Shown here: positions 1 through 64,000 of the stretch, in pieces
Layout: each line of letters starts with the position of its first letter
How positions within the stretch are numbered: position 1 is the stretch's first letter
From: an uncultured Gemmatimonadales bacterium
GTDB lineage: Bacteria > Gemmatimonadota > Gemmatimonadetes > Gemmatimonadales > GWC2-71-9
DNA length: 64,000 nucleotides
NCBI GenBank assembly: GCA_963695555.1
Contig: CAVOGR010000001.1
Location: 1-64,000 of the forward strand
Direction: 5' to 3'
Translations under genes and position numbers: made by a program
Notes under the pieces: generated by a model
Told to the model about the DNA's origin: nothing
The model's input: the letters and a program-made list of their open reading frames with translations, nothing else
The model's database searches: none

Positions 1-2506
1 GGCTCGATAGCGAACGTCTGCGCAATCTCGGCAGAGGGACTGGGATGCTCTCGATGACACCATCGTCGCTCATTGCGTGACACTCTATCGCCTGGCCAAG
101 ACGGTATGCGAGGCCTGGGAAGAGCACCAGCTCGCGGAGAACGTTCGTGACTTCGACGCCCTGATCCTCGACTGCCGCCGTCTTCTAGCGGAGGACGAGC
201 TGGCCCCGGCGCTCGACGGCATTCGCCGCCGGTTCAGGCTCTTCATCATCGACGAATTCCAGGACACCGACGGCGCCCAGCGCGACATCGCCTTCCGGAT
301 TGCCGGCATAGGCAGCGGGGTAGCAGAGCGGGCAGGGGCCCGCAGCTGTTCGTGGTGGGCGACCCGAAGCAGAGCATCTACGGCTTCCGCGGGGCGGACA
401 TTTCGGTGTGGAACCAGGTGCGCACGGAATTCCAGAACCACGGCGAGCCGCTCGCCCTCACTCGAAACTTCCGGAGCGAGCCGCAGGTGGTGGACTACGT
501 GAACCGAGTGTGCGCTCCGCTGCTCCGAGACGTGGGTCAGCTGGTGGAGCAGCATGGTTCAGACAGCCGGGTCGATTATGTGGCGCTCCAACCTGCGCGC
601 AAGGAGTCCGCGGCGGCCGAGGTGGAGTGGCTGGTATCCGGCGGCAACGCCGAGGAGCGGCGGAAGCTCGAGGCCAAGATGGTGGCCGCGAGGATCCGCG
701 ACATCGTGGTCGATCCCTCGCGTGGCGACACCGAAGGCAGCAAGATCGTCGACCCCGATACCGGCGAGCTGCGTGACTGCTCCTACCGCGACATCGCCAT
801 CCTGTTCCGGGCTCGCACCGGCATCGAGCATTACGAGGCCGAGCTGCAGCACTATGGGGCACCGTACTACCTGACCGGTGATGCGGGCCTCATCGGGCGG
901 CTCGAGGTGCTCGACGTGCTGACCCTGCTCCGGCTGATCGAGAACCCGCTGGACGATCTGCGGGCCTTCGCCTATCTCCGTTCGCCCTTCGTCGGCCTTG
1001 CGCGACGAGGTCATCGCCCGCATTCGCCTGACCGTGCAGGGCGCGTCCCTGTTGCGCCAGGCCAAGAACTATCTCGACCAGGGTGACTGGTTCGATGCGC
1101 CCGAGCATGCAGAGGTATCCGCCATCGAGCGGGAGGCGCTCGCCAATGGTCTTCGCGTGATCGACGACCTGAGCCGGCTCCGCTCGCGCGTGCCGATCGA
1201 CCGGCTGGTGGAGGAGGCGCTCGACCGCACCGGGTACCGCCTCCATCTCCTGTTGCTCGAGCAGCCCAAGCCTCGGCTGGCCAATCTGCAGCGGTTCATC
1301 CGGATCCTCGAGGGCTATCGCAACCAGACCGTGGGCACCTTCCTCGAGATCTGGGCCCGCTGGGAGGGCCAGGACTTAGGGATTCCTCAGGCGCCGCTCT
1401 ACAGCAAGAAGGACGACGTGGTGACCCTGAGCACCATCCACGGCGCCAAGGGCCTCGAGTGGCCGGTGGTGTTCCTGGTGGACAACGAGCGTGCCATTAC
1501 CGACCGAAAGGGCGGGACGGTGTGGAGCGACCGGGTGCTGGGTCCCATCCTCTGCCCCAAGCAGGATGAGCGCGGGCCCGCGTGCCAACGTCTTGGCCGA
1601 GCGCGCCAAGGCCGAGGAGCGGGCGGAGGAGGCGCGGCTGATTTACGTGGCCACGACCCGGGCGCGCGATCGGCTGGTCATCGCCGGGGCGGTAGACACG
1701 CCCAAGGAAGTGCACCAAGTGGCTGGCCGAGGGGCGGGACGACTCGGTGCGCCTGACCGAAGACATTCCTCAGGTCGACATCCCTCCGCTTCCGCCCGAG
1801 CCCACGCTCGCGTGGCTCGACGGTTTGAGTGACGGCGGCGCTCTTCCGTCCCTGACCCATCCGGTCCCCGCTCGGCGCATCAGGTTCACCCAGTCGGCCA
1901 CCGAGCTCATGGCGCGCGGGCGGAGCCGCGAAGAGTGGCGGCTCAAGTATCACCACGGCGTCATTCCCTGTTGGTACTTCGCGCGTGATGGTGCAGGGCA
2001 GGGTGATGGCGGCGGTGGCCTGGGTGCCAGGACGCGGGGCATCGTGATCCATGGCGTGCTCGAGCGGATCCAGGAGGAGGAGGAGCTGGCCGAGCTGCTC
2101 GATGTGGTGATTGGGACGCTCGACGCGCCCGAGCTGGAGGAGCACATGGCGCCGGGCTCCAAGTACCGCCGCCAGCTGGAGCAGGAGATCCGCGGCGTGG
2201 TGTCGAGCGACGAGTGGCGCTGGTATGTCGAGGGCGAGCACTACCGCGAGCTCGACTTCGTCCAGTTCCGCACCCCCGAGAAGTGGCGGATCGGCGCCTT
2301 TGACCTCTACCGCCCGGCTGATCCCGACCGGCCTGATCGTCGACTTCAAGACCCAGGACGTGACGGCGGAGGAGGCCGAGCGGGAGGCGCGGAAGTATCG
2401 GGCGCAGGCGGCGATGTATCGGGTGGTGGCGGGGGCGTTAGGGCAGGGGCGGGGGGCGGAGATGCGGTTTCATTTTACGCGGCCGAATGTGGTGGTTGAG
2501 GTTTGA
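1..2506 (+). CDS. AddA/UvrD-like ATP-dependent helicase with C-terminal PD-(D/E)xK nuclease; 5'-truncated, split by about 5 frameshifts
   Basis: Consecutive ORF pieces carry SF1A motifs in order: IIDEFQDT, VGDPKQSIYGFRGAD, LTRNFRS, DIAILFR, TIHGAKGLEWPVVF, EEARLIYVATTRARDRL, then IVDFKT. Confidence 0.85.
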
Positions 2507-2671
2507 TGGGTGACTCTGCTCGGGATTGGGCGTTATCCAACCCGCAACTATGCCAAATCCAACGACTATCACGCGACTGTCGCACGCCTTTCCCATCTTA
2601 CGGGACTGTCAGAGATCAAGGCATGTTCGCGGAGTGGATTATCTCGCAACAATCACATGTAGAGGCACGCC

Positions 2672-3824
2672 ATGCCACGCCATCATCTACTGTCGGTTTG
2701 GAATCCGATCCATGGTCCGGACGTGATGGGCATGCACCTGCATACTTCTCCGCGCGGCCGAAGAACATAGGCGAGGGCACTGTGATGAGCAGGATGTCTT
2801 TGTCTGGTGGGGGAAGGTCATCTCGCCTAATCGCCAGGGTCCTCTTCCACACCTAGACGACATCTTGGCCATCGATGTGGAGCTGGCGCGAGATGATCCT
2901 GGTCCTGAGACGCATCTGTATTGACCGATTATCGCTCTCTCTACATCGCGCACGTCGGAGAAGTGACTGCTGATGACGTAAGGATGACAGATGGACACCG
3001 CGTCCCAGAATACTACACCTCCAAGAAATTATCCTGTGATTGCTGGTTTCGTCTGTGGGACATACGACGAATCGTGCATGATGATACGACGACCGTCGTG
3101 CAAGAGCTTGGGAAACGCACCCACCCGGTTACGGGAACCGTCCGGTCTCGATGTACGGGGGCATGGTGAACCTACCGTTGCTGGTGACGGGAACCGAGCC
3201 CGAGCGCTATTTCGATCCCTGATACACGCGACCGCTACACGCCAGGCTTGTTTTGGTGCGAGTTCGATGCCAGCACCTAGGGCTCGGGAAGATGGAGAGT
3301 GAGCTGCGGAAGAACCTGTTCGGGACAGATGCTTGGAACCGGTTTGGACCGTTGACCAGGTGCGTTCATCGCCAATGGCGAAAGAGCTCTACCGCGAGAA
3401 TATTGAAGAGCCAGGATTCGATGTCGGGGGCAGTTCATCGTCGAGTTCTGCAAAGCGCTTGAGGTACGGTGTAACCGATTGTTGAGGACGGCCCTAAAGG
3501 ACGTTCCGGCTCCGAGCGCTCATTCAATATTGACGGTCACTCTCTAGACCTGACGATCGACGGCCCCTGTACCTTGGGGCAGCTCGGTTACCTACTCGGT
3601 CAATGAGCCGGGCCTCCGGAAAACCCTCTCTGGGCGGCTGACGGGCTCTAAGTGGTTTCTGGAATCTTTGCCTCAGATCTTGAGCGAGCTCTCAAGAGCT
3701 GCGAAATCCAGCTGCTCACACAGGAATGCTCGGCCGCGAAGACGTGAACTACTGGCGCAACTACTTGATGGGAATTGGCTTCGATGGCATTTTTGCGCAG
3801 CTGGCAAAAGTCACCGCCAAGTAA
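2672..3824 (+). CDS. Frameshifted conserved protein resembling the HP0729 family, with a C-terminal HEPN-like RNxxxH motif
   Basis: Reassembled pieces MPRHHLLSVWNP / VFVWWGKVISPN / LYLTDYRSLYIAHV / VPEYYTSKKLSCDCWFRLWDIRRIV / VSMYGGMVNLPL / LRNPAAH / LMGIGFDGIFAQLAKVTAK*. Family resemblance is from memory, not a search. Confidence 0.5.
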
Positions 3825-3975
3825 TGCAGGAACCTCAGTCGAAGAGGGCAAGAATGATACTACTGTCGAACGAGATCCCGAATGGGCATGGCAACCTCGA
3901 GGCAGGCGAGTAGCAGTTCGCTCGTTAGCTGGTTTCGGCCCAGCAGCTCCAAAAGTTGTGAGTTCATTGTCCCTT

Positions 3976-4693
3976 TCAATCCCCATTCAAATATGACGAG
4001 GGCTCTATCTGTCTTGACCACCGGCGGAGCACCTGATTATGAGTTGCCTCAAATTTCGGAACATGATCTGGACGAGCAACGAGAAAGAACACCACGTGCG
4101 GTGTCCTAAAGGAGGCTACTAGCGGGGCGCCGAGGCGCTCCCTCAGCTCTTGAGCGAGGCCAGAAATGAACGCGCTGCGCTCCTTCCTCTGGAAGTGCTG
4201 GTAGATAACCAACGAATGCCCACGCTGGTACGCCTCTGAAATCTCCCGCCAGTACAGGTATTTTGAAGAATCCCGCCCTCCGTCCCGCACGCTCTTCACC
4301 TCGATTCCGTTATCCGGGTCGAAGAACATGATGGGGCAATCTGCGAGGGACTCCCACGCGGCTGCAAAGTACCAGGCGTGCTGTGGCAGGATCGTCCAAG
4401 AGCGCGTGATGATAGTGGCTCCTGGCAGAAGGTCCCAATCTTCGGCGTGTGTAACATTGCGGGCGACATCTGAGTGGAGCAGTCGCTGCAGGGCAGCGTA
4501 GAGTTCCGGGTCGTAGGATTTCCAGCGCCCAGGTTCCTCCAGGTAACGCCGAATTACTCGCCATCCGAACGGCCGTCGTCGGCAGTCAGAAGCCAGCACA
4601 CGCCGAGCCGGCAGACCGCTAGCCGCGCGATGGCTGCGGAGAAGGCCGTACTTCACGGTAATCGTTGATGTCACCGAAGTACTGATTCTTCAT
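3976..4693 (-). CDS. Conserved hypothetical protein (MKNQYFGDINDYRKYGLLR-type), frameshifted
   Basis: N-terminus MKNQYFGDINDYR joins the 3976..4674 ORF (KYGLLR...FFDPDNGIEVKS...SLVIYQHF). Confidence 0.55.
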
Positions 4694-4698
4694 CAGGG

Positions 4699-5291
4699 TC
4701 ACGTTGCAAGGACCTGCAGTATGGCAGCAGCCAGTTGGCCATACTGTACGGCAAGTGCACCTAGCCGCTCGAGGTCCTTGAGGGTGATGGATTGCCGTTT
4801 CGGTGACCACTCGTTGATCCGGCCGTCGCCAGAACGAAGAACGTCCACTGGGAGAGGTCCAGTGGGTCGACCGTAGCCTTGTCTTTGTGGTCGTGGAGGC
4901 AGAACACGTACACATCGGAATGCCTAGCCTTCTCGGGCGTGAACGTGTCGGTTACGGCATCCCACGCATGAGCCGGTTTGATTGAGAATTGCGGCTTTGA
5001 TAAGCGTTTCTGGGTCCATGTCTGAAGGTAGCCCGAGGACTTGACCTCGATCGCGGGTGCCGTCTGGAGTCTCTAGGTCGAATCCCTCCCAGTCACGCCG
5101 TGTCCCCGACGTGATGCCGAGGTCAGAGGCTACCAGAAACTCTGCCAGCCAGCCTCGGAACGTATTCCGAGGACATCTGAGCCGGCCCACTGCCAGAACT
5201 CGAGCATCTTCGGGCCGAGCGGTTTGCCCGCCATGTGAAAGGGCTCCGTGCCGTCGAGCCGCTGAGTCGGAACGTGACGAAGATCGTTCAT
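4699..5291 (-). CDS. Putative PD-(D/E)xK restriction-endonuclease-like protein, frameshifted
   Basis: Pieces EFWQWAGSD / NTFRGWLAEFLVA / WEGFDLETPDG / IEVKSSGYLQTW / DVYVFCLH / DPLDLSQWTFFVL, giving a D...ExK pattern. Confidence 0.55.
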
Positions 5292-5517
5292 TCGAATTGC
5301 TTGTTCGCCTCTGCTGTTGTCGGAAAATCCTAGCCTCACAGTCCACGCACTGTCAGGTTGGGTCATGCCCCGAGACGCCGCATCCGCCCAGCACGCACCT
5401 CCCCTCGTCGAGCTCGCGGTTCATCTTCTCGGTGGGCGTGACCGCCGTCCGAATCCGCGCGATCCGCTTTGATCCGCACTTCGGGCACTTCCTGGGCTTT
5501 CGCTTTGCCTCGTACAT
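5292..5517 (-). pseudogene. Small zinc-ribbon protein (CPKCGS...LGGC...CVDC) interrupted by an in-frame TGA
   Basis: MYEAKRKPRKCPKCGSKRIAR...VLGGCGVSGHDPT*QCVDCE; TGA at 5353-5355; 3' end approximate. Confidence 0.45.
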
Positions 5518-5901
5518 CGCAGGTCTCCCATACCTTGTTAACGCCCATCTGCCACGGTTGCAACCTGCCGACGGTACCAGACTGACATAGGGGTGTGACA
5601 GTGGGTGGAGTGCGGGTAAGGCGGAAGGACGGGAAGGAGCTGAGGAGCGACGCTGGCAATCGGTCGACTTTGCGGCGTCGAGACTGCCCGGGCCGAGGCG
5701 AGATCGAGGCCCCCGTGGCTATTAGCGACAGGTGCCGAGTCGCGGCTTGAGCCGGGACAGGGCCAAGGCTAGCTCATTAGCCGGTGATGCGCCTTCGCCG
5801 AGCAGGACCCGCCCTGCGCCCCCCGCCGCTGTCACACCCTCCTTGCATCTTGGCACCAAGAATCCGTCCACAGGAAGGCCTCATCCAATAGGGAGTGAGT
5901 C

Positions 5902-6845
5902 ATGAGAAACCCAATCCTCGGAACCCTCTGCCTGGCCCTCGCCGCCTGCAGCGGTGCCGGCGACGCCGACGGCGCCCGTCGCACCCGGCCCGAACGCCAT
6001 CCCGCCCGACCTGGTCATCGTCTCGGGCCAGGGCCAGAGCGGCCCGGTCGGGACCGAGCTGCCCGACCCGTTGGTGGTGCGGGCCACCGGCGACAAGGAC
6101 AAGCCCTTGAAGGGCCAGCTGGTGAACTTCGTGGTGGTCGCGGGCGGCGGCAGCATGTTCGCCGGCTCGAGCATCACCAACAACGACGGCCTGGCCCAGG
6201 ACTTCCTGACCCTGGGGCCGGCGGCGGGCCAGAACGTGGTCGAGGTGCGGGCGGTCGACCCGGCCACCGGCGAGAAGCTGGTGTTCGCCCAGTTCACCGC
6301 CACCGGCATCGCACCCAGTCCAGTGACGCGGTTCACCGACGAGGCCGCGTTCCTCGCGGCCAGCGGCGCCGCCGTCGACGGTCACCTACCCGAACGCGAG
6401 GGCCCTCACCACCACCCCGTACGTCGAGAACGGTGTGACCCTCGCGAGCGCGGCCGGGTTCAACAATCGGATCGGCGAGGAGACACCCCTCCTGGCCGGC
6501 AACGAATTCGTGGTCAGCGGCGCCGAGAACGTCGATATCACGCTGAGTCCCGCGGTCAAGGCCTTTGGGCTCCGGATGCAGGATGGATTCGCCGTCGGGA
6601 ACGTCGGCACGTGTCCTCCCTTCCCCACATTCGACTCGCAGTTCACCTTCACCTTCAAGTCGGGCGGCACGACACTCGGCACGCTGACCGAAGATCCGCC
6701 GGTGGACGAGGTGTTCTTCCTCGGCGCCATCTTCAGCCAGCCGGTCGACCGGATCGAGATCCGCGAGCTCGGGTCGGTGATCGGCGACCTGGGGGATAAG
6801 TACTGCGAGAACGACTTCTTTGGGGTGATCTACACGGGGATGTGA
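5902..6845 (+). CDS. Exported lipoprotein with Ig-like (Big-type) domain, two frameshifts
   Basis: Lipobox LAAC; SGQGQSGPVGTELPDPLVVR...VNFVVVAGGGS...TNNDGLA Ig-like stretch; continues in the 6435..6845 ORF. Confidence 0.6.
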
Positions 6846-7180
6846 GGGCAGGTTTGCGGGTTGGAGATCGCGACAGGTCAAATAGCTATTGGCTATTGGC
6901 TATTGGTCCTTTGCGGGTTGGTCGATCGCAACAAAGCATACGGCCATCACCGAAGGCACCTTCACCGGAGGCTATTACAGTGGGCAAGCACTTTCCGACG
7001 CTGCCGGACGATCACTTCCAGACGCCCTTCGCATACTCCGTACCCAAACGGCTCCGACCCTTCGAGCCGCCGCCTGGTGCTACGACATCCCCGCCGCCGG
7101 CGGTCCAGGATCAGGTGTTGGGCCGGACCGAGGAGTAAGGAGTAAGGAGCAACGAGTAAGGAGGCGGCTAACCTCCGGAT

Positions 7181-7300
7181 TGTCATCCCGAGGGTGCGAA
7201 GCGCCCGAGGGATCTCAGTAACGCATGCCCGGGGCGTTACGTGGGCGAGGCTGAGGTCGGGGAAGAGTTGAGGAGATCCCTCGCTTCGCTCGGGATGACA
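7181..7300 (+). repeat. Palindromic-ended element copy 1 (36 bp long arm, 56 bp spacer, 28 bp short arm)
   Basis: TGTCATCCCGAGGGTGCGAAGCGCCCGAGGGATCTC ... GAGATCCCTCGCTTCGCTCGGGATGACA. Confidence 0.95.
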
Positions 7301-7320
7301 GATTCGCCCAGGGTTGAGGG

Positions 7321-7439
7321 GATGTGATCGGGGCCCCCGTCGCTTTAGTGACAGATTGCCGAGTCGCGGCTTTAGCCGCGGACTGCGGGCGGAGGTCGAG
7401 GAACAGTCGAGAAGATCCCTCGCTCCGCTCGGGATGACA
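7321..7439 (+). repeat. Second repeat family (CGCGGCTTTAGCCGCG hairpin) fused to a solo short arm
   Basis: Closely similar to 18174-18287; related sequence at about 5700-5760 and, inverted, at about 21520-21560. Confidence 0.8.
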
Positions 7440-7625
7440 CAACGACGGGAAGACGGGAAGTAAAGAAAGAGAGAGGTAGGACACCGATGCGCCGACCTAC
7501 CGACTGACCGACCGCCCTACTCTCCACTCCCCACTCCCTACTCCCAGCTGTACCCACGATCTTTCAGTGCCCCCGACCCATAGCCAACAGTCAACAGCTG
7601 CCGACCCTGGCGCCCTACTTCGTAG

Positions 7626-7644
7626 TATACTACATTGTAGTATA
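7626..7644. promoter_or_regulatory. Probable TA autorepression operator
   Basis: Perfect 9 bp inverted repeat TATACTACA-T-TGTAGTATA upstream of the RelE-like gene. Confidence 0.65.
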
Positions 7645-7667
7645 TCTATTGATGGGGTAGTCGGGCG

Positions 7668-8012
7668 GTGATCCAATTCATTGAAACGACTGGATTTACC
7701 GACCGTATCCGCAAGCTGGGATTGGAGCCGGACCTTGAGGCCCTGCAGCAGGAGCTGCTGGCGAACCCCACGAGAGGCAAGCGGGACCCTGGCACCGGAG
7801 GTCTCCGCAAGGTGCGCATGCCGGACAGTGGCCGCGGCAAGGGAAAGAGTGGTGGTGCGCGGGTGCACTACTTGTACCTCCCGAAGCCGGCGGTCATCTA
7901 CCTGGTCTTCGTGTTCACCAAGGACGAACTCGACACCTTGTCGCCGGTGCAGAAAAAGCAGGTGCGCAGGCTCACGCAGGCGATCAAGCAGGAATGGCGC
8001 TCCCGTTCCTGA
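7668..8012 (+). CDS. RelE/HigB-like toxin
   Basis: GTGGLRKVR...GKGKSGGARVHY...IYLVFVFTKDE. Confidence 0.85.
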   Translation: MIQFIETTGFTDRIRKLGLEPDLEALQQELLANPTRGKRDPGTGGLRKVRMPDSGRGKGKSGGARVHYLYLPKPAVIYLVFVFTKDELDTLSPVQKKQVRRLTQAIKQEWRSRS

Positions 8013-8032
8013 CGGGACGAGAGGACGAGGTT

Positions 8033-8359
8033 ATGGAAGACAAGCTCTACAAGGAATTCATGGTGTCGCTGGGCGAGGCGCTCGACCATGCCAAGGGCAA
8101 GCTCGAGCTCCGCACAACGACCCTGCCAGCCCCGCCGCATCCCATGAGTGCGGACGAGATCAGGTCACTCCGAGAGGACATTCATGCCTCGCAGGCGGTC
8201 TTCGCCCATTGCCTGAACGTCAGCACCAAGCTGGTCCAAGCCTGGGAAGCAAACCGGCGTCAGCCGCAGGGAGCCGCTCTACGACTATTGGACCTCGCGC
8301 GCCGAGAGCCGCAGGTGGTGTTTGGTGAGTTGATCGAGGGAGTAGGGAGTAGGGAGTAG
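8033..8359 (+). CDS. HigA-like XRE HTH antitoxin
   Basis: EIRSLREDIHASQAVFAHCLNVSTKLVQAWEANRRQPQG; follows the toxin; C-terminus GVGSRE comes from the repeat tract. Confidence 0.85.
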   Translation: MEDKLYKEFMVSLGEALDHAKGKLELRTTTLPAPPHPMSADEIRSLREDIHASQAVFAHCLNVSTKLVQAWEANRRQPQGAALRLLDLARREPQVVFGELIEGVGSRE

Positions 8360-8387
8360 GGAGTGGGAAGGCGGGTAACCTCTGAAC

Positions 8388-8505
8388 TGTCATCCCGAGG
8401 GTGCGAAGCGCCCGAGGGATCTCACTACCGCATGCCCGGGGAGTCGTGGACCAAGGCCGCGTTCGGGTAGCAGTCGAGGAGATCCCTCGCTGCGCTCGGG
8501 ATGAC
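8388..8505 (+). repeat. Palindromic-ended element copy 2
   Basis: Same arms; spacer identical to copy 3. Confidence 0.95.
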
Positions 8506-8622
8506 GGAAGGCGGAAAGTCGGCCAGTGTGAAAGACGGAAAGGGCGAAGAGGAATCAGAAGTAGAATCCTTGACCGATTACTTCCCGTCTTCCCGCCTTT
8601 CCGTCTTAACGGTCGTCTGCCA

Positions 8623-8650
8623 TTGACATACAATCGTATGCTTCTAGCAT
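8623..8650 (+). promoter_or_regulatory. Sigma70-like promoter, probably leaderless, with overlapping CATAC/GTATG inverted repeats
   Basis: TTGACA-16 bp-TAGCAT, 6 bp before ATG 8657. Confidence 0.55.
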
Positions 8651-8656
8651 ACATAC

Positions 8657-9205
8657 ATGCTCGCCGCACTCCTGGGCTCCCGCGCCCGCGCCGCCATCCT
8701 GGCCCGTCTCCTCCTCGCCCCCGACCGGGAGGAGCATCTGCGCGAGCTGGCCCGCGCCACCGGCTTCGCGCCCCGCACCGTGCAGGTCGAGGTCGATCGG
8801 CTAGTCGCAGCCGGCATCGTGCACGAGCGGCGTTCCGGCAACCGTCGGTACCTCTCGGCGGAAAAAGGCCACCCACTCTACAGCGGACTGTGCCAACTTC
8901 TCCAGGAGAGTTACGGCCTCGAGGCCGCTCTCAAGGAAGCTGTCAGAGACGTGCCCGCTATCGAGGAGGCGTTCATGTTCGGCTCGGCCGGCCGCGGCGA
9001 GCGGCGCGCAGGGAGTGATGTGGACGTCCTACTGGTCGGGTCCATCGGAACCCGCCAGAGCCTGACGCTGCTCCGGCCGCTGGCAACCCGGTTCGGCGTC
9101 GAGATCTCTCCGGTCGTGTACTCCCCGAAGGAATTCCGGAAGCGCGCCCGCGTCCGAGGCTTCGTCGCCTCGGTGCTCGAGTCGAATCCTACGCGCTTGA
9201 AGTAG
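8657..9205 (+). CDS. wHTH plus minimal nucleotidyltransferase (MNT) antitoxin
   Basis: HLRELARATG HTH; FGSAGRGERRAGSDVDVL (GS...DxD). Confidence 0.8.
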   Translation: MLAALLGSRARAAILARLLLAPDREEHLRELARATGFAPRTVQVEVDRLVAAGIVHERRSGNRRYLSAEKGHPLYSGLCQLLQESYGLEAALKEAVRDVPAIEEAFMFGSAGRGERRAGSDVDVLLVGSIGTRQSLTLLRPLATRFGVEISPVVYSPKEFRKRARVRGFVASVLESNPTRLK

Positions 9206-9213
9206 TACCCCGT

Positions 9214-9663
9214 GTGACCACGCTCGACGACTGGCTGCGAAGCCGCTGGCTCACCGCCCACGTCCCCTCACCGAGCGAACTCGAGAATCTCCTGGCTATC
9301 GCAGAGCGTGACCTGGCGGATTCATCGGTGGCAGGTGTCTCGCTGGATGCCCAGTTGGGGCTCCTCTACAACGCCGCACTCAAGCTCGCCGACATCGCGC
9401 TCCGCCTGAGGGGCTTCCGCGCTGCGCGTGAGAACGCCCATTACCGCATCATCAACTCGCTGCCCCACACGTTGGGCGAACGGTGGGCCGAATCAGCCGA
9501 GTTCCTGGACCTGGTCCGAACACTACGCCACCGCGGTGACTATGAAGCCGTCGGCGTCGCGACCGAAGAGGTCGTCGCGGAGCTGCGGACGGAATTAGGT
9601 CGGCTGGGGCCTGCCGTGCGATCCGAGATCAAGACGAAGAGTGAGGAATGGAGTAAGGAGTGA
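9214..9663 (+). CDS. HEPN-domain protein (MNT partner)
   Basis: AERDLADS...LLYNAAL...RTLRHRGDY; directly downstream of the MNT gene. Confidence 0.7.
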   Translation: MTTLDDWLRSRWLTAHVPSPSELENLLAIAERDLADSSVAGVSLDAQLGLLYNAALKLADIALRLRGFRAARENAHYRIINSLPHTLGERWAESAEFLDLVRTLRHRGDYEAVGVATEEVVAELRTELGRLGPAVRSEIKTKSEEWSKE

Positions 9664-9746
9664 GCAGTAAGGAGTAAGGAGTGAGGAGGGAGGAGTGAGG
9701 AGTGAGGAGTGAAGAGTAAGGAGTAAGGAGTAAGGAGTAAGGAGTG
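9639..9746 (+). repeat. Long heptamer tract (GGAGTAA/GGAGTGA)n overlapping the HEPN stop codon
   Basis: About 15 degenerate units read directly. Confidence 0.95.
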
Positions 9747-9804
9747 TGCGACAGGGAGTGGGGAGTAGCCTGTAGGGAGTAGGAGGGCAGGGGAGGCTCT
9801 GGAT

Positions 9805-9923
9805 TGTCATCCCGAAGGTGCAGAGCGCCCGAGGGATCTCACTACCGCATGCCCGGGGAGTCGTGGACCAAGGCCGCGTTCGGGTAGCAGTCGAGGAGAT
9901 CCCTCGCTGCGCTCGGGATGACA
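9805..9923 (+). repeat. Palindromic-ended element copy 3
   Basis: Arms as in copy 1. Confidence 0.95.
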
Positions 9924-10000
9924 GAACATGGCGAATAACACTGCAACACGCGACCTTGCCGATCCGCCGATCCGCCGATCCGCCGATCCGCCGAGTCTGC

Positions 10001-10387
10001 TTACCGCCTCGCCCGCTCTCGAATCCATTGCGCCAGGTCGGCTTCCGACATGGTGCCGGAGGCCGTCCTGAGCATCACTGCCACGACGTCACGCTCGTCG
10101 GCGACGAGATCCAGGCCGTTCAGGCCGAGGAATACGACCATGGTGACGAAGGCGGTGCGTTTGTTGCCGTCCCGGTAGCAGTTGCTGCGCGCGATGCCGT
10201 AGCAGTAGGCGGCGGCGAGTGCTGCGAGGTCGGTTGCGTTGTCGTAGTGATACTTATGCTGAGGGCGTGAGAGAGCCGACTCCAATGCGTTCTCGTCGCC
10301 GATGCCTTGGAGTCCACCGTGTTCGCGAAGCTGTTCGAAGTGGATGATGTCAACCACCAGCCGACTGACCCAGCGCGGTTCCTTCAC
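10001..10387 (-). CDS. Doc (death-on-curing) Fic-family toxin with variant motif
   Basis: HGGLQGI...LESALSRP...YGIARSNCYRDGNKRTAF. Confidence 0.85.
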   Translation of the reverse strand: MKEPRWVSRLVVDIIHFEQLREHGGLQGIGDENALESALSRPQHKYHYDNATDLAALAAAYCYGIARSNCYRDGNKRTAFVTMVVFLGLNGLDLVADERDVVAVMLRTASGTMSEADLAQWIRERARR

Positions 10388-10399
10388 CGGCCCGCGCTC

Positions 10400-10627
10400 T
10401 TACTGGCCCAGCTCGCGCAGCGCATTGCGGTATCGCTTGGCGGCACTGCGCATGAAGTCCAGGGCCGCGATGGTGGTGGGGTCGTACGGGGTGAGCAGGA
10501 TGCCGTGCTCGGTCTCCACCGCCAGGACGGTGTCTCCCGCCTCGACCTTGAGCCGATCGACCATGTCCTTGGGCAACGTGGTGCCCACCGAGCCACCCAC
10601 CTGCCGCAAGGTAATTTCTTTGAACAT
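10400..10627 (-). CDS. AbrB/MazE-type antitoxin
   Basis: LRQVGGSVGTTLPKDMVDRLKVEAGD...RYRNALRELG; upstream of doc. Confidence 0.85.
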   Translation of the reverse strand: MFKEITLRQVGGSVGTTLPKDMVDRLKVEAGDTVLAVETEHGILLTPYDPTTIAALDFMRSAAKRYRNALRELGQ

Positions 10628-10794
10628 AAAGAGTTAGCCCGTGTCTCTGGTGATGTTATACTCCCATGCTACAATATATAACTTTTGTGTGACGGGGCAA
10701 GGAAGGGGAGGAGTAAAGGAGTGAGGAGTGAGGAGTGTGGATAGGGAGTGGGGAGTAGCATGTAGGGAGTAGGAGGGCAGGGTAGGCTCTGGAT

Positions 10795-10913
10795 TGTCAT
10801 CCCGAGGGTGCGAAGCGCCCGAGGGATCTCGTTAACGCATGCCCGGAGAGTTATCTGAGCGAGGCGGAGCTCGAGCCTCGTTAAGGAGATCCCTCGCTTC
10901 GCTCGGGATGACA
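10795..10913 (+). repeat. Palindromic-ended element copy 4
   Basis: Arms as in copy 1; extended flanks shared with copy 3. Confidence 0.95.
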
Positions 10914-11064
10914 GAGCATGGCGGATGTACACTGCAACACGCGACCGCCGAACCGCCGATCCGCCGATTCGCCGATTCGCCGATCCGCCCAACCGCCGAC
11001 CCGCCGACCCGCCCTCCTTACACCAGCTTGCGACGAGTACTACTAAGTATTACTTTCTCATACC

Positions 11065-11493
11065 ATGCCGTTGACCCGCATTTCGATCACCATTCCCGAG
11101 GACGTGGTCGAGGCCGCCGACCGGGCCGCCCGGGAACTGGATCGCTCCCGGAGCTGGCTCGTGGTCGAGGCCCTGAGGCGCTACCTCGCCGACCGGGCCA
11201 GGCCAGCCAGCCGCGTGGCCGAGCCGGTGGCGCCGTATCGGGTGCCGCCGGTGGCGGCCCCGGTGAGGGTGGTGGATGCGGCAGCCGAGGTGGCGGAGGC
11301 ACGGAGGCTCCGTCTCGCGAGCGAACTCCGCTTGTCACCGCTCGAGCGACTCGAGCGGGCGGAGGCGTTGGGACGCCTCGGGCGCGAGGTGCAACGGCGG
11401 GAGCAGGGAGGAGCAGTACGGGCGCAGATCATAGGATTCGATTCTTACGACGACTACTACCGGTGGAAGCGGACGAAACTGATCGGGGCGTAA
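11065..11493 (+). CDS. Ribbon-helix-helix (CopG-like) protein with C-terminal extension
   Basis: RISITIPEDVVEAADRAARELDRSRSWLVVEALRRYL. Confidence 0.75.
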   Translation: MPLTRISITIPEDVVEAADRAARELDRSRSWLVVEALRRYLADRARPASRVAEPVAPYRVPPVAAPVRVVDAAAEVAEARRLRLASELRLSPLERLERAEALGRLGREVQRREQGGAVRAQIIGFDSYDDYYRWKRTKLIGA

Positions 11494-11504
11494 GGCCCAA
11501 GACC

Positions 11505-11957
11505 ATGGCGGCTCAGGTGTGTGCCGCGCTCAACGCATGCGGATCACGGTACCTGGTGATCGGCGGAATCGCCTGTGTGCTACATGGATACGTGCGGGCG
11601 ACAACCGACATCGATATCCTGATCGAGCGCACCGAGGAGAACGCGCGACAAATACTCGCCGCGCTGGGCAGCGTCGGGTATGGCTTTGCTAGGGAATGGC
11701 GTCCGGAGGAGATCCTCGCGCGCCCGATCACGATCATTGGCGACGACCCCCGGGTAGACATCTTTACGGTTGCATGGAGCGTGAACTTCGAGGACGCGGC
11801 ACCCCGCTCATCCGTCGTGGAGATCGAAGGGGTCCCGATTCCGCTCATTGGCCTCGACGACCTGATAGAGACCAAGCGCACCGGGCGGCCCCTGGACGCA
11901 GCCGACATCGAAGCGTTGGAGGAAATCCGGCGGTTGCGGGGGGAAGGGGGGAAGTGA
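11505..11957 (+). CDS. Nucleotidyltransferase (DUF6036-like)
   Basis: YLVIGGIACVLHGYVRATTDIDIL...LIETKRTGRPLDAADIEAL. Confidence 0.75.
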   Translation: MAAQVCAALNACGSRYLVIGGIACVLHGYVRATTDIDILIERTEENARQILAALGSVGYGFAREWRPEEILARPITIIGDDPRVDIFTVAWSVNFEDAAPRSSVVEIEGVPIPLIGLDDLIETKRTGRPLDAADIEALEEIRRLRGEGGK

Positions 11958-12035
11958 GAGGAGTGAGGAGTGAGGAGTGGGATAGGGAGTAGGGAGTAGT
12001 ATGTAGGGAGTAGGAGGGCAGGGCAGGCTCTGGAT

Positions 12036-12155
12036 TGTCATCCCGAGGGTGCAGAGCGCCCGAGGGATCTCGTTAACGCATTTCTGGGGCGTTACGTGGG
12101 AGAGGCGGGGGTTGGGGAAAAATAAAGGAGATCCCTCGCTTCGCTCGGGATGACA
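12036..12155 (+). repeat. Palindromic-ended element copy 5
   Basis: Arms as in copy 1. Confidence 0.95.
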
Positions 12156-12221
12156 GATCCGCCAACCGCCCAACCGCCCAACCGCCCAACCGCCGATCCG
12201 CCGACCTACCAATAGCTAATA

Positions 12222-12238
12222 CTTGACTAAGTCTAGAA
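12222..12238 (+). promoter_or_regulatory. Putative FurA operator overlapping the -35 box
   Basis: AT-rich imperfect palindrome CTTGACTAAGTCTAGAA upstream of furA. Confidence 0.5.
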
Positions 12239-12263
12239 TCAGACCCAGTATTACCCCGCGCCT

Positions 12264-12707
12264 ATGAACCCATCCCACGATCCAGCCGACCTTCTGCGTC
12301 ACCACGGCCTCCAGGTCACGGCCCAGCGTCTGGCCGTGCTGCGGGCGGTGGCGGGTCGGCCGCACGGTACCACCGACGATGTGGCCGAGGCGGTGCGGGG
12401 GGAGATCGGCGCCATCAGTCGCCAGGCGGTGTACGACGCGCTCGGCATCCTGGCCGACAAGGGCTTGATCCGACGCATCCAGCCCGCCGGGTCGCCGGCC
12501 CGCTACGAAGACCGGGTGGGCGACAACCACCACCATCTCATCTGCCGCAGCTGCGGCCAAATGGTCGACGTCGACTGCGCGGTCGGTGCCGTGCCGTGCC
12601 TGACCGCGGCGGATGACGCCGGCTTCGAGATCGACGAGGCCGAAGTGATCTACTGGGGCCGCTGCCCCGAATGCCTGGCAACGGCACCGGCTTCTGCCGG
12701 CGGCTAA
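12264..12707 (+). CDS. furA: Fur-family peroxide regulator (FurA-like)
   Basis: TAQRLAVL...[11 protein letters not shown]...[13 protein letters not shown]; directly upstream of katG. Confidence 0.85.
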
Positions 12708-14983
<2,276 letters not shown>

Positions 14984-15012
14984 TGTTTGCCGCGATGTGA
15001 GTGCGGGCAAAG

Positions 15013-15135
15013 GGCTATTGGCTATTGCTATTGGTCCTTTGCCGTTGGAGATCGCGACGGGGCAGCCAGCTATTGGCTATTAGCTATTGGTCTCTGCACG
15101 GGACGGCCAATAGCCATTAGCCAATAGCCATTAGC
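15013..15135. repeat. Inverted heptamer tracts (GCTATTG/A)n ... (CCAATAG)n between convergent genes
   Basis: Read directly; same family at 6884-6906, 15727-15835, 32791-32866 and 43755-43822. Confidence 0.85.
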
Positions 15136-15162
15136 ACTCACCCTGAATCGCTCCCTCTCTGC

Positions 15163-15678
15163 TCACTCACACACCGTCCGGTGCGACTCTCGCTCCACCG
15201 TGACCTCGCCATTCGCGTTCATCGTGTACTTGTAGGTGATCCAGTCATTCCACGATGGGGCTTGCGCCTTGCCGACCCAGAGGGATACGAGCACGTCGTT
15301 ATAGACCCGCACAGACCCCGGCGGGAAATACACCGCCGTGGGCCATGACTGGTGGTAGATCCACTCCGAACCGAACTCACCAATGCCCGTCCCATGAGCC
15401 ACGCAGTTGCCTTGGCTGTGATAGCCTCCGGCACCATCTTCATGCTCGCTCCACTGACACATGCCGGTGACGGTGAAATGCGCTAACTCGAACGGTTCTG
15501 GACCACATTGTACGTAGTTGTCGAACTCATCAGTGAACCTGAACCTGTTGTGAGGCCCGCCGGCGGCAAACTCCGGTGCGCTCAGGCCGGGTTCGGCATT
15601 CGGTTCGACCGGCGCGTCTTGGCAGCTCGCGACCAGGAAGGCCCCGAGCGCGAGGGCGATTGGGAATCTGAATCTCAT
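15163..15678 (-). CDS. Hypothetical lipoprotein (family A, copy 1)
   Basis: MRFRFPIALALGAFLVASC lipobox; GGAGG RBS. Confidence 0.7.
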   Translation of the reverse strand: MRFRFPIALALGAFLVASCQDAPVEPNAEPGLSAPEFAAGGPHNRFRFTDEFDNYVQCGPEPFELAHFTVTGMCQWSEHEDGAGGYHSQGNCVAHGTGIGEFGSEWIYHQSWPTAVYFPPGSVRVYNDVLVSLWVGKAQAPSWNDWITYKYTMNANGEVTVERESHRTVCE

Positions 15679-15868
15679 GCTGCACCTCCGATCCTTTGGA
15701 TGTTCGATATCGTGACAATGCAGAGAGCTATTGGCTATTAGCTATTGGTCCTTTGTCGGTTTGCGATCGCGACGAAGCCAAGCCGCCATTGGCTATTGGT
15801 CTCTGCACGGGCAAGGTCAATAGCCAATAACTAATGGCTGCAAGCCTTACAGTGATCTCTCCCTGCAC

Positions 15869-15992
15869 CTACGGCTCATACGCCGAGTTCTTGTTGTAGT
15901 GGCAGACGAGCCTGGCCCTGTCCGCTGGGTGTCACGGTCGCGTGCCAGTTCAGCGTGAACACGAAGTCGCCGTCGTTGTTGAACACGGCGCA
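15869..15992 (-). pseudogene. 3' remnant of a family-B lipoprotein gene
   Basis: Close copy of 16799-16921 (CAVFNNDGDFVFTLNWHATVTPSG...NSAYEP) without its 5' part. Confidence 0.8.
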
Positions 15993-16057
15993 TGGTTACG
16001 CCTCCCACCTAATGGCCACTAGCGAATCTCTTCCTGCGCCAAGCCCAGGATTGACGT

Positions 16058-16601
16058 TCACGCCGGGTGGCAGTGCCCCCACCACTCGTGACGCTCCATC
16101 CTGGGACTCCCGTCGGCATCGTACATGAAACGCCCTACGATCCTGATGTGGAGCCTGTCTCCGTCATCGTTCTCGTACCACTCGTTCGACTGGTAATGCT
16201 GGATGAACTGGGGGCCCTTGTCCTTTGTGATCCACCCGGTCCCCTGGTTCTCGGCCTTCGTGATGTACCAGATCTCGTTCGACGTTTCCCCTTGAAGCCA
16301 GGTGAGCTCAGGGGTATCGAAATAGTCGATTTTCCAGGATGCTATCCAATTGCCCGACGGGGTCGTCCACTCCGACCAAATGATGTCGACCGTGCCATAC
16401 CAGAGCAGGGTCTCGCCCAGGCAATCGATATAGGTCTCGGTGCCGGCGAGTGGAAGCACAAAGCGGTCTAGCGTCTTCTCGACTTTGAAGACCGGAGCTG
16501 CGTCCAGGCCCGGCTCGACAGTCGGTTCGACCGGAGCATCCTGGCAGCTCGCGACCAGGCAGGCCCGCGAGCGCGAGGGCAATTGGGAATCTGAATCTCA
16601 T
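16058..16601 (-). CDS. Hypothetical lipoprotein (family A, copy 2), frameshift in signal peptide
   Basis: MRFRFPIALAL / LVASCQDAPVEP nearly identical to copy 1; mature part divergent. Confidence 0.65.
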
Positions 16602-16798
16602 GCTACACCTCCAATTCGTAGCCGATTGGATATTGCAGCAAGGGAAGCAGCTATCGGCTATCGGCTATCAGTCCTTCAGGGTCTGCCCGACCGAGACCGA
16701 TAGCTGATCAGCTAGTGGCCTTATCTCGATCTCTCTCTGCACCCGACCGATAGCTGATAGCTGATAGCTCTCCGCCCTACAGCGATCCCTCCCTGCAC

Positions 16799-17296
16799 CT
16801 ACGGCTCATACGCCGAGTTCTGGCTGTAGTGGCAGGCGAACGAGGCATTGCCGCTGGGTGTCACGGTCGCGTGCCAGTTGAGCGTGAACACGAAGTCGCC
16901 GTCGTTGTTGAACACGGCGCACGGGTATGGCGGCTCTGTGATGCCGAAGAACTCGGCGAAGACAGCCTTCCATTCCCATCCTGGGTTGTCGGGGCCCCAG
17001 TGGACGACCCGGCCGGTCGGGTTGGGTACGCCCTTGGCCTGGGCGATCAGGTTCGAGTTCCCGTGGGTGCTGGGGTTGGTGACCTGCATCCGGCAGTCCA
17101 CACCATAGACGAGGGCGCCGGTGCCATCGATCACGCCGCATTCCTGGTCGGGCAGCCAAATCCTGGCCCCGTTGTCGTTGCCACGGCCGAACGCCACCGT
17201 GCTAGCTGCCGCGTCGTCCGTGGCTGTCGGCGGTGCGTCGCATGCGACCCAGAGCACGCCCACGGCTATCAACGCAAAGGCTTTGAGCCAACGCAT
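16799..17296 (-). CDS. Hypothetical lipoprotein (family B)
   Basis: Signal peptide ending WVAC; FGRGN...CGVIDG...GVPNPTG. Confidence 0.7.
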   Translation of the reverse strand: MRWLKAFALIAVGVLWVACDAPPTATDDAAASTVAFGRGNDNGARIWLPDQECGVIDGTGALVYGVDCRMQVTNPSTHGNSNLIAQAKGVPNPTGRVVHWGPDNPGWEWKAVFAEFFGITEPPYPCAVFNNDGDFVFTLNWHATVTPSGNASFACHYSQNSAYEP

Positions 17297-17335
17297 GGTT
17301 CAACCTCCCATTCGTACGGCTGTCGCTCGAGTGCC

Positions 17336-17836
17336 CTATGGAATTGGGAACTCGTAGGACGAGTTCTTGTTGTAGTGGCAGATCAACTTTGCCTCACCGC
17401 TGGCCGAGACGTTGTTCGACCAGTGGAGCGTGAACGTGGCACCCCAGTACCGGTCGTAGACGAAGCAGGGCGCCGGTGGAGCATCGAGCCCCCAGGCATC
17501 CAGCATGATCTGCGGCGGGTTGTAGGCGTCCCACCGAATAGCTTTCCCGGTCGGATTGGCGACCCCGGACACCTTCACCACTACCATGGCATTCCCATTT
17601 GGGCTGGCCGTGGCGATCTGATGCTCACAATCGACCGTGACCCCTTCGCCGTTCCCGTCGATCACGCCACAGAAGGGGTCGGGCAGCAAGAACGCGGTCC
17701 CTCTGTTGTTCCCGCGCCCAAATGAAACGGTTCCTACGTCGGCGTCATCATTTGCTGCCGTTGATGTCGTGGGCGGATCGCTGCAGCCGAAGGCCACCAG
17801 CACCGCGAGCGCCGCCGCGTAGATCTTGCCGGTCAT
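17336..17836 (-). CDS. Hypothetical lipoprotein (family B paralogue)
   Basis: AAGGAGG RBS; MTGKIYAAALAVLVAFGC; shares FGRGN/CGVIDG/NPTG/CHY motifs with its neighbour. Confidence 0.7.
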   Translation of the reverse strand: MTGKIYAAALAVLVAFGCSDPPTTSTAANDDADVGTVSFGRGNNRGTAFLLPDPFCGVIDGNGEGVTVDCEHQIATASPNGNAMVVVKVSGVANPTGKAIRWDAYNPPQIMLDAWGLDAPPAPCFVYDRYWGATFTLHWSNNVSASGEAKLICHYNKNSSYEFPIP

Positions 17837-18173
17837 GAGCTCCTCCTTGGTGAATGAGCCGCCGCTACAGTGCGGTTGGGCGGTCTCGGAGTCGGAGGGG
17901 CGTCGAACGAACGGCGTCGAACCAGCGGCGGGATCGCCCAGGCCAGCGGCGATTGAGGTGTCGCGATTGTCCCCAAGTACTACTATGGGACACAAATGAT
18001 CGTGAGATTTGTGAGAAAAAAATTCACGAAAACGAGCGCTAGGGTTTTCCCTAAAACCCGAAGCGATGGGTCGTGAAAGAGGGAGGAGTGAGGAGTGAGG
18101 AGTGAGGAGTGAGACAGATAGCGGATGGGCGGCTCCGATGCACGCGATCCGCCGATCCGTCACGGGCTGCGTG

Positions 18174-18287
18174 GATGTGATCGGGGCCCTCGTCGCTTTA
18201 GCGACAGCAGCCGAGTCGCGGCTTTAGCCGCGGACTCGGGCGGAGGTCGAGCAACGGTTGAGGAGATCCCTCGCGCTCTGGATGACA
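18174..18287 (+). repeat. Second-family hairpin repeat plus degenerate solo short arm
   Basis: CCGAGTCGCGGCTTTAGCCGCGGACTCGG...GAGATCCCTCGCGCTCTGGATGACA. Confidence 0.8.
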
Positions 18288-18392
18288 GACGGAAAGGCGG
18301 AAAGACGGTGGAAAGCGGGTGAAGAGGGTCAGCGATCCGGCAACTGACCGACTCACCCACTCCACGGCTTCCCAACTGACCGTCTTCCCGAC

Positions 18393-19436
18393 TTACTGCA
18401 TTCCCTCCATCCCCTTTGGCGGCCCCTGGTTGATCTTGATCTCGGCCACCTCGACCACGCTCTCGAAGGCACCCTCGTCCGCCATCATGGCCATCTGCGC
18501 GCGGGCCTGCTTGAGCCTCCCCTCCACCATGGCGCGGGCCGCCGGCGGCATCTTTTCGAGCTCGGCATCCATCTTTTCCATCTCGGCCCGGGCCTTCTCC
18601 AGCTTCTTGCGTTCTTTCGGGTCCATGCCCTCCATCATGCCGGACATGCGCATCACCTGACGGTACGACTCATAGAGCGGCCCGGCCTTGCGGTAGTCCT
18701 CGCTCACGCGGTCGATGGTGATCGGCCTGGTTTCACCCTTCGCCTTCATGGTGCCGTCCATCGTCATGCGGAGCGGGACGTAGTGCTCGGTGTCGATCCA
18801 GACGCTCATGGTGTTGAGGGTGAACTGGGTCTCGTCATCCGGCTGGGTGAGGTCGATGTCGTCGAGCTTCTCGGCCCGGAGCTGATACGCGTTCCGGCCG
18901 TTCACGCTCTCGGTGCCGACGACTTTGGCGCGCCGCGCGAACTCCGACATCGCCCGGGCGTTGTCCGCGGCATCGGCCCGCCCGTATCCGCCGGCCGCCG
19001 CCTCTTCCTTGCCCTTCGCGGCCCCGCGGAGCATCATGCCATAGTCCCCCATCATCCCGCTCATGTTCATGCCCGGCATCATCGGGCCGCCGTCCTCGCT
19101 GGGCTGCTTCTCCGCCTCCTTCATCATCACGGCCGCGGAATCCGTCCCCTTGGCCGCCTCGCGCAGCTCCTCCGCGCTATAGTCCGGACCGCCACGGGCG
19201 GCGTACTCGAGCATGGGGACCAGCCGGAACGCCGGTTGGCCATTGACCTCGAACTTCTCGAAGTACATGGCTACCTGCTGGCCGCTCATCGTTTGGATCA
19301 CGGTGTAGTTGTCGACCGTCTTCCAGCGCTCGGCCTGCTTGGCCTGCACGGTCTGGAGGACTTCTTGGGCATCCTGGGCAGAAAGCGGCGTGAACGCCGC
19401 CACGGCCAGTATGGACAGGGTCAGGCTGCGGAGCAT
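18393..19436 (-). CDS. Exported Met-rich hypothetical protein, possibly LolA-like fold
   Basis: AGGAGG RBS; signal peptide; VVGTESVNGRNAY...VWIDTEHYVPLRM pattern. Confidence 0.6.
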   Translation of the reverse strand: MLRSLTLSILAVAAFTPLSAQDAQEVLQTVQAKQAERWKTVDNYTVIQTMSGQQVAMYFEKFEVNGQPAFRLVPMLEYAARGGPDYSAEELREAAKGTDSAAVMMKEAEKQPSEDGGPMMPGMNMSGMMGDYGMMLRGAAKGKEEAAAGGYGRADAADNARAMSEFARRAKVVGTESVNGRNAYQLRAEKLDDIDLTQPDDETQFTLNTMSVWIDTEHYVPLRMTMDGTMKAKGETRPITIDRVSEDYRKAGPLYESYRQVMRMSGMMEGMDPKERKKLEKARAEMEKMDAELEKMPPAARAMVEGRLKQARAQMAMMADEGAFESVVEVAEIKINQGPPKGMEGMQ

Positions 19437-19650
19437 GATACGACCTCCTGGGGGGGGTGAGGCCCTGAATCGCTGATTGGTAGATCTTCGTAACGTATCG
19501 GCAGGAGGAGAGCCGTCAACCGGGAAGACGGGAAGGCGGGAAGTGAGGAGTGAGGAGCGGGACAGACGGCGGATGGGTGGGTGGGCGGTTGGATGACGCC
19601 CGTCTATTCCATACATTCCGAACCGCCGAACCGCCGAACCGCCGAACCGC

Positions 19651-21219
19651 CTATCGCGGCTCCCTCCGGGGCGCGAAGCAACTCAACCACGGCCGCGGCT
19701 GCTTGGTGCGCGGGTCGATCGGCAGCACGGCCCGGTCGCGGCCCATCCGCTCCGGATCCTCCGAGGCCTGGTAGGCCAGCATGGCCGCGAGGGTCGCGTT
19801 CTCCCTCAAGTCGTCGAACACGATCTTGTCGTAGGTGTCCCGATTGGTGTGCCAGGTGTACTGGCGGTACTCGTCGTACGGCGACTGCAGTCGGAAACTC
19901 GGCGCGCCGGTGCAGAGGAACGAGATATGGTCGCTGCCCCGGTTGTCCTGCGCACCTGGCAGTTCGAGTGCGATGTGCTCGGAGATTTCGAGTGGCACGG
20001 CTCCCATCCACTTGGGAAGGAACTTGTCCGCGTCGGCCATGCCCTGGCCCTCGATCTTCTCGAACCGCCAGGTGCCGTTGTCTTGATTGAAGGCAACCTG
20101 GAGCCCCTCGAGCACCTCGGGATGGTCTTCCCGAAACGAGGCCGACCCGATGAGCCCCATCTCCTCCGCACCCCAGTGGCCCACCAGGATGGTGCGGCGC
20201 GGCCGCGGGTAGGTCTCCTTCAGGATCCGCATGGCCTCGAGCATGGTGATGGTGCCGGTGCCGTTATCGGTGGCGCCGGTCGCCGCGTGCCAGGAATCGA
20301 GATGCGCGCCGAGGAGGACGTACTCGTTGGGAAACTCGGTGCCTTTCAGCTCGGCGATGACGTTGAACTGCGGCACCACGCCCAGGTCTTGGGCTTGCGC
20401 CTCAACCCGGAGCACCGGCTCGAGGCCGTCCGACGCGAGACGGTACAACAGGCCGTAATCTTCGCACGACAGATCGATCGAGACCGCGCGGGTGTTCAGT
20501 GTCGAGTGGATCTTGTTGACGCCCCAGCCGCCGGACCAATACGAGGTCAGAATCCCCAGGGCGCCGGCCGAGTCGAAGGCAAGCTCGCCACGGCGCATGC
20601 CACCCAGCGGCCGGAGCCGCGCTATCCACTCTTCTCTCATGGCCTCGCGCTGGGCGTTGATCCGCTCAACCGTCTCGGGCCGGGCGTACTGCTCCAGTTC
20701 CTGGTGCGCACGACACGTCGGCTCCGGCGGCGACAACAGCACGAATTTTCCACGCACGCCCCTGAGCCACTCGCGGGCCGTCTCCCTGGTCAGTCCTTCG
20801 GGCGGCAACACCACCTCGGCTTGTTTCGGCCCGTTGGTACCTGGACTCCACGCGAGCAACTCGGCCTCGAGGGTCTGGACCCGGGGCTCGATCATGTCGA
20901 CGTGGAGCGTTCCTTGTTGCCAGCCGTTCCAGGTGCCGTACTGCTCCTTGCGCGCTGTCACGCCCCAGCCCTGGTAGCGTTCGAGCAGCCAGTCCTGCGC
21001 CGCGGCCAGGTTGGGCGAGCCGGCCAGCCGCGGGCCGATCACGTCCATCAGCACGTGGGCCAGCTGTTCGGTCTGGGACTGCTCGATCCCGACCTGCCAC
21101 ATGCGGCTGATGATCGAGTCGTTGGTGGGGAAGGTCTGGGCCTCGGCCCGGGTGGCGACGGGCAGAGCGAGCAGGGCGGCAGGTAGGATCAGGCGATGAG
21201 CGGTGCGGGAGAGGCGCAT
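19651..21219 (-). CDS. M28-family metallopeptidase (carboxypeptidase Q-like)
   Basis: GPRLAGS, GAHLDSW, GATDNGTG, AEEMGLIGS, SDH, HTNRDT. Confidence 0.9.
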   Translation of the reverse strand: MRLSRTAHRLILPAALLALPVATRAEAQTFPTNDSIISRMWQVGIEQSQTEQLAHVLMDVIGPRLAGSPNLAAAQDWLLERYQGWGVTARKEQYGTWNGWQQGTLHVDMIEPRVQTLEAELLAWSPGTNGPKQAEVVLPPEGLTRETAREWLRGVRGKFVLLSPPEPTCRAHQELEQYARPETVERINAQREAMREEWIARLRPLGGMRRGELAFDSAGALGILTSYWSGGWGVNKIHSTLNTRAVSIDLSCEDYGLLYRLASDGLEPVLRVEAQAQDLGVVPQFNVIAELKGTEFPNEYVLLGAHLDSWHAATGATDNGTGTITMLEAMRILKETYPRPRRTILVGHWGAEEMGLIGSASFREDHPEVLEGLQVAFNQDNGTWRFEKIEGQGMADADKFLPKWMGAVPLEISEHIALELPGAQDNRGSDHISFLCTGAPSFRLQSPYDEYRQYTWHTNRDTYDKIVFDDLRENATLAAMLAYQASEDPERMGRDRAVLPIDPRTKQPRPWLSCFAPRREPR

Positions 21220-21340
21220 TGGTGTCGAATCCGGTCGGTGGATGTCGGGTAAGGTAGTACGGTTAGGTACGGTGCACGGGCCGGGGCGGTTTCTAAGGAG
21301 TGAGGAGTGAGGAGTGAGGAGGACCGGACAACCACGGAAC

Positions 21341-21461
21341 TGTCATCCCGAGGGTGCGGAGCACCCGAGGGATCTCGTTAACGCATGTCCGGGGAGTTTC
21401 CGAAGGCCCGGCGGAGGTCGGGGAACAGTTGAGTAGATCCCTCGCTTCGCTCGGGATGACA
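21341..21461 (+). repeat. Palindromic-ended element copy 6
   Basis: Arms as in copy 1. Confidence 0.95.
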
Positions 21462-21650
21462 CTCCCTGCACCCGACCGATAGCCGATAGCTGTTGGCCCT
21501 TTCGAGATCTCTCTATTCTCACGCGGCTAAAGCCGCTGCTCGGCACGGCGTGGCTGTCGCCACGCGCTGCGGGGGCAGAGATTCTTCCCGCGGCCACCTC
21601 CTCACTCCTTACTCCTTACTCCTCACTCTTAGACCAATAGCCAATAGCCC

Positions 21651-22130
21651 TCAGCCACCCTGCCTCGTGTAGCTCCCATCCATGAAATTCACCCACGTCT
21701 CGCCGTCGTCCGACATCTCCATCTTGGACGTCATCGTGCCTGGCTTGGACATGTCGTACGTCAGCCGTGAGTAGCGTGGACCGCCCGGGGAGGTATGCTC
21801 GCAAATCAGGATCAACACCTCGCCCGCGAAGTTACCTGTGAACACGTTGGGCGGCACGCCCATGGAATCGAACCAGTAGAGCACGTGGCTTTTCAGGTTT
21901 GCGTCATACATGTGGACGCTGTGACCGGTGAAGGTCACCTGTCCGTCCTTCTCCTGCTGGTAGTCCCCGATCACCACGAAATCGCCCAATGCCAGGCGGG
22001 TTTCGTTCCGGGCTTGCACGGTCGAGCCGTTGGGGTTCCACCGGGAGGGATGCAGGACTTCTTCACCGGTCCAGGTTCCGGCGAACCTAGCAAGGTTCTG
22101 GTGCACTTCGGTTGGCTTGGACATGTGCAT
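21651..22130 (-). CDS. DUF1579-like beta-barrel protein
   Basis: HQNLARFAGTWTGEE...YWFDSMG...MEMSDDGETWVNFMDGSYTR. Confidence 0.7.
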   Translation of the reverse strand: MHMSKPTEVHQNLARFAGTWTGEEVLHPSRWNPNGSTVQARNETRLALGDFVVIGDYQQEKDGQVTFTGHSVHMYDANLKSHVLYWFDSMGVPPNVFTGNFAGEVLILICEHTSPGGPRYSRLTYDMSKPGTMTSKMEMSDDGETWVNFMDGSYTRQGG

Positions 22131-22425
22131 GATGTGATCTCAGTTGAAGTTCCGGGCTCCAGTTGGGATCCGACCCTGGATCGAGTGCGATTCGACGACC
22201 GGCAGCTATCGGCTATCGGTGCTTTGGTAAGGCTGAGAGCTGCTGATAGTACTAACCCAGCGGATCGATCCGTCCCTGCATCAAACGCCTAAATGTAGCC
22301 GGGAACTGAGTGCGCTGGGTGAGGGGAAGGCGGGAAGAGGGAAGTGAGAAAAGGGAGTAAGGAGTTAGGAGTGAGGAGTGAGGAGTGAGGAGTGGGGAGA
22401 GAGGAGGGCGGCCGTTTCTTTGGAT

Positions 22426-22543
22426 TGTCATCCCGAGCGAAGCGAGGGATCTCCTCGAAGCGTCCCGGACTCCGCATCGCATACGGAAGCTCCAAGCATG
22501 CTTTAACGAGATCCCTCGGGCGCTTCGCACCCTCGGGATGACA
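22426..22543 (-). repeat. Palindromic-ended element copy 7 (inverted)
   Basis: Short arm first, long arm last. Confidence 0.95.
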
Positions 22544-22717
22544 ATACGGAGGTTACCCAGCCTCCCTACTCCCTGTTTGCCACTCCCAACCCCCAGTCTG
22601 ACCCATCGCTTCCCGCCCTCCCGCCGACCCGCCCTGAAACATTCCCCTCCCTCTCATCGTACCGAACTGAAACGTCCACCATCGACCCGAACGGCTCCAC
22701 CTCGACCGAGGTTCCCC

Positions 22718-24310
22718 ATGCGATATCTCCTTAGTCTGACAGCACTTGCCGTCGCTACACCCCTGGCCGCCCAGAGCGCCGCGAAGCTCCAGCCGCCGTC
22801 TAAGGCCGTGACCAAGGCCGCCGCCACCATCACCCAGGCCGACGTGGCCCGACGGGTGGGTATCATCGCCGACGACTCGATGATGGGTCGCGATACGCCG
22901 AGCCAGGGGCTCGAACAGACGGCGGGATATATCGCGGGGCAGTTCAAGGCGTTCGGTTTGAAGCCCGCGGGCGACGACAACAGCTACCTCCAGCGCTATC
23001 CGTTGACACTGCGGAAGCTCAAGGTGGACGAGTCGTATATGCAGGCCGCGGAGGTTGAAGGGTTTGGGCTGGTGGTGCTGCCCTATGCGACGTCGGTGGT
23101 ACACCATGTCGGGCCGCTCACGGGAAAGCCGATCACCGCGCCGATGATCATGCTGGGCGGGCCGCCCGACCCCGAGAAGTTCCTGCCGGACAGCGTGCTC
23201 CAGGGCAAGTTCCTCATGTGGATCATGGACTGGGCCACGGTCGACAAGACCGGGAACGCCGTCGTCATGAAGGCCATGAGCGCCGGCATGGCCGGCATCG
23301 TCGCGATCAGCAATCGCAGCCAGGAAGAGGTGGCGCGGGAAGCCGCCCGGGCCGGTCGGGTACAGGTGTCACGCCCGAGCGCCGAAGGCCAGGCCTACAA
23401 CATCCCGCCGGGAGTTGAGGTGCCTGAGGCCGCGATCCTGGAGCAGGTCCCGGAGGCGCAGGAGACCTTCGACCAACTCCGGGCCGCAACCCAGACCACG
23501 ATGTTCCCCTTCCCGGAGTGGGAGGCCACCATCATGGCGGCCGACACCGTCCTCGGCGACACGACTGCCCCGAACGTGGTGGCGATTCTCGAGGGCAGCG
23601 ATCCCAAGCTCAAGAATGAGTACGTGCTCTACACCGCGCATATGGATCACATCGGCATCACCCCGGGCGCGCCCGACAGCATCAACAACGGCGCGGACGA
23701 CGACGCCTCGGGCACGGTGGGTGTGGTGGAGCTGGCGGAGGCGTTCAGCCAGCCGGGTGCGCGGCCCAAGCGGTCGGTCATCTTCGTTACGGTCAGCGGT
23801 GAGGAGAAGGGGCTCTGGGGCAGCGACTACTTCGCCACTCATCCGCCCGTGCCGCTCGAGCAGATCGTGGCCAACATCAACATCGACATGATCGGCCGGA
23901 ACTGGCCCGATACCATCGTCGCCATCGGCCGCGAGCACTCGGACCTGGGCCAGACCCTGGCCGCGGTCGACGCGGCGCATCCCGAGCTGGGCATGACCGT
24001 GATCGACGACCCGTGGCCGGAGGAGAACTACTACCGCCGGTCCGATCACTTCAACTTCGCCCGCCGCGGCGTCCCGATTCTGTTCTTCTTCAACGGCAAC
24101 CACGCCGACTACCACGGCGCCGGCGACTCGCCCGACAAGATCAATGCCGAGAAGGAAGCGCGGATCGTGAAGCTGCTGTTCTACCTGGGGCAGGAGATTG
24201 CCAACGCGCCCGAGCGGCCGGAGTGGAAGGCGGAGAGCTATAAGGAGATCGTGGGGGAGGGGAGTAAGGGAGTAGGGAGTAAGGAGTGGGGAGTAGGGAG
24301 TGAGGAGTGA
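22718..24310 (+). CDS. M28-family peptidase
   Basis: Signal peptide; GRDTPS, TAHMDHIG, NGADDDASG, GEEKGLWGS, RSDH, DYH. Confidence 0.9.
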   Translation: MRYLLSLTALAVATPLAAQSAAKLQPPSKAVTKAAATITQADVARRVGIIADDSMMGRDTPSQGLEQTAGYIAGQFKAFGLKPAGDDNSYLQRYPLTLRKLKVDESYMQAAEVEGFGLVVLPYATSVVHHVGPLTGKPITAPMIMLGGPPDPEKFLPDSVLQGKFLMWIMDWATVDKTGNAVVMKAMSAGMAGIVAISNRSQEEVAREAARAGRVQVSRPSAEGQAYNIPPGVEVPEAAILEQVPEAQETFDQLRAATQTTMFPFPEWEATIMAADTVLGDTTAPNVVAILEGSDPKLKNEYVLYTAHMDHIGITPGAPDSINNGADDDASGTVGVVELAEAFSQPGARPKRSVIFVTVSGEEKGLWGSDYFATHPPVPLEQIVANINIDMIGRNWPDTIVAIGREHSDLGQTLAAVDAAHPELGMTVIDDPWPEENYYRRSDHFNFARRGVPILFFFNGNHADYHGAGDSPDKINAEKEARIVKLLFYLGQEIANAPERPEWKAESYKEIVGEGSKGVGSKEWGVGSEE

Positions 24311-24346
24311 GGAGTAACGAGTGAGGAGGCCGGCTATTCTCGGGAT

Positions 24347-24467
24347 TGTCATCCCGAGGGTGCAAAGCGCCCGAGGGATCTCATCAACGCATGCCTGGGG
24401 ACTTTGCTTCGGCGAGGCGGAGGTCGAGGACCGGTTGAGGAGATCCCTCGCTGCGCTCGGGATGACA
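24347..24467 (+). repeat. Palindromic-ended element copy 8
   Basis: Arms as in copy 1. Confidence 0.95.
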
Positions 24468-24611
24468 TAACGGCGGGAAGACGGAAAGACGGAAAGACGG
24501 GAAGTCTGGAAGACGGGAAGTCGCTCAATCCTATCGCCTTCCTGCCTTTCCGACCTACCGACCAACCGCCTTGCCGCCTTACCGCCCTTCCGACCTACCG
24601 CCTTCGACTTG

Positions 24612-25621
24612 TCACTGATCCTGCAATTGCGCCTCCCCTTCCGGCGCCACCGCGAACTGTGACGGCACTTCGCCGGTGAGCGCGCCGAGGAACGTCAGGA
24701 TCGAGCTGATCTCGTCGGTGGTCAGGTCCTTGCCCAGCTGGTGGTGGGCCATGAGCTCGACCGCCTGTTCCGCTGTGCCGACCTCGCCGCCATTGAAGTA
24801 AGGTGCCGTCTGCATCACGTTCCGGAGGCTCGGTACCTTGAACACCATGCTGTCTGCCGGGTTCTTGGTGACCTCGAACCGGCCCGGGTCCTCATCGTAC
24901 CAGGGCGCGACCACGCCCATCCGCTGGAACATCCGCCCGCCCATGTAGGGGCCGTTGTGGCACGCCTGGCACCCGGCGTTCAGGAACTCCTGGAGCCCGC
25001 GCTTCTCGGCGGCGGTGAGTGCGCGGTGTCGTCGCCTTCGAGGTACTGGTCCCATCGGGCCGGCGTGAGCAGCTGCCGCTCGAAGGCACCGATGGCCCGG
25101 CCCACATTGTCGTAGGTCAACGGGTTCGTCTCTTCGGGGAAGGCCGCCTGAAGACGCCGCTGGTAGCCGGGCAGCTTGGCGAGCCGACGGAGCACCGCCT
25201 GTTCCGACGGCATGCCCATCTCGATCGGATTGAGGATCGGGCCCTTGGCTTGCTCCTCGACGTCCGCGGCGCGGCCATCCCAGAACTGGGCGATGTGCCC
25301 GGCGGCGTTGTACACCGTGGGCGCGTTCCGCCCGCCTTGCTCGCCGGTGATGCCGGTGCTGACCGACTGGCCGTCGGCGCCGTAGGCATCGAGCAGGTGG
25401 CACGTGTTGCACGATTGGCTGCCGTCGGCCGAGAGCTGGGTCTCGTAGTAGAGCCGCCAACCCAGCTCGACCTTGGCCGGTGTCGCCGGGTTGGTCTCCG
25501 ACGTGATGGAGGTAGGCAACGGCGCGAACGCCGCCAGTTGCGCCGGATCGATGGTGACCGCGTCCTGCCGCTGGCACGCAAACGCGAAGCAGGCCAGCAC
25601 GGCAACGGTGAAGTACCGCAT
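24612..25621 (-). CDS. Di-heme cytochrome c peroxidase (lipoprotein), frameshift near 25020
   Basis: SCNTCH, RNAPTVYNA, QFWDGRA, GCQACH, FKVPSLRN. Confidence 0.9.
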
Positions 25622-25826
25622 GGGACAATCCTCTGTGGTGGGACTCCCAAGGATGCGGCGGGGTGTATGAAATGAGGTTGAAGCTTGTTTGAGAAGTGGG
25701 TGAGGAGTGAGGAGAGTAAACAGACGGCGGATGGACGGGTGGGCGGTTGGGCGGCTCCGACTTATTCTCTCGATCTCGATCCGCCGAACAGCCGAACCGC
25801 CGAACCGCCGACTTATTTGCCCTCTC

Positions 25827-25866
25827 TTGACAATGGTTGCATATACCTTGCATATTACTTGCGTAT
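25827..25866 (+). promoter_or_regulatory. Promoter with three 11 bp-period direct repeats
   Basis: TTGACA followed by TTGCATAT, TTGCATAT and TTGCGTAT at 25837, 25848 and 25859. Confidence 0.55.
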
Positions 25867-25893
25867 GCGTGTCACACCTTCAGGAGATGCGCC

Positions 25894-26286
25894 GTGCCAC
25901 CAACCGCCTCGCCCAGTCCTGCCCGTCGCCCTCGGCGGAAGAAGCCGGAGAGCATCCGGCACCAGCTCGCGACTGCGCTGGCCCAGGCCCGCGACACGTT
26001 TCTCCTGACCGACACCGAGCTCGGCAAGCTGCTCGGCGTCAGCCGGCAGGCGGTGGGGCAATGGTGGAGCCGCGGGGTGCCGGTCGCGCAGATGGCCGAA
26101 GTGGACCGGCTGCGCGAGCTGGCCGAGGTGATCGCACGTGATGTGCAGCCGGCCAGGATCCCCGCCGTGATTCGGCAGCCGGCGGATGACTTGGGCGGGC
26201 TCACATTGTTGCAATACGTCAAACAGAACGGGGCGGTGGCGGCACTCGACTACTGGGTGCGTCTCATGGCCTACCTGCCGGCCTAG
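25894..26286 (+). CDS. HTH/Xre-like antitoxin of a RES module
   Basis: AGGAG RBS plus GTG; ELGKLLGVSRQAVGQW HTH; LGGLTLLQYV C-terminal segment. Confidence 0.7.
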   Translation: MPPTASPSPARRPRRKKPESIRHQLATALAQARDTFLLTDTELGKLLGVSRQAVGQWWSRGVPVAQMAEVDRLRELAEVIARDVQPARIPAVIRQPADDLGGLTLLQYVKQNGAVAALDYWVRLMAYLPA

Positions 26287-26289
26287 TCC

Positions 26290-26859
26290 ATGGAACACGT
26301 CGAGCGCTCGGGCACCTATTATCGGGTGTGCGGCCCCGACTGGGCCGACTGTGGCGACACGTCATACAGCAAACAGAAGGGCGGCCGTTGGAACCCGCCC
26401 GGAAGTTTCGGGGTGCTGTACCTGAACAAGACCCGTCAACTGGCGGCACTCCAGGCGCGGCTCAACTTCGTCGGGTCGCCCATCACGCTGTTCGACCTGA
26501 AGCCAGAGCGCCGTCCCCACCTGCAATCGTTCGTGATTCCCAAGCATCGCGTGGTCGACGCCGTGTCCGACCAGGGTCTCACCGCACTCGGCTTGCCCAC
26601 GACCTACCCGCATCGCGTCGGCCACGGCGTGACCCAGCCCATCGGCCAGGCCATGGTCGACGCCGGTGAGGATGGCATCGCGGCCCGGTCGGCGCTTCAG
26701 TCGACCAAACCGGGCGAGTGGTACGGCGAGGAACTGGCGGCGTTCGAGCGCTTTGCGGCGGAGTTCGTGGCGGGAAAACGGGAACGGTTCGCGGAGTGGT
26801 ATCCGAAGACGAGGGAACCGAAGGCGATGGGGAGTGAGGAGTGGGGGAGTGAGGAGTGA
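26290..26859 (+). CDS. RES-domain toxin
   Basis: GGRWNPPGSFGVLYL...TQPIGQAM...GIAARSA. Confidence 0.8.
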   Translation: MEHVERSGTYYRVCGPDWADCGDTSYSKQKGGRWNPPGSFGVLYLNKTRQLAALQARLNFVGSPITLFDLKPERRPHLQSFVIPKHRVVDAVSDQGLTALGLPTTYPHRVGHGVTQPIGQAMVDAGEDGIAARSALQSTKPGEWYGEELAAFERFAAEFVAGKRERFAEWYPKTREPKAMGSEEWGSEE

Positions 26860-26896
26860 GGAGTGAGGAGTAAGGAGGGTCGGGTACGCCTCGGAT

Positions 26897-27016
26897 TGTC
26901 ATCCCGAGCGGAGCGAGGGATCTCCTCAACTTCTTCCCGACCTCCGCCTCTCCCACGCAACGCGCTAGAAATGCGTTAACGAGATCCCTCGGGCGCTCTG
27001 CACCCTCGGGATGACA
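26897..27016 (-). repeat. Palindromic-ended element copy 9 (inverted)
   Basis: Short arm first; spacer related to copies 1 and 5. Confidence 0.95.
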
Positions 27017-27078
27017 ATCCGGAGCCTACCCTGTCCTCCTACTCCCTACATACTGCTCCCTACTCCCTTCCCCACTAC

Positions 27079-27732
27079 CTACGGATACAATCTCCGACTC
27101 ACCCACATATCCGCCTGCTTCCTGAACTCCAACCGATCGTGGAGCCGGTTGGCCCGGCCCTGCCAGAACTCGATGCGGTCGGGCGCCAAGCGGTAGCCGC
27201 CCCAGAAGGGCGGGAGCGGCACGTCGGTGTCTTTGAACTTTTCCTCGTACTCTCGAACCCGGTCGTCGAGCAGCTTCCGGTCCGCGAGTTCCGAACTCTG
27301 TTGCGAGGCCCAGGCGCCGATCCGGGCCCCGCGCGGGCGGGTCCTGAAATACGCCTCGGACTCCTCGGCGGTGAGCCGTGTGACCATGCCCTCGATTCGT
27401 ACCTGCCGCTGTAGCACGGCCCAGTGCGACACCAGGGCGGCGTGCGGGTTCTGCTCCAGCTCCCGGGCCTTCCGGCTCTCATAATTGGTAAAGAACCGAA
27501 AACCTTGGCTGTCAAACCCCTTGAGCAGCACCATCCGCGCCGACGGCCGTCCGTCGGTGGTGGCGGTGGCCAGGGTCATGCTTTCCGGCAGCAGGATGCC
27601 CGCGCCCCGGGCCGCGCGAAACCAGTCGCCGAACAGCTCGATCGGATCGCGGTCGCCGGCCGCCTCGGGCAGGCCGACCACCATGCCCTTGCCCATGGTG
27701 AACAGAGTGCGGAGCGTCGAAATGACGGACAT
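27079..27732 (-). CDS. pdxH: Pyridoxamine 5'-phosphate oxidase
   Basis: PSARMVLLK, FFTNYESRK, RQVRIEG, IGAWASQQS, EFWQGRANRLHDR, RLYP. Confidence 0.95.
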   Translation of the reverse strand: MSVISTLRTLFTMGKGMVVGLPEAAGDRDPIELFGDWFRAARGAGILLPESMTLATATTDGRPSARMVLLKGFDSQGFRFFTNYESRKARELEQNPHAALVSHWAVLQRQVRIEGMVTRLTAEESEAYFRTRPRGARIGAWASQQSSELADRKLLDDRVREYEEKFKDTDVPLPPFWGGYRLAPDRIEFWQGRANRLHDRLEFRKQADMWVSRRLYP

Positions 27733-28034
27733 GGCGATAGGGAGTGGGGAATAGGGAGTAGGAAGTAGATATGCTTCGGACGGTAGGAATGTAGGCGGTG
27801 GGACGAGAGGCGGAAGACCAATGGGTATCCCGGTTGTTGAACCGACTCCCGACTCCCGACTCCCTCGTCTTGTGCTTCCCGCCGCCGATCCGGCGTCCGA
27901 TATTACGGGCGGAAAGAGGGTAAGGCGATAAGGGCGGGACGGTGGAATGTGTCGCCGATGGGCGCCCACGCCGCCTTTCCGACTTTCCAACTGTCCGACT
28001 TTGCGACTTTCCGACTTCTATTGCGAGGTTCCCC

Positions 28035-28436
28035 ATGCGCCAACTTCTCGTCCTTCTGGCCGCGGCACTGGTCGGCTGCGGCGGGCCCACCGAAGTCCAA
28101 TTCGAGCAAGACTTCACCCTTGCCATCGGCAAGTCGGCATCAATCGAGGGCACCCGCATCACGGTGACCTTTCTCAACTTGCTGGAGGACAGCCGCTGCC
28201 CGATCAACGCGATCTGTGTCACGGCCGGCAATGCCAAGATCCAACTCGCACTCCGGGATCCCCGCCGGGTGGCCGAGGTCAACATTCCTGATCAGCCGCG
28301 TGGCGAGTTCGTCGGCCAGATCGAGATCCGGCTGATGGAGCTGACCCCCGAGCCGGAAGTCGGCAAGCAGCTCGACAGGGGCGACTATCGCGCGACTTTT
28401 CGCGCCATCCAGCACAACTCGGCGCCGGTGGGGTGA
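28035..28436 (+). CDS. Lipoprotein with DSRCP...C..AG motif
   Basis: LVGC lipobox; EDSRCPINAICVTAG. Confidence 0.75.
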   Translation: MRQLLVLLAAALVGCGGPTEVQFEQDFTLAIGKSASIEGTRITVTFLNLLEDSRCPINAICVTAGNAKIQLALRDPRRVAEVNIPDQPRGEFVGQIEIRLMELTPEPEVGKQLDRGDYRATFRAIQHNSAPVG

Positions 28437-28496
28437 GCAGGAGAGATAGGGAGTAACTCTGCTGTTAGCCGTTAACCGCTTTTTTGCGAGGTCCCT

Positions 28497-28914
28497 ATGC
28501 GCCCACTCCTCGTCGTTCTGGCCGCCGCGGCGGTGGTCGGTTGCAGCGGGCCCACCGAGGTCAACATCGATCAGGACTTCACCCTCGCCTTTGGCGAGTC
28601 GGTGACCATCGAGAAGCACCGGGATCACGATCACCTTCGAGGACGTACTGGAAGACAGCCGATGCCCGATCAATGCGGTCTGCGTGTGGGCGGGGAACGC
28701 CCGGATCCAGCTCGCGGTCAACACTCCTGCTCGGCATGTCGTGCTCCAGACCCGCTCCGACTCGAACTACGCCGTCGTGTACCAGGAAGGCATCCGGCAG
28801 CTGGTGGTCCAGCTCGGGAACCTGCTCCCCGAGCCCGTGGCTGGGGAAACGACCGACAAGCAGGACTACAAGTCGACTATGAAGGCGATGTGGTGGGAGA
28901 GGCTCGAGCAGTGA
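28497..28914 (+). CDS. Tandem paralogue of the preceding lipoprotein, frameshift near 28620
   Basis: VVGCSGPTEV...EDSRCPINAVCVWAGNARIQL. Confidence 0.7.
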
Positions 28915-29006
28915 GGAGTCAGGAGTAGTAGAGGAGTCAGGAGTAAGGAGTAAGGAGTGAGGAGTGAGGAGTAAGGAGTGAGGAGTGAGGAGTAAGGAGT
29001 GAGGAG
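28910..29006 (+). repeat. G-rich heptamer tract (GGAGTRA)n
   Basis: About 13 units; paired with the C-rich tract 29156-29220 across element copy 10. Confidence 0.95.
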
Positions 29007-29023
29007 GCGGATAACCTCCGGAT

Positions 29024-29142
29024 TGTCATCCCGAGGGTGCGAAGCGCCCGAGGGATCTCATCAACGCATGCCCGGGGAGTCGCGGACCAAGGCCGCGTTC
29101 GAGTAGCAGTCGAGGAGATCCCTCGCTGCGCTCGGGATGACA
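29024..29142 (+). repeat. Palindromic-ended element copy 10
   Basis: Spacer nearly identical to copies 2 and 3. Confidence 0.95.
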
Positions 29143-29205
29143 CCGCGCACGACGTCCTACTCCCGACTCCCGACTCTCGACTCCCGACCCCCTACTCCCT
29201 ACTCC

Positions 29206-30648
29206 CTACTCCCTACTCCCCGCCTTCACAATCCCCTGCAGCATCCCGCGAAACACCAGCTTGTGGACCGGGTAGAGTCCGTACCAGTAGAAGAGCCCGA
29301 ACAATCCCACCGGATCGAACTCGGCGGTTTGGCGGATGACGCTGCCGCCCTCGGCCGGCGTGACCTCGAATTCGAGCCAGGCTCGGCCCGGGAGCTTCAT
29401 CTCGGCGCGGAGCCGGAGCAGGTGATTGGGTTCGAACTGCTCCACCCGCCAGAAGTCGAGCGTGTCGCCCACGCGCACCTCCACCGGGTGGTGCCGGCCG
29501 CGGCGCACGCCGACGCCGCCCACGAGCAGGTCCAGGAATCCCCTGAGCCTCCAGAGCCAATCGCCGTAGTACCAGCCCACCTGCCCGCCGATCCGCTGGA
29601 TCGGGGCAAAGGCCTGCGCCGGAGGCAGATCGACGCGCGCGGTCCGCGAGTCGACGATGCGCGAACCGAAGGTGACGCCGCCCCAGCTCCGCGCGGGCCC
29701 CGCCGCGGACAGCGCGTCCGACCAGCGGGTTTCGGCGATCTCCCGATCCTCGTTCGCGAGCGCCCGTTCGATGGCCTCGCTCAAGCCGCGCGGTTGGACG
29801 GTGAACACTGTGTCAGCCGTTTTGTCCCGCACCAGTGTCGGGTTCCGGAGGCTCTCGACCAGCTTCCGTCCGATGCGGGCGTAGACCGGGGTGACGAGGC
29901 CGAGCCAGAGGCTCGACAGCCGCGGGGTCAGGACGGGGACCGAGATCATGAACCGTTTGAGGCCGCGTTGCCGGGCGTATTCCTGCATGATGTCGCCGTA
30001 GGACACCTGGTCCGGTCCGCCGATCTCAAACACCTGAGATGGTCCATCCGGGATCTCTAAGCTCTGAAGCAAGTATGCCAGCACGTCTTCGATGGCGATG
30101 GGCTGGGCCAGGACCCGCACCCACTTGGGGCAGATCATGACCGGAAGCCGTTCGACCAAGGCACGGATCAACTCGAACGAGAGGCTACCGGAGCCGATGA
30201 TGATCGAGGCCCGGAGTTCGATCACTTGGGCGTCGGACGTGCGCAGCACTTCCCCGGTCTCCTGCCGGCTCCGCAGGTGCTTGGACAGGTGCTGATCGGA
30301 TTCGCCGAGCCCGCCGAGGTAGATGATGCGGCGAACACCGGCGGCCTTGGCCGCGTCGGCGAAGTTCTGGGCCGCGGTCCGGTCTTCTTCTTCGAAGTCG
30401 GACTGGTTGCCCATCGAGTGGACGAAGTAGTAGGCGGTGTCGACCTCCCGGAGGGCCTGGTCGAGCGTGGCCCGATCGAGCAGGTCTCCCCGGACCACCT
30501 GGGTCGACTGCGCCACCTCGCCTTCGAGGCTCTGGGGCCGGCGGGTGAGGCAGCGGACCGGAATACCCCGATCTTCGAGGCGCGGCCGGAGCCGGCCGCC
30601 CACGTAGCCGGTGGCGCCGGTCAAAAGGATGAGGCGGGAGAGAGGCAT
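29206..30648 (-). CDS. Atypical SDR oxidoreductase with C-terminal DUF2867 (YbjT-like)
   Basis: TGATGYVG, YYFVHSM, QPIAIEDV, LRAEMKLPGRAWLEF. Confidence 0.9.
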   Translation of the reverse strand: MPLSRLILLTGATGYVGGRLRPRLEDRGIPVRCLTRRPQSLEGEVAQSTQVVRGDLLDRATLDQALREVDTAYYFVHSMGNQSDFEEEDRTAAQNFADAAKAAGVRRIIYLGGLGESDQHLSKHLRSRQETGEVLRTSDAQVIELRASIIIGSGSLSFELIRALVERLPVMICPKWVRVLAQPIAIEDVLAYLLQSLEIPDGPSQVFEIGGPDQVSYGDIMQEYARQRGLKRFMISVPVLTPRLSSLWLGLVTPVYARIGRKLVESLRNPTLVRDKTADTVFTVQPRGLSEAIERALANEDREIAETRWSDALSAAGPARSWGGVTFGSRIVDSRTARVDLPPAQAFAPIQRIGGQVGWYYGDWLWRLRGFLDLLVGGVGVRRGRHHPVEVRVGDTLDFWRVEQFEPNHLLRLRAEMKLPGRAWLEFEVTPAEGGSVIRQTAEFDPVGLFGLFYWYGLYPVHKLVFRGMLQGIVKAGSRE

Positions 30649-30706
30649 TGATGGAGTAGGGAGTAGGGAGTAGGGAGTAGGGAGTCCGAGAGATGAAAAG
30701 GTATTC

Positions 30707-31213
30707 TGTCATCCCGAGGGTGCGCAGCGCCCGAGGGATCTCGTCAGTCCTGGCTCGTGAGGCGCAGTGACATCAACGGCGACAATTTGGTGCAGATGTT
30801 AGCAGACCGGGCAGCTATTCTGAGGCGTCTCAGTCAGGCAGGTCCAGCATAGCAACCAAGATCATGCAGGTCTACATCTTAGCCAGTCGCTCGCGGAAAT
30901 TGTACGTTGGCGTCACGGCGGACTTGCCGCGTAGAATCTACCAGCATCGCACTGGTCAGGCACTGAGTTTCACTTCACGATACGGCATCACATGGCTCGT
31001 GTACTATGAATGCGCTTCTAGCCCACGGGCGGCGATCGAACGGGAAAAGAGACTGAAGAAGTGGTCTCGTTCCAAGAAGATCGCCCTGGTCGAATCCTCG
31101 AACCCTGACTGGAGAGACCTGGCGGCCAATTGGTTTCCCCGACCCCATGTATCTTATTGGGAATCGGGCTACGGGACAGGGTGAGGAGACCCCTCGCTCT
31201 GCTCGGGATGACA
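30707..31213 (+). mobile_element. Candidate autonomous element: long arm - GIY-YIG gene - short arm (507 bp)
   Basis: Long arm 30707-30742 and short arm 31186-31213, same sequence family and orientation as the 11 short copies; mobility is inferred. Confidence 0.7.
30864..31184 (+). CDS. Stand-alone GIY-YIG nuclease
   Basis: VYILAS...LYVGVT...RRIYQHR...FTSRY...LVYYE...AIEREKRLKKWSRSKK...NPDWRDL. Confidence 0.9.
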   Translation: MQVYILASRSRKLYVGVTADLPRRIYQHRTGQALSFTSRYGITWLVYYECASSPRAAIEREKRLKKWSRSKKIALVESSNPDWRDLAANWFPRPHVSYWESGYGTG

Positions 31214-31312
31214 CAGGAGGGTCGAACTGTTCACGACTGACTATGGGCATCGTTCCAATTCCCAGCCTCCCCACTCATTAGACTGTTCCCTACTCCCTAC
31301 TCCCTAAAGAGC

Positions 31313-32788
31313 ATGCCCACCCCCACCCCCACCCTCCGCCTCCGCCAGCTCAACCCAAGGCCCGTCAATCCCGATGGAGACTATGTCCTCTACTGGATGG
31401 CGGCGTTCCGGCGCACCCGGTACAACTTCGCGTTCGAGCGCGCGGTGGAGTGGGCGCGTGAGCTCGCGAAGCCGCTGGTGATCTTGGAGGCACTCCGGTC
31501 TGATTATCGCTGGGCCAGCGACCGGCTCCACTACTTCGTGATCCAGGGCATGGCCGACAACCACCGCCGCCTCGCCGGGAAACCGGTGACCTACTACCCC
31601 TATCTCGAGCCCAAGCACGGAGCGGGGAAGGGCCTGCTCCCCGCGCTGGCCGAGCGGGCCGCGGTGGTGGTAGGCGACGACTTCCCGTCGTTTTTCCTGC
31701 CTCGGATGGTCCAGGCCGCCGCCAAACAGATTCCGGTTTCGTTCGAGGTGGTGGACTCGAACGGCATCCTGCCGCTCCGCGCAGCGGACAAAATCTTTGC
31801 CCGGGCGCACGACTTCCGCCGCTTTCTCCAGAAGAACCTGGCGCCGCACCTGGACGAGTTTCCCACGGCCGACCCGCTGGCGCGGCTCGAGCTCCCAGCG
31901 CTCGAGCGGCTGCCGTCCGCCATCACCAAGCGCTGGCCAGCGGCCGACGTCAGGGCGCTGGCGGACGACGCGAGCCTCTTGCGCCGGTTTCCCATCGACC
32001 ATGATGTCGGCATTACCGAGACGAAGGGTGGGGAGCGGGCTGCCACGCGCACCCTCCGCCGGTTTCTCGAGCTCAGGCTGTCGCGCTACGCCGAGGAGCG
32101 GAATCAGCCCGAGGTTGACGCCACCAGCGGCTTATCGCCCTATCTCCACTTCGGCCACATCTCGCCGCATCAGGTGTTCCGGGAGCTCATGGACTGGGAC
32201 GGCTGGACCCCCGACAAGCTCGCGGCCAAGGCCACCGGCAGCCGGAGCGGCTGGTGGGGCGCAAGCGAAGCGACCGAGGCCTTTCTCGACGAGTTCATCA
32301 CCTGGCGCGAAGTGGGCTACAACATGTCGTGGCAGCGTGACGACAACGAGCGCTACGAATCGCTGCCCGACTGGGCCAGGATCACACTGGGGGAGCACGA
32401 CCAGGACCGCCGTGAGCATGTCTATTCATTAGAGCAGTTCGCGGCGGCGGAGACCCACGACGACCTCTGGAACGCGGCCCAGCGAGAGCTCACCCGGGAG
32501 GGCCGGATCCACAACTACCTGCGCATGCTCTGGGGCAAGAAGATTCTCGAGTGGACCCGGAGCCCGCGCGCGGCGCTCGACATCATGATCGAACTCAACA
32601 ACCGCTATGCGCTGGATGGGAGGAACCCCAACAGCACGAGCGGCATCTGCTGGGTGCTGGGCCGCTACGACCGGGCCTGGGGCCCCGAGCGCCCGATCTT
32701 CGGCAAGATCCGATACATGTCGAGCGCCAACACCGCGCGGAAGGTGAGGGTGGGGGGATACATTGAAAAGTATGGAGCTGTGGACTGA
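31313..32788 (+). CDS. phr: Deoxyribodipyrimidine photolyase (class II-like)
   Basis: VLYWM, SGLSPYLHFGHIS, THDDLWNAAQ, HNYLRMLWGKKILEW, LDGRNPN, ERPIFGKIRYM. Confidence 0.9.
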   Translation: MPTPTPTLRLRQLNPRPVNPDGDYVLYWMAAFRRTRYNFAFERAVEWARELAKPLVILEALRSDYRWASDRLHYFVIQGMADNHRRLAGKPVTYYPYLEPKHGAGKGLLPALAERAAVVVGDDFPSFFLPRMVQAAAKQIPVSFEVVDSNGILPLRAADKIFARAHDFRRFLQKNLAPHLDEFPTADPLARLELPALERLPSAITKRWPAADVRALADDASLLRRFPIDHDVGITETKGGERAATRTLRRFLELRLSRYAEERNQPEVDATSGLSPYLHFGHISPHQVFRELMDWDGWTPDKLAAKATGSRSGWWGASEATEAFLDEFITWREVGYNMSWQRDDNERYESLPDWARITLGEHDQDRREHVYSLEQFAAAETHDDLWNAAQRELTREGRIHNYLRMLWGKKILEWTRSPRAALDIMIELNNRYALDGRNPNSTSGICWVLGRYDRAWGPERPIFGKIRYMSSANTARKVRVGGYIEKYGAVD

Positions 32789-32928
32789 GAGCTATTAGCT
32801 ATTAGCTATTAGCTATTGGTCAAAGCATTGCCTTCTCGGCGAGCCAATAGCCAATAGCCAATAGCCCTCCGCCTACCCCCGCTCTTTCTCCCTGCTACCT
32901 TTCTCCAACTGTCACTCCGGAGCCCCCT

Positions 32929-33849
32929 GTGCCCACCATCGCCTGCATTGGCGGCACCACGCTCGACCGGCGGGCCCGCGCCCACAGCCCGCTGATCACG
33001 GGCACGTCCAATCCCGCGACGGTCACTACCAAGCCCGGCGGGGTCGCACGGAACGTGGCCGACTGGCTCAGCCAGCTCGGTGTGGACGTGGCGCTCTACT
33101 CGGCGCTGGGCGATGACCGCGCGGGCTACGACCTCCTGCGGCAGCTCGCGACCAACGGGGTCGATGTGTCCGGCGTGCGACGCTCGGCCGATCTTCCCAC
33201 GGCGACGTACACCGCAGCCCTGGAGCCGGATGGCGAGCTCGCGCTCGGGCTTGCGGACATGGAGATCTTCGAGCGGCTGGACGCGGACTGGTGTGACTCG
33301 ATTGCACCGGCGATCGAGCAATGCCCCCTCTGGTTGGTGGATGCCAACCTGCCTCGGGCCACGCTCGACTACCTGCTCAACACCTACGGCGACAACGCCA
33401 CCATCGTGGCCGATCCGGTGTCGGTGGCCAAGGCCGAACGGTTGCGGCCCTACTTGGATGCGGTGGACGTGGTGTTCCCCGACCGGAAAGAAGCCGCGAT
33501 CCTGAGCGGTCTCCTGACCGAAACGCCCGAACAGGTCGCGGCCGCCGCGGCCCAGATCTGGGACCTCGGCCCCGGCATGGTCATCGTATCGCTCGGCGCC
33601 GACGGCATCTATCTGGAGGACGGCACCCGACACGAGGCGATCCCCTCGATTCCGGCCAACCAGGTGAGCGATGTAACCGGTGCGGGCGACGCCCTCGTCG
33701 CCGGATATCTCTACGGCCTCGCGACCGACCACGGCGACCCCGTCCGGTGCGGCCTGGCCGCGGCCAGCCTGGCGCTCGAGGTGAATGCCGGACAGGCCGA
33801 CGGGATGACGGTGGATGCGCTGATGGAAAGAGTGAGGAGTGAGGAGTGA
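32929..33849 (+). CDS. psuK: PfkB sugar kinase, probable pseudouridine kinase
   Basis: GGVARNVA, DVTGAGDA; adjacent to psuG. Confidence 0.75.
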   Translation: MPTIACIGGTTLDRRARAHSPLITGTSNPATVTTKPGGVARNVADWLSQLGVDVALYSALGDDRAGYDLLRQLATNGVDVSGVRRSADLPTATYTAALEPDGELALGLADMEIFERLDADWCDSIAPAIEQCPLWLVDANLPRATLDYLLNTYGDNATIVADPVSVAKAERLRPYLDAVDVVFPDRKEAAILSGLLTETPEQVAAAAAQIWDLGPGMVIVSLGADGIYLEDGTRHEAIPSIPANQVSDVTGAGDALVAGYLYGLATDHGDPVRCGLAAASLALEVNAGQADGMTVDALMERVRSEE

Positions 33850-33986
33850 GGCGGCTGCTAGGAAGTGGGGACGTAGGGGTGTAGGAGGAAGGAAGTCGGG
33901 GACTTAGCAGGTTCGGTGGATTGCCTCCTACGATCCTACATCCTACCCACCTACAAGCCTAGCGCTACCGGCTAGCCGAGCAACAT

Positions 33987-34904
33987 ATGCACCTCTTACA
34001 CATCCGCCCCGAAGTTCGTGACGCGCTGGCCGAGCGTCGCCCGGTCGTGGCGCTCGAATCGACGGTCATCGCGCATGGGTTGCCGAGGCCGCGGAACCTC
34101 GAGACCGCGAGGGCGCTCGAGGCCCAGGTGCGGGAGGAGGGGGCGGTGCCCGCCACCATCGGTATCGTCGACGGGCGGGCGGTGATCGGCTTGTCCGATC
34201 GGGAGCTCGAGACGCTGGCCACGACGGATCATGTGCTCAAGACGAGCACGGCCGACATTGCCGCCGTGGTCGCGTCGAAGGGACTCGGAGCCACCACCGT
34301 GGCGGGCACGGCATATCTCGCCGCCAGAGCCGGGATCAGGGTCATGGCCACGGGCGGCATCGGTGGGGTCCACCGTGGCGGCGACGAGACCTTTGACATT
34401 TCGGCCGATCTGACCGAGCTCGCCCGGAGCCGGATTGCGGTGGTATCGGCCGGAGCCAAATCGGTACTCGACCTGGCCAGGACCCTCGAGGTGCTGGAGA
34501 CCATAGGCGTGCCGGTCGTGGGATACGGCACCACCGAATTTCCGGCCTTCTATTCGCGGGACAGCGGCCTCACCCTGGTGCACCGGGTGAACACGCCGGC
34601 GGAAGCGGCGCGGCTGGTCGAGGCTCAGTGGGAGCTGGGTCTTTCGTCGGCCATCGTGTTCGCCAACCCGCCGCCGCGCGACGTTGCGATCGATCGCTGG
34701 GAGGTGGAGACCTGGATCGGGCAGGCGCTCGAGGCCGCGGAGACCCACAGCATCACCGGCAAGGCGGTCACCCCGTATTTGTTGGCGGAACTGGTGCTCC
34801 TGAGCCATAGCCGCACACTCGAGACCAACGTGGCGGTGCTCCTTAACAACGCACGTCTCGCCGGTCGGATAGCAAAGGAGTGGGGAGTAGGGAGTAGGGA
34901 GTAG
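33987..34904 (+). CDS. psuG: Pseudouridine-5'-phosphate glycosidase
   Basis: VVALESTVIAHGLP, ATTVAGT, TGGIGGVHRG, DISADL, GKAVTPYLL. Confidence 0.95.
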   Translation: MHLLHIRPEVRDALAERRPVVALESTVIAHGLPRPRNLETARALEAQVREEGAVPATIGIVDGRAVIGLSDRELETLATTDHVLKTSTADIAAVVASKGLGATTVAGTAYLAARAGIRVMATGGIGGVHRGGDETFDISADLTELARSRIAVVSAGAKSVLDLARTLEVLETIGVPVVGYGTTEFPAFYSRDSGLTLVHRVNTPAEAARLVEAQWELGLSSAIVFANPPPRDVAIDRWEVETWIGQALEAAETHSITGKAVTPYLLAELVLLSHSRTLETNVAVLLNNARLAGRIAKEWGVGSRE

Positions 34905-34934
34905 GGGGTGAGGAGGACCGGAAAACCACGGAAC

Positions 34935-35053
34935 TGTCATCCCGAGGGAGCGGAGCGCCCGAGGGATCTCATGAACGCGTGCCCCGAGCCTTGTGTGAGT
35001 GAACGAAATTCGGGAAAGCGTTGAGGAGATCCCTCGCTGCGCTCGGGATGACA
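34935..35053 (+). repeat. Palindromic-ended element copy 11
   Basis: Arms as in copy 1; between convergent genes that both end in GSRE. Confidence 0.95.
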
Positions 35054-35074
35054 CCGAGCACAACGTCCGACTCC

Positions 35075-35521
35075 CTACTCCCTACTCCCTGCACTCACGT
35101 ACTCCGCTAGCTCCCGCAGCTCTCGTTTCCACCCGGCCACATTCGCCTCGTAGTGCTTGGTGGTAGTGAAGCCGGTTTCTTCGAGCCGGAGCGTGGTGCC
35201 GCCGTCGTGACGTGGCGCAAGGGTCCACTCGACGCGCGTCGTGATGCCCACGTCGACCGGAATGCCGGGCTCGAGCGACCAGCGCCACGCAAGTCTCCGA
35301 TGTGGCTGGATGATCTCGAACTTGGCTGCGTGGCGGCCGTGTGTGCGCCAGGTCCAGGCGCCGTTGCCCCCGGGCCGGAGGTCGACTTCCGCCTGGTCGG
35401 AAAACCAGTGGCTGAGTTCGATCGGGTCGGTCAGCGCTCGCCATAGGCGCTCGGGTGGGGCCGCGAGGTCCAGCGTTCGCTCGATGGCGGGGATGTGCCG
35501 GGTCTGTGAGCCGCTGATCAT
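35075..35521 (-). CDS. SRPBCC/AHSA1-domain protein
   Basis: APPERLWRALTDP...VDLRPGG...GTTLRLEETGF...GW. Confidence 0.85.
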   Translation of the reverse strand: MISGSQTRHIPAIERTLDLAAPPERLWRALTDPIELSHWFSDQAEVDLRPGGNGAWTWRTHGRHAAKFEIIQPHRRLAWRWSLEPGIPVDVGITTRVEWTLAPRHDGGTTLRLEETGFTTTKHYEANVAGWKRELRELAEYVSAGSRE

Positions 35522-35787
35522 GCTGCTCCTCCGTCCAGCCTTCACTTACCAATATACCGAAAAAGCAGCCGGTCGAGCAGTTCCTGGCCTGCCTCCGGCG
35601 TTGTGGCCTCGTGGGCGCACTCTTGTGGCTGGTCCTGCCGCGACGCTTGTCGCTGACCGGCCTTCCGGCCATGTTTCCTCAGCTCATTCCTCGCCAGAAT
35701 ATGCTCCAGGCGTCACCAAACGCGCCCGGATTCGTATGTGATGCTACCCCCTACGTCGAGGCATCACCCAACATTTGGAGGCTTTAC

Positions 35788-37296
35788 ATGAAGACGGTAC
35801 CAGCAGTTGCACTATTTTCGGCTCTTTTGGTCGCGGCAGGTTGCGCGCCTAAGGAGGCAGGGATCGAGGCCGCGTCCTCGGAGGTCATGATGAAGTTGCC
35901 GGTGACCACGGCATCCGACGCGGCACGCCAAGAGTTCTTCGAAGGCACCTTCGCGGCCGATATGGGCCGGGCCAACGACGCCAACACCCACTTCGAAAAG
36001 GCTGTGGCGGCGGATCCAGTCTTTGCCGCGGGCTATCTCCAGGTTGCCGCCACCGCGGCATCGACCGAGAAATTCTCGGCCAACCTGGCCAAAGCGGTTG
36101 AGAACGCGGCCAATGCGTCGCGGGCCGAGCAGTTGATGATCGACGTGATGCAGAAGGGATTCGAGAACAACACCGAGAGCCAGCTGGCCGCGGCGCGGCA
36201 GTTGGTGGAGGTGCAAGGCGACAGTCCCCGGGCCTGGCTCACGCTGGCCGGCGTTCAATCCGGCCTGAACCAGATGGCCGATGCCCGCCAGTCGCTGGCC
36301 AAGGCTATCGAACTGGCCCCGAATTTCGCGGCCGCGCACATGCAGGCCGGCAACAACTACATGTTCCTCGAGCCCAAGGACTTTGCGAAGGCGGAGGAGC
36401 ACTTCCGGAAGGCCATCGAGTTGGCGCCGAACGAGGCCACGCCGTACGACTTGATGGGCGACGTGCATCGGGCGCAGGGTAAGCTCGAGGCCGCGGCTGA
36501 GGATTACACCATGGCTGCCGCGCGGGCGCCGGAGGATGGCTCGCCGCTGCAGCAGCGTGGGCACGTGCATTCCTTCCTCGGGAACTACGACGCGGCTCGC
36601 GCCGATTACACTAGGGCCATGGAGCTCGAGACGGCCAAGGGCAACAACAACGCGCCGTTCTACGCTGTGTTCCGGTCCTATGTGAACATCTATGAGGGTA
36701 AGCCCGAGGCCGCTATCGCCGAGTTGCGCGAGCAGGTCGCGGCGGCGGATGCGATGACCGTCGAGGGCAAGACCGACATCAAGATCAACGCCCTGACCAA
36801 CATCGTGCAGATCTCGCTCCACTCCGGTGACTTCGCGACCGCGCGGCAGGCCATCGACGACTTGGCAGTGCTGCTCCGGCAGCAGGCTGACGTGGTTGGG
36901 AAGGACCAATTCCGTCGGGGCCAGGAAGCCACGATCACCTATTGGGATGGCATGCTGGCGGCACGGCAGGGGAATTTGAAGGGTGCCAAGGCCAAGGCCC
37001 AGGAATTTGCAACCCTGGTGGAGCCGGATCCCAACCCGCGGAAGCTCGAGCCCATGCATCAGATCATGGGCATCGCCGAGTATTTCCAGAACAACTACGC
37101 CGCTGCTGATGAGCACCTGGCGGCAGGAAACCCCAACAACATTTACATGAAATACTATCGGGGCCTGATCCAGGAGAAGATGGGCAACGCCGATGCCGCC
37201 CACGCGATCTTCGACGAGCTCACGACCTACAACTTCAACAACGTCAACTACGCGATGATCCGGAGCGACGTGTTGAAGGCGGCGGGAGAACACTAG
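35788..37296 (+). CDS. TPR lipoprotein
   Basis: GGAGG RBS; AAGC lipobox; repeated KAIELAPN TPR units. Confidence 0.85.
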   Translation: MKTVPAVALFSALLVAAGCAPKEAGIEAASSEVMMKLPVTTASDAARQEFFEGTFAADMGRANDANTHFEKAVAADPVFAAGYLQVAATAASTEKFSANLAKAVENAANASRAEQLMIDVMQKGFENNTESQLAAARQLVEVQGDSPRAWLTLAGVQSGLNQMADARQSLAKAIELAPNFAAAHMQAGNNYMFLEPKDFAKAEEHFRKAIELAPNEATPYDLMGDVHRAQGKLEAAAEDYTMAAARAPEDGSPLQQRGHVHSFLGNYDAARADYTRAMELETAKGNNNAPFYAVFRSYVNIYEGKPEAAIAELREQVAAADAMTVEGKTDIKINALTNIVQISLHSGDFATARQAIDDLAVLLRQQADVVGKDQFRRGQEATITYWDGMLAARQGNLKGAKAKAQEFATLVEPDPNPRKLEPMHQIMGIAEYFQNNYAAADEHLAAGNPNNIYMKYYRGLIQEKMGNADAAHAIFDELTTYNFNNVNYAMIRSDVLKAAGEH

Positions 37297-37398
37297 GGAA
37301 ACGCAGTACGTAGATAACAGGAATGTTGGAAGTAGTCGAACGAGGGCGGAGTCTCCGCCCTCGTTCTTCACATCCTACCTCCCTACCACCTGCTTCTC

Positions 37399-37869
37399 TC
37401 AGCACTCCCCTCGGCGATGCCGCTCGGGCGCGCACTCGAGCCCGCCCGATTCCCAGAGCCCGCGGCGGGCCTCGCGCGCGACCGCCTCGGCGGCGCGGAA
37501 CCGGTCGACGTAGCGCACGTTCGGCGGGACCGTATACAGCACCGCCCAGCCGCGCTCCAGCATGCGCTCGTTCACCAGCACCTGGCCGGCCCAGACGTAG
37601 GCCAGCGTCCGGCCGTAGCGGTCGGTTGGGACAACGTCTTGTTCCAGCCATACCGCGCCCGTGTCCGGCAGCAGCTCGGCCAGGGCGGTCCGCGCCGCGG
37701 TGAAGGTCAGGCCCTGATCCCGCTCCGGTGAGTCGATGCCGATCAGCCGGACCTTGAGGCCGCCGCGGCAGTGGATGGTGTCACCATCGACCACCCGCGC
37801 CACCACGCATTGGCTGCGTGCGACACTTTGCGAGCAGGCCGGGGCCACAATGACGAGAACGAGTGGCAC
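37399..37869 (-). CDS. Thermonuclease (SNase-like); start uncertain
   Basis: RVVDGDT, VRLIGIDSPE, DRYGRTLAYV, AREARRGLW. Confidence 0.9.
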   Translation of the reverse strand: MPLVLVIVAPACSQSVARSQCVVARVVDGDTIHCRGGLKVRLIGIDSPERDQGLTFTAARTALAELLPDTGAVWLEQDVVPTDRYGRTLAYVWAGQVLVNERMLERGWAVLYTVPPNVRYVDRFRAAEAVAREARRGLWESGGLECAPERHRRGEC

Positions 37870-38022
37870 CCAGAAGAGGGAGTAGGGAGTAGGGAGTGGG
37901 GACTGGGTCTTGCTCGAACTCCACCGATGAAATCGCATGCGCCCGCGCCTCTCTTTGGTGACCCCTGCGCACCTCACTTCTTATTCCTTACGCTCTTGTT
38001 CTCACTCCCTACTCCCTACTCC

Positions 38023-39639
38023 CTACTCCCTACTCCCTACTCCCTGTAGCACCCTTCCGTCGATCGCTCCGGCCGGCCGCACGCCCAGCAGCGCTGCGAG
38101 AGTCGGTGCGATGTCCACGGTTCGCACCCGCTGCGCGTGCCGGCCCGGCGCGATGCCGGGGCCGGCGAAGAGGAGCGGCACGTGGGTGTCGTGCGGGTGC
38201 GGGCTGCCGTGCGAGGTCCCGTTGGGACTATTGGTAATCAGGATGTCCTCCCGGGGCACGATCATCACGTCTGCGGAGCGGCCGAGGTAGTAGCTACGGC
38301 GATAGGCATCGAAGTACGGGCGGGTGCTATCGGGTCCCGCGACGAGTTCGTCCGACGTGTAGGCCTCGAGCACCGCGGGCGACTGTCGGAGTGCCATGGC
38401 CATCATGCGCCGCGCGTCAACCTGGTTCTGCTCTCCGGTACCGGGTGGAAATTCCATCACCACTCCGCCGGACATGGTGATCGCGGGAGCGGTGGTGTCG
38501 GCCGCGAGGGCCTGCATCACGAGGGTGTCCAGCGCGCGCCGCGAGGCCCGTGCCGCGCGGAAGCCGCGGCGGGCCGATTCTTCCGGCATCGTCATTACCC
38601 CGTGGTCGGCCGTGAGGGTCACGGCGTAGTTGGCCCGGCCGACCGTCTGATCCAGGAAGACGAACAGCGAGTCGAGCTGGAGGTCGAGCCGGAGATAGAA
38701 GTCTTCCACTTCCTGACTGTACGGACCGTAGGCATGGCCGACGTAGTCGGCGGCGGACAGCCCGATGAACAGGATATCGGGCCGCTCGTCGGCCCCCAGT
38801 CGCTCGTTCGTCACGAGCTCCCGCGCGAAGGCCAGGGTGACTTCATCGGCGAAGGGTGAGCGCAAGAAGATCCGGTCGTAGAACCGCTGCCAGCCGCCGT
38901 CTTCTTCGCGGGCTTCGATCAGGTGTGGGAAGGTGGAACTCCCGCTATCGTACTCCGGGGCGAAATCATCCTCCCGTGAGGCGACGTAGGTCGACTCGGC
39001 ATAGAGCCGCTCCCAGTGCCGGCCGTTGTAGGCCGCGGCGGGCTCGGCCGCGTTGAACTGGCTCACCCACTCCGGGTAGTCGGATCGGTAATAGACCGAA
39101 GTGACGAAGTGGCCGGTGGCGGCGTAGTACCAATAGACGCCGTCCGGCCGTTTCCCACCCATCGCGATCGCGGCTCGGTCTTTGATGGCGACGGAAAAGA
39201 CCCGGCTCCGCGGCGAGCGCCGCTTGAGCCAGTCACCCAAGGCGGTGGTCTTCATGTTGGCCGGTGAGCGGCCCGGTGCGTCGGGTATGCCCACGATCGG
39301 CGCCGCAGGATCATCGAACGAGTAGACTGTCCGGTGCGTCGAGCGATCGTACCAGTTGTTCTGCATGATTCCGTTGCGGGAGGGAAAGGCGCCCGTCGAG
39401 ATCGCCGCATGTCCCGGTGCGGTTTCCGTCAACGCGTGGTCCTGGTAGGCGTCGGTGAATACCGCTCCGTCACGAAGGAGCCGTGCCAGTCCGCCAGTGA
39501 AGCGGTCGTCGAAGCGGTCCAGGTAGTCCGGCCGCATCTGGTCGACGGCGATGACCACCACGAGCCGCGGCCCCTCGAGCGGCGGCCGGCAGGCGAGGAA
39601 GGAGACCAGCAGAACGGAGAGACAGCGTGCACGAATCAT
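38023..39639 (-). CDS. Alkaline phosphatase superfamily protein (PafA-like)
   Basis: VDQMR, TETAPGHA, KDRAAI, DYVGHAYGP, TADHG, HGSP. Confidence 0.9.
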   Translation of the reverse strand: MIRARCLSVLLVSFLACRPPLEGPRLVVVIAVDQMRPDYLDRFDDRFTGGLARLLRDGAVFTDAYQDHALTETAPGHAAISTGAFPSRNGIMQNNWYDRSTHRTVYSFDDPAAPIVGIPDAPGRSPANMKTTALGDWLKRRSPRSRVFSVAIKDRAAIAMGGKRPDGVYWYYAATGHFVTSVYYRSDYPEWVSQFNAAEPAAAYNGRHWERLYAESTYVASREDDFAPEYDSGSSTFPHLIEAREEDGGWQRFYDRIFLRSPFADEVTLAFARELVTNERLGADERPDILFIGLSAADYVGHAYGPYSQEVEDFYLRLDLQLDSLFVFLDQTVGRANYAVTLTADHGVMTMPEESARRGFRAARASRRALDTLVMQALAADTTAPAITMSGGVVMEFPPGTGEQNQVDARRMMAMALRQSPAVLEAYTSDELVAGPDSTRPYFDAYRRSYYLGRSADVMIVPREDILITNSPNGTSHGSPHPHDTHVPLLFAGPGIAPGRHAQRVRTVDIAPTLAALLGVRPAGAIDGRVLQGVGSRE

Positions 39640-39685
39640 CGATCGTGGCTCAGGGAGTGTGAACAGTGTTAGGAAGTAGCTAACA

Positions 39686-39749
39686 GTAAGTAGTAAGTAG
39701 TAAGTAGTGAGTAGTAAGTAGTGAGTGGTGACTAGTGAGTAGTGAGTAG
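39686..39749 (+). repeat. Heptamer tract (AGTAAGT/AGTGAGT)n
   Basis: About 9 degenerate units. Confidence 0.85.
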
Positions 39750-39815
39750 CTGACCATGGGTAGCTAAACAGTGCCCTACCACCCTACCACCTACCTCCTA
39801 CCTCCTATCTCCAAC

Positions 39816-41153
39816 CTACTCTTGACCCGCCTTTCCCCTCTTCCACACGATCCAAACATAGACCGGTATGCCCGCCAGCAGCAGCAGGAATCCCCAGTAG
39901 ACCGTCTCCTGACCGGAGCCGCCCACGGCCCAGAGGCTGTAGAGGAAGGCCAGCACCGCGACGATCGATGCACCGGTCAGCCGTTGGCCTTCGAAGCGCT
40001 TCTTCTCGCGGATGAAGATGATCAACTGGGCTGCTGCCGCGAACACGAACGGGATCAGGCTGGTGAGCGTCGCGAGCAAAATGATGAAGGTGAAGAGTCC
40101 TACCAGTCCGCGGGTGAAGTTGGTGGCCAGAAGGATGGTGACGAAGATGCTGGAGATGATGAGTGCGGTGTTTGGCGCCCCACTTCGGCCCACCTTGGCA
40201 AACGGCTTGGGAAATAGCCCGTCGCGAGCGGCTGCGAGCGGGATCTGTCCCTGGTTGAGGATCCAGCCATTCAGGGCACCGAAGCAGGACACGGCGGCGC
40301 CGGCAGCCACGAAATAGGCCGCCCAGGGGCCGAGCATGCGCTGGGCCGCGTCGGCGAAGGGGGCGGTGGAGGCGACCAGGTCGGCTGGGGCGATGATGCC
40401 CATGACGGCAGCGGTGGCCAGGATGTAGAGGACCGCCGTGAAGATCGTGCCGAGGATCGTGGCCCTGGGAATGGTGCGCTCCGGATCGATCACGTCGCCG
40501 GCCGGGATGGTGGCCGATTCGAGTCCGAGGAAGGCCCAGAGGGTGAGGGTCGCGGTGGCGGTGATGGCGGCGAAGTTCGACTCGCCGCTCACGTTGAGCG
40601 GCACGAAGTTGCCGGGATGGAAGAACGCGTACCCGACGGTGGCCACGAGAATGAGCGGAATCAGTTTGAGTACGGTCGTTACGACTTGGACCCGGCCCGC
40701 CATCTTGACGCCCATCACGTTGACGATGGTGAGCGTCCAGACCGCGCCACCCGCGACCGCGGCCGCCACACCCGAGCTGTTCGACAGGGCGGGCCAGAAC
40801 ACGCCGGCGTAGCTGACCATGGCCACGGCGATGGCGGCATTGCCGCACATGAGCGAGATCCAATAGCCCCAGGCGATGAGAAAGCCCATGAAGTCGCCGA
40901 AGCCTTGGCGCGAGTAGGTGTATGGGCCACCAGCCCGCGGGATCATGCGCGCCAGCCGCGCAAACACCAGGGCTACCAGAATGGCGCCGGCCGAGGTAAA
41001 CAGCCAGCCGAACATGCTGATGGAGCCGTAAGTGGCGAGCGAGGCCGGCAAGAGGAAGATGCCCGAGCCGATCATGTTGCCGATGACCAGGGCCGTGCAG
41101 GTCCAAATGCCCAGGCTCTTGGTGGTTGGATGGGGTGTCGCTGGGGTGGTCAT
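39816..41153 (-). CDS. APC-family amino acid permease (AdiC/PotE-like)
   Basis: GNMIGSGIFLLP, GGPYTY, LWAFLGLESA; many transmembrane segments. Confidence 0.9.
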   Translation of the reverse strand: MTTPATPHPTTKSLGIWTCTALVIGNMIGSGIFLLPASLATYGSISMFGWLFTSAGAILVALVFARLARMIPRAGGPYTYSRQGFGDFMGFLIAWGYWISLMCGNAAIAVAMVSYAGVFWPALSNSSGVAAAVAGGAVWTLTIVNVMGVKMAGRVQVVTTVLKLIPLILVATVGYAFFHPGNFVPLNVSGESNFAAITATATLTLWAFLGLESATIPAGDVIDPERTIPRATILGTIFTAVLYILATAAVMGIIAPADLVASTAPFADAAQRMLGPWAAYFVAAGAAVSCFGALNGWILNQGQIPLAAARDGLFPKPFAKVGRSGAPNTALIISSIFVTILLATNFTRGLVGLFTFIILLATLTSLIPFVFAAAAQLIIFIREKKRFEGQRLTGASIVAVLAFLYSLWAVGGSGQETVYWGFLLLLAGIPVYVWIVWKRGKAGQE

Positions 41154-41321
41154 GCGGCCTCGGCGGTGTGGCTGGGATGGGGGGCGATGCCATGGAAACG
41201 CACGCATCACAATACCCTGGCCGGGCAGTTGGGGCGAGGCCTGGCCTCCCGCACAATCCCGCCTCACGCCGATCGGCTTTCCTTCTAATCTCACGACCTC
41301 TTCACCTTCCTGAGGCCAACG

Positions 41322-41365
41322 TAGCAGACTAGCAGACTAGCAGACTAGCAGACTAGCGGACTAGC
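41322..41365 (+). repeat. Octamer tract (TAGCAGAC)n
   Basis: Four perfect units plus degenerate ones. Confidence 0.9.
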
Positions 41366-41420
41366 GGGCGGCGGTGAGCACGCCGGCCGCCAGTTGGCGT
41401 ATCTCCAAGAGGGAGGGCGT

Positions 41421-41684
41421 ATGAAACTCAACGTAAAGGCCTTGGCGCTGACCTGCGGGCTCTTCACGGGCGGGACATTGTTTTTCGTGGGCCTGGCCAA
41501 CGTGATGTGGCCGAGCTACGGCGGAGCAGTCCTCAACATGTTCGATTCGATCTACCCGGGCTATAAGGCGGCTCAGGGGTTCGGGTCGGTGATCATGGGG
41601 ACGCTCTACGGATTGGTGGACGGCGCCATCGGCGGGGCGATTTTCGGCCTGCTGTACAATGCCTTCCGTGGATCGGAGGCGTAA
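41421..41684 (+). CDS. Small two-TM membrane protein
   Basis: MKLNVKALAL...SIYPGY...GTLYGLVDGAIGGAIFGLLYN; GGAGG RBS. Confidence 0.75.
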   Translation: MKLNVKALALTCGLFTGGTLFFVGLANVMWPSYGGAVLNMFDSIYPGYKAAQGFGSVIMGTLYGLVDGAIGGAIFGLLYNAFRGSEA

Positions 41685-41699
41685 CGGGGAGTTGGTGCG

Positions 41700-42491
41700 A
41701 TGTTACGGCAGACAGTGGTCCTCGTACTGATGGGTGCCGGTGGAGTCGCCTGTGGCGACTCCACCGGCACCGACGACCAGGTGCAGAATCAAAACTTCGT
41801 GGCAGAGGAAGCGCTCCAGCTCGATCTCGATGCAACCGGGCGCACCACGTTCAGAGTGGAAGGGATCAACGGCAACATCGACGTAGTCGGCGCGGCCGGC
41901 ACCGAGACCTTCACCGTGCGCGGGGAGCGGCAGGTCTGGTCGGAGAGTGTCGCGGACGCCCAGGATTATCTGGACCGGCTCGAGGTGGTGATCACCGAGA
42001 CCGTCGATGAAATTCTCATCCGGACGGTGCAGCCGCAGAACACCGGCGGGCGGAGCCTGGTGGTAAACTACGTGCTCACCGTGCCGGAGCGCCTGGCCGC
42101 GCGGTTGGTGAACGTGAACGGCAACGTGACCGTCCGCCAAGTGCTCGGCTCGGTCACCATCGACGACGTGAACGGCAACATCACGCTGGATGATCTGTCC
42201 GGTCCGGTCGACGTGGTGCTGGTGAACGGTAATATTACCTGCCAGGCCGTGATCGTGGCCACCGGGACGATCGATCTCGAAACGGTAAACGGCAACGTGA
42301 CCCTCGACATTCCCCAGAACACGTCCGCCGAGTTCGCGGCACACCTGGTGAACGGGACGATCACGACGAGCAACCTGGTCTTCCAGAACGTGACGGGCGG
42401 GCCGACCTCTTTGATCGGAACGCTCGGCAACGGCCAGGGCATGATCGATCTCCGGACGGTCAACGGCAATATCCTGGCACGAGGGTTCTGA
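41700..42491 (+). CDS. DUF4097 beta-strand-repeat lipoprotein
   Basis: Repeated VNGN[VI] units; GVAC lipobox. Confidence 0.85.
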   Translation: MLRQTVVLVLMGAGGVACGDSTGTDDQVQNQNFVAEEALQLDLDATGRTTFRVEGINGNIDVVGAAGTETFTVRGERQVWSESVADAQDYLDRLEVVITETVDEILIRTVQPQNTGGRSLVVNYVLTVPERLAARLVNVNGNVTVRQVLGSVTIDDVNGNITLDDLSGPVDVVLVNGNITCQAVIVATGTIDLETVNGNVTLDIPQNTSAEFAAHLVNGTITTSNLVFQNVTGGPTSLIGTLGNGQGMIDLRTVNGNILARGF

Positions 42492-42652
42492 CGCGCCCCG
42501 TGACTCTGGAGAGGGACTGAAGGAACGGGGCCGTTATACCACGCACTGCGAGCTTCTGCTCATCAACTTCCGCCGGCAGTAGCCAGACGCACCCCGAGAC
42601 CGCATCTTCCACCCACTACCCACTACCCACTACCCACTACTGACTGCTCATC

Positions 42653-43738
42653 ATGTCCTACAACATCGGCGTTCTCCCAGGCGACGGCATCGGCCCCGAA
42701 GTCACCCGCGAAGCCCTGAAGGTGCTCGAGGCCGTGGCGGCCATCGAGGGGTTTGCCTATCAACTGGTCGACTATCCCTACAGCGGCACCCATTACCTCA
42801 AGACCAAAGAGCTGGTGCCCGACCATGTGATCGACGAGTGGCGCACCCTCGATGCGGTGCTGCTCGGCGCCATCGGCCATCCGGACGTCGAGACCGGATT
42901 GGTGGAGCGTTCGGTGATCCTGGGCCTCCGCTTCGGCCTGGATCTCTACATCAACCTCCGCCCCATCAAGCTCTACTCGGCGCATCTCTGCCCGCTCAAG
43001 GACAAGGGTCCCGAACACATCGATTTCGTGGTGGTCCGGGAGAACACCGAAGGGGTGTACTCCCAGATCGGCGGGCATCTGAAGAAGGGCACGCCCGATG
43101 AGGTGGCCATCGTGAACGGGGTCTACACCTGGAAAGGGTGTGAGCGGGCCGTGCGCTACGCCTTCGGGTTGGCGGAGAGGCGGGGCGAGGAGCACGGACG
43201 GACCCACCAGCCCAAGGTGACCCTGGTCGACAAGGCCAACGCCATCCGGCCGCAGGACATCTGGACCCGGGCCTTTGCCGACGTGGCCACGGAATATCCC
43301 AAGATCCAGACCGATCACGCCTACGTGGATGCCTGCTGCATGTGGATGGTCAAGAACCCGGAATGGTTCGACGTGATCGTCACCACCAATTTGTTCGGCG
43401 ACATCATCACCGACCTGGGCGCGATGCTCCAGGGCGGCATGGGGATCGCCGCGTCGGGCAACATCCACCCCGGGCAGACCTCGATGTTCGAGCCGATCCA
43501 CGGTTCCGCGCCGAAGTACGCCGGCAAGAACGTCGCCTGCCCGCTGGGCGCCATCTCGGCCGTGGCCATGATGCTCGACTTCCTCGGCGAGCACACCGCG
43601 GCAGGCCGGATCGAAAGCGCGATAGCCGGACTGCTTCAGAGCGGTACCGTGCCTTCGGCCGATGCCAGGAGCGGTATCGCAACCGATGCCATGGGCGACA
43701 TGGTGGTGAAGAGGCTGGGGGGAGCGGCCGCTAGTTGA
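42653..43738 (+). CDS. leuB: 3-isopropylmalate dehydrogenase (beta-decarboxylating family)
   Basis: PGDGIGPEV, VRENTEG, VDKAN, NLFGDIITD, FEPIHGSAP. Confidence 0.8.
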   Translation: MSYNIGVLPGDGIGPEVTREALKVLEAVAAIEGFAYQLVDYPYSGTHYLKTKELVPDHVIDEWRTLDAVLLGAIGHPDVETGLVERSVILGLRFGLDLYINLRPIKLYSAHLCPLKDKGPEHIDFVVVRENTEGVYSQIGGHLKKGTPDEVAIVNGVYTWKGCERAVRYAFGLAERRGEEHGRTHQPKVTLVDKANAIRPQDIWTRAFADVATEYPKIQTDHAYVDACCMWMVKNPEWFDVIVTTNLFGDIITDLGAMLQGGMGIAASGNIHPGQTSMFEPIHGSAPKYAGKNVACPLGAISAVAMMLDFLGEHTAAGRIESAIAGLLQSGTVPSADARSGIATDAMGDMVVKRLGGAAAS

Positions 43739-44017
43739 TAGCCATTGGCGAACGGCTATTGGCTACTGGTCCTTCCAGACTAGGTTCCTTGATAGCGGCT
43801 GCGAGGACTAATTGCCAATAGCTGGAGGCCTTACAGCGATCCTACCCTGCACCTAGCCACTAGCTGCCGGTCTCGTGGTGATCTCGCCCTGACAGCCGAT
43901 AACCCCTTCCCGACCCGCCACATCCCGTTCTTAGCCCCCTCCGAATCCCCGGGCAACGTTTTGCCGTAGGAAGGCGTCTAAGGAGGAGAACTCCGAACTT
44001 TCTCTGACGGAGCCTTC

Positions 44018-46672
44018 ATGCACAGCCTGATTCCCGGACTCCTGTTGAGCCTAGCGGCTCAGGGATCTGCGCCAGACGCCAGGCCGCCCGACCCGGACAC
44101 GCCCCAGCGGGTCCAGGCCGTTCGGTTGAGTGAGCCCATAACCATGGACGGCGCCCTCGACGAGGCCGGGTGGCAGCGGGCCACCCCGTTCAGTGCCTTT
44201 ACCCAGCGGGATCCCAACGAGGGCGAGCAGCCCAGCCAGCGCACCGAAGTCTATGTGCTCTATGACGATGAGGGCCTCCTGATCGGTGCCCGGCTCCATG
44301 ATACCGCCGTCGACTCGATCGTAGCCCGGCTGGGACGGCGCGACGATTGGACCAACTCGGACTGGTTCGGCGTATTTCTCGACCCATATCGGGACGGGCG
44401 GACCGGGTTCTACTTCGGCCTGAACGCGGCGGGCACCCAATATGACGGGGTGCTGTTCAACGACGATTGGGACGATGACAGCTGGGACGGGGTGTGGGAG
44501 GGCAAGGTTCAACGGACCTCCGACGGGTGGACCGCAGAAATGCGGATTCCCTATTCGCAACTCCGGTTCAAGAACGGGACGGAACAGGTCTGGGGCATCA
44601 ATTTCAAACGCGAGATCGCCCGAAGCAACGAAACCGACTACCTGGTCTTCACGCCCAAGAACGGCAGCGGGTTCGTTTCACGCTTCCCCGAATTGCGCGG
44701 CCTCCAAGGAGTGAACCCGCCGCGGCGGCTCGAGATCCTGCCCTATGTGACCAGCCGCGCAGCTTTGCTCGATCACGAGCCCGGCGATCCGTTCAACGAC
44801 GGCTCGCGAATTACCAGTAATGTCGGCGCGGACGTGAAGTTCGGGCTGGGCAGTAATCTTACTGTCGACGCGACCATCAATCCCGACTTCGGCCAAGTCG
44901 AGGTCGATCCGGCGGTCGTGAACCTGAGCGATTTTGAGACCTTCTTTCCCGAAAAGCGGCCATTCTTCATCGAGGGCCGGACCATCTTCGACTTCGGCTT
45001 CGGCGGCGCCAACAACAACTGGGGCTTTAATTTCGGCACGCCGGACTTCTTCTATAGCCGACGGCTCGGCCGGTCGCCGCAGGGTAGCCTGCCGGACGTC
45101 GATTACTCGCACTCGCCCGACGGCACCACCATCCTGGGCGCAGCGAAGATCTCCGGCAAGATCGGCAACACCAACATCGGCATGTTGCACGCGTTGACTG
45201 GACGCGAGATGGCGGATATCGACCTGGGCGGAGTGCGGCAAGCTGTCGAAGTCGAGCCACGGACCTACTACGGGGTGGCCCGGGCCCAGCGGGAGATGAA
45301 CGACGGGCGGCACGCCGTGGGGTTCATCGCCACCTACGCCAAGCGCGACTTCGGCGATCCACGCCTCGAAAACGAGATCAACGGCTCGTCGGTCGCGCTG
45401 GGGCTCGATGGCTGGACCTTCCTCGATCAGGATAAGGAGTGGGTGATCACGGGGTGGGCCGGCGCGAGTCGGGTGGCGGGAACGCGCGCGCGTCTGCTCG
45501 ACCTCCAGCAGAGCTCGCTCCACTACTACCAGCGCCCCGATGCGGACTACATCACGCTCGATTCGAGCCGAACCTCGCTCGCGGGGTACGGCAGCCGAGT
45601 CTCGCTCAACAAGCAAAAGGGCGACTGGCGGATCAACACGGCCTTTGGCCTCATCAGCCCGGGCTTCGACGTCAACGACGTCGGCTTCCAGTGGAACTCC
45701 GACGTGGTGAACGGGCATTTCGTGGTGTCTCGCCTCTGGTCCCAACCGAGCCGACTGTTCCGGTCGGTGAGCACCAATCTCGCGGTGTTCCGGAGCTGGA
45801 ACTTCGGGGGCGACGTGACCTGGACCGGCCTGTTCCAGAACGGCCAGGTTCAATTCCTGAATTACTACCGGCTGAATTACTTCGTGGCCTACAACCCGGA
45901 GACCGTGAGCTTCCGTCGCACCCGCGGCGGTCCGCTTACGGTGAATCCGCCCGGCTGGGAAGGCAGCATGTTCCTCCGGTCCGACGATCGGAAGTCGCTG
46001 GTGTTTGGCGTGGGATTCGAACGGTCGGATTACCAAAAGGATGCCGATCGGAGTTGGGAGATCGAGACTGAGATCGAGTGGAAACCATCGAGTTCACTTT
46101 CACTGGCCTTCACACCGGCGTTCAGACGCAGCTTCACGTCGGCGCAGTATGTGGACACGTTCGAAGATTCCAACGCGATCCCCACGTTCGGCAATCGCTA
46201 TGTCTTTGCCGATCTCCAACAGACCACCCTGTCCGGTGGGCTCCGGCTCAACTGGGTGTTCACCCCGAAGTTGAGCCTTCAGCTCTACGCCCAGCCGCTC
46301 ATCGCGTCGGGTGACTACACCGATTACAAGGAGCTGGCCCGCCCACGGAGCTATGACTTCAACGTCTACGGCCAGAGCGGCAATTCCACCTTCGACCCCA
46401 CCACCTTCACCGCGGATCCCGACGGGCCGGGTGGGCCGGCCCAGCCGCTCGAGATCGGCAACCAGAACTTCAACTTCCGCTCACTGCGCGGGAACGCGGT
46501 GCTGCGGTGGGAGTACATGCCCGGCTCGACCCTGTACCTGGTCTGGACCCAGAGTCGGAGCGATGACGAGGCCATCGGCGACTTCCGCTTTGGCCGCTCG
46601 CTCAACCGGCTGTTCAGCGCCAAGGCCGACAACATCTTCGCCATCAAGATGACGTATTGGTGGAATCCGTGA
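44018..46672 (+). CDS. CBM9-like plus DUF5916 outer-membrane protein
   Basis: DGALDEAGW, WTAEMRIPYSQLRF, NPDFGQVEVD, FPEKRPFF, FYSRR; aromatic C-terminus. Confidence 0.85.
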   Translation: MHSLIPGLLLSLAAQGSAPDARPPDPDTPQRVQAVRLSEPITMDGALDEAGWQRATPFSAFTQRDPNEGEQPSQRTEVYVLYDDEGLLIGARLHDTAVDSIVARLGRRDDWTNSDWFGVFLDPYRDGRTGFYFGLNAAGTQYDGVLFNDDWDDDSWDGVWEGKVQRTSDGWTAEMRIPYSQLRFKNGTEQVWGINFKREIARSNETDYLVFTPKNGSGFVSRFPELRGLQGVNPPRRLEILPYVTSRAALLDHEPGDPFNDGSRITSNVGADVKFGLGSNLTVDATINPDFGQVEVDPAVVNLSDFETFFPEKRPFFIEGRTIFDFGFGGANNNWGFNFGTPDFFYSRRLGRSPQGSLPDVDYSHSPDGTTILGAAKISGKIGNTNIGMLHALTGREMADIDLGGVRQAVEVEPRTYYGVARAQREMNDGRHAVGFIATYAKRDFGDPRLENEINGSSVALGLDGWTFLDQDKEWVITGWAGASRVAGTRARLLDLQQSSLHYYQRPDADYITLDSSRTSLAGYGSRVSLNKQKGDWRINTAFGLISPGFDVNDVGFQWNSDVVNGHFVVSRLWSQPSRLFRSVSTNLAVFRSWNFGGDVTWTGLFQNGQVQFLNYYRLNYFVAYNPETVSFRRTRGGPLTVNPPGWEGSMFLRSDDRKSLVFGVGFERSDYQKDADRSWEIETEIEWKPSSSLSLAFTPAFRRSFTSAQYVDTFEDSNAIPTFGNRYVFADLQQTTLSGGLRLNWVFTPKLSLQLYAQPLIASGDYTDYKELARPRSYDFNVYGQSGNSTFDPTTFTADPDGPGGPAQPLEIGNQNFNFRSLRGNAVLRWEYMPGSTLYLVWTQSRSDDEAIGDFRFGRSLNRLFSAKADNIFAIKMTYWWNP

Positions 46673-47019
46673 TGGGAGGGAGTAGGGAGTGGGATGGTAG
46701 GGAGTAGGACCTGGAAAGGGGGGCCGACGACAGATTGCCGGCCTCTTCTCTTTTTCGTCGCTTCTGTCCTCGGACGACTCCCTTACCATCCTACTCCCTA
46801 CTCCCTACTCCCTACTGCCAATCACCGCATCTCACCAGCCCTTCTGTCACGATTCGTTACAACAGCGCCTCCTGAACCATCAAATAGCCCCTCTACGCTG
46901 GTCTCCATCTTGCTCATCATCACCCCAGGAGGGGCGGATCCCCCGAGAGTCAGTATTCCGACTGGCCCATTCGCCCTTCTCCTTGACTCATTTCAGGCGA
47001 GAGCCGGTGGGAGACGGAC

Positions 47020-47430
47020 ATGAGGATCACGCTGAAGAACACTCGCAGCACGGTCATAATGGTGGGGATACTACTCGCCGGGGCGGTATCGGCCTGCGGT
47101 GACGACCCGCTGGCACCGTTCGAGCCCCAGGTGGCCAATCTCACGGACTCGTTTCAACTGCAGGCGACCGACGTCACCGGCGTCACCGCCACGGTCACCT
47201 ACACTTGGCAGAACACCGGCACCACGGCCAACGTGAACCAGGCGTCCGTCAAGAATGCGGGGACGGCCGTGCTCACGATCAGTGATGCCGGTGGGACCCA
47301 GGTGTATTCGCAGGACCTGGCCGCCAACGGCACGTTCCAGACGACTGCTGGGACAACCGGCGGCTGGACTGTCCGAGTCGTCCTCAGCGACTTCAGCGGC
47401 ACGCTCAATTTCCGGGCGGAGAAGCCGTAA
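47020..47430 (+). CDS. Hypothetical lipoprotein
   Basis: VSAC lipobox; beta-rich mature region. Confidence 0.7.
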   Translation: MRITLKNTRSTVIMVGILLAGAVSACGDDPLAPFEPQVANLTDSFQLQATDVTGVTATVTYTWQNTGTTANVNQASVKNAGTAVLTISDAGGTQVYSQDLAANGTFQTTAGTTGGWTVRVVLSDFSGTLNFRAEKP

Positions 47431-47447
47431 GGAGAAGAAGCGGATAG

Positions 47448-47507
47448 GCGGAAGTCAGAAAGGCGGGAAGTGATCTCCACTCACCTTCCCGCCTTTCTGA
47501 CTTCCGC
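47448..47507. terminator. Perfect 23 bp inverted repeat between convergent genes, probable bidirectional terminator
   Basis: GCGGAAGTCAGAAAGGCGGGAAG-14 nt-CTTCCCGCCTTTCTGACTTCCGC. Confidence 0.7.
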
Positions 47508-47514
47508 TTCCCGC

Positions 47515-49788
47515 CTACGGCGTGGCTGCCGCCTTCCCGCCCGGCTCCAGGTTCTCCATGAGGTAGCTGGTTAGCAGGTTGTACAGGTGCAGGGTGGTGC
47601 CGCGGCCCTCGAAGATGCCGTGGGAGCGGTTGGGATAGGCCATCATGGTAAAGGGCTTGTTGTGCTCGATCAGCGTGTTGATCAGTCGCTCAGTGCCCTG
47701 GTAGTGCACGTTGTCGTCGCCGGTGCCGTGCACGACCAAGCAGGTTCCCCTTCGAGATGCTCTGCGAAGGTGATGGGTGAGCCCTTCCGGTAGCCCTCGG
47801 CGTTCTCGTCCGGCATACCCATGTAGCGTTCCTGGTAGATGGTGTCGTACAGGGTCTGATCGGGCACCGGGGCCACCGCCATGCCGGTGTGATAGAGGTC
47901 GGGGTAGCGGAACAGCGAGGTTCAGCGTCATCGACCCGCCGCCGCTCCAGCCCCAGACGCCGATCCGTTCGGCGTCGATGTACGGACCGTTCGCTGATCA
48001 GCGCCTGAACACCCGCCGCCTGATCCGCCGAGGCGATGATGCCGATCTCGCGATAGACCATCTTCCGCCAGTCGCGGCCGCGCGGCGCCGGGGTGCCCCG
48101 GTTGTCCAAGCTGACCACGAGATAGCCCTGCTCGGTCAGGTATTGGTGCCACAGCATCGAGCGGCCCGCCCCAGCGATCCAGCACCGTCTGGCCTGCCGG
48201 CTCGCCGTACACGTAGAAGAGCACCGGGTACTTCTTGGATGGATCGAAATCGTTGGGCACCATCAGCCATCCGTCGAGCTTCACGCCGTTGCCGATGTCG
48301 ACTTGGAAGAATTCGGTGGGGCGAGCCTTGATCGCCTGAATCGTGGCCTTGAGCGAGTCGTTGGTCACCAGTGTGCGCGCCACGCGATGCTTCGGCAGCG
48401 TGATCAGGGAAGTCACCGTTGGCGTCTCGACATTCGAGTATCGGTGAAACGCCCACGTGGCGTCGGGCGACAGCTGGTAGCTGTGCGTTCCCGGCAGATC
48501 CATCGGCGAGAGTCGCTCGGCCTTGCCGCTTCCGGTCGAGCCGTGCACGGAAGAGGTAGCGCTGCGTCGCGTTGGTCGGCGAGGCCATGTAGTAGAGCCA
48601 ACCGCCCTCGTCGTCCACCTGCACGACGCTCACGATGTCGACGTTGGCCGGGGTGATCGGCATGATCGAGCGCCCATCCCGGGATACGCGGTACACCCGG
48701 CGCCATCCGTCGCGCTCGCTGACCCAGGTAAACGCCTTGCCACCGTCGAGCCAGTAGAGATCGTCGACCACGTCCACCCAGGCCGAGTCGGCGTCGGTCA
48801 TGATGGTCCGGACCGCCCCGGTGCGCGCGTCACCCAACATCACGCGGTTCGTGTTCTGGAGCCGGTTCAGCTGCTGGATGATGACCTCGTTGGGGCTCTC
48901 GGCCCACTCCATCCGGGCCAGGTAGTTGTTGCGCGGGTCGCCCTCGGTGGCGAACCAGGTGGTTGCGCCCCCGCTTGCCGGGACGACGCCGATCCGCGCC
49001 GCCGAGTTGGTGGTGCCCGCCTTGGGGTACTGGATGGGGATGACGTAGGAATAGAGCGAGTCGGTGTTGTTGATCAGGAGAAAGTCGCGCACGCCCTCCG
49101 CGTCGAGCTGCCAGTAGGCGATCCGGGCCCCGTCCGGGCTCCAGCGGAAGCCGTCCTGGAGGGACAACTCTTCCTCGTAGACCCAGTCGAAGGTGCCGTT
49201 GATGATGGTCGTCGAGCCGTCGTGGGTGAGCTGGGTGATCGCACCCGTCGTGAGGTCCTCGACGTAGATGTTGTTCTCCCGGACGTAACCGACCCGGGTG
49301 CCGTCGGGGGAGAACTTGGCGAACATGAGCGACGCTTCGGGCGCGCCGCCGCCCAATTGCCGGAGCTCCCCGCTCGCCACGTCGAGCACCCAGTAGTCGC
49401 CGCGGGTGTTGGTGCGCCAGACGCGGCGGGTGTTGGTGAAGACGAGGAGGCGTCCGTGATCTTCGGACCAGATGTAGTTGCTGATGCCGAGCGGCCGGGC
49501 TTGCCCGGCTGGGATGAGGGCCGACGCCGGGACCAGGACTTTGCGGTCACCGGTTCGCGCGTCGTATTCGACGATGTCACGCCCGCCGGGCGTTGTGTCC
49601 GAGCCCTCGAGTGTCGTGTACACACTGCCATTCAGCCATCGGGCCGGTCCGAAGTTGTCCCCAAAAAAATCACGCGACGCGAAGATGCGGTCGAGGGTGA
49701 GCCGCTCCACCGCGACATCCTGGGCCGCAATCGGAGCGGGAAGGCTGATGAGAACCACAAGGAAAGGTGCCAAACGAGAGAGACGCAT
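47515..49788 (-). CDS. S9B dipeptidyl peptidase IV; several frameshifts in the 3' third
   Basis: DWVYEEE, YPKAG, YVYGEP, DNRGT, GWSGGG, HGTGDDNVH, YPNRSH. Confidence 0.9.
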
Positions 49789-50070
49789 AGTGACGATCCG
49801 TGGTGGAAGGAACGCCCTAAATGGAACGTGGGATGGGGCGCAGGGGAAGGGGTGAGCAAGGGAGTAGGGAGTAGGGAGTGGGGGAATGAGGCGGAAGGTG
49901 GTTGGTCGGTCGGACGGAACGTGAGTGGAATGTTGTTTTCTGGCTCGCCTTTCGCCTTTCGCCTTTTTGCTTCTTCGCCTCTTCGGCTTCCCGCCTTCCC
50001 GTCTCCCGCCCTAGTCCTGGCACGCCCTTTGCCTTTTGGACTAACGACGAAACGGACCTCGATGTGACGG

Positions 50071-50724
50071 ATGACCACGCGGGATGCGCGCATGAGCCGT
50101 TCGACGCCAACCCAACCTGCCCGGGCTCTCCGGGCGCCGCGCCAGTCGGCGATTGGCTTGCCGATGGGCCTGGGGCTCTGCGTCGTGGGGTGGATCATGC
50201 CGCTCCCGATCGAGTCAGCTGCGCGGGCGCCGGAGCCGCCGGCGCGATTGACCATCGAGCGCTCGCTGCTCGGTAAGTTGCAGACCCTCGCGGCCGGACT
50301 CCGCTTGGAAATCGTCCTGTGTCTCGAGGGTACGCATACCGGCGATGGCGTGCACCTCACCGACTTCTTCATGCCCGATCCCGAAATGGCGGCCGGCGCA
50401 CGTGTGCTGGCTGCCCCCTGCCAAAGCACCACCGCCGCCGTGTGGCACAATCATCCGTTCGTGGACGCATTCCATGGGCCGGACGGAGTTCGCCCGCGTG
50501 GCGAACCCATTCGCGAGCCGCGACAACTCTGCGCGCTGTCTCGGAGCGACATCCGGACGACGATCGAGCGCGGCTATCCGTTCGTCGTGGTATCGGTCGA
50601 CGCCGAGACCTGGTGCTGGTGGACCCTCGACCAGGTCAAGCGGTTCGGGAGTGAACGGCTGCCGCTCGGACCAGCGATCGATGGACAAGGCTCCTGGCGC
50701 GGCCCCATCGCGTCGCTGCCCTAG
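50071..50724 (+). CDS. Hypothetical membrane-anchored/exported protein with JAB/MPN-like residues
   Basis: Hydrophobic N-terminal segment; EIVLCL...WHNHP...LSRSD. Confidence 0.5.
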   Translation: MTTRDARMSRSTPTQPARALRAPRQSAIGLPMGLGLCVVGWIMPLPIESAARAPEPPARLTIERSLLGKLQTLAAGLRLEIVLCLEGTHTGDGVHLTDFFMPDPEMAAGARVLAAPCQSTTAAVWHNHPFVDAFHGPDGVRPRGEPIREPRQLCALSRSDIRTTIERGYPFVVVSVDAETWCWWTLDQVKRFGSERLPLGPAIDGQGSWRGPIASLP

Positions 50725-51186
50725 GCCGCCCATTCACGGCACCGCAACACCACAACCAGTTGTAGAACGTCTTCCGCTGGTAAAGAATCCCGTAGTGGAG
50801 AATTCCGCTCGGGACCTTTCCTGTCTCTGCTGCGCCTGGAAGCTCGGCTGCCTCGGTCCAGCCGGCTCCATCGAATCAAGTGCCGTACCTGCAATGTTTT
50901 ACCCGTGAACCACCCGTCCGTGCTCGACGGCGCGGCGCTTGACGGGCCCGTCTGGACTGACCGCCTTCCTTACCGACCGGGGAATTGGGACCTATATTGT
51001 CCTATCTGCCGGTGCCCCGTCCGTTGGACATCAGGCGTCCATCTCGTTTGACCGTTCCGGGGAGAGCACCTGCGAATTAGCACCCTTACCTCTGTGTTTC
51101 CCAGTGGACCCGCCCCCACGGGTCCGTGTGTTCGTCCCGGGCCGGCACCCGCTCGCCCGGGATTCGTTTATCACCAAGGAGGAGTA

Positions 51187-52638
51187 ATGTCAGGAATCAG
51201 GAACTCGATGCGATTCTTGGGCCTCGCGCTGGCCGCGTGGGCCCTGGCCCCCGGAATCGCAGCGCAACAGGCCTACGAATCGCCGGCCGCGGCGAAGCTC
51301 GAGGTCACGTCCGCGTCGGCCGAAGCGAACAAGCACTTCTGGGCCGGTGTGAGCGACGCGGAGAACGTCTTCTTCACCAGTGCCACAGCGCATTTCGATA
51401 AGGCGCTCGAGGCCGATCCGGCATTCGGTATGGCACGGGTATTCCGTGCCCGGAGTGCCGCGGGCATGAACCAAGCCGCCCGCCTGGCCGAGATCAACAA
51501 GGGTATCTCGGAGTTGAGCGGGGCCAGGACCGGTGAGTTGCTGACCGCGCTGGGAATGCGCGAGTGGACCGCCGGCAACCTAAAGGAAGCCATGGCCATC
51601 TTCGGGACCGCATCCAAGATGATGCCAGGAGATCCGCACCTGGCCTTGTACCGGGCCAACGTGACCGGTGGCGCGACCAACCCCGAGCGGGGCATCGCGG
51701 CCACCCGGTCGGTCACCGAGGACTTTCCCGAGTTCGCACCCGCGTGGAACACTTTGGGCTATCAGCTCTGGCAGGCTGGTGACCGGGCCGGCGGGCTCGA
51801 GGCCATCAAGAAGTACGCGGAACTCGCACCCGACCATCCCAACGCGCACGACTCCTATGCCGAGCTGCTGCAATGGAGTGGGCGCTACAATGACGCGATG
51901 ACCCACTATCGCCGGGCGGCGGAACTCGATCCGACCTACGGCGCGGCCTACACCGGCATGGCCGAAGTCTCGCAGATGATGGGCGCCGGCGATCACGCCC
52001 GGCGGCACTTGAATGAGGCCATCGAGCATGCTGCGGGGCCCAATGCCAAGGTCAACCTGATGCGGGGCATCGGCACCAGCTACGTGATCGACGGCAATAT
52101 GAAGGCAGCGGTTCAGCAGTTCACCGCCGCCGCCACGGAGGCCGAGAAGGCTGGCAACAAGAACCTGGCGGGGCTCGCGCTCCAGCAGGCGGCGATGGTC
52201 GAAGCCGTAGCGGGCAAGAAGGGCGATGCCGCAACCCATCTGACCAAGGCCGGCGAGATGATGGGTGCGGACAACCCACAGCAGCTGGGAACCGCGGCGA
52301 TGGTCAATGCCAGAATCGGGAACAGTGCGGTGGCGATGGAGTCGGCCAAGAAGCTTGGGGAGGCCGCCAGCAAAGGCCCCGCCGGCATGAAGAATTTTTC
52401 CCACCTGGTGAACGGTGCGGTCTACCTGCATGCCAACCAGGTCGACAAGGCCGTGGCGGAGCTGGCCCAGGCCGACCCGGACGATTACGTGGCCAAGGCA
52501 TTGCTCGCCTCATGCTATGACAAGATGGGTCAGAAGGCCAATGCCGCAGCCCTACGCGAGGAAGTCGTCTCGGATCGTCGGTACGGTCTCGGCGACGTGG
52601 GCTACATGATCGCACGACTGGAAGTGATGAAGAAGTAA
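51187..52638 (+). CDS. Exported TPR protein (related to 35788..37296)
   Basis: AAGGAGG RBS; signal peptide; VTSASAEA...HFDKALEADPAF resembles the other TPR protein. Confidence 0.85.
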   Translation: MSGIRNSMRFLGLALAAWALAPGIAAQQAYESPAAAKLEVTSASAEANKHFWAGVSDAENVFFTSATAHFDKALEADPAFGMARVFRARSAAGMNQAARLAEINKGISELSGARTGELLTALGMREWTAGNLKEAMAIFGTASKMMPGDPHLALYRANVTGGATNPERGIAATRSVTEDFPEFAPAWNTLGYQLWQAGDRAGGLEAIKKYAELAPDHPNAHDSYAELLQWSGRYNDAMTHYRRAAELDPTYGAAYTGMAEVSQMMGAGDHARRHLNEAIEHAAGPNAKVNLMRGIGTSYVIDGNMKAAVQQFTAAATEAEKAGNKNLAGLALQQAAMVEAVAGKKGDAATHLTKAGEMMGADNPQQLGTAAMVNARIGNSAVAMESAKKLGEAASKGPAGMKNFSHLVNGAVYLHANQVDKAVAELAQADPDDYVAKALLASCYDKMGQKANAAALREEVVSDRRYGLGDVGYMIARLEVMKK

Positions 52639-52756
52639 GTGCAGGGAGTAGGATTATAGGTTTGTAGGTTGTAGGAGTCGGGAAGGTGGGAAGTGCTGAT
52701 CAGCTAATTTCTGGTCCGCCTTTCCGCCTTTCCGCCTTTCCCTCATCTTCAACTAC

Positions 52757-53194
52757 ATGCCTACACCCCTACTTCCAACCAACCGGTCCTGGTCTTTCTC
52801 GCTCCCGGCCGAGTTCGGCCATCGGGATGTGACGCCCGACGTGGAAGCCTTGGTTCGAGACTCGGGTATCCGGACCGGGGTATTGGTGGTGCAGTTGGTG
52901 GGTTCCACCGGCGCCATCACCACCATCGAATACGAGCCGGGTGCGCTCGAGGACCTGCGCCGTGCACTCGACCTCATCGCACCGGCCAACGAGGACTACG
53001 CCCACAACGCCCGATGGGGCGACGGAAACGGATTCTCCCATGTCCGTTCCGCACTCCTCAAAACTAGCCTGGCCATTCCGATTATCGCCGGCCGACTAGC
53101 CCTCGGCGCCTGGCAGCAAGTGGTGGTGATCAACCTGGACAATCGAGATCGCCGGCGGGAGATTGTGGGTGTGGTGGTAGGGAGTAGAGAGTAG
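52757..53194 (+). CDS. YjbQ/UPF0047 family protein
   Basis: GSTGAITTIEYEPG, YAHN, NGFSHVRSALL, LGAWQQVV. Confidence 0.9.
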   Translation: MPTPLLPTNRSWSFSLPAEFGHRDVTPDVEALVRDSGIRTGVLVVQLVGSTGAITTIEYEPGALEDLRRALDLIAPANEDYAHNARWGDGNGFSHVRSALLKTSLAIPIIAGRLALGAWQQVVVINLDNRDRRREIVGVVVGSRE

Positions 53195-53251
53195 AGAGTA
53201 GGGGATAGGAAGGCGGAGCAATGCCGAATCACCTATGTCTACCAATTGCCC

Positions 53252-54679
53252 ATGGCGACTGACCTCCCGGTGATCATTCAAGGTGGCATGGGCATAGCCG
53301 TGTCCGGCTGGCGGCTGGCCCGGGCCGTCTCCTCGGAAGGCCAGCTGGGCGTGGTCTCCGGGACCGCCCTCGACGCGGTCTTCGCCCGACGGCTCCAACT
53401 CGGCGACCCTGACGGCGACGCGCGGCGCGCCCTGGCCGCCTTCCCGGTGGCCGGCGTGGCCGATCGAGTGCTGGATCGCTATTTCGTTCCCGGCGGCAAG
53501 CCCGACGGGATCCGATTCAAGACCAAGCCAGTGCCCAATCTGCGACTCTCCCGCCGCCTCCAGGAGTTGCTCGTAGCCGCCAACTTCGTTGAGGTGTACC
53601 TGGCCAAGGAAGGCCATGAGAATCCCGTCGGCATCAACTACCTCGAGAAGGTCCAGATCCCGACCCTGCCCTCGCTCTACGGAGCGATGCTGGCAGGAGT
53701 CGATTACGTCCTCATGGGTGCGGGAATACCGCGCGCGATTCCCGGCATCCTCGACCAGCTGGCCGAGGGCCGTGCAGTCGAGCTGAAAATCGATGTGAAA
53801 GGAGCCACCGACGAGGATGATCAGTACAACCGCTTCGACCCGGCCGAGTTCAGCGGTGGAGTGCTGCCGCCGGTCACGCGCCCGGCCTTCCTGGCAATCG
53901 TGTCATCCCACGTCCTTGCCACGATGCTTGCCAAGAAAGTTGAAGCCCGGGTAGACGGGTTCGTGGTGGAAGCTCCGACGGCAGGCGGGCACAATGCCCC
54001 GCCGCGGGGTCGCACCCAGCTCACCGAGGATGGCGAGCCCCGCTATGGCGAGCGGGATGTGCCAGATCTGGAGGCGATGCGCAATCTCGGTCTCCCGTTC
54101 TGGCTGGCGGGGTCCTATGCCGAACCTGATCGGGTGGTGGCGGCCCTCGAGCTGGGAGCGGCCGGGGTCCAGGTCGGAACCGCCTTTGCCTTCTGTGAGG
54201 AATCCGGCTTCTCAGAGGACATCAAACGTCGCGTCCTCGAGTTGAGCAAGCACGGACAAGCCCTGGTGTTCACCGACCCGGTCGCGTCACCGACCGGCTT
54301 CCCCTTCAAGGTCGTGCAGCTGGACGACACCGTCTCGACCGACCAGGTGTATGCGACGCGACCGCGCACCTGCGACCTCGGTTACCTCCGCACTGCCTTC
54401 CGTCGCGAGGACGGATCGGTGGGGTGGCGCTGCGCGTCCGAGCCGGTGGCTGACTTCGTCGCAAAAGGTGGAGCGGAGGACGAGACGGTGGGGCGCAAGT
54501 GCCTGTGCAATGCGCTCCTGGCAAACATCGGGCTCGGCCAGACGCAACAGAACGGCTACGTCGAGCCCGCCCTCATCACGTCGGGCGACGATGTCGCCGG
54601 AGTCGCCCGTTTTCTCCGTCCTGGCGCCGAGACATACCGGGCGGTCGACGTCCTCGATTACCTGCTCCCGAACCGCTAG
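53252..54679 (+). CDS. Nitronate monooxygenase-family flavoprotein
   Basis: IIQGGMG, MGAGIP, AGGHN, GVQVGTAF. Confidence 0.85.
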   Translation: MATDLPVIIQGGMGIAVSGWRLARAVSSEGQLGVVSGTALDAVFARRLQLGDPDGDARRALAAFPVAGVADRVLDRYFVPGGKPDGIRFKTKPVPNLRLSRRLQELLVAANFVEVYLAKEGHENPVGINYLEKVQIPTLPSLYGAMLAGVDYVLMGAGIPRAIPGILDQLAEGRAVELKIDVKGATDEDDQYNRFDPAEFSGGVLPPVTRPAFLAIVSSHVLATMLAKKVEARVDGFVVEAPTAGGHNAPPRGRTQLTEDGEPRYGERDVPDLEAMRNLGLPFWLAGSYAEPDRVVAALELGAAGVQVGTAFAFCEESGFSEDIKRRVLELSKHGQALVFTDPVASPTGFPFKVVQLDDTVSTDQVYATRPRTCDLGYLRTAFRREDGSVGWRCASEPVADFVAKGGAEDETVGRKCLCNALLANIGLGQTQQNGYVEPALITSGDDVAGVARFLRPGAETYRAVDVLDYLLPNR

Positions 54680-54699
54680 CCTCTGGTCCGCCTTGCCGC

Positions 54700-55473
54700 C
54701 TATTTCGAGTGCAGCGCGAACACGGCCCCCTGCTCGTCCATGCACTGGACGATTCGGTCGCCGCCTGGGACCTCCATGGGGCCCATCAGCACCTGGCCGC
54801 CCATCTGCTTCACCTGGTCCGCGCGCGTGTCGACGTTGTCCACCATGGTGTAGAGCAACCAGTGGGGCGGGGCCGGAATTTCCTTGGGCTTGGTGAACAT
54901 CCCGCCCAGCGGAATGCCGGTACCGGGTAGGCCATACATCTGGTACATGCCCGCCTCACCCATGTCCATGGTCTCGGTCTTCTCCCAGCCGAACAGCTTG
55001 CTGTAGAAGTTGAACGCGGCTTCATGGTCGTGGGCCAGGAGCTCGTGCCACGAGAACTGCCCCTGCTCGGGCGGTCCCTCACCGCCAGGCGTCTCACCCG
55101 CGGGTGTATAGGCCGCGAAGATGGCGCCTCCGGGATCGGCCAGGATGGCAATCTTGCCGACCGTCGGGATCTCCATCACGTGGTGCACCACACCGCCGAG
55201 GCTGGAAACCTGGTTGGTGGTGTGGTCGATGTCGGGAGTGGAGACGTAGGCCAGCCAGTGTGGCGGGGCGCCTGCCTTGACGGCGTCGGCTGGCAGCTGC
55301 ATCAGGCCGCCGACTGGCGTTTCACCGTTCATCCACATGGTATACGGCTGGTCCATCCCCTCCCATGTTGAGGTGCTCCAGCCGATGAGCTTGGTGTAGA
55401 ACGGGATCGCGGCGTCGGGGTCGGAGGTGAGGAGTTCGTACCAGACGAAGCGTCCCAACGGAATTCCTGCCAT
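54700..55473 (-). CDS. Two-domain VOC/glyoxalase protein
   Basis: FVWYELLTSD...FYTKLIGW, repeated as FSWHELLAHD...FYSKLFGW. Confidence 0.9.
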   Translation of the reverse strand: MAGIPLGRFVWYELLTSDPDAAIPFYTKLIGWSTSTWEGMDQPYTMWMNGETPVGGLMQLPADAVKAGAPPHWLAYVSTPDIDHTTNQVSSLGGVVHHVMEIPTVGKIAILADPGGAIFAAYTPAGETPGGEGPPEQGQFSWHELLAHDHEAAFNFYSKLFGWEKTETMDMGEAGMYQMYGLPGTGIPLGGMFTKPKEIPAPPHWLLYTMVDNVDTRADQVKQMGGQVLMGPMEVPGGDRIVQCMDEQGAVFALHSK

Positions 55474-55682
55474 GGCTGCCTCCAAGGGTCAGGGGGTGAG
55501 CGAGGCCCGAGGACGATCAGCATAGCCAAAGATGATGCTGCCGTCCAGAAACATGAACATTTCTTCCTAAGACGATCATTTCATACCAGATGTTTCTGCA
55601 CCGACCGGCCCTTGTGAACCGGGTCTTTTCCTGCGATGGTATCGGGGTATTCACGACACCTCCAGCGCTTTGGAGACCAGCC

Positions 55683-56870
55683 ATGCTCAAGGTCACCCCG
55701 TTCCATCCGCGGACAGCGGCCCTGTCGCAGGGCATGGCCTGGCGCCGGTGGGCGGGGCACACGGTCTTGAGTTCGTACGAGCTCTACCACGATCGGGAGT
55801 ACTCCGCGATCCGGAACACCGCGGCCCTGATCGACGTCTCCCCGCTCTACAAGTACGCCATCACCGGGCCGGACGCGGCGCGCTTGCTCGATCGCGTGTT
55901 GCCCCGGGACATGACCAAGGCCCAACTCTACCAGGTGTTGTACACTCCGTGGTGTGACACCGCCGGCAAGGTGATCGACGACGGCACGGTGTCGCGTCTT
56001 GCCGACCAGGAGTTCCGCCTCACCGCGGCCGATCCCAACCTCCGGTGGCTCTACCAGAATGCGGTGGGCATGGATGTCACCATCGACGACGTGTCCGATA
56101 CGATCGGCGCAGTCTCGCTCCAAGGTCCGACCTCGCGCGACATCTTGAAGACCCTCACCGACGCCGATCTGGACGGCCTGCGGTTCTTCCGCCTGACCCA
56201 CGCATCCATCAGGGGAATTCCCGTCACCATCTCCCGGACCGGGTACACCGGCGACCTCGGTTACGAAATCTGGGTCGACGCAGGCCGCGCCCTCGAGTTA
56301 TGGGACGCGCTGATCCACGGTGGGGAGGACTACGGGATCACCCCGGCTGGCATCCTGGCGTTGGATGTCGCACGCATCGAGGCCGGCCTGTTGATGATCG
56401 AGGTCGACTACGTGTCGGCGCACCGCGCGCTGATCGAAGCCCAGAAGTCCTCGCCGTACGAACTCGGCCTGGGTTGGACGGTGAGCGTGGAGAAGGGCCC
56501 GTTCATAGGGCAATCGGCGCTGGCCGACGAACTCCGGCGGGGTCCTGCCTGGCAGTTTCGCGGAATCGAAGTTGCTTGGGAATCGCTCGAGCAACTCTAC
56601 GCCGAGGTAGGCCTGCCTCCGAAAATCCCGACCGTGGCATGGCGGACCAGCGCACCGATCTACGTCCAGGGTGTTCAAGTTGGGTACGCGACCAGTGGGT
56701 GCTGGTCGCCGCTCCTCAAGAAGTACATCGCGATGGCGCATCTCGAAGCCGGCTATGCGCAGGCGGGCACACCGGTGCACATGGAAGTGACGGTCGAGCA
56801 CCGGCGGAAAGAGGCCAAGGCAAGCGTGGCGAAGCTGCCCTTTCTGGACCTCGACAGGAAGCGAGCCTGA
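55683..56870 (+). CDS. GcvT-like aminomethyltransferase-family protein
   Basis: LIDVSPL, GKVIDDG, LQGP, SRTGYTGDLGYEIW, RIEAG. Confidence 0.9.
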   Translation: MLKVTPFHPRTAALSQGMAWRRWAGHTVLSSYELYHDREYSAIRNTAALIDVSPLYKYAITGPDAARLLDRVLPRDMTKAQLYQVLYTPWCDTAGKVIDDGTVSRLADQEFRLTAADPNLRWLYQNAVGMDVTIDDVSDTIGAVSLQGPTSRDILKTLTDADLDGLRFFRLTHASIRGIPVTISRTGYTGDLGYEIWVDAGRALELWDALIHGGEDYGITPAGILALDVARIEAGLLMIEVDYVSAHRALIEAQKSSPYELGLGWTVSVEKGPFIGQSALADELRRGPAWQFRGIEVAWESLEQLYAEVGLPPKIPTVAWRTSAPIYVQGVQVGYATSGCWSPLLKKYIAMAHLEAGYAQAGTPVHMEVTVEHRRKEAKASVAKLPFLDLDRKRA

Positions 56871-56871
56871 C

Positions 56872-58461
56872 ATGGCCACGCGCTCGGTGAGCTCGTACGA
56901 CGCGATCGTCATCGGCGGCGGCCACAACGGCCTAATCACGGCCGCATATCTCGCGAGGGCAGGCAAGCGCGTCGTGGTGCTCGAACGAAGGCATGTGGTG
57001 GGTGGCGCCGCGGTGAGCGAGGAAGTGTTCCCCGGCTTCACGTTTTCCGTCCTTTCCTACGTCGTGAGCCTGCTCCGGCCGGAGATTATCCGCGACCTCG
57101 AGTTACCGCGTCACGGCCTGCAGATCCTTCCGCTCGAAAGCACGCTGACCCCGCTTCCCAATGGAGACTACTTCGCCGCCTGGGCCGACCACGATCAGGC
57201 GCGCCAGGAACTCTACCGACACTCGCCGAAGGACGCTGAGGCGTACGACGAGTTCGGCCGGCTGATGCATCATATGGCCATGGCCGTCAAGCCGATCTTG
57301 GGCATGATCCCGCCCGATCCTACTTCGCTCAGTCCGAAGGACCTGCTCGGCTTGGTGCGGCTAGGGCGGCACTTCCACGGCTTGGGTGACGAGAAGTTCT
57401 ATGCCTTGTTCAAACTGATGACCATGAGTGCGGCCGATTTCCTGGAGGAGTGGTTCGAATGCGAGCCGCTCAAGGCCACGAAGTCGGCCAGCGGAATCAT
57501 CGGGACCTTCCTTGGGCCGCGATCGCCGGGGACGGCCTACGTCCTGCTCCACCACTACATGGGGGAGATCGACGGCGCCTTTCGGGCCTGGGGGTTTGCG
57601 AAGGGTGGAACGGGCGGCATCAGCGAAGCCATTGCCAGCGCGGCCCGAGCCTTTGGAGCGGAGGTACGCACCGAGGCCGACGTGGCTCAGGTCATCGTCA
57701 CGCATGGGCGCGCGACCGGAGTAGCCCTGGCCGACGGCACCGAGCTCACGGCGAAGGTCGTCGTCTCGTCGCTCGACCCGAATCTCACGTTTCTCAAGTT
57801 GCTCGATCCCCGCGAGCTTCCCGACGACCTCGTCCAGGGCGTCCGACAATTCCGGTTCCGGGGATCGTCCGGCAAGGTGAACCTCGCCTTGAGCGAGTTG
57901 CCGAACTTCACCTGCATGCCCGGCCGCGGCCCCCACTTACGGGGTGCCATCTCGATCAGCCCGAGTATCGATTACCTCGAACGCGCGTATGACGACGCCA
58001 AGTACGGCGAGTTTTCGCGACGCCCGTACATGGATGTCATCATCCCGTCGATGATCGATCCGAACATGGCGCCTCCAGGGCGCCACGTCATGTCGTGCTT
58101 CGTGCAGTACGCGCCCTATCAGCTGAATGGCGGGTGGAACGACGCCAAACGAGAGGCCTTCGGCGATGCCGTGGTCGACACGCTGGCGGAATACGCGCCC
58201 AATCTGAAGTCGGCGATCCTGCACCGCCAAGTGGTCACCCCGAAAGACATCGAGGACATGGTGGGGCTCACCGAGGGGAACATCTTCCAGGGTGAGCTTG
58301 CACTCCAGCAGCTGTTCTTTCTCCGTCCCGTGCCGCAGTGGGCCAAGTACCGCACCCCGGTCAAGCAGTTCTACCAATGTGGGTCGGGTACCCATCCGGG
58401 CGGCGGCATCATGGGCGCCTCGGGGCGCCTGGCCGCAGTCGAGATCCTGCGGGATTGGTAG
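56872..58461 (+). CDS. Phytoene-dehydrogenase-like FAD oxidoreductase
   Basis: IGGGHNGL, LERR..VGGA, CGSGTHPGGG. Confidence 0.9.
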   Translation: MATRSVSSYDAIVIGGGHNGLITAAYLARAGKRVVVLERRHVVGGAAVSEEVFPGFTFSVLSYVVSLLRPEIIRDLELPRHGLQILPLESTLTPLPNGDYFAAWADHDQARQELYRHSPKDAEAYDEFGRLMHHMAMAVKPILGMIPPDPTSLSPKDLLGLVRLGRHFHGLGDEKFYALFKLMTMSAADFLEEWFECEPLKATKSASGIIGTFLGPRSPGTAYVLLHHYMGEIDGAFRAWGFAKGGTGGISEAIASAARAFGAEVRTEADVAQVIVTHGRATGVALADGTELTAKVVVSSLDPNLTFLKLLDPRELPDDLVQGVRQFRFRGSSGKVNLALSELPNFTCMPGRGPHLRGAISISPSIDYLERAYDDAKYGEFSRRPYMDVIIPSMIDPNMAPPGRHVMSCFVQYAPYQLNGGWNDAKREAFGDAVVDTLAEYAPNLKSAILHRQVVTPKDIEDMVGLTEGNIFQGELALQQLFFLRPVPQWAKYRTPVKQFYQCGSGTHPGGGIMGASGRLAAVEILRDW

Positions 58462-58468
58462 CCGAGCC

Positions 58469-60064
58469 ATGAGCCAACCGTTCGATACGATCGTCATCGG
58501 CGCCGGGGTCAGCGAGCTGGTTGCCGCTAATTATTTGGCGAAGGCCGGACAACGGGTGCTGGTGCTCGAAGAACACGACGAGTTGGGTGGGGTACACGTG
58601 ACCGAGGAAACCATCTCCGGTTTCCGGTTCGATACCGGTGCCAGCGACATCGGATACTGCAATCCGCAGATCATTCAGGACCTCGAGCTCGTGAGACACG
58701 GGCTCGACATTCTCTCGGTCGAACCCACTGTCTTCTCGCCGGTAGAGAACGGAGACGGGCTCCTGCTCGGCAAGGGTGCCGACACGGTGGCCGCCATCGC
58801 GCGCCTGTCGACGGTGGATGCCAGCAAGTGGCTGACATTCAGCGAACGCATGGCTCGGCTGGCGCAGTTCCTCTGGTTGCTCTATAGCGAGGCGCCCCCG
58901 TTGCCGACCAGCAAGGATCGGAACGACCTGCTGGCGCTTCTCGGTATCGGTCGCCGGCTCCGTGGGCTCGGCAAGGTCGGCATGCTCGAGTTCCTGCGAA
59001 CCGTCCCGATGCCGGTGGCGGACCTCCTGGACGACTGGTTCGAGAACGATGCCCTGAAGGGAACCCTCGGCGCTGCCGGCGTGTCGCACATCTTCCAGGG
59101 CCCCAAGTCGGCGGGCACGGCCTTCGTGATGCTCCATCACCTGGTGGGACAGGGTGCCGGCGCGGTCCGTTCGAGAACCGTCCTCCGGGGTGGGGTCGGC
59201 ATGCTGGCGGCCGCACTCGCCCGTGCGCTAACGGAAAGGGGCGGCGAGCTCCGCACCGGCTGCGGCGTTGAGCGGATTCAGGTTCACACAGGCCAGGTGC
59301 GCGGCGTCGTGACACGGGGCGGTGAGGAGATACCCGGCACGAGGGTCGTGTGTGGCGCCGATCCGAAGCGGACGTTTCTGGAGTTGGTCGATCCGGTGCA
59401 TTCAGACCCGGAGTTTCTCCGGCAGATCCAGCACATCAAATTGCATGGCAGTGCCGCCAAGGTGAACCTGGCGCTGGGAGAATTGCCTGATTTCGGCTGC
59501 CCCGAAACGCATCTCCGGGGGACAATCTCGATCGCCCCGAGCCTCGAGCACCTGGAGCGCGCGTACGACGATGCGAAGCACGGTCGTATTGCTCGGAATC
59601 CCTACCTCGACGTATCGATCCCGTCGTTGACCGACCCGAGCTTGGCCCCGCCAGGCAAGCACGTCATGTCGGTGTGGATGCAGTACGCTCCCTATCGGCT
59701 TCGCGACGGCTCGGCATGGGACTCGCACACCCGTGAAGCACTGGGCAAGCAGGTGATCGAGACGCTCGCGCGTTATGCACCCAATCTTCCCGGCGCGATC
59801 ATCGACCGGCAGGTGCTCACCCCTGCGGACCTGGAGGCGCGGTTCGGCCTCACCGAGGGTCACCTGTACCAGGGCGATTTGACGCTGGATCAGATCTTGT
59901 TCATGCGGCCGGTGCCCGGCTGGTCGCGCTATGCGACCCCGATCGATGGTTTGTTGCTCTGTGGTGCCGCGACCCACCCCGGAGGCGGAATCACGGGCAT
60001 GTCCGGGTATCTGGCAGCCCGTCAGGTGTCGAGGCCGTCCAAAAAACGCCCGGTCCCGTCCTAG
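58469..60064 (+). CDS. Second phytoene-dehydrogenase-like oxidoreductase (paralogue)
   Basis: IGAGVSEL, LERAYDDAK, CGAATHPGGG. Confidence 0.9.
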   Translation: MSQPFDTIVIGAGVSELVAANYLAKAGQRVLVLEEHDELGGVHVTEETISGFRFDTGASDIGYCNPQIIQDLELVRHGLDILSVEPTVFSPVENGDGLLLGKGADTVAAIARLSTVDASKWLTFSERMARLAQFLWLLYSEAPPLPTSKDRNDLLALLGIGRRLRGLGKVGMLEFLRTVPMPVADLLDDWFENDALKGTLGAAGVSHIFQGPKSAGTAFVMLHHLVGQGAGAVRSRTVLRGGVGMLAAALARALTERGGELRTGCGVERIQVHTGQVRGVVTRGGEEIPGTRVVCGADPKRTFLELVDPVHSDPEFLRQIQHIKLHGSAAKVNLALGELPDFGCPETHLRGTISIAPSLEHLERAYDDAKHGRIARNPYLDVSIPSLTDPSLAPPGKHVMSVWMQYAPYRLRDGSAWDSHTREALGKQVIETLARYAPNLPGAIIDRQVLTPADLEARFGLTEGHLYQGDLTLDQILFMRPVPGWSRYATPIDGLLLCGAATHPGGGITGMSGYLAARQVSRPSKKRPVPS

Positions 60065-60103
60065 CGCTTCGGTCCACGCACAACTCCAAGATCCAACATA
60101 CGG

Positions 60104-60709
60104 TCAACCGCCCTGGGCTCTGGATTCGTCGCCCCAGGGCGGAATGAAGTCCTCGGACTCGACGCCGAGCGCGTCAGCGATCCGGGTGATGTAGTTGAAG
60201 TAGGCGATGACCTGGGTCGCGTCGTGGATGGCGGTGTCATCGAAACCATGGCTCCGCAGGCCGTCGACGTCCGCGGGCGTCATATGGTGCTGGTCGCGCG
60301 TCAGCTTGGCGGCGAATTCGCACAGGGCCCGGTCGGCGACCGCAAGCGGCGCCGTGCGCCAGTTTCTGACAACGGCATGGACGAAGGCGTCGGCCTCGGC
60401 GGCCTTCTCGTACTCCTCGGCGACCTCGGCACGGAGGTCGTGCGCGTGCGCCTGAATTCAGTAATGGCAGCCCAGCTCGGCGGAGACGGCCACAGCCAGG
60501 AGTTCGCGCTGGGCCCGGGTGAGTGGGGAGCGACCGAACATGATCGCCGCATAGACATCCATGCTGGCTTTCATGATTCGCGGGTTGAGGCTCATGATTT
60601 GGACGATGTGCCACACGCGTCCAGCCCGCTTGATGGCCGCGTCGAACTGTCGTTTGAGCGGGCCCTCCGCGTCCCCAACGTCGATCTGGGAAATCCAGGG
60701 CATTGGCAT
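60104..60709 (-). CDS. AhpD/peroxidase-related protein with in-frame UGA (candidate selenocysteine, CxxU)
   Basis: LTRAQRELLAVAVSAELGCHY-TGA-IQAH; the same frame continues through FAAKLT, LRSHGFDD, AYFNYITRIADALGV to TGA 60104-60106. Confidence 0.85.
60421..60440 (-). promoter_or_regulatory. Candidate bacterial SECIS hairpin
   Basis: CGACCUC-CGUGCC-GAGGUCG starting 17 nt after the UGA. Confidence 0.6.
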
Positions 60710-60842
60710 ACGTCCAGGCTGGTGTGCGGTGCTTGTGGCCGGGGCTCACGGTCTTCAGATTCAATTCACCCGGTTTTCACCCGCTCCTGTGCTTATTAGT
60801 CTTGGGAGTGTGTGTAGTCTAACCATGTGGCAATGAGCTGAC

Positions 60843-61079
60843 ATGTCAACTCACGACACGCCCGCGACTTACACGAGAGAAGAGGCGGCGGTCATTCGGG
60901 CCGAGGCGCTGGACGGCGGTAGTCCAATCTGTCCCCGCTGCAACACGGCGCTGATCCTCCGTACTCCCGTAGCCTTGGACGAGATAACCGTCCAGGAAAT
61001 CTCCTGCCCGATGTGCCACCGCTGCGTGATCCTTCGGGAGGGAGAATTCGGGATCCGGAAACGGGGGGTCAAGGGGTAG
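60843..61079 (+). CDS. Small zinc-ribbon protein
   Basis: CPRC...CPMC. Confidence 0.55.
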   Translation: MSTHDTPATYTREEAAVIRAEALDGGSPICPRCNTALILRTPVALDEITVQEISCPMCHRCVILREGEFGIRKRGVKG

Positions 61080-61134
61080 GAGGGAGGCCAGGCGTCGTCA
61101 CCGGTCCCCTCGCTCCTACCCGGCTTCCATCGCC

Positions 61135-63330
61135 GTGACCCAGACGACCTCCTCTGAGTTCTCAGGCCTCGAGCGCGCGCTGGCCGGCCGGTACGCGATC
61201 GAGCGTGAGCTGGGCCGCGGCGGCATGGCCGTGGTCTACTTGGCCCGCGACCTCAAGCATGGCCGCCAGGTGGCCATCAAGGTGCTGCGGCCCGAGGTTG
61301 CGGCCGCCGTCGGTCCGGAACGCTTCCTCCGCGAAATCGAGATCGCGGCCAAGCTCACCCATCCCCATATCCTGCCGCTGTACGACTCTGGTGAGGTGGA
61401 GGGCTTTCTTCACTACGTCATGCCGTTTGTCGAGGGTCAATCCCTGCGCCAGAGGCTCGAACAGGACACCCAGCTTCCAGTTGCCGAGGCACTTCGGCTT
61501 GCATGCGAGGTGGCCGAGGCATTGGACTACGCGCATAGTCAGGGAGTGGTACACCGGGACATCAAACCCGAGAACATTTTGCTGGAACGCAGCCATGCGA
61601 TCGTGGCCGACTTTGGGGTGGCGCGGGCCGTCACCGAATCGGTCGGCCATCGCCTGACGGAAACCGGCCGAACCGTGGGCACACCGGCCTACATGAGCCC
61701 CGAGCAGGCGAGTGCAGAGGAGGTCATCGACGGGCGCAGCGATCAGTATGCCCTGGGGTGTGTGCTCTACGAAATGCTCGGCGGGCAGCCCCCCTTCGTG
61801 GCACCCTCGGCACGAGCCGTTCTCGCCCGGCACATGATTGATGTGGTGCCCTCGCTCACCGCCTTGCGCCCGGACTTGCCGCGACACGTGAGCCGGGCCG
61901 TCACCCGCGCGCTCGCGAAGGAGAAGGCGGATCGCTTTCCTACCCTTGGCGATTTTGCCGCCGCACTGCGCGACGAGCAGGCGTCGGCCGCGGGACCTCG
62001 GACGATATCCATTGCGGTGCTCCCGCTCACCAATCTGAGCAGCGATTCAGAAAAGGAGTACCTGAGCGACGGCCTCAGCGAGGAGATCATCAACGCGCTC
62101 ACCAAGATCAAGGGTCTCCAGGTGGCCGCCCGGACCTCCTCATTCGCGTTCAAGGGCACCCGCGAGGACATTCGCACCGTGGGACGGAAGCTGAACGTGC
62201 AGAGTGTGCTCGAGGGGAGCGTCCGGATGGTGGGTAACCGGCTCCGGGTCTCGGCACAACTGATCAACGTGGCCGATGGGTACCATCTCTGGTCGGAGCG
62301 ATACGATCGTGAAATGGAAGACGTCTTCGTGATCCAGGACGAGATTGCGGAGAACATCGTCCGTGCCTTGCGTGGGGTGCTGACCAAGGATGAAGAGCGT
62401 GCGATTGCCGCCGCGCGCACCGCGAACGTCGAGGCCTACGTGCATTATTTGCGCGGACGGCAGCACTTCCGCCGATTTCAGCACAAAGCGCTGGAGTATG
62501 CCCGAGATATGTTTGTCCAGGCGATCGCGATCGATCCCGAGTACGCGCGCGCCTTTGCCGGCATGGCCGACTGCTATTCATTTTTGTACATGTACTTCGA
62601 TGCCAGTGCCTCCAACTTAGAGCAGGCCTTCACGGCCAGCCGGCGGGCGCTCGAGCTCGATCCGGAGCTAGCCGAGGCGCATGCGGCGCGCGGCCTTGCG
62701 GTGAGCCTGAGCAAACGGTACGACGAGGCGGAGCACGAATTCGAGACCGCGATTCGGCTCGATCCCCAGTTGTTCGAGGCCAAGTATTTCTTCGCGCGCA
62801 CGCGGTTTCACGAAGGAAAGTTTGCGGAGTCCGCTCATCTCTTCGAGCAAGCCTGCGACATCCGCGACGACTATCAAGCGCGGCTCCTAGCGGCGCAATC
62901 GTATGCTGCGATGGGGAACGATGCCAAGGCGCGCGCCGCCTATGAACGAGCGCTGGGTGTCATCGAGCAGCACCTGGAGCTCAATCCGGGTGACGCCCGG
63001 GCGGTGACCCTGGGTGCCGGGGTCCTCATGCGGCTCGATCGGGGGGAAGAAGGCGTGAAGTGGGCCGACCGCGCTCTGACGATCGACCCGAACGATGCGG
63101 TGGTGCTCTATGCGATTGCGTGCGCGTACAGCGTGCACGGGCTCACGGACCAGGCGTTGGATCTGCTGGAGCGAGCGCTCACGAGCGGGTTCGGCGACCT
63201 CGAATGGATTGGCAACGATCCCGACCTCAACGCCATTCGTGCTGACCCGCGCTACGAGGCATTGATGCGGAAGGCGGCCGGTGGTTTCGAATCGACCAGG
63301 GCCCATGCCGAGGACGATGGGAACCACTGA
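61135..63330 (+). CDS. Ser/Thr protein kinase with TolB-N-like and TPR domains
   Basis: GRGGMAVVY, VAIK, HRDIKPEN, DFG, GTPAYMSPEQ; SIAVLPL...GLSEEII; TPR units. Confidence 0.95.
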   Translation: MTQTTSSEFSGLERALAGRYAIERELGRGGMAVVYLARDLKHGRQVAIKVLRPEVAAAVGPERFLREIEIAAKLTHPHILPLYDSGEVEGFLHYVMPFVEGQSLRQRLEQDTQLPVAEALRLACEVAEALDYAHSQGVVHRDIKPENILLERSHAIVADFGVARAVTESVGHRLTETGRTVGTPAYMSPEQASAEEVIDGRSDQYALGCVLYEMLGGQPPFVAPSARAVLARHMIDVVPSLTALRPDLPRHVSRAVTRALAKEKADRFPTLGDFAAALRDEQASAAGPRTISIAVLPLTNLSSDSEKEYLSDGLSEEIINALTKIKGLQVAARTSSFAFKGTREDIRTVGRKLNVQSVLEGSVRMVGNRLRVSAQLINVADGYHLWSERYDREMEDVFVIQDEIAENIVRALRGVLTKDEERAIAAARTANVEAYVHYLRGRQHFRRFQHKALEYARDMFVQAIAIDPEYARAFAGMADCYSFLYMYFDASASNLEQAFTASRRALELDPELAEAHAARGLAVSLSKRYDEAEHEFETAIRLDPQLFEAKYFFARTRFHEGKFAESAHLFEQACDIRDDYQARLLAAQSYAAMGNDAKARAAYERALGVIEQHLELNPGDARAVTLGAGVLMRLDRGEEGVKWADRALTIDPNDAVVLYAIACAYSVHGLTDQALDLLERALTSGFGDLEWIGNDPDLNAIRADPRYEALMRKAAGGFESTRAHAEDDGNH

Positions 63331-64000
63331 GACGCCGGAGTTCCCGGCCTTCCAGGCGGCGATGGCCAGCCGCTACGCGTTCGAGCGCGAGCTGGGCCGC
63401 GGCGGCATGGCCGTGGTGTACCTGGCGCGTGATCTCAAGCATGGCCGCCAGGTCGCCATCAAGGTGCTCCGGCCCGAAGTTGCGGCCGCCGTCGGTCCGG
63501 ACCGCTTCCTCCGCGAGATCGAGATCGCAGCCAAACTGACCCATCCCCACATCCTGCCGCTTCACGACTCCGGTGAGGCCAATGGATTCCTCTACTATGT
63601 AATGCCGTTCGTCGCGGGCGAATCCTTGAGAACCAAGCTGAAGCGGGAGCGAAGACTCTCGCTCGACGAGGCCCTGGACATCGCCTGCGATGTGGCCGGC
63701 GCGCTCGACTATGCTCATGGCCGCGGTGTGGTGCATCGGGACATCAAGCCCGAGAACATCCTGCTCGAGGAAGGACACGCGGTCGTGGCCGACTTCGGTG
63801 TGGCGCTCGCGGTGACTGAGTCCGTCGGACCGGCACTCACGGAAACCGGCCGGACCGTGGGCACACCCGAGTACATGAGCCCCGAGCAGGCCTGTGCCGA
63901 GGAGGTCATCGACGGACGCAGCGACCTCTACGCCCTCGGTTGCGTCATGTATGAAATGCTGGGAGGGCAGCCGCCATTCGTCGCGCCCACGGCCCGGGCG
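63317..64000 (+). CDS. Second Ser/Thr kinase, 3'-truncated by the window edge
   Basis: MGTTETPEF...ELGRGGMAVVY...HRDIKPEN...DFG...GTPEYMSPEQ; overlaps the previous stop. Confidence 0.9.
   Translation, partial: MGTTETPEFPAFQAAMASRYAFERELGRGGMAVVYLARDLKHGRQVAIKVLRPEVAAAVGPDRFLREIEIAAKLTHPHILPLHDSGEANGFLYYVMPFVAGESLRTKLKRERRLSLDEALDIACDVAGALDYAHGRGVVHRDIKPENILLEEGHAVVADFGVALAVTESVGPALTETGRTVGTPEYMSPEQACAEEVIDGRSDLYALGCVMYEMLGGQPPFVAPTARA

Follow-up and report, generated by a model that had tools for sequence, protein, structure and literature searches.

GGAGTRR heptamer arrays run into gene ends and encode C-terminal residues and stop codons in a Gemmatimonadales genome

The window, that is, the whole 64,000-nucleotide stretch analyzed here (contig CAVOGR010000001.1 of an uncultured Gemmatimonadales bacterium), contains heptamer repeats that fill spacers between genes and overrun some gene ends, where they supply the last residues and the stop codons; this overrun is real. 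A script scan found 34 GGAGTRR tract segments of at least two units in the window, and GGAGTRRGGAGTRR occurs 70 times, as against a mean of 0.02 and a maximum of 1 in 100 dinucleotide-preserving shuffles. Rather than standing alone, the tracts belong to palindromes that fill the spacers, forming the purine-rich arms that face the genes. Many of these palindromes enclose a 117-bp inverted-repeat element (MITE), whose full-length copy at 30708-31213 holds a small putative GIY-YIG nuclease gene. The features are as follows.

7132-7159, +: GGAGTRR tract, 4 units, left arm paired with 7517-7544
7182-7299, +: 117-bp MITE copy, long TIR first
7517-7544, -: tract, 4 units, right arm
8339-8366, +: tract, 4 units; gives GVGSRE and TAG stop to ORF 7994-8359
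8389-8505, +: MITE copy
9650-9768, +: tract, 14+2 units; gives WSKE and TGA stop to ORF 9214-9663
9806-9922, +: MITE copy; flanks homologous to those of copies 10796 and 12037
10718-10758, +: tract, 3+2 units, upstream of and antisense to antitoxin-like gene 10400-10627(-)
10796-10912, +: MITE copy
11960-11999, +: tract, 3+2 units, beginning 2 nt past TGA stop of ORF ending 11957
12037-12154, +: MITE copy
18085-18112, +: tract, 4 units, in spacer upstream of gene 17336-17836(-)
19540-19560, +: tract, 3 units
21297-21317, +: tract, 3 units, left arm
21342-21460, +: MITE copy
21602-21629, -: tract, 4 units, right arm, 21 nt past stop of 21651-22130(-)
22354-22402, +: tract, 7 units
22427-22542, -: MITE copy, inverted
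24269-24324, +: tract, 8 units; gives last 13 codons and TGA stop to M28 peptidase gene ending 24310
24348-24466, +: MITE copy
26831-26873, +: tract, 2+4 units; gives GSEEWGSEE and TGA stop to RES-domain gene 26290-26859
26898-27015, -: MITE copy, inverted
27053-27066, -: tract, 2 units, 12 nt past stop of 27079-27732(-)
27741-27768, +: tract, 4 units, adjoining 5' side of 27079-27732(-)
28908-29002, +: tract, 3+10 units; degenerate first unit has TGA stop of ORF 28684-28914
29025-29141, +: MITE copy
29157-29219, -: tract, 2+4 units; gives GSRE and TAG stop to NmrA/DUF2867 gene 29206-30648(-)
30653-30680, +: tract, 4 units, left arm of GIY-YIG element, 4 nt from start codon of opposite-strand 29206-30648(-)
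30708-31213, +: full-length TIR element; long TIR 30708-30741, degenerate short TIR ~31183-31213
30864-31184, +: putative GIY-YIG nuclease gene, 106 aa, within the TIR element
31290-31303, -: tract, 2 units, right arm, 9 nt ahead of start of 31313-32788(+)
33829-33849, +: tract, 3 units; gives RVRSEE and TGA stop to PfkB (psuK-like) gene
34877-34911, +: tract, 5 units; gives KEWGVGSRE and TAG stop to Indigoidine_A (psuG-like) gene
34936-35052, +: MITE copy, in loop of 34877/35068 hairpin
35068-35088, -: tract, 3 units; gives GSRE and TAG stop to AHSA1 gene 35075-35545(-)
37879-37906, +: tract, 4 units, left arm
38002-38043, -: tract, 6 units; gives GVGSRE and TAG stop to phosphodiesterase gene 38023-39639(-)
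46679-46692, +: tract, 2 units, left arm, 6 nt past stop of DUF5916 gene
46791-46818, -: tract, 4 units, right arm
49861-49881, +: tract, 3 units, antisense to and upstream of 48136-49758(-)
53181-53201, +: degenerate tract, 3 units; gives GSRE and TAG stop to UPF0047 gene 52757-53194

The initial annotation had proposed that at least ten unrelated genes take their tails and stop codons from the repeats, and all ten named ORFs indeed end in GGAGTRR tracts with the tails then given: GVGSRE (8359), (K)SEEWSKE (9663), GSKGVGSKEWGVGSEE (24310), GSEEWGSEE (26859), GSRE (29206, minus strand), VRSEE (33849), EWGVGSRE (34904), GSRE (35075, minus), GVGSRE (38023, minus) and GSRE (53194). Nine of them satisfy a strict tract definition of at least two perfect GGAGTRR units; the tract at 53181-53201 has a single perfect unit and falls outside it. 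The stop of an eleventh gene, 28684-28914, is the TGA of a degenerate first unit. Pfam domains were found in eight of the ten ORFs and stop a few residues short of the tail, while ORFs 7994-8359 and 9214-9663 are supported by coding potential alone. Genome-wide, 33 of the 3257 called genes are tract-ended, and C-termini in SRE (13 observed, 0.74 expected), SEE (7 and 0.52) and SKE (5 and 0.19) are far above the expectation from internal frequency.

Only one of 122 tracts in the genome lies inside a gene, the purine strand points away from the nearest gene in 104 of the 122, and 65 of 119 tracts occupy the first tenth of the spacer beside the gene behind them (last tenth, one). Among period-7 arrays of any unit that abut 3' ends (n = 80), the stop is on the sense strand in 68 and on the antisense strand in 7. 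Genes enter the tracts in all three reading frames, and coding sequence extends 4 nt (11 genes), 11 nt (8) or 18 nt (12) into the tract in 31 of the 33 tract-ended genes, the other two extending further via TGG units; these distances are consistent with the earlier proposal that the tracts are tolerated because they terminate translation themselves. Period-7 runs start between -25 and +13 nt of the stop codon (one at -41), and since there is no peak at 0, the tracts were not simply seeded on native stops. Gene starts, too, have tracts next to them, in antisense orientation. These, and the larger palindromic, MITE-bearing context, were overlooked in the initial annotation. Polarity is kept in divergent spacers as well (14 to 4), where stops are not needed, so that it may have a cause other than translation termination, for example the symmetry of the hairpins or a disfavoring of GGAG and GTG ahead of starts. 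Non-stop TGG units are no rarer in arms at 3' ends (34/297) than in those at 5' ends (20/124; Fisher p = 0.20), and a direct sign of selection maintaining the stops is thus absent from this comparison. The repeats are strongly concentrated in a few genome regions; this clustering, together with the presence of the same unit at 122 loci, indicates that local slippage alone is insufficient.

Comparison with same-genus genomes, including G002 and G003 (G000 being the genome analyzed here), revealed that the repeat tails turn over fast. Despite 89-95% identity of the protein bodies, five of eight tails are not the same in G000 and G002, and G003 has other tails on the same genes. The M28 peptidase ends in GEGSKGVGSKEWGVGSEE in G000 and in GEGSRSRE in G002; PsuG ends in KEWGVGSRE, GELGVMSEG and IASLKSRD in G000, G002 and G003, respectively; and AHSA1 ends in SAGSRE, KSEEAIG and DVSRET, the last encoded by G003's own GTGAGWC array. 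In gene 31313-32788, the tract-coded LRSEE of G002 replaces, codon for codon and at equal length, the YGAVD of G000 and the YGVES of G003, while gene 39816-41153(-) carries three different arrays in three genomes, each beginning at the stop. Because such tails differ between orthologs that are 89-95% identical, they are not native, and the earlier suggestion that native gene ends have been replaced holds. In 29 relatives, what follows the final conserved motif of PsuG differs in sequence and ranges from ~4 to more than 10 residues; in one gene, tails differ by up to 10 residues in length. The repeat tails take the place of the last 4-9 residues, a stretch that varies naturally, and do not lengthen the proteins. 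The phosphodiesterase tail (GVGSRE or GVGTRR) persists throughout the genus, even where protein identity falls to 60%, which indicates that some tails are old or kept. In keeping with slippage, one array in a contig from a related population is longer by two units (14 nt) and another is shorter by one 8-nt unit.

Intergenic palindromic or tandem repeats beside stops, as here, are familiar from REP/BIME elements, MIRUs and cyanobacterial STRR heptamers, and MIRUs overlap the stops and starts of flanking genes; all of these differ from GGAGTRR tracts in units, sizes and associated enzymes. GGAGTRR tail-capping is a new instance of an already described bacterial repeat type. Its main features, namely stops in every frame, arrays running over ORF ends, strand polarity and a preference for four units, have been described in two papers on other heptamers (PMC4679880, PMC4692102). 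The Xanthomonas GGGAATC and Nostoc GGGGAYT repeats likewise form period-7 arrays that are concentrated in non-coding DNA and whose G-rich strand is sense within 50 bp past the stop, stop overlaps included, and antisense just upstream of starts, with tandemly inverted pairs, a preference for four units and a canonical G4 motif in many copies, the G4 likeness here being at the level of the motif (Rehm et al., 2015; PMC4692102). Unlike them, the present unit is GGAGTRR, has a stop triplet in its units, is strongly clustered by region and is often joined to a MITE core. The TAACTGA repeats of marine Beggiatoaceae have a stop in three frames in one direction and can run over the ends of ORFs by no more than 18 nt, matching the 4, 11 and 18 nt observed here, and 13 overlap the stop of the upstream gene; their insertion was argued to be tolerable only at protein ends (MacGregor, 2015; PMC4679880). 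However, those repeats mostly face a downstream start codon and were discussed as 5' regulatory elements, whereas the present arrays point away from the nearest gene, occur in inverted pairs and belong to another unit and lineage. In Geobacter metallireducens, 4-5 tandem units of 7 or 8 nt form opposite-strand pairs at many intergenic sites, and one consensus, MTYCTGA, contains a stop; these repeats were read as regulator-binding sites, and the part of that paper treating them describes no stop-codon overlap (Aklujkar et al., 2009; PMC2700814).

That the tracts are an artefact of assembly, which the initial annotation had named as a danger to its reading, or of sequencing is scarcely conceivable. 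Contigs from short reads of public runs do stop at tracts, but tracts are found at the same gene ends in independent assemblies (G002, G004 and the locus L037), psuK and the phosphodiesterase gene carry the same tract-coded ends in G002, a contig from public run X4 matches 34899-35277 without any difference, and an artefact would not produce strand polarity relative to genes. A doubtful possibility is that the arrays are selected RNA or DNA structures (hairpins, G-quadruplexes) after stops and before starts, acting as REP-like stabilizers, terminators or translation modulators; the coded tails would then be a side effect. This reading overlaps with the by-product explanation given below and is compatible with it. 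The paired arms of hairpins 34870-35095 and 46670-46825 start within a few nucleotides of the stop and fold very stably (z = -9.65 and -7.57), arm pairs are convergent (+ then -) in 18 cases and in reverse order in 4, and tracts are commonest in convergent spacers (28/402, versus 54/2437 tandem spacers). For G-ending units, four is the most frequent unit number (28/75, versus 7/47 in other units; p = 0.008), and the canonical G3+ x4 motif occurs in 43 of 122 tracts; in the Xanthomonas and Nostoc heptamers, four units are likewise preferred and G4s are reported to form (PMC4692102). Yet 78 of the 114 merged arms lack a complementary GGAGTRR partner inside 2 kb, a spacer with non-complementary arms folds barely above shuffles (z = -2.47), and RNA-run contigs break at tracts. 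Nor is a conserved regulatory role suggested by the wholesale exchange of spacer contents between ~90% identical genomes, the psuK-psuG spacer being wholly different in G000 and G002. It is unlikely that the arrays are the termini of a composite mobile element (array, linker, TIR, core, TIR, linker, array) that spreads in one piece, with a small GIY-YIG (Ssn-like) nuclease moving or provoking it, and that could settle at gene ends since its termini halt translation in all frames. All 19 MITE-bearing spacers have a tract, and all 15 complete MITEs have GGAGTRR-type units and a conserved linker outside the long TIR; homology among copies extends through the linker into the arrays, at least 55 nt past the TIR in four window copies, and the right linker and octamer array are common to three of five aligned copies. 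The sole intact GIY-YIG copy sits between the same TIRs and tract arms, with 24 of 35 TIR hits in the same 50 kb, and a TIR-gene-TIR unit recurs in G001 (protein identity 55%). In G004, a MITE remnant lies between intact arms, which shows that a hairpin made of arms only can arise from one with a MITE. A parallel is offered by the Ssn GIY-YIG single-strand nucleases and their NTS/SRM hairpin repeats, in that a small single-domain gene is flanked by GTCAT-stem-loop-stem-TC repeat copies, also clustered across the genome (Chenal et al., 2025; PMC11893778). The hairpins here, in contrast, are the ends of a 117-bp MITE, the nuclease is a putative one, and the published SRM search pattern gave no hits to the TIRs in the window. 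Against joint spread, 75 tract-bearing spacers lack a MITE; in G002, with its 30 TIR hits and 169 hits to triple-unit tracts, this GIY-YIG query found no close nuclease homolog (best E = 4.6e-11, with internal stops); G009, G010, G020 and G021 have close nuclease homologs and almost no GGAGTRR tracts; and neither a target-site duplication nor a clean empty-versus-filled site was seen in the loci compared.

Two functional suggestions of the initial annotation found no support. It is very improbable that Shine-Dalgarno-like units (TAAGGAG, TGAGGAG) keep ribosomes at the 3' ends of mRNAs or bring them back there. GGAG does serve as a Shine-Dalgarno core here (of 3255 called genes, 723 have it at -20 to -4 and 271 in a control window), and 21 nt of a TGA-type array form a mini-ORF (GGAG, 6 nt, GTG, four codons, TGA). 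But TAG-ending units, the commonest type (43% of those in arms behind 3' ends), offer no start codon; in G003 the same gene ends are capped by GAGWCGT units, which, like other arrays of the genome analyzed here, e.g., GCTATTG and octamers, do without GGAG; and downstream genes start ~200-300 nt away, so that the units cannot couple translation to them. Still harder to credit is a shared functional C-terminal tag, e.g., a degron or sorting signal. The common endings recur in unrelated proteins (25 genes, ~1.5 expected), and the phosphodiesterase tail persists as described; however, the tails follow mechanically from repeat and entry frame, and their divergence in sequence and length among close relatives argues against a tag.

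We regard it as likely that the tails are tolerated by-products of slippage-prone GGAGTRR repeats abutting coding sequence rather than a device. The tracts are simple repeats that form the outer, gene-facing arms of palindromic elements lying flush against coding sequence, often with a 117-bp inverted-repeat core probably derived from a small GIY-YIG-nuclease element. As stop codons have the form T-purine-purine, the purine-rich strand reading away from a gene has one stop per 7-nt unit, and as 7 is not a multiple of three, any frame reaches a stop within three units. Were an array boundary to drift over a native stop by slippage or encroachment, or an element to land there, translation would still terminate within ~20 nt, and only the dispensable final residues of the proteins would be swapped for repeat-coded ...GSRE, ...SEE or ...SKE. 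Selection, in the sense of survivorship, may be why only stop-bearing arms adjoin 3' ends.

In this assembly (3.57 Mb in 14 contigs, 65% G+C), the window of which covers 64 kb at the start of contig C1, tandem arrays of the 7-nt unit GGAGTRR, here called tracts, form an abundant family: the window holds 70 GGAGTRR dimers against 0.02 expected, Tandem Repeats Finder returned 111 rows for it, chiefly of period 7 or 8, and a register-aware script resolved 34 tract segments there and 122 tracts genome-wide. The initial annotation had named ten ORFs of the window whose last residues and stop codons are supplied by such repeats, and all ten do end inside tracts with the tails described; in eight of them a Pfam domain (M28 peptidase, RES, NmrA/DUF2867, PfkB, Indigoidine_A, AHSA1, phosphodiesterase or UPF0047) stops a few residues short of the tail. 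The genome-wide count of C-termini agrees: C-terminal SRE, SEE and SKE occur 13, 7 and 5 times against expectations of 0.74, 0.52 and 0.19, and 33 of 3257 called genes end inside a tract (genes were called with a simple codon-usage caller made for this analysis, the start codons of which are rough). The coding nucleotides lying inside the tract number 4 in 11 genes, 11 in 8 genes and 18 in 12 genes, which accounts for 31 of the 33, and the remaining two have a longer overlap that runs via TGG units. All three frames are used for gene entry into tracts, and relative to the stop codon the period-7 runs begin at positions between -25 nt (in one case -41 nt) and +13 nt, without a peak at 0. This scatter of frames and start positions indicates that the arrays were not simply seeded on native stops.

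The placement of tracts is strongly biased toward non-coding DNA, with only one of the 122 lying within a called gene. In 104 of 122 tracts the purine-rich strand is directed away from the nearest gene, and 65 of 119 occupy the tenth of the spacer that adjoins this gene, compared with one in the far tenth. Behind 83 of the tracts is a 3' end, which 33 of them overlap and 24 approach to within 10 nt; behind another 38 is a 5' end. A stop is overlapped by, or lies no more than 10 nt before, 57 tracts. Taking all period-7 arrays that directly adjoin a 3' end, whatever their unit, a stop triplet is present on the sense strand of 68 of 80 and on the antisense strand of 7 of 80. Tracts on the two sides of a palindromic spacer element, here called arms, form 18 convergent pairs (+ then -) with loops of 2-742 nt, versus 4 pairs in the opposite order. 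Paired spacers fold far more stably than their shuffled versions (34870-35095, z = -9.65; 46670-46825, z = -7.57), and a spacer with an unrelated octamer array as its second arm reached only z = -2.47; no Rfam family matched the window at gathering scores. The most frequent number of units is four (35 of 122 tracts), and four units are found in 28 of 75 tracts of G-ending units versus 7 of 47 others (p = 0.008). A canonical four-run G3+ motif, as a motif count only, is present in 43 of 122 tracts. In addition, gene 29206-30648(-) has the array at 30649-30680 only 4 nt from its conserved start codon, too close for a sense-strand Shine-Dalgarno sequence to fit in between. The GCTATTG / CCAATAG heptamers are a second family, with inverted pairs of its own (6885-6906, 15013-15135, 15727-15748 and 32790-32866); in the same-genus genome G002 this family takes the place of GGAGTRR arms at some gene ends where our genome has such arms.

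Comparison with relatives revealed how unstable these gene ends are. The closest records of PsuG, the Indigoidine_A protein, are 93-94% identical and come from Gemmatimonadales MAGs, and many perfect triple units were observed in three of four same-genus genomes and in one other genus of the family. Gene ends were compared by synteny in two same-genus genomes, G002 (protein identity mostly 83-97%) and G003 (53-81%), the latter of which has no perfect triple unit; its syntenic contig carries two imperfect GGGAGTA arrays, and GAGWCGT arrays predominate. Between our genome and G002 the PfkB and phosphodiesterase tails are the same and the UPF0047 tails nearly identical, and the tails of M28 (with a length difference of 10 residues), RES, NmrA/DUF2867, PsuG and AHSA1 are unlike; G003 codes its AHSA1 tail with an array of its own. 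Gene 31313-32788 has a non-repeat tail common to our genome and G003, and a tract-coded tail of equal length in G002, and gene 39816-41153(-) is followed in the three genomes by three unlike arrays, each beginning at the stop. The spacer between psuK (the PfkB gene) and psuG is entirely unlike in our genome and G002 past a common left array, and in G003 the two genes overlap without a spacer. Among 29 PsuG relatives, the stretch past the last conserved motif varies in sequence and has a length of about 4 to more than 10 residues; the 9 residues that the tract codes in our PsuG thus stand in place of a variable tail, and the protein is not lengthened by them. Taken together, these comparisons support the earlier proposal that tracts have replaced native gene ends. 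Two further suggestions were not supported: a shared C-terminal tag is at odds with the five of eight tails that are unlike in our genome and G002 and with the other tails seen in G003, and a role as ribosome-binding 3' ends was not borne out. Beyond the phylum, a psuG-like gene in a Lewinellaceae MAG (Bacteroidota; locus L064) has its last residues and stop coded by a long GGAAYTGA octamer array, so that the phenomenon also exists outside Gemmatimonadota and for a unit of 8 nt.

We conclude that such differences arise in one of two ways, array boundaries drifting over gene ends or entire elements being exchanged there. A contig from a related population differs by two additional units at 25699 and by the loss of one octamer unit at 22611; the public runs consist of contigs broken at tracts, and coverage gaps at tracts are meaningless in them. 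The stop in every unit holds the damage to a few residues, and the idea that tracts are tolerated by self-termination of translation is supported in this sense. We infer that selection may maintain the stops; TGG units, compared between 3' and 5' arms for signs of such selection, make up a similar share of both (p = 0.20).

Heptamer arrays with comparable properties have been described elsewhere. GGGAATC / GGGGAYT repeats are characterized by the same polarity, stop overlaps, inverted pairs and a four-unit preference (Rehm 2015, PMC4692102), TAACTGA repeats stop all three frames and reach no more than 18 nt into ORF ends, as they do in 13 genes (MacGregor 2015, PMC4679880), and four-fold heptamers along with paired octamers occur in Geobacter (PMC2700814). 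The GGAGTRR tracts resemble the heptamers of Rehm (2015) and MacGregor (2015) in being many-locus 7-nt arrays with a non-coding bias, in having the G-rich strand sense just past stops and antisense just before starts, and in their four-unit preference, three-frame stops and limit of about 18 nt on ORF-end overlap. The unit differs from GGGAATC, GGGGAYT and TAACTGA, which makes GGAGTRR a new member separate from those published repeats. It opens no new mechanism, the principle having already been published with other heptamers. Literature searches not aimed at this point turned up no paper that deals with GGAGTRR arrays or with repeats of Gemmatimonadales.

The tracts are physically associated with a 117-bp inverted-repeat element (MITE) with unequal terminal inverted repeats (TIRs), 34-nt and 26-nt forms of GTCATCCCGAG...CGAGGGATCT. 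Complete copies number 11 in the window and 15 in the genome. All 19 spacers with a MITE end also hold a tract, and 75 tract spacers are without one. Outside the long end, each of the 15 complete copies is bordered by a conserved linker, about 20 nt long, and by units of the GGAGTRR type, which in the copy at 22427-22542 amount to a short degenerate run only. Homology among copies extends on the left through the linker into the arrays, and on the right three of five aligned copies have a linker in common, along with an octamer array of CCGCCGAT type. The same TIRs enclose a small nuclease gene, as follows.

30653-30680, tract arm on the left of the unit
30708-30741, TIR
30864-31184, gene for a 106-aa GIY-YIG protein
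about 31183-31213, TIR
31290-31303, tract arm on the right of the unit

The protein is small and single-domain (PF01541, E = 1.8e-13), the nearest solved chain is 1zg2 (UPF0213; E = 1.5e-5), and NCBIfam gave no match to it. GIY-YIG nucleases with hairpin repeats on both flanks have been reported (Chenal 2025, PMC11893778), and our element resembles the Ssn/SRM systems in its small single-domain GIY-YIG protein and in the hairpin repeat flanking the gene 5' and 3', with TIR ends similar to the Neisseria NTS hairpin printed there. The TIRs do not fit that paper's degenerate search pattern for SRM: it has 0 matches in the window and 42 genome-wide, and its 4 matches in the first 500 kb of C1, the contig of the window, compare with 6-12 in shuffles (chance level). 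As a separate observation, a 105-aa Smr-domain (nicking endonuclease) gene on contig C2 (C2:47460-47777; 7460-7777 of locus L069, minus strand) lies together with a MITE within the 742-nt loop between two GGAGTRR arms, and is the second small nuclease gene so placed.

One possible reading is that the heptamer and octamer arrays, instead of being independent microsatellites, represent the growing ends of a palindromic composite mobile element, that its core is a hairpin-ended cassette of a small, Ssn-like GIY-YIG nuclease, that nuclease cuts at the hairpins drive local spread and array growth, and that termini with a stop in every frame let the element colonize gene ends. We regard this as improbable. 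Besides the shared flanks of the MITE copies, the regional distribution bears on it: 24 of the 35 MITE-end matches of the genome are in the same 50 kb as the GIY-YIG gene, and, of the 254 double-unit matches, C1 holds 70 within its first 50 kb and another 32 at 700-800 kb, and C2 holds 63 within its first 150 kb. Period-8 arrays and the MITE share this regional pattern, and heptamer arrays, octamer arrays and MITEs alike reach a 10- to 25-fold concentration in 1-53 kb of the window, C1:700-830 kb and C2:1-115 kb; MITE-end clusters were observed in G002 as well. The end-gene-end unit was found again in a relative, G001, at 55% protein identity. In a further relative, G004, a 6-nt MITE remnant lies downstream of psuG with the arms on both sides intact. 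Our assembly has a single intact GIY-YIG copy (30864-31184), and across 41 genomes the presence of a GIY-YIG homologue follows GGAGTRR tracts poorly. A clean pair of empty and filled MITE sites was sought at the psuK-psuG spacer and not found; as these spacers differ wholesale between our genome and G002, the element ends could not be defined there. Tract-rich and tract-free 25-kb bins show no clear difference in codon-usage score, GC content, gene length or strand switches, and coding density, lower in tract-rich bins, is the sole measure that differs. The start of C2, as a candidate continuation of the window by synteny with G002, gave only one 420-bp match.

Several other genes of the window deserve mention. 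Toxin-antitoxin-like pairs occur in a run at 7668-10627 and at 25894-26859, comprising a weak RelE-like ORF and partner, a nucleotidyltransferase (MNT-like) and an unassigned partner, Fic/Doc and a MazE/Phd-like antitoxin, and a RES-domain protein paired with an HTH protein. The first 9.8 kb of the window has almost no counterpart in G002 and is probably accessory DNA. Near the contig start, a UvrD-like helicase (352-1086) is present as a fragment only, consisting of the end of the N-terminal domain and the start of the C-terminal domain. At 47515-47931(-) and 48136-49788(-), a DPP-IV-type S9 peptidase is apparently split into an N-terminal DPPIV_N ORF and a short C-terminal Peptidase_S9 ORF, which may reflect a broken gene or a sequencing frameshift.

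If the composite-element reading were true, it would explain the clustering around a single nuclease gene and would provide one mechanism for heptamer arrays and nuclease-linked hairpin repeats. In practical terms, automatic annotation will list the repeat-coded tails as genuine protein sequence, when they are a few junk residues, varying between close relatives, on about 1% of the genome's proteins. The locus offers a clean three-genome view of the speed at which arrays overwrite gene ends and entire spacers, and it presents, in Gemmatimonadales, a stop-bearing heptamer family physically linked to a GIY-YIG hairpin element.

Follow-up and report, generated by a model that had tools for sequence, protein, structure and literature searches.

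Chenal et al. (2025, Nat Commun 16:2388; PMC11893778) introduced the Ssn enzymes, single-domain GIY-YIG nucleases whose genes lie between hairpin repeats of their own (NTS/SRM), as the first nucleases to act site-specifically on single-stranded DNA. The four members characterised bind the folded ssDNA repeat and cut ssDNA only, 5' of the motif, leaving the reverse strand uncut, and cleavage by SsnA is abolished by mutation of the GIY/YIG tyrosines or of the metal-binding acidic residue (PMC11893778). In Neisseria meningitidis, NTS/SsnA modulates transformation, and NTS copies cluster around particular genes (PMC11893778). Chenal and colleagues themselves point out the IS-like NTS-ssnA-NTS layout and its parallel with REP/RAYT; the words REPIN, MITE and Correia are absent from the main text of that article, and its supplement lists at least two Gemmatimonas genomes without an ssnA homologue. 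It is also the only paper found in the literature searched, on GIY-YIG nucleases with REP-type repeats, MITEs, terminal inverted repeats or transposases and on Ssn itself, where no demonstration of unit mobility was found.

The 64,000-nt stretch of DNA from an uncultured Gemmatimonadales bacterium analysed here (the window) holds what is probably a further example of this already published Ssn/SRM system, in which a stand-alone GIY-YIG gene is bracketed by its own hairpins. A sequence-only reading of the window had proposed a REPIN-like arrangement in which the nuclease recognises the hairpins and spreads empty copies of them; the pairing of nuclease and repeat stands, and was already in print, whereas the spread of the eleven empty copies by this gene is not supported. 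Our preferred reading, to which we assign a probability of roughly 70%, is that an ssn cassette of the Ssn family, with cognate repeats of the GA class, was gained late among gene-less repeat pairs ("doublets") that are older residents.

The locus shares with described Ssn/SRM systems a GIY-YIG protein of one domain and about 100 amino acids, a gene bracketed by inverted repeats led by 5'-GTCAT, additional clustered and mostly intergenic copies elsewhere, and an arm type that varies by protein lineage. It differs in the tandem G.A mismatches and GCGNAGC tip of its arms, where the published stem is perfect (TTCCCGCG/CGCGGGAA), in the organisation of its copies as asymmetric long/short doublets of about 120 bp, in copy number (17-18 units against hundreds in Neisseria), and in its host, a probable member of Gemmatimonadota to judge by the best homologues. 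With REP/REPIN systems it has in common hairpin repeats around a single-copy nuclease gene, intergenic mosaics and, in form only, gene-less inverted doublets that fold to one long hairpin; the enzyme here is GIY-YIG, whereas RAYT is an HUH Y1 protein, and the sole Y1_Tnp match of the genome (C3:49194-49541) has another repeat on its flanks and lies on a contig with 0 arms. Unlike REPIN/RAYT, ssn does not appear to be vertically inherited here, its site being empty in congeners and the gene of one relative (G001) lying elsewhere. Homing endonucleases of the I-TevI/Seg type share the GIY-YIG catalytic domain and a selfish-gene lifestyle, but the 106 residues of the present protein include no separate DNA-binding domain, and its gene lies outside any intron or phage, with repeated copies of its putative recognition hairpin on either side.

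The ssn cassette

The gene-bearing unit and its immediate flanks comprise the following features.

30653..30685, plus strand: heptamer array (GGAGTAG), 4.7 copies, on the long-arm side of the cassette (Tandem Repeats Finder; the array-plus-linker layout also occurs in 15 aligned doublets)
30707..30742, plus strand: long arm of the cassette (1 mismatch to consensus; DNA fold -8.2 kcal/mol)
30743..30863, plus strand: 121-nt leader from long arm to ATG (sequence)
30864..31184, plus strand: ssn gene, intact, for a 106-aa single-domain GIY-YIG nuclease (Pfam PF01541)
31186..31213, minus strand: short arm of the cassette, degraded (3 mismatches to consensus; fold -1.9 kcal/mol)
31287..31306, plus strand: inverse heptamer array (TCCCTAC), 2.9 copies, on the far side of the cassette (Tandem Repeats Finder)

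The cassette is the twelfth arm pair of the window and measures 507 bp (30707-31213); as the sequence-only reading had it, the pair encloses an intact 106-aa GIY-YIG gene whose TGA, ending at 31184, is separated from the short arm by one base. The protein matches Pfam GIY-YIG (PF01541) over residues 2-72 with E 1.8e-13 and 51 bits (cut-off 22.6); no further domain was found in the 106 residues and NCBIfam gave no match. Residues Y4, Y14, G16, R24, H28, E61 and N80 are invariant in an alignment of 17 homologues, and the GIY and YIG tyrosines and the metal-binding acidic residue are thereby conserved. An AlphaFold2 model (mean pLDDT 85.8, with low confidence for the last ~20 residues) has the GIY-YIG fold, its top fold matches being UPF0213 1zg2, Slx1 6seh, the UvrC N-domain and I-TevI, and 1zg2 is also the best PDB sequence match (E 1.5e-5). 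The best likeness in sequence and fold is to minimal GIY-YIG proteins of UPF0213/Slx1 type (1zg2, 1ywl, 6seh), entries that come from structural genomics or represent a subunit of a structure-specific nuclease of eukaryotes. The gene is single-copy in the genome.

The long arm of the cassette is led at its 5' end by GTCAT; its 5-bp stem is separated by a tandem G.A/A.G internal loop from a 6-bp upper stem, which a 3-nt loop closes. The short arm is a GTCAT-led motif on the minus strand that lacks the upper-stem extension. By analogy with the characterised homologues, the protein would bind such an arm only when the strand bearing 5'-GTCAT is single-stranded and folded, and would nick 5' of the motif, at a distance of a few nucleotides; with the arms inverted, two nicks are predicted just outside the unit, one per strand. 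In the cassette's own short arm GGGAT is changed to GGGGT. Since that arm is degraded and folds poorly, the unit may have lost part of its function in this copy.

The G+C content of the insert is 55.8% (55.5% for the ssn ORF), whereas the window as a whole has 63.9%; the ORF likewise has a GC3 of 64%, compared with 72-89% in neighbouring genes. A simple scan at the cassette found no sigma-70-like promoter and no terminator or T-run pattern. Contigs from three public runs, belonging to three studies, cover the gene at this locus; one of 421 nt comes from a metatranscriptome library, which may contain DNA, so that this contig does not establish ssn transcription. Joints in public contigs that skip 437-440 bases were considered as excision products and rejected, as they derive from paralogous doublets, one of them having the 4-letter spacer seen at C2:28120-28193; among the public contigs no true excision joint was found.

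Gene-less doublets of the window

Within the window, 12 long arms (10 on the plus and 2 on the minus strand) and 13 short arms were found at 3 or fewer mismatches, against 0 long-arm matches across 100 dinucleotide-preserving shuffles of the window and 0 short arms expected. Eleven long/short pairs without a gene form doublets of 118-121 bp with spacers of 54-57 bp. All eleven starts given for empty elements of about 120 bp by the sequence-only reading were recovered, and several spacers end in ...TTGAG, in agreement with its remark that several empty copies end in TGAG. The doublets and the chimeric units related to them are listed below.

7181..7300, plus strand: doublet of long arm, 56-bp spacer and short arm (ssDNA fold -36.3 kcal/mol, z = -6.0)
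7301..7439, plus strand: chimeric unit of a REP-like module, of the type flanking the genome's Y1 transposase, and a short arm at 7412-7439
8388..8506, plus strand: doublet (arm matches)
9805..9923, plus strand: doublet forming the left boundary of the Fic/Doc-MazE cassette (arm matches)
10795..10913, plus strand: doublet (arm matches)
12036..12155, plus strand: doublet (arm matches)
18150..18287, plus strand: degenerate chimeric unit of a REP-type module and a decayed short arm
21341..21461, plus strand: doublet with an orthologue, G002:C8:10286-10406, that has the same rare loop variant
22426..22543, minus strand: doublet; arm present at the orthologous G002 site
24347..24467, plus strand: doublet with an orthologue, G002:C8:13444-13563
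26897..27016, minus strand: doublet; the orthologous G002 site has a short arm followed by a REP-type module, and no long arm
29024..29142, plus strand: doublet; the orthologous G002 site is without arm or doublet by inspection, and the doublet is present by position in G004
34935..35053, plus strand: doublet; a copy of the same subfamily lies one gene further left in G002

Across the assembly (3.57 Mb) there are 17 long arms, 12 of them at 7-35 kb of the window and 4 at 28-48 kb of contig C2, and the family is clustered rather than dispersed. A generic GTCAT-hairpin detector applied to the whole genome was noisy (351 matches against 112 in one shuffle), and only the CCC class among its matches is a real family. 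As single strands the doublets fold into a single hairpin with two 4-nt bulges (-36.3, -32.2 and -35.6 kcal/mol; z from -5.2 to -6.0), and the upper stem of the long arm includes a compensated variant, GGGCAC/GTGCCC against GGGTGC/GCGCCC. Arms of the GA class combine a 5'-GTCAT lead with a 5-bp stem and tandem G.A mismatches, and their tip is most often GCGNAGC; this tip, found in 29 of the 37 arms of the genome, is known as a "mini-hairpin DNA" motif (PMC13037366). The spacers are near-identical at four loci (8388, 9805, 29024 and C2:39518), and the long arm comes first on the G-rich strand in 15 of 17 units, copies that are clustered and so not independent.

Several features of the family had gone unnoticed in the earlier reading, namely its clustering, the thirteenth short arm (7412-7439), which is fused to a different hairpin module and has a degenerate relative at ~18150-18287, and a conserved linker with heptamer arrays. 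Upstream of every long arm a linker of about 22 nt and a heptamer array are conserved in the 15 aligned doublets, and on the right conservation ends abruptly after ...ATGACA. The left-hand conservation extends beyond the predicted nick site into the 22-nt linker and the arrays, and a unit defined by two nicks alone does not account for it. A RAYT-type REP sits within the spacer at C2:34383-34585.

At 7-12 kb the arms bracket variable cassettes (nucleotidyltransferase, Fic/Doc-MazE and RHH modules), and same-orientation repeats recur every 1.0-1.4 kb around the toxin-antitoxin modules. This spacing, the two 4-nt bulges of the folded doublet and an integron-integrase-like gene in the genome might suggest that the doublets are attC sites of an integrase-less integron array whose gene cassettes are the modules between them. 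We consider this very improbable. The integrase-like gene, at C7:852589-853532, is on a contig other than that of the window; its reading is split over three frames, and the GTTAGAC-type sites that follow it do not resemble the arms. The attC boxes have the consensus RYYYAAC/GTTRRRY, whereas the doublets end in TGTCAT/ATGACA and lie, in either orientation, amid conserved genes of housekeeping type.

Homologues and arm classes across phyla

A profile built from an alignment of 6 sequences gave 592 confirmed homologue matches, of which the best 80 were kept; the close ones among these are 46-61% identical to the present protein and come from many phyla. The sequence-only reading had suggested asking whether homologous nucleases are usually flanked by arms and whether arms co-vary with nuclease phylogeny, and the answers are largely in its favour. 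Inward-facing GTCAT hairpin arms occur on both sides in 49 of 99 homologue loci (0 in shuffles) and on at least one side in 76 of 99 (mean of 2.1 in shuffled flanks). The arm class (GA or non-GA) can be explained on the protein tree by 6 changes; shuffling raises this to 13.8 on average and to no fewer than 10. One Gallionella homologue, 54% identical (L109), is preceded by an exact match to the published NTS consensus. Short-period arrays were seen near ssn in 11 of 98 loci of other genomes and are too rare to be a general feature of ssn. The degenerate SRM search motif given in the Methods of PMC11893778 fits none of four arm variants, and no element contains any of the 42 hits that it has in the genome.

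These results bear on whether the doublets are ordinary host intergenic repeats (terminators, mRNA stabilisers or protein-binding sites), one of which the nuclease merely entered. Every copy is intergenic and several lie between convergent genes, the repeats form BIME-like mosaics with heptamer arrays and RAYT-type REPs, and they persist where a close ssn homologue was not found, all of which would suit such a role. It is nonetheless improbable, given that hairpins of the GTCAT architecture are found on the flanks of ssn homologues from many phyla far more often than chance would have it and that arm class tracks the protein tree. Some copies, moreover, lie between divergent gene starts, the cassette has no T-run terminator, and the whole window gave no match to Rfam at gathering thresholds. 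The tie between arm type and ssn across phyla counts equally against the attC interpretation.

The locus in related genomes

The cassette site is empty in all three congeners in which it is assembled (G002, G003 and G004); the flanking genes are 597 bp apart here, and in G002, G004 and G003 the gap is 105, 129 and 244 bp, respectively. In G001 an ssn gene 55-56% identical to the present one, with near-identical arms, occupies a different locus, which is empty in the present genome. On grounds of parsimony and base composition, the cassette appears to have been gained at an intergenic site in the present lineage; the alternative is three independent losses. A global alignment of filled and empty sites allowed no junction or target duplication to be defined, because the loops between the heptamer arrays are unalignable between species.

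In the sister species G002 (98% complete) a close ssn homologue was not found, but its 30 arm matches are about as many as in the present genome. The doublets at 21341, 22426, 24347 and 26897 stand at sites orthologous in G002, within syntenic blocks of 90-91% identity. A copy of one doublet subfamily lies one gene apart between the two species (spacer and flanks 89.8% identical over 205 bp), and one of the cassettes bracketed by arms at 7-12 kb occupies a different place in G002. Among relatives, GA-class arms and gene do co-occur, as the sequence-only reading had expected, such arms being found in 10 of the 15 genomes that have a close homologue and in 4 of the 46 that have none. Doublet number is no higher where ssn is present. 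The proposal that the present ssn spreads the empty copies is not supported, in view of G002, with its arms but no detected close homologue and its four orthologous doublet sites, and of the gene-bearing site being empty in G002, G003 and G004. The eleven doublets are probably older than the present ssn copy, and appear so because G002 keeps arms in the absence of a close homologue, several of the sites are orthologous and the cassette site is empty in congeners.

A more active role would make Ssn transposase-like, with the gene-bearing unit autonomous, arm-bounded units moved via ssDNA hairpins and the doublets as non-autonomous, REPIN-like derivatives. The IS-like layout with two predicted nicks bracketing the unit, the REPIN-like folding of a doublet to one long hairpin (z about -6), the gain of the cassette at a new site, the displaced subfamily copy and the near-identical spacers at four loci are all in keeping with it. 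The 15 of 17 orientation bias recalls IS200/IS605, a weak point in view of the clustered, non-independent copies. We nevertheless find it doubtful. Copy number does not track the gene, as G002 illustrates; several doublets are stable at orthologous sites; copies lie in two clusters instead of being dispersed; neither target-site duplication nor clean junction is definable; the repeated unit extends to the left of the arms; and the public contigs are without a true excision joint. To our knowledge no strand-transfer (joining) activity is known for Ssn. In its most far-reaching form, which we would offer only tentatively, ssn cassettes of about 0.5 kb bounded by arms would be autonomous mobile elements, among the smallest in bacteria, driven by an ssDNA-specific GIY-YIG nuclease in place of any established transposase chemistry, with asymmetric arms marking their ends and the doublets of about 120 bp as non-autonomous passengers that outlive the gene, capture modules and reshuffle neighbouring cassettes.

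Alternatively, the system may have been domesticated to serve the host, as has been proposed for Neisseria, Ssn cutting arm-marked ssDNA, for example during transformation, replication or recombination, and so controlling exchange of the bracketed genes; the doublets would then be under selection and the gene cassette exchangeable. The modulation of meningococcal transformation by NTS/SsnA and the clustering of NTS around particular genes offer a precedent (PMC11893778), and the clustered arms around variable cassettes, one of them placed differently in G002, and the intact arms of G002 in the absence of a detected close homologue agree with it. This, too, seems unlikely, in that a host function should have been retained and the sister species has no detected close ssn homologue, the composition of the cassette looks foreign and ssn homologues are only 55-56% identical within one genus.

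On the preferred reading, that of a late-gained Ssn cassette, the doublets would have been resident for longer and would pass mainly by vertical inheritance, with an occasional loss, shift or recombination with another repeat module; they are still there in a sister species in which no close homologue of ssn was detected. The present ssn copy would have come late to a repeat family already in place, riding on it and not being the parent of the eleven copies.

Significance

Ssn enzymes are of interest as tools, and the mobility of the unit of gene and repeats has so far merely been suggested. The locus is a natural test case, with a cassette in one species, an empty site in three congeners and a sister genome that keeps the repeats without a detected close homologue of the gene, and it provides natural evidence for movement of an ssn gene cassette. 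Surveys that use the published SRM motif may undercount the system, because the motif misses an arm class that is common among the sampled homologues from many phyla, and every pair of arm and enzyme is a candidate for a new cleavage specificity.

A GIY-YIG nuclease gene between hairpin arms

Chenal et al. (2025; PMC11893778) describe genes for single-domain GIY-YIG proteins (CDD cd10448), termed Ssn, that are bracketed by hairpin repeats: the NTS (CGTCATTCCCGCGMAVGCGGGAATCYRG) and, more generally, the SRM. For the four purified Ssn members reported there, cleavage is confined to single-stranded DNA and falls upstream of the motif; the reverse strand is left uncut. In Neisseria the repeats cluster around particular genes, and the paper explicitly compares the system with IS elements and REP/RAYT. 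The layout of gene and hairpin repeats is the same at the present locus:

30707-31213 (507 bp): ssn-bearing cassette, the twelfth arm pair of the window
30864-31184: enclosed open reading frame of 106 amino acids, a GIY-YIG domain protein (Pfam; E 1.8e-13, 51 bits against a cut-off of 22.6)

The catalytic residues of the 106-residue nuclease are intact, and alignment with 16 homologues shows Y4, Y14, G16, R24, H28, E61 and N80 to be invariant. Its AlphaFold2 model (mean pLDDT 85.8) has UPF0213 BH0048, Slx1, the UvrC N-domain and I-TevI as best fold matches; the top PDB sequence match is 1zg2 (E 1.5e-5), and scans of NCBIfam and Rfam gave no match. It is the single GIY-YIG gene of ssn type in the genome, where three further matches to the Pfam GIY-YIG family fall in open frames of at least 248 amino acids. 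From a public metatranscriptome library comes a contig of 421 nt that spans the leader and gene (30757-31177) with 5 differences, at a depth about that of the flanking genes; DNA carry-over is a possible source of this contig. Adjoining the cassette is a 491-residue ORF (31313-32788) of high GC3 (0.87) that is kept in the congeners G002 (the sister species), G003 and G004 and matches no Pfam family at E <= 0.001.

The arm family proposed in the sequence-only reading is genuine: with at most 3 mismatches allowed, the window holds 12 long and 13 short arms, compared with none of either pattern in 100 shuffles, and 11 arm pairs form gene-less doublets of 118-121 bp. Each arm folds as a hairpin on the 5'-GTCAT strand, with an ATCCC/GGGAT stem, a tandem G.A/A.G internal loop, an upper stem (6 bp in the long arm, 2 bp in the short) and a 3-nt loop. 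Fold energies are -8.2 kcal/mol for the long arm, -3.5 kcal/mol for the short arm, and -1.9 kcal/mol for the degraded short arm of the cassette itself. A doublet, taken as single-stranded DNA, forms a single long hairpin interrupted by two 4-nt bulges (-32 to -36 kcal/mol, z -5.2 to -6.0). A compensated upper-stem variant, GGGCAC...GTGCCC versus GGGTGC...GCGCCC, occurs at C7:127399 and its G002 counterpart. Because the GCGNAGC tip present in 29 of the genome's 37 arms is the "mini-hairpin DNA" motif described in PMC13037366, arm structure would seem to matter at the DNA level. When 15 doublets are aligned with their flanks, conservation ends sharply on the right past ...ATGACA; on the left it extends over a linker of about 22 nt and a heptamer array, (NNGGAGT)n.

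The arms themselves differ from the published repeats. None of the four arm variants here fits the degenerate SRM sequence, whose 42 matches in the genome all lie elsewhere, and a search of 12 of the 14 supplementary files of PMC11893778 returned none of the four GTCATYCYGAG strings.

Homologues and their arms in other genomes

Of 61 genomes (this one and 60 relatives), 15 have a close homologue, with a best E of at most 1.3e-19 and, in genomes other than this one, 41-59% identity; the unpublished genome G018 is included as a negative row. A scan of one genome per species gave 592 confirmed matches, the best 80 of which show 47-61% identity and, going by record titles, represent Acidobacteriota, Chloroflexota, Gemmatimonadota, Pseudomonadota, Bacillota, candidate phyla and other groups.

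The association of arms with homologous nucleases, a test set by the sequence-only reading, is borne out. A strict detector (GTCAT, then a closing stem of 5 perfect base pairs) run on 99 loci found inward-facing arms on both sides at 49 and on at least one side at 76, against 0 and a mean of 2.1, respectively, in 50 flank shuffles; at 19 loci it found no arm in either orientation, some of these having diverged arms by eye. In Gallionella (locus L109, protein 54% identical) an exact fit to the NTS consensus precedes the gene. Arms with the tandem G.A mismatches (the GA class) are the commonest in the sample, accounting for 61 of the 76 loci at which an arm was scored.

Arm class also follows the protein tree, although host kinship can contribute to this signal. 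On a quickly built tree of about 90 columns, GA versus non-GA arms require 6 changes (shuffled mean 13.8, minimum 10), and a 3-nt stem label requires 39 (shuffled mean 48.8, minimum 42). GA-class arms occur in 10 of the 15 genomes that have a close homologue, compared with 4 of the remaining 46; among genomes with at least 5 arms, 7 of 9 have the gene. Asymmetric long/short pairing recurs among the homologue loci: arm lengths differ by at least 5 nt in 23 of the 49 flanked on both sides, the longer arm being upstream in 9. Long-short doublets with other stems are visible in two related genomes, G019 and G021. The latter also has four same-orientation arms with a 37-nt period (G021:C74:2669-2804), a direct tandem array and not an inverted doublet.

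Distribution of the units

The assembly (3.57 Mb, 14 contigs) contains 17 long and 20 short arms, placed as follows.

Arm-bearing units and solo arms in the genome
Window, 7-35 kb: 12 units
C2, 28-48 kb: 4 units
C7: 1 unit
C1:710.6 kb and C5:185.6 kb: solo short arms (at C1:710.6 kb an exact-pattern search also found a more diverged long arm)

All copies in the window are intergenic, and every arrangement of neighboring genes is represented. The long arm comes first on the G-rich strand in 15 of 17 units, which is weak evidence since the copies are clustered and non-independent. At 7-12 kb the copies separate small modules, and the stretches between successive doublets at 7668-11493 are toxin-antitoxin-like: a nucleotidyltransferase, Fic/Doc with a MazE-type antitoxin, and RHH.

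Tandem 7-8-nt arrays also crowd intergenic regions from 6885 to 53201 (e.g., 9638-9759, 28906-29006, 32790-32866, 38004-38045), frequently paired in inverted orientation, for example (AGGGAGT)n...(ACTCCCT)n or (AGCTATT)n...(AATAGCC)n. Instead of being spread over the whole genome, they are concentrated in the same regions as the doublets: of exact arrays of at least 3 units, the first 50 kb of C1 has 30 of that contig's 47, and the first 100 kb of C2 has 18 of 23.

Probable recent gain of the cassette

The window is syntenic with contig C8 of G002 at 90-94% identity, which permits a site-by-site comparison.

Doublet sites of the window in congeners
21341, 24347: inside blocks aligned to G002; rare loop variants also present in the G002 counterparts
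22426, 26897: arms in G002 too; at 26897 G002 has a REP-type module in place of the expected long arm
29024: nothing equivalent at the G002 site, as judged by inspection; in G004 a doublet is present by position
34935: after an IndA-like gene here, before it in G002; spacer and flanks 89.8% identical over 205 bp

The Fic/Doc cassette lies on the opposite side of the Fur-peroxidase block in G002; this displaced module (G002:C8:7413-8329) is only 82.6% identical, compared with 91-94% for neighboring genes.

The sequence-only reading had called for a search for empty and filled orthologous sites, and these exist. The cassette site measures 597 bp here, against 105 bp in G002 and 129 bp in G004; in G003, a more distant congener, it measures 244 bp. 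Gene and arms are both missing from the site in all three. The insert has a G+C content of 55.8% (window, 63.9%) and a GC3 of 64%, as against 72-89% in neighboring genes. Arm matches number 30 in G002, an assembly of 10 contigs and 98% completeness in which no close ssn homologue was found. The congener G001 has an ssn 55-56% identical with nearly the same arms, at another locus, whose equivalent in this genome (C2:71.7-71.9 kb) is empty. Given the orthologous doublets, the site empty in three congeners, the insert composition, and the G002 arms without a homologue, the cassette is, judged from sequence comparison, probably a recent gain, and the doublets appear older; by the same measure, doublet number is independent of the presence of the gene. 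The proposal that the present nuclease gene spread the empty copies is therefore not supported.

Other enzymes and possible mechanism

An integron was considered because an integrase-like gene is present in the genome, at C7:852589-853532 (L006). That gene is spread over three frames, which score 218.5, 128.3 and 66.5 bits and all fall short of the 265-bit cut-off. Between it and the contig end lie small ORFs and sites of a different kind (GTTAGAC-type); a frameshifted integron or an error in the assembly may explain it. A REPIN/RAYT reading fails on the enzyme, as the sole Y1 (IS200/RAYT-type) transposase gene, at C3:49194-49541, is flanked by its own, different REP-like hairpins. The two hairpin-repeat systems do form chimeric mosaics, since in the window REP copies or relatives are joined to short arms of the Ssn type (7301-7439, 18150-18287, 21522-21551), and the spacer of one C2 doublet contains another (C2:34383-34585).

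By analogy with its published homologues, the Ssn protein would bind the folded GTCAT strand and nick a few nucleotides 5' of GTCAT. Inverted arms would then place one nick just outside each unit end, on opposite strands. If a unit is defined by two such nicks alone, conservation on the left side of the predicted nick, in the linker and the heptamer array, goes unexplained; recombination through the heptamer arrays would be one possible route of spread.

The core idea, a GIY-YIG nuclease with its own hairpin repeats, is already contained in PMC11893778, the only paper on this pairing that a literature search returned. What the present locus adds is a class of arm, the organisation in doublets, and evidence from comparison that the cassette was gained and that the repeats persist in a genome in which no close ssn homologue was found.
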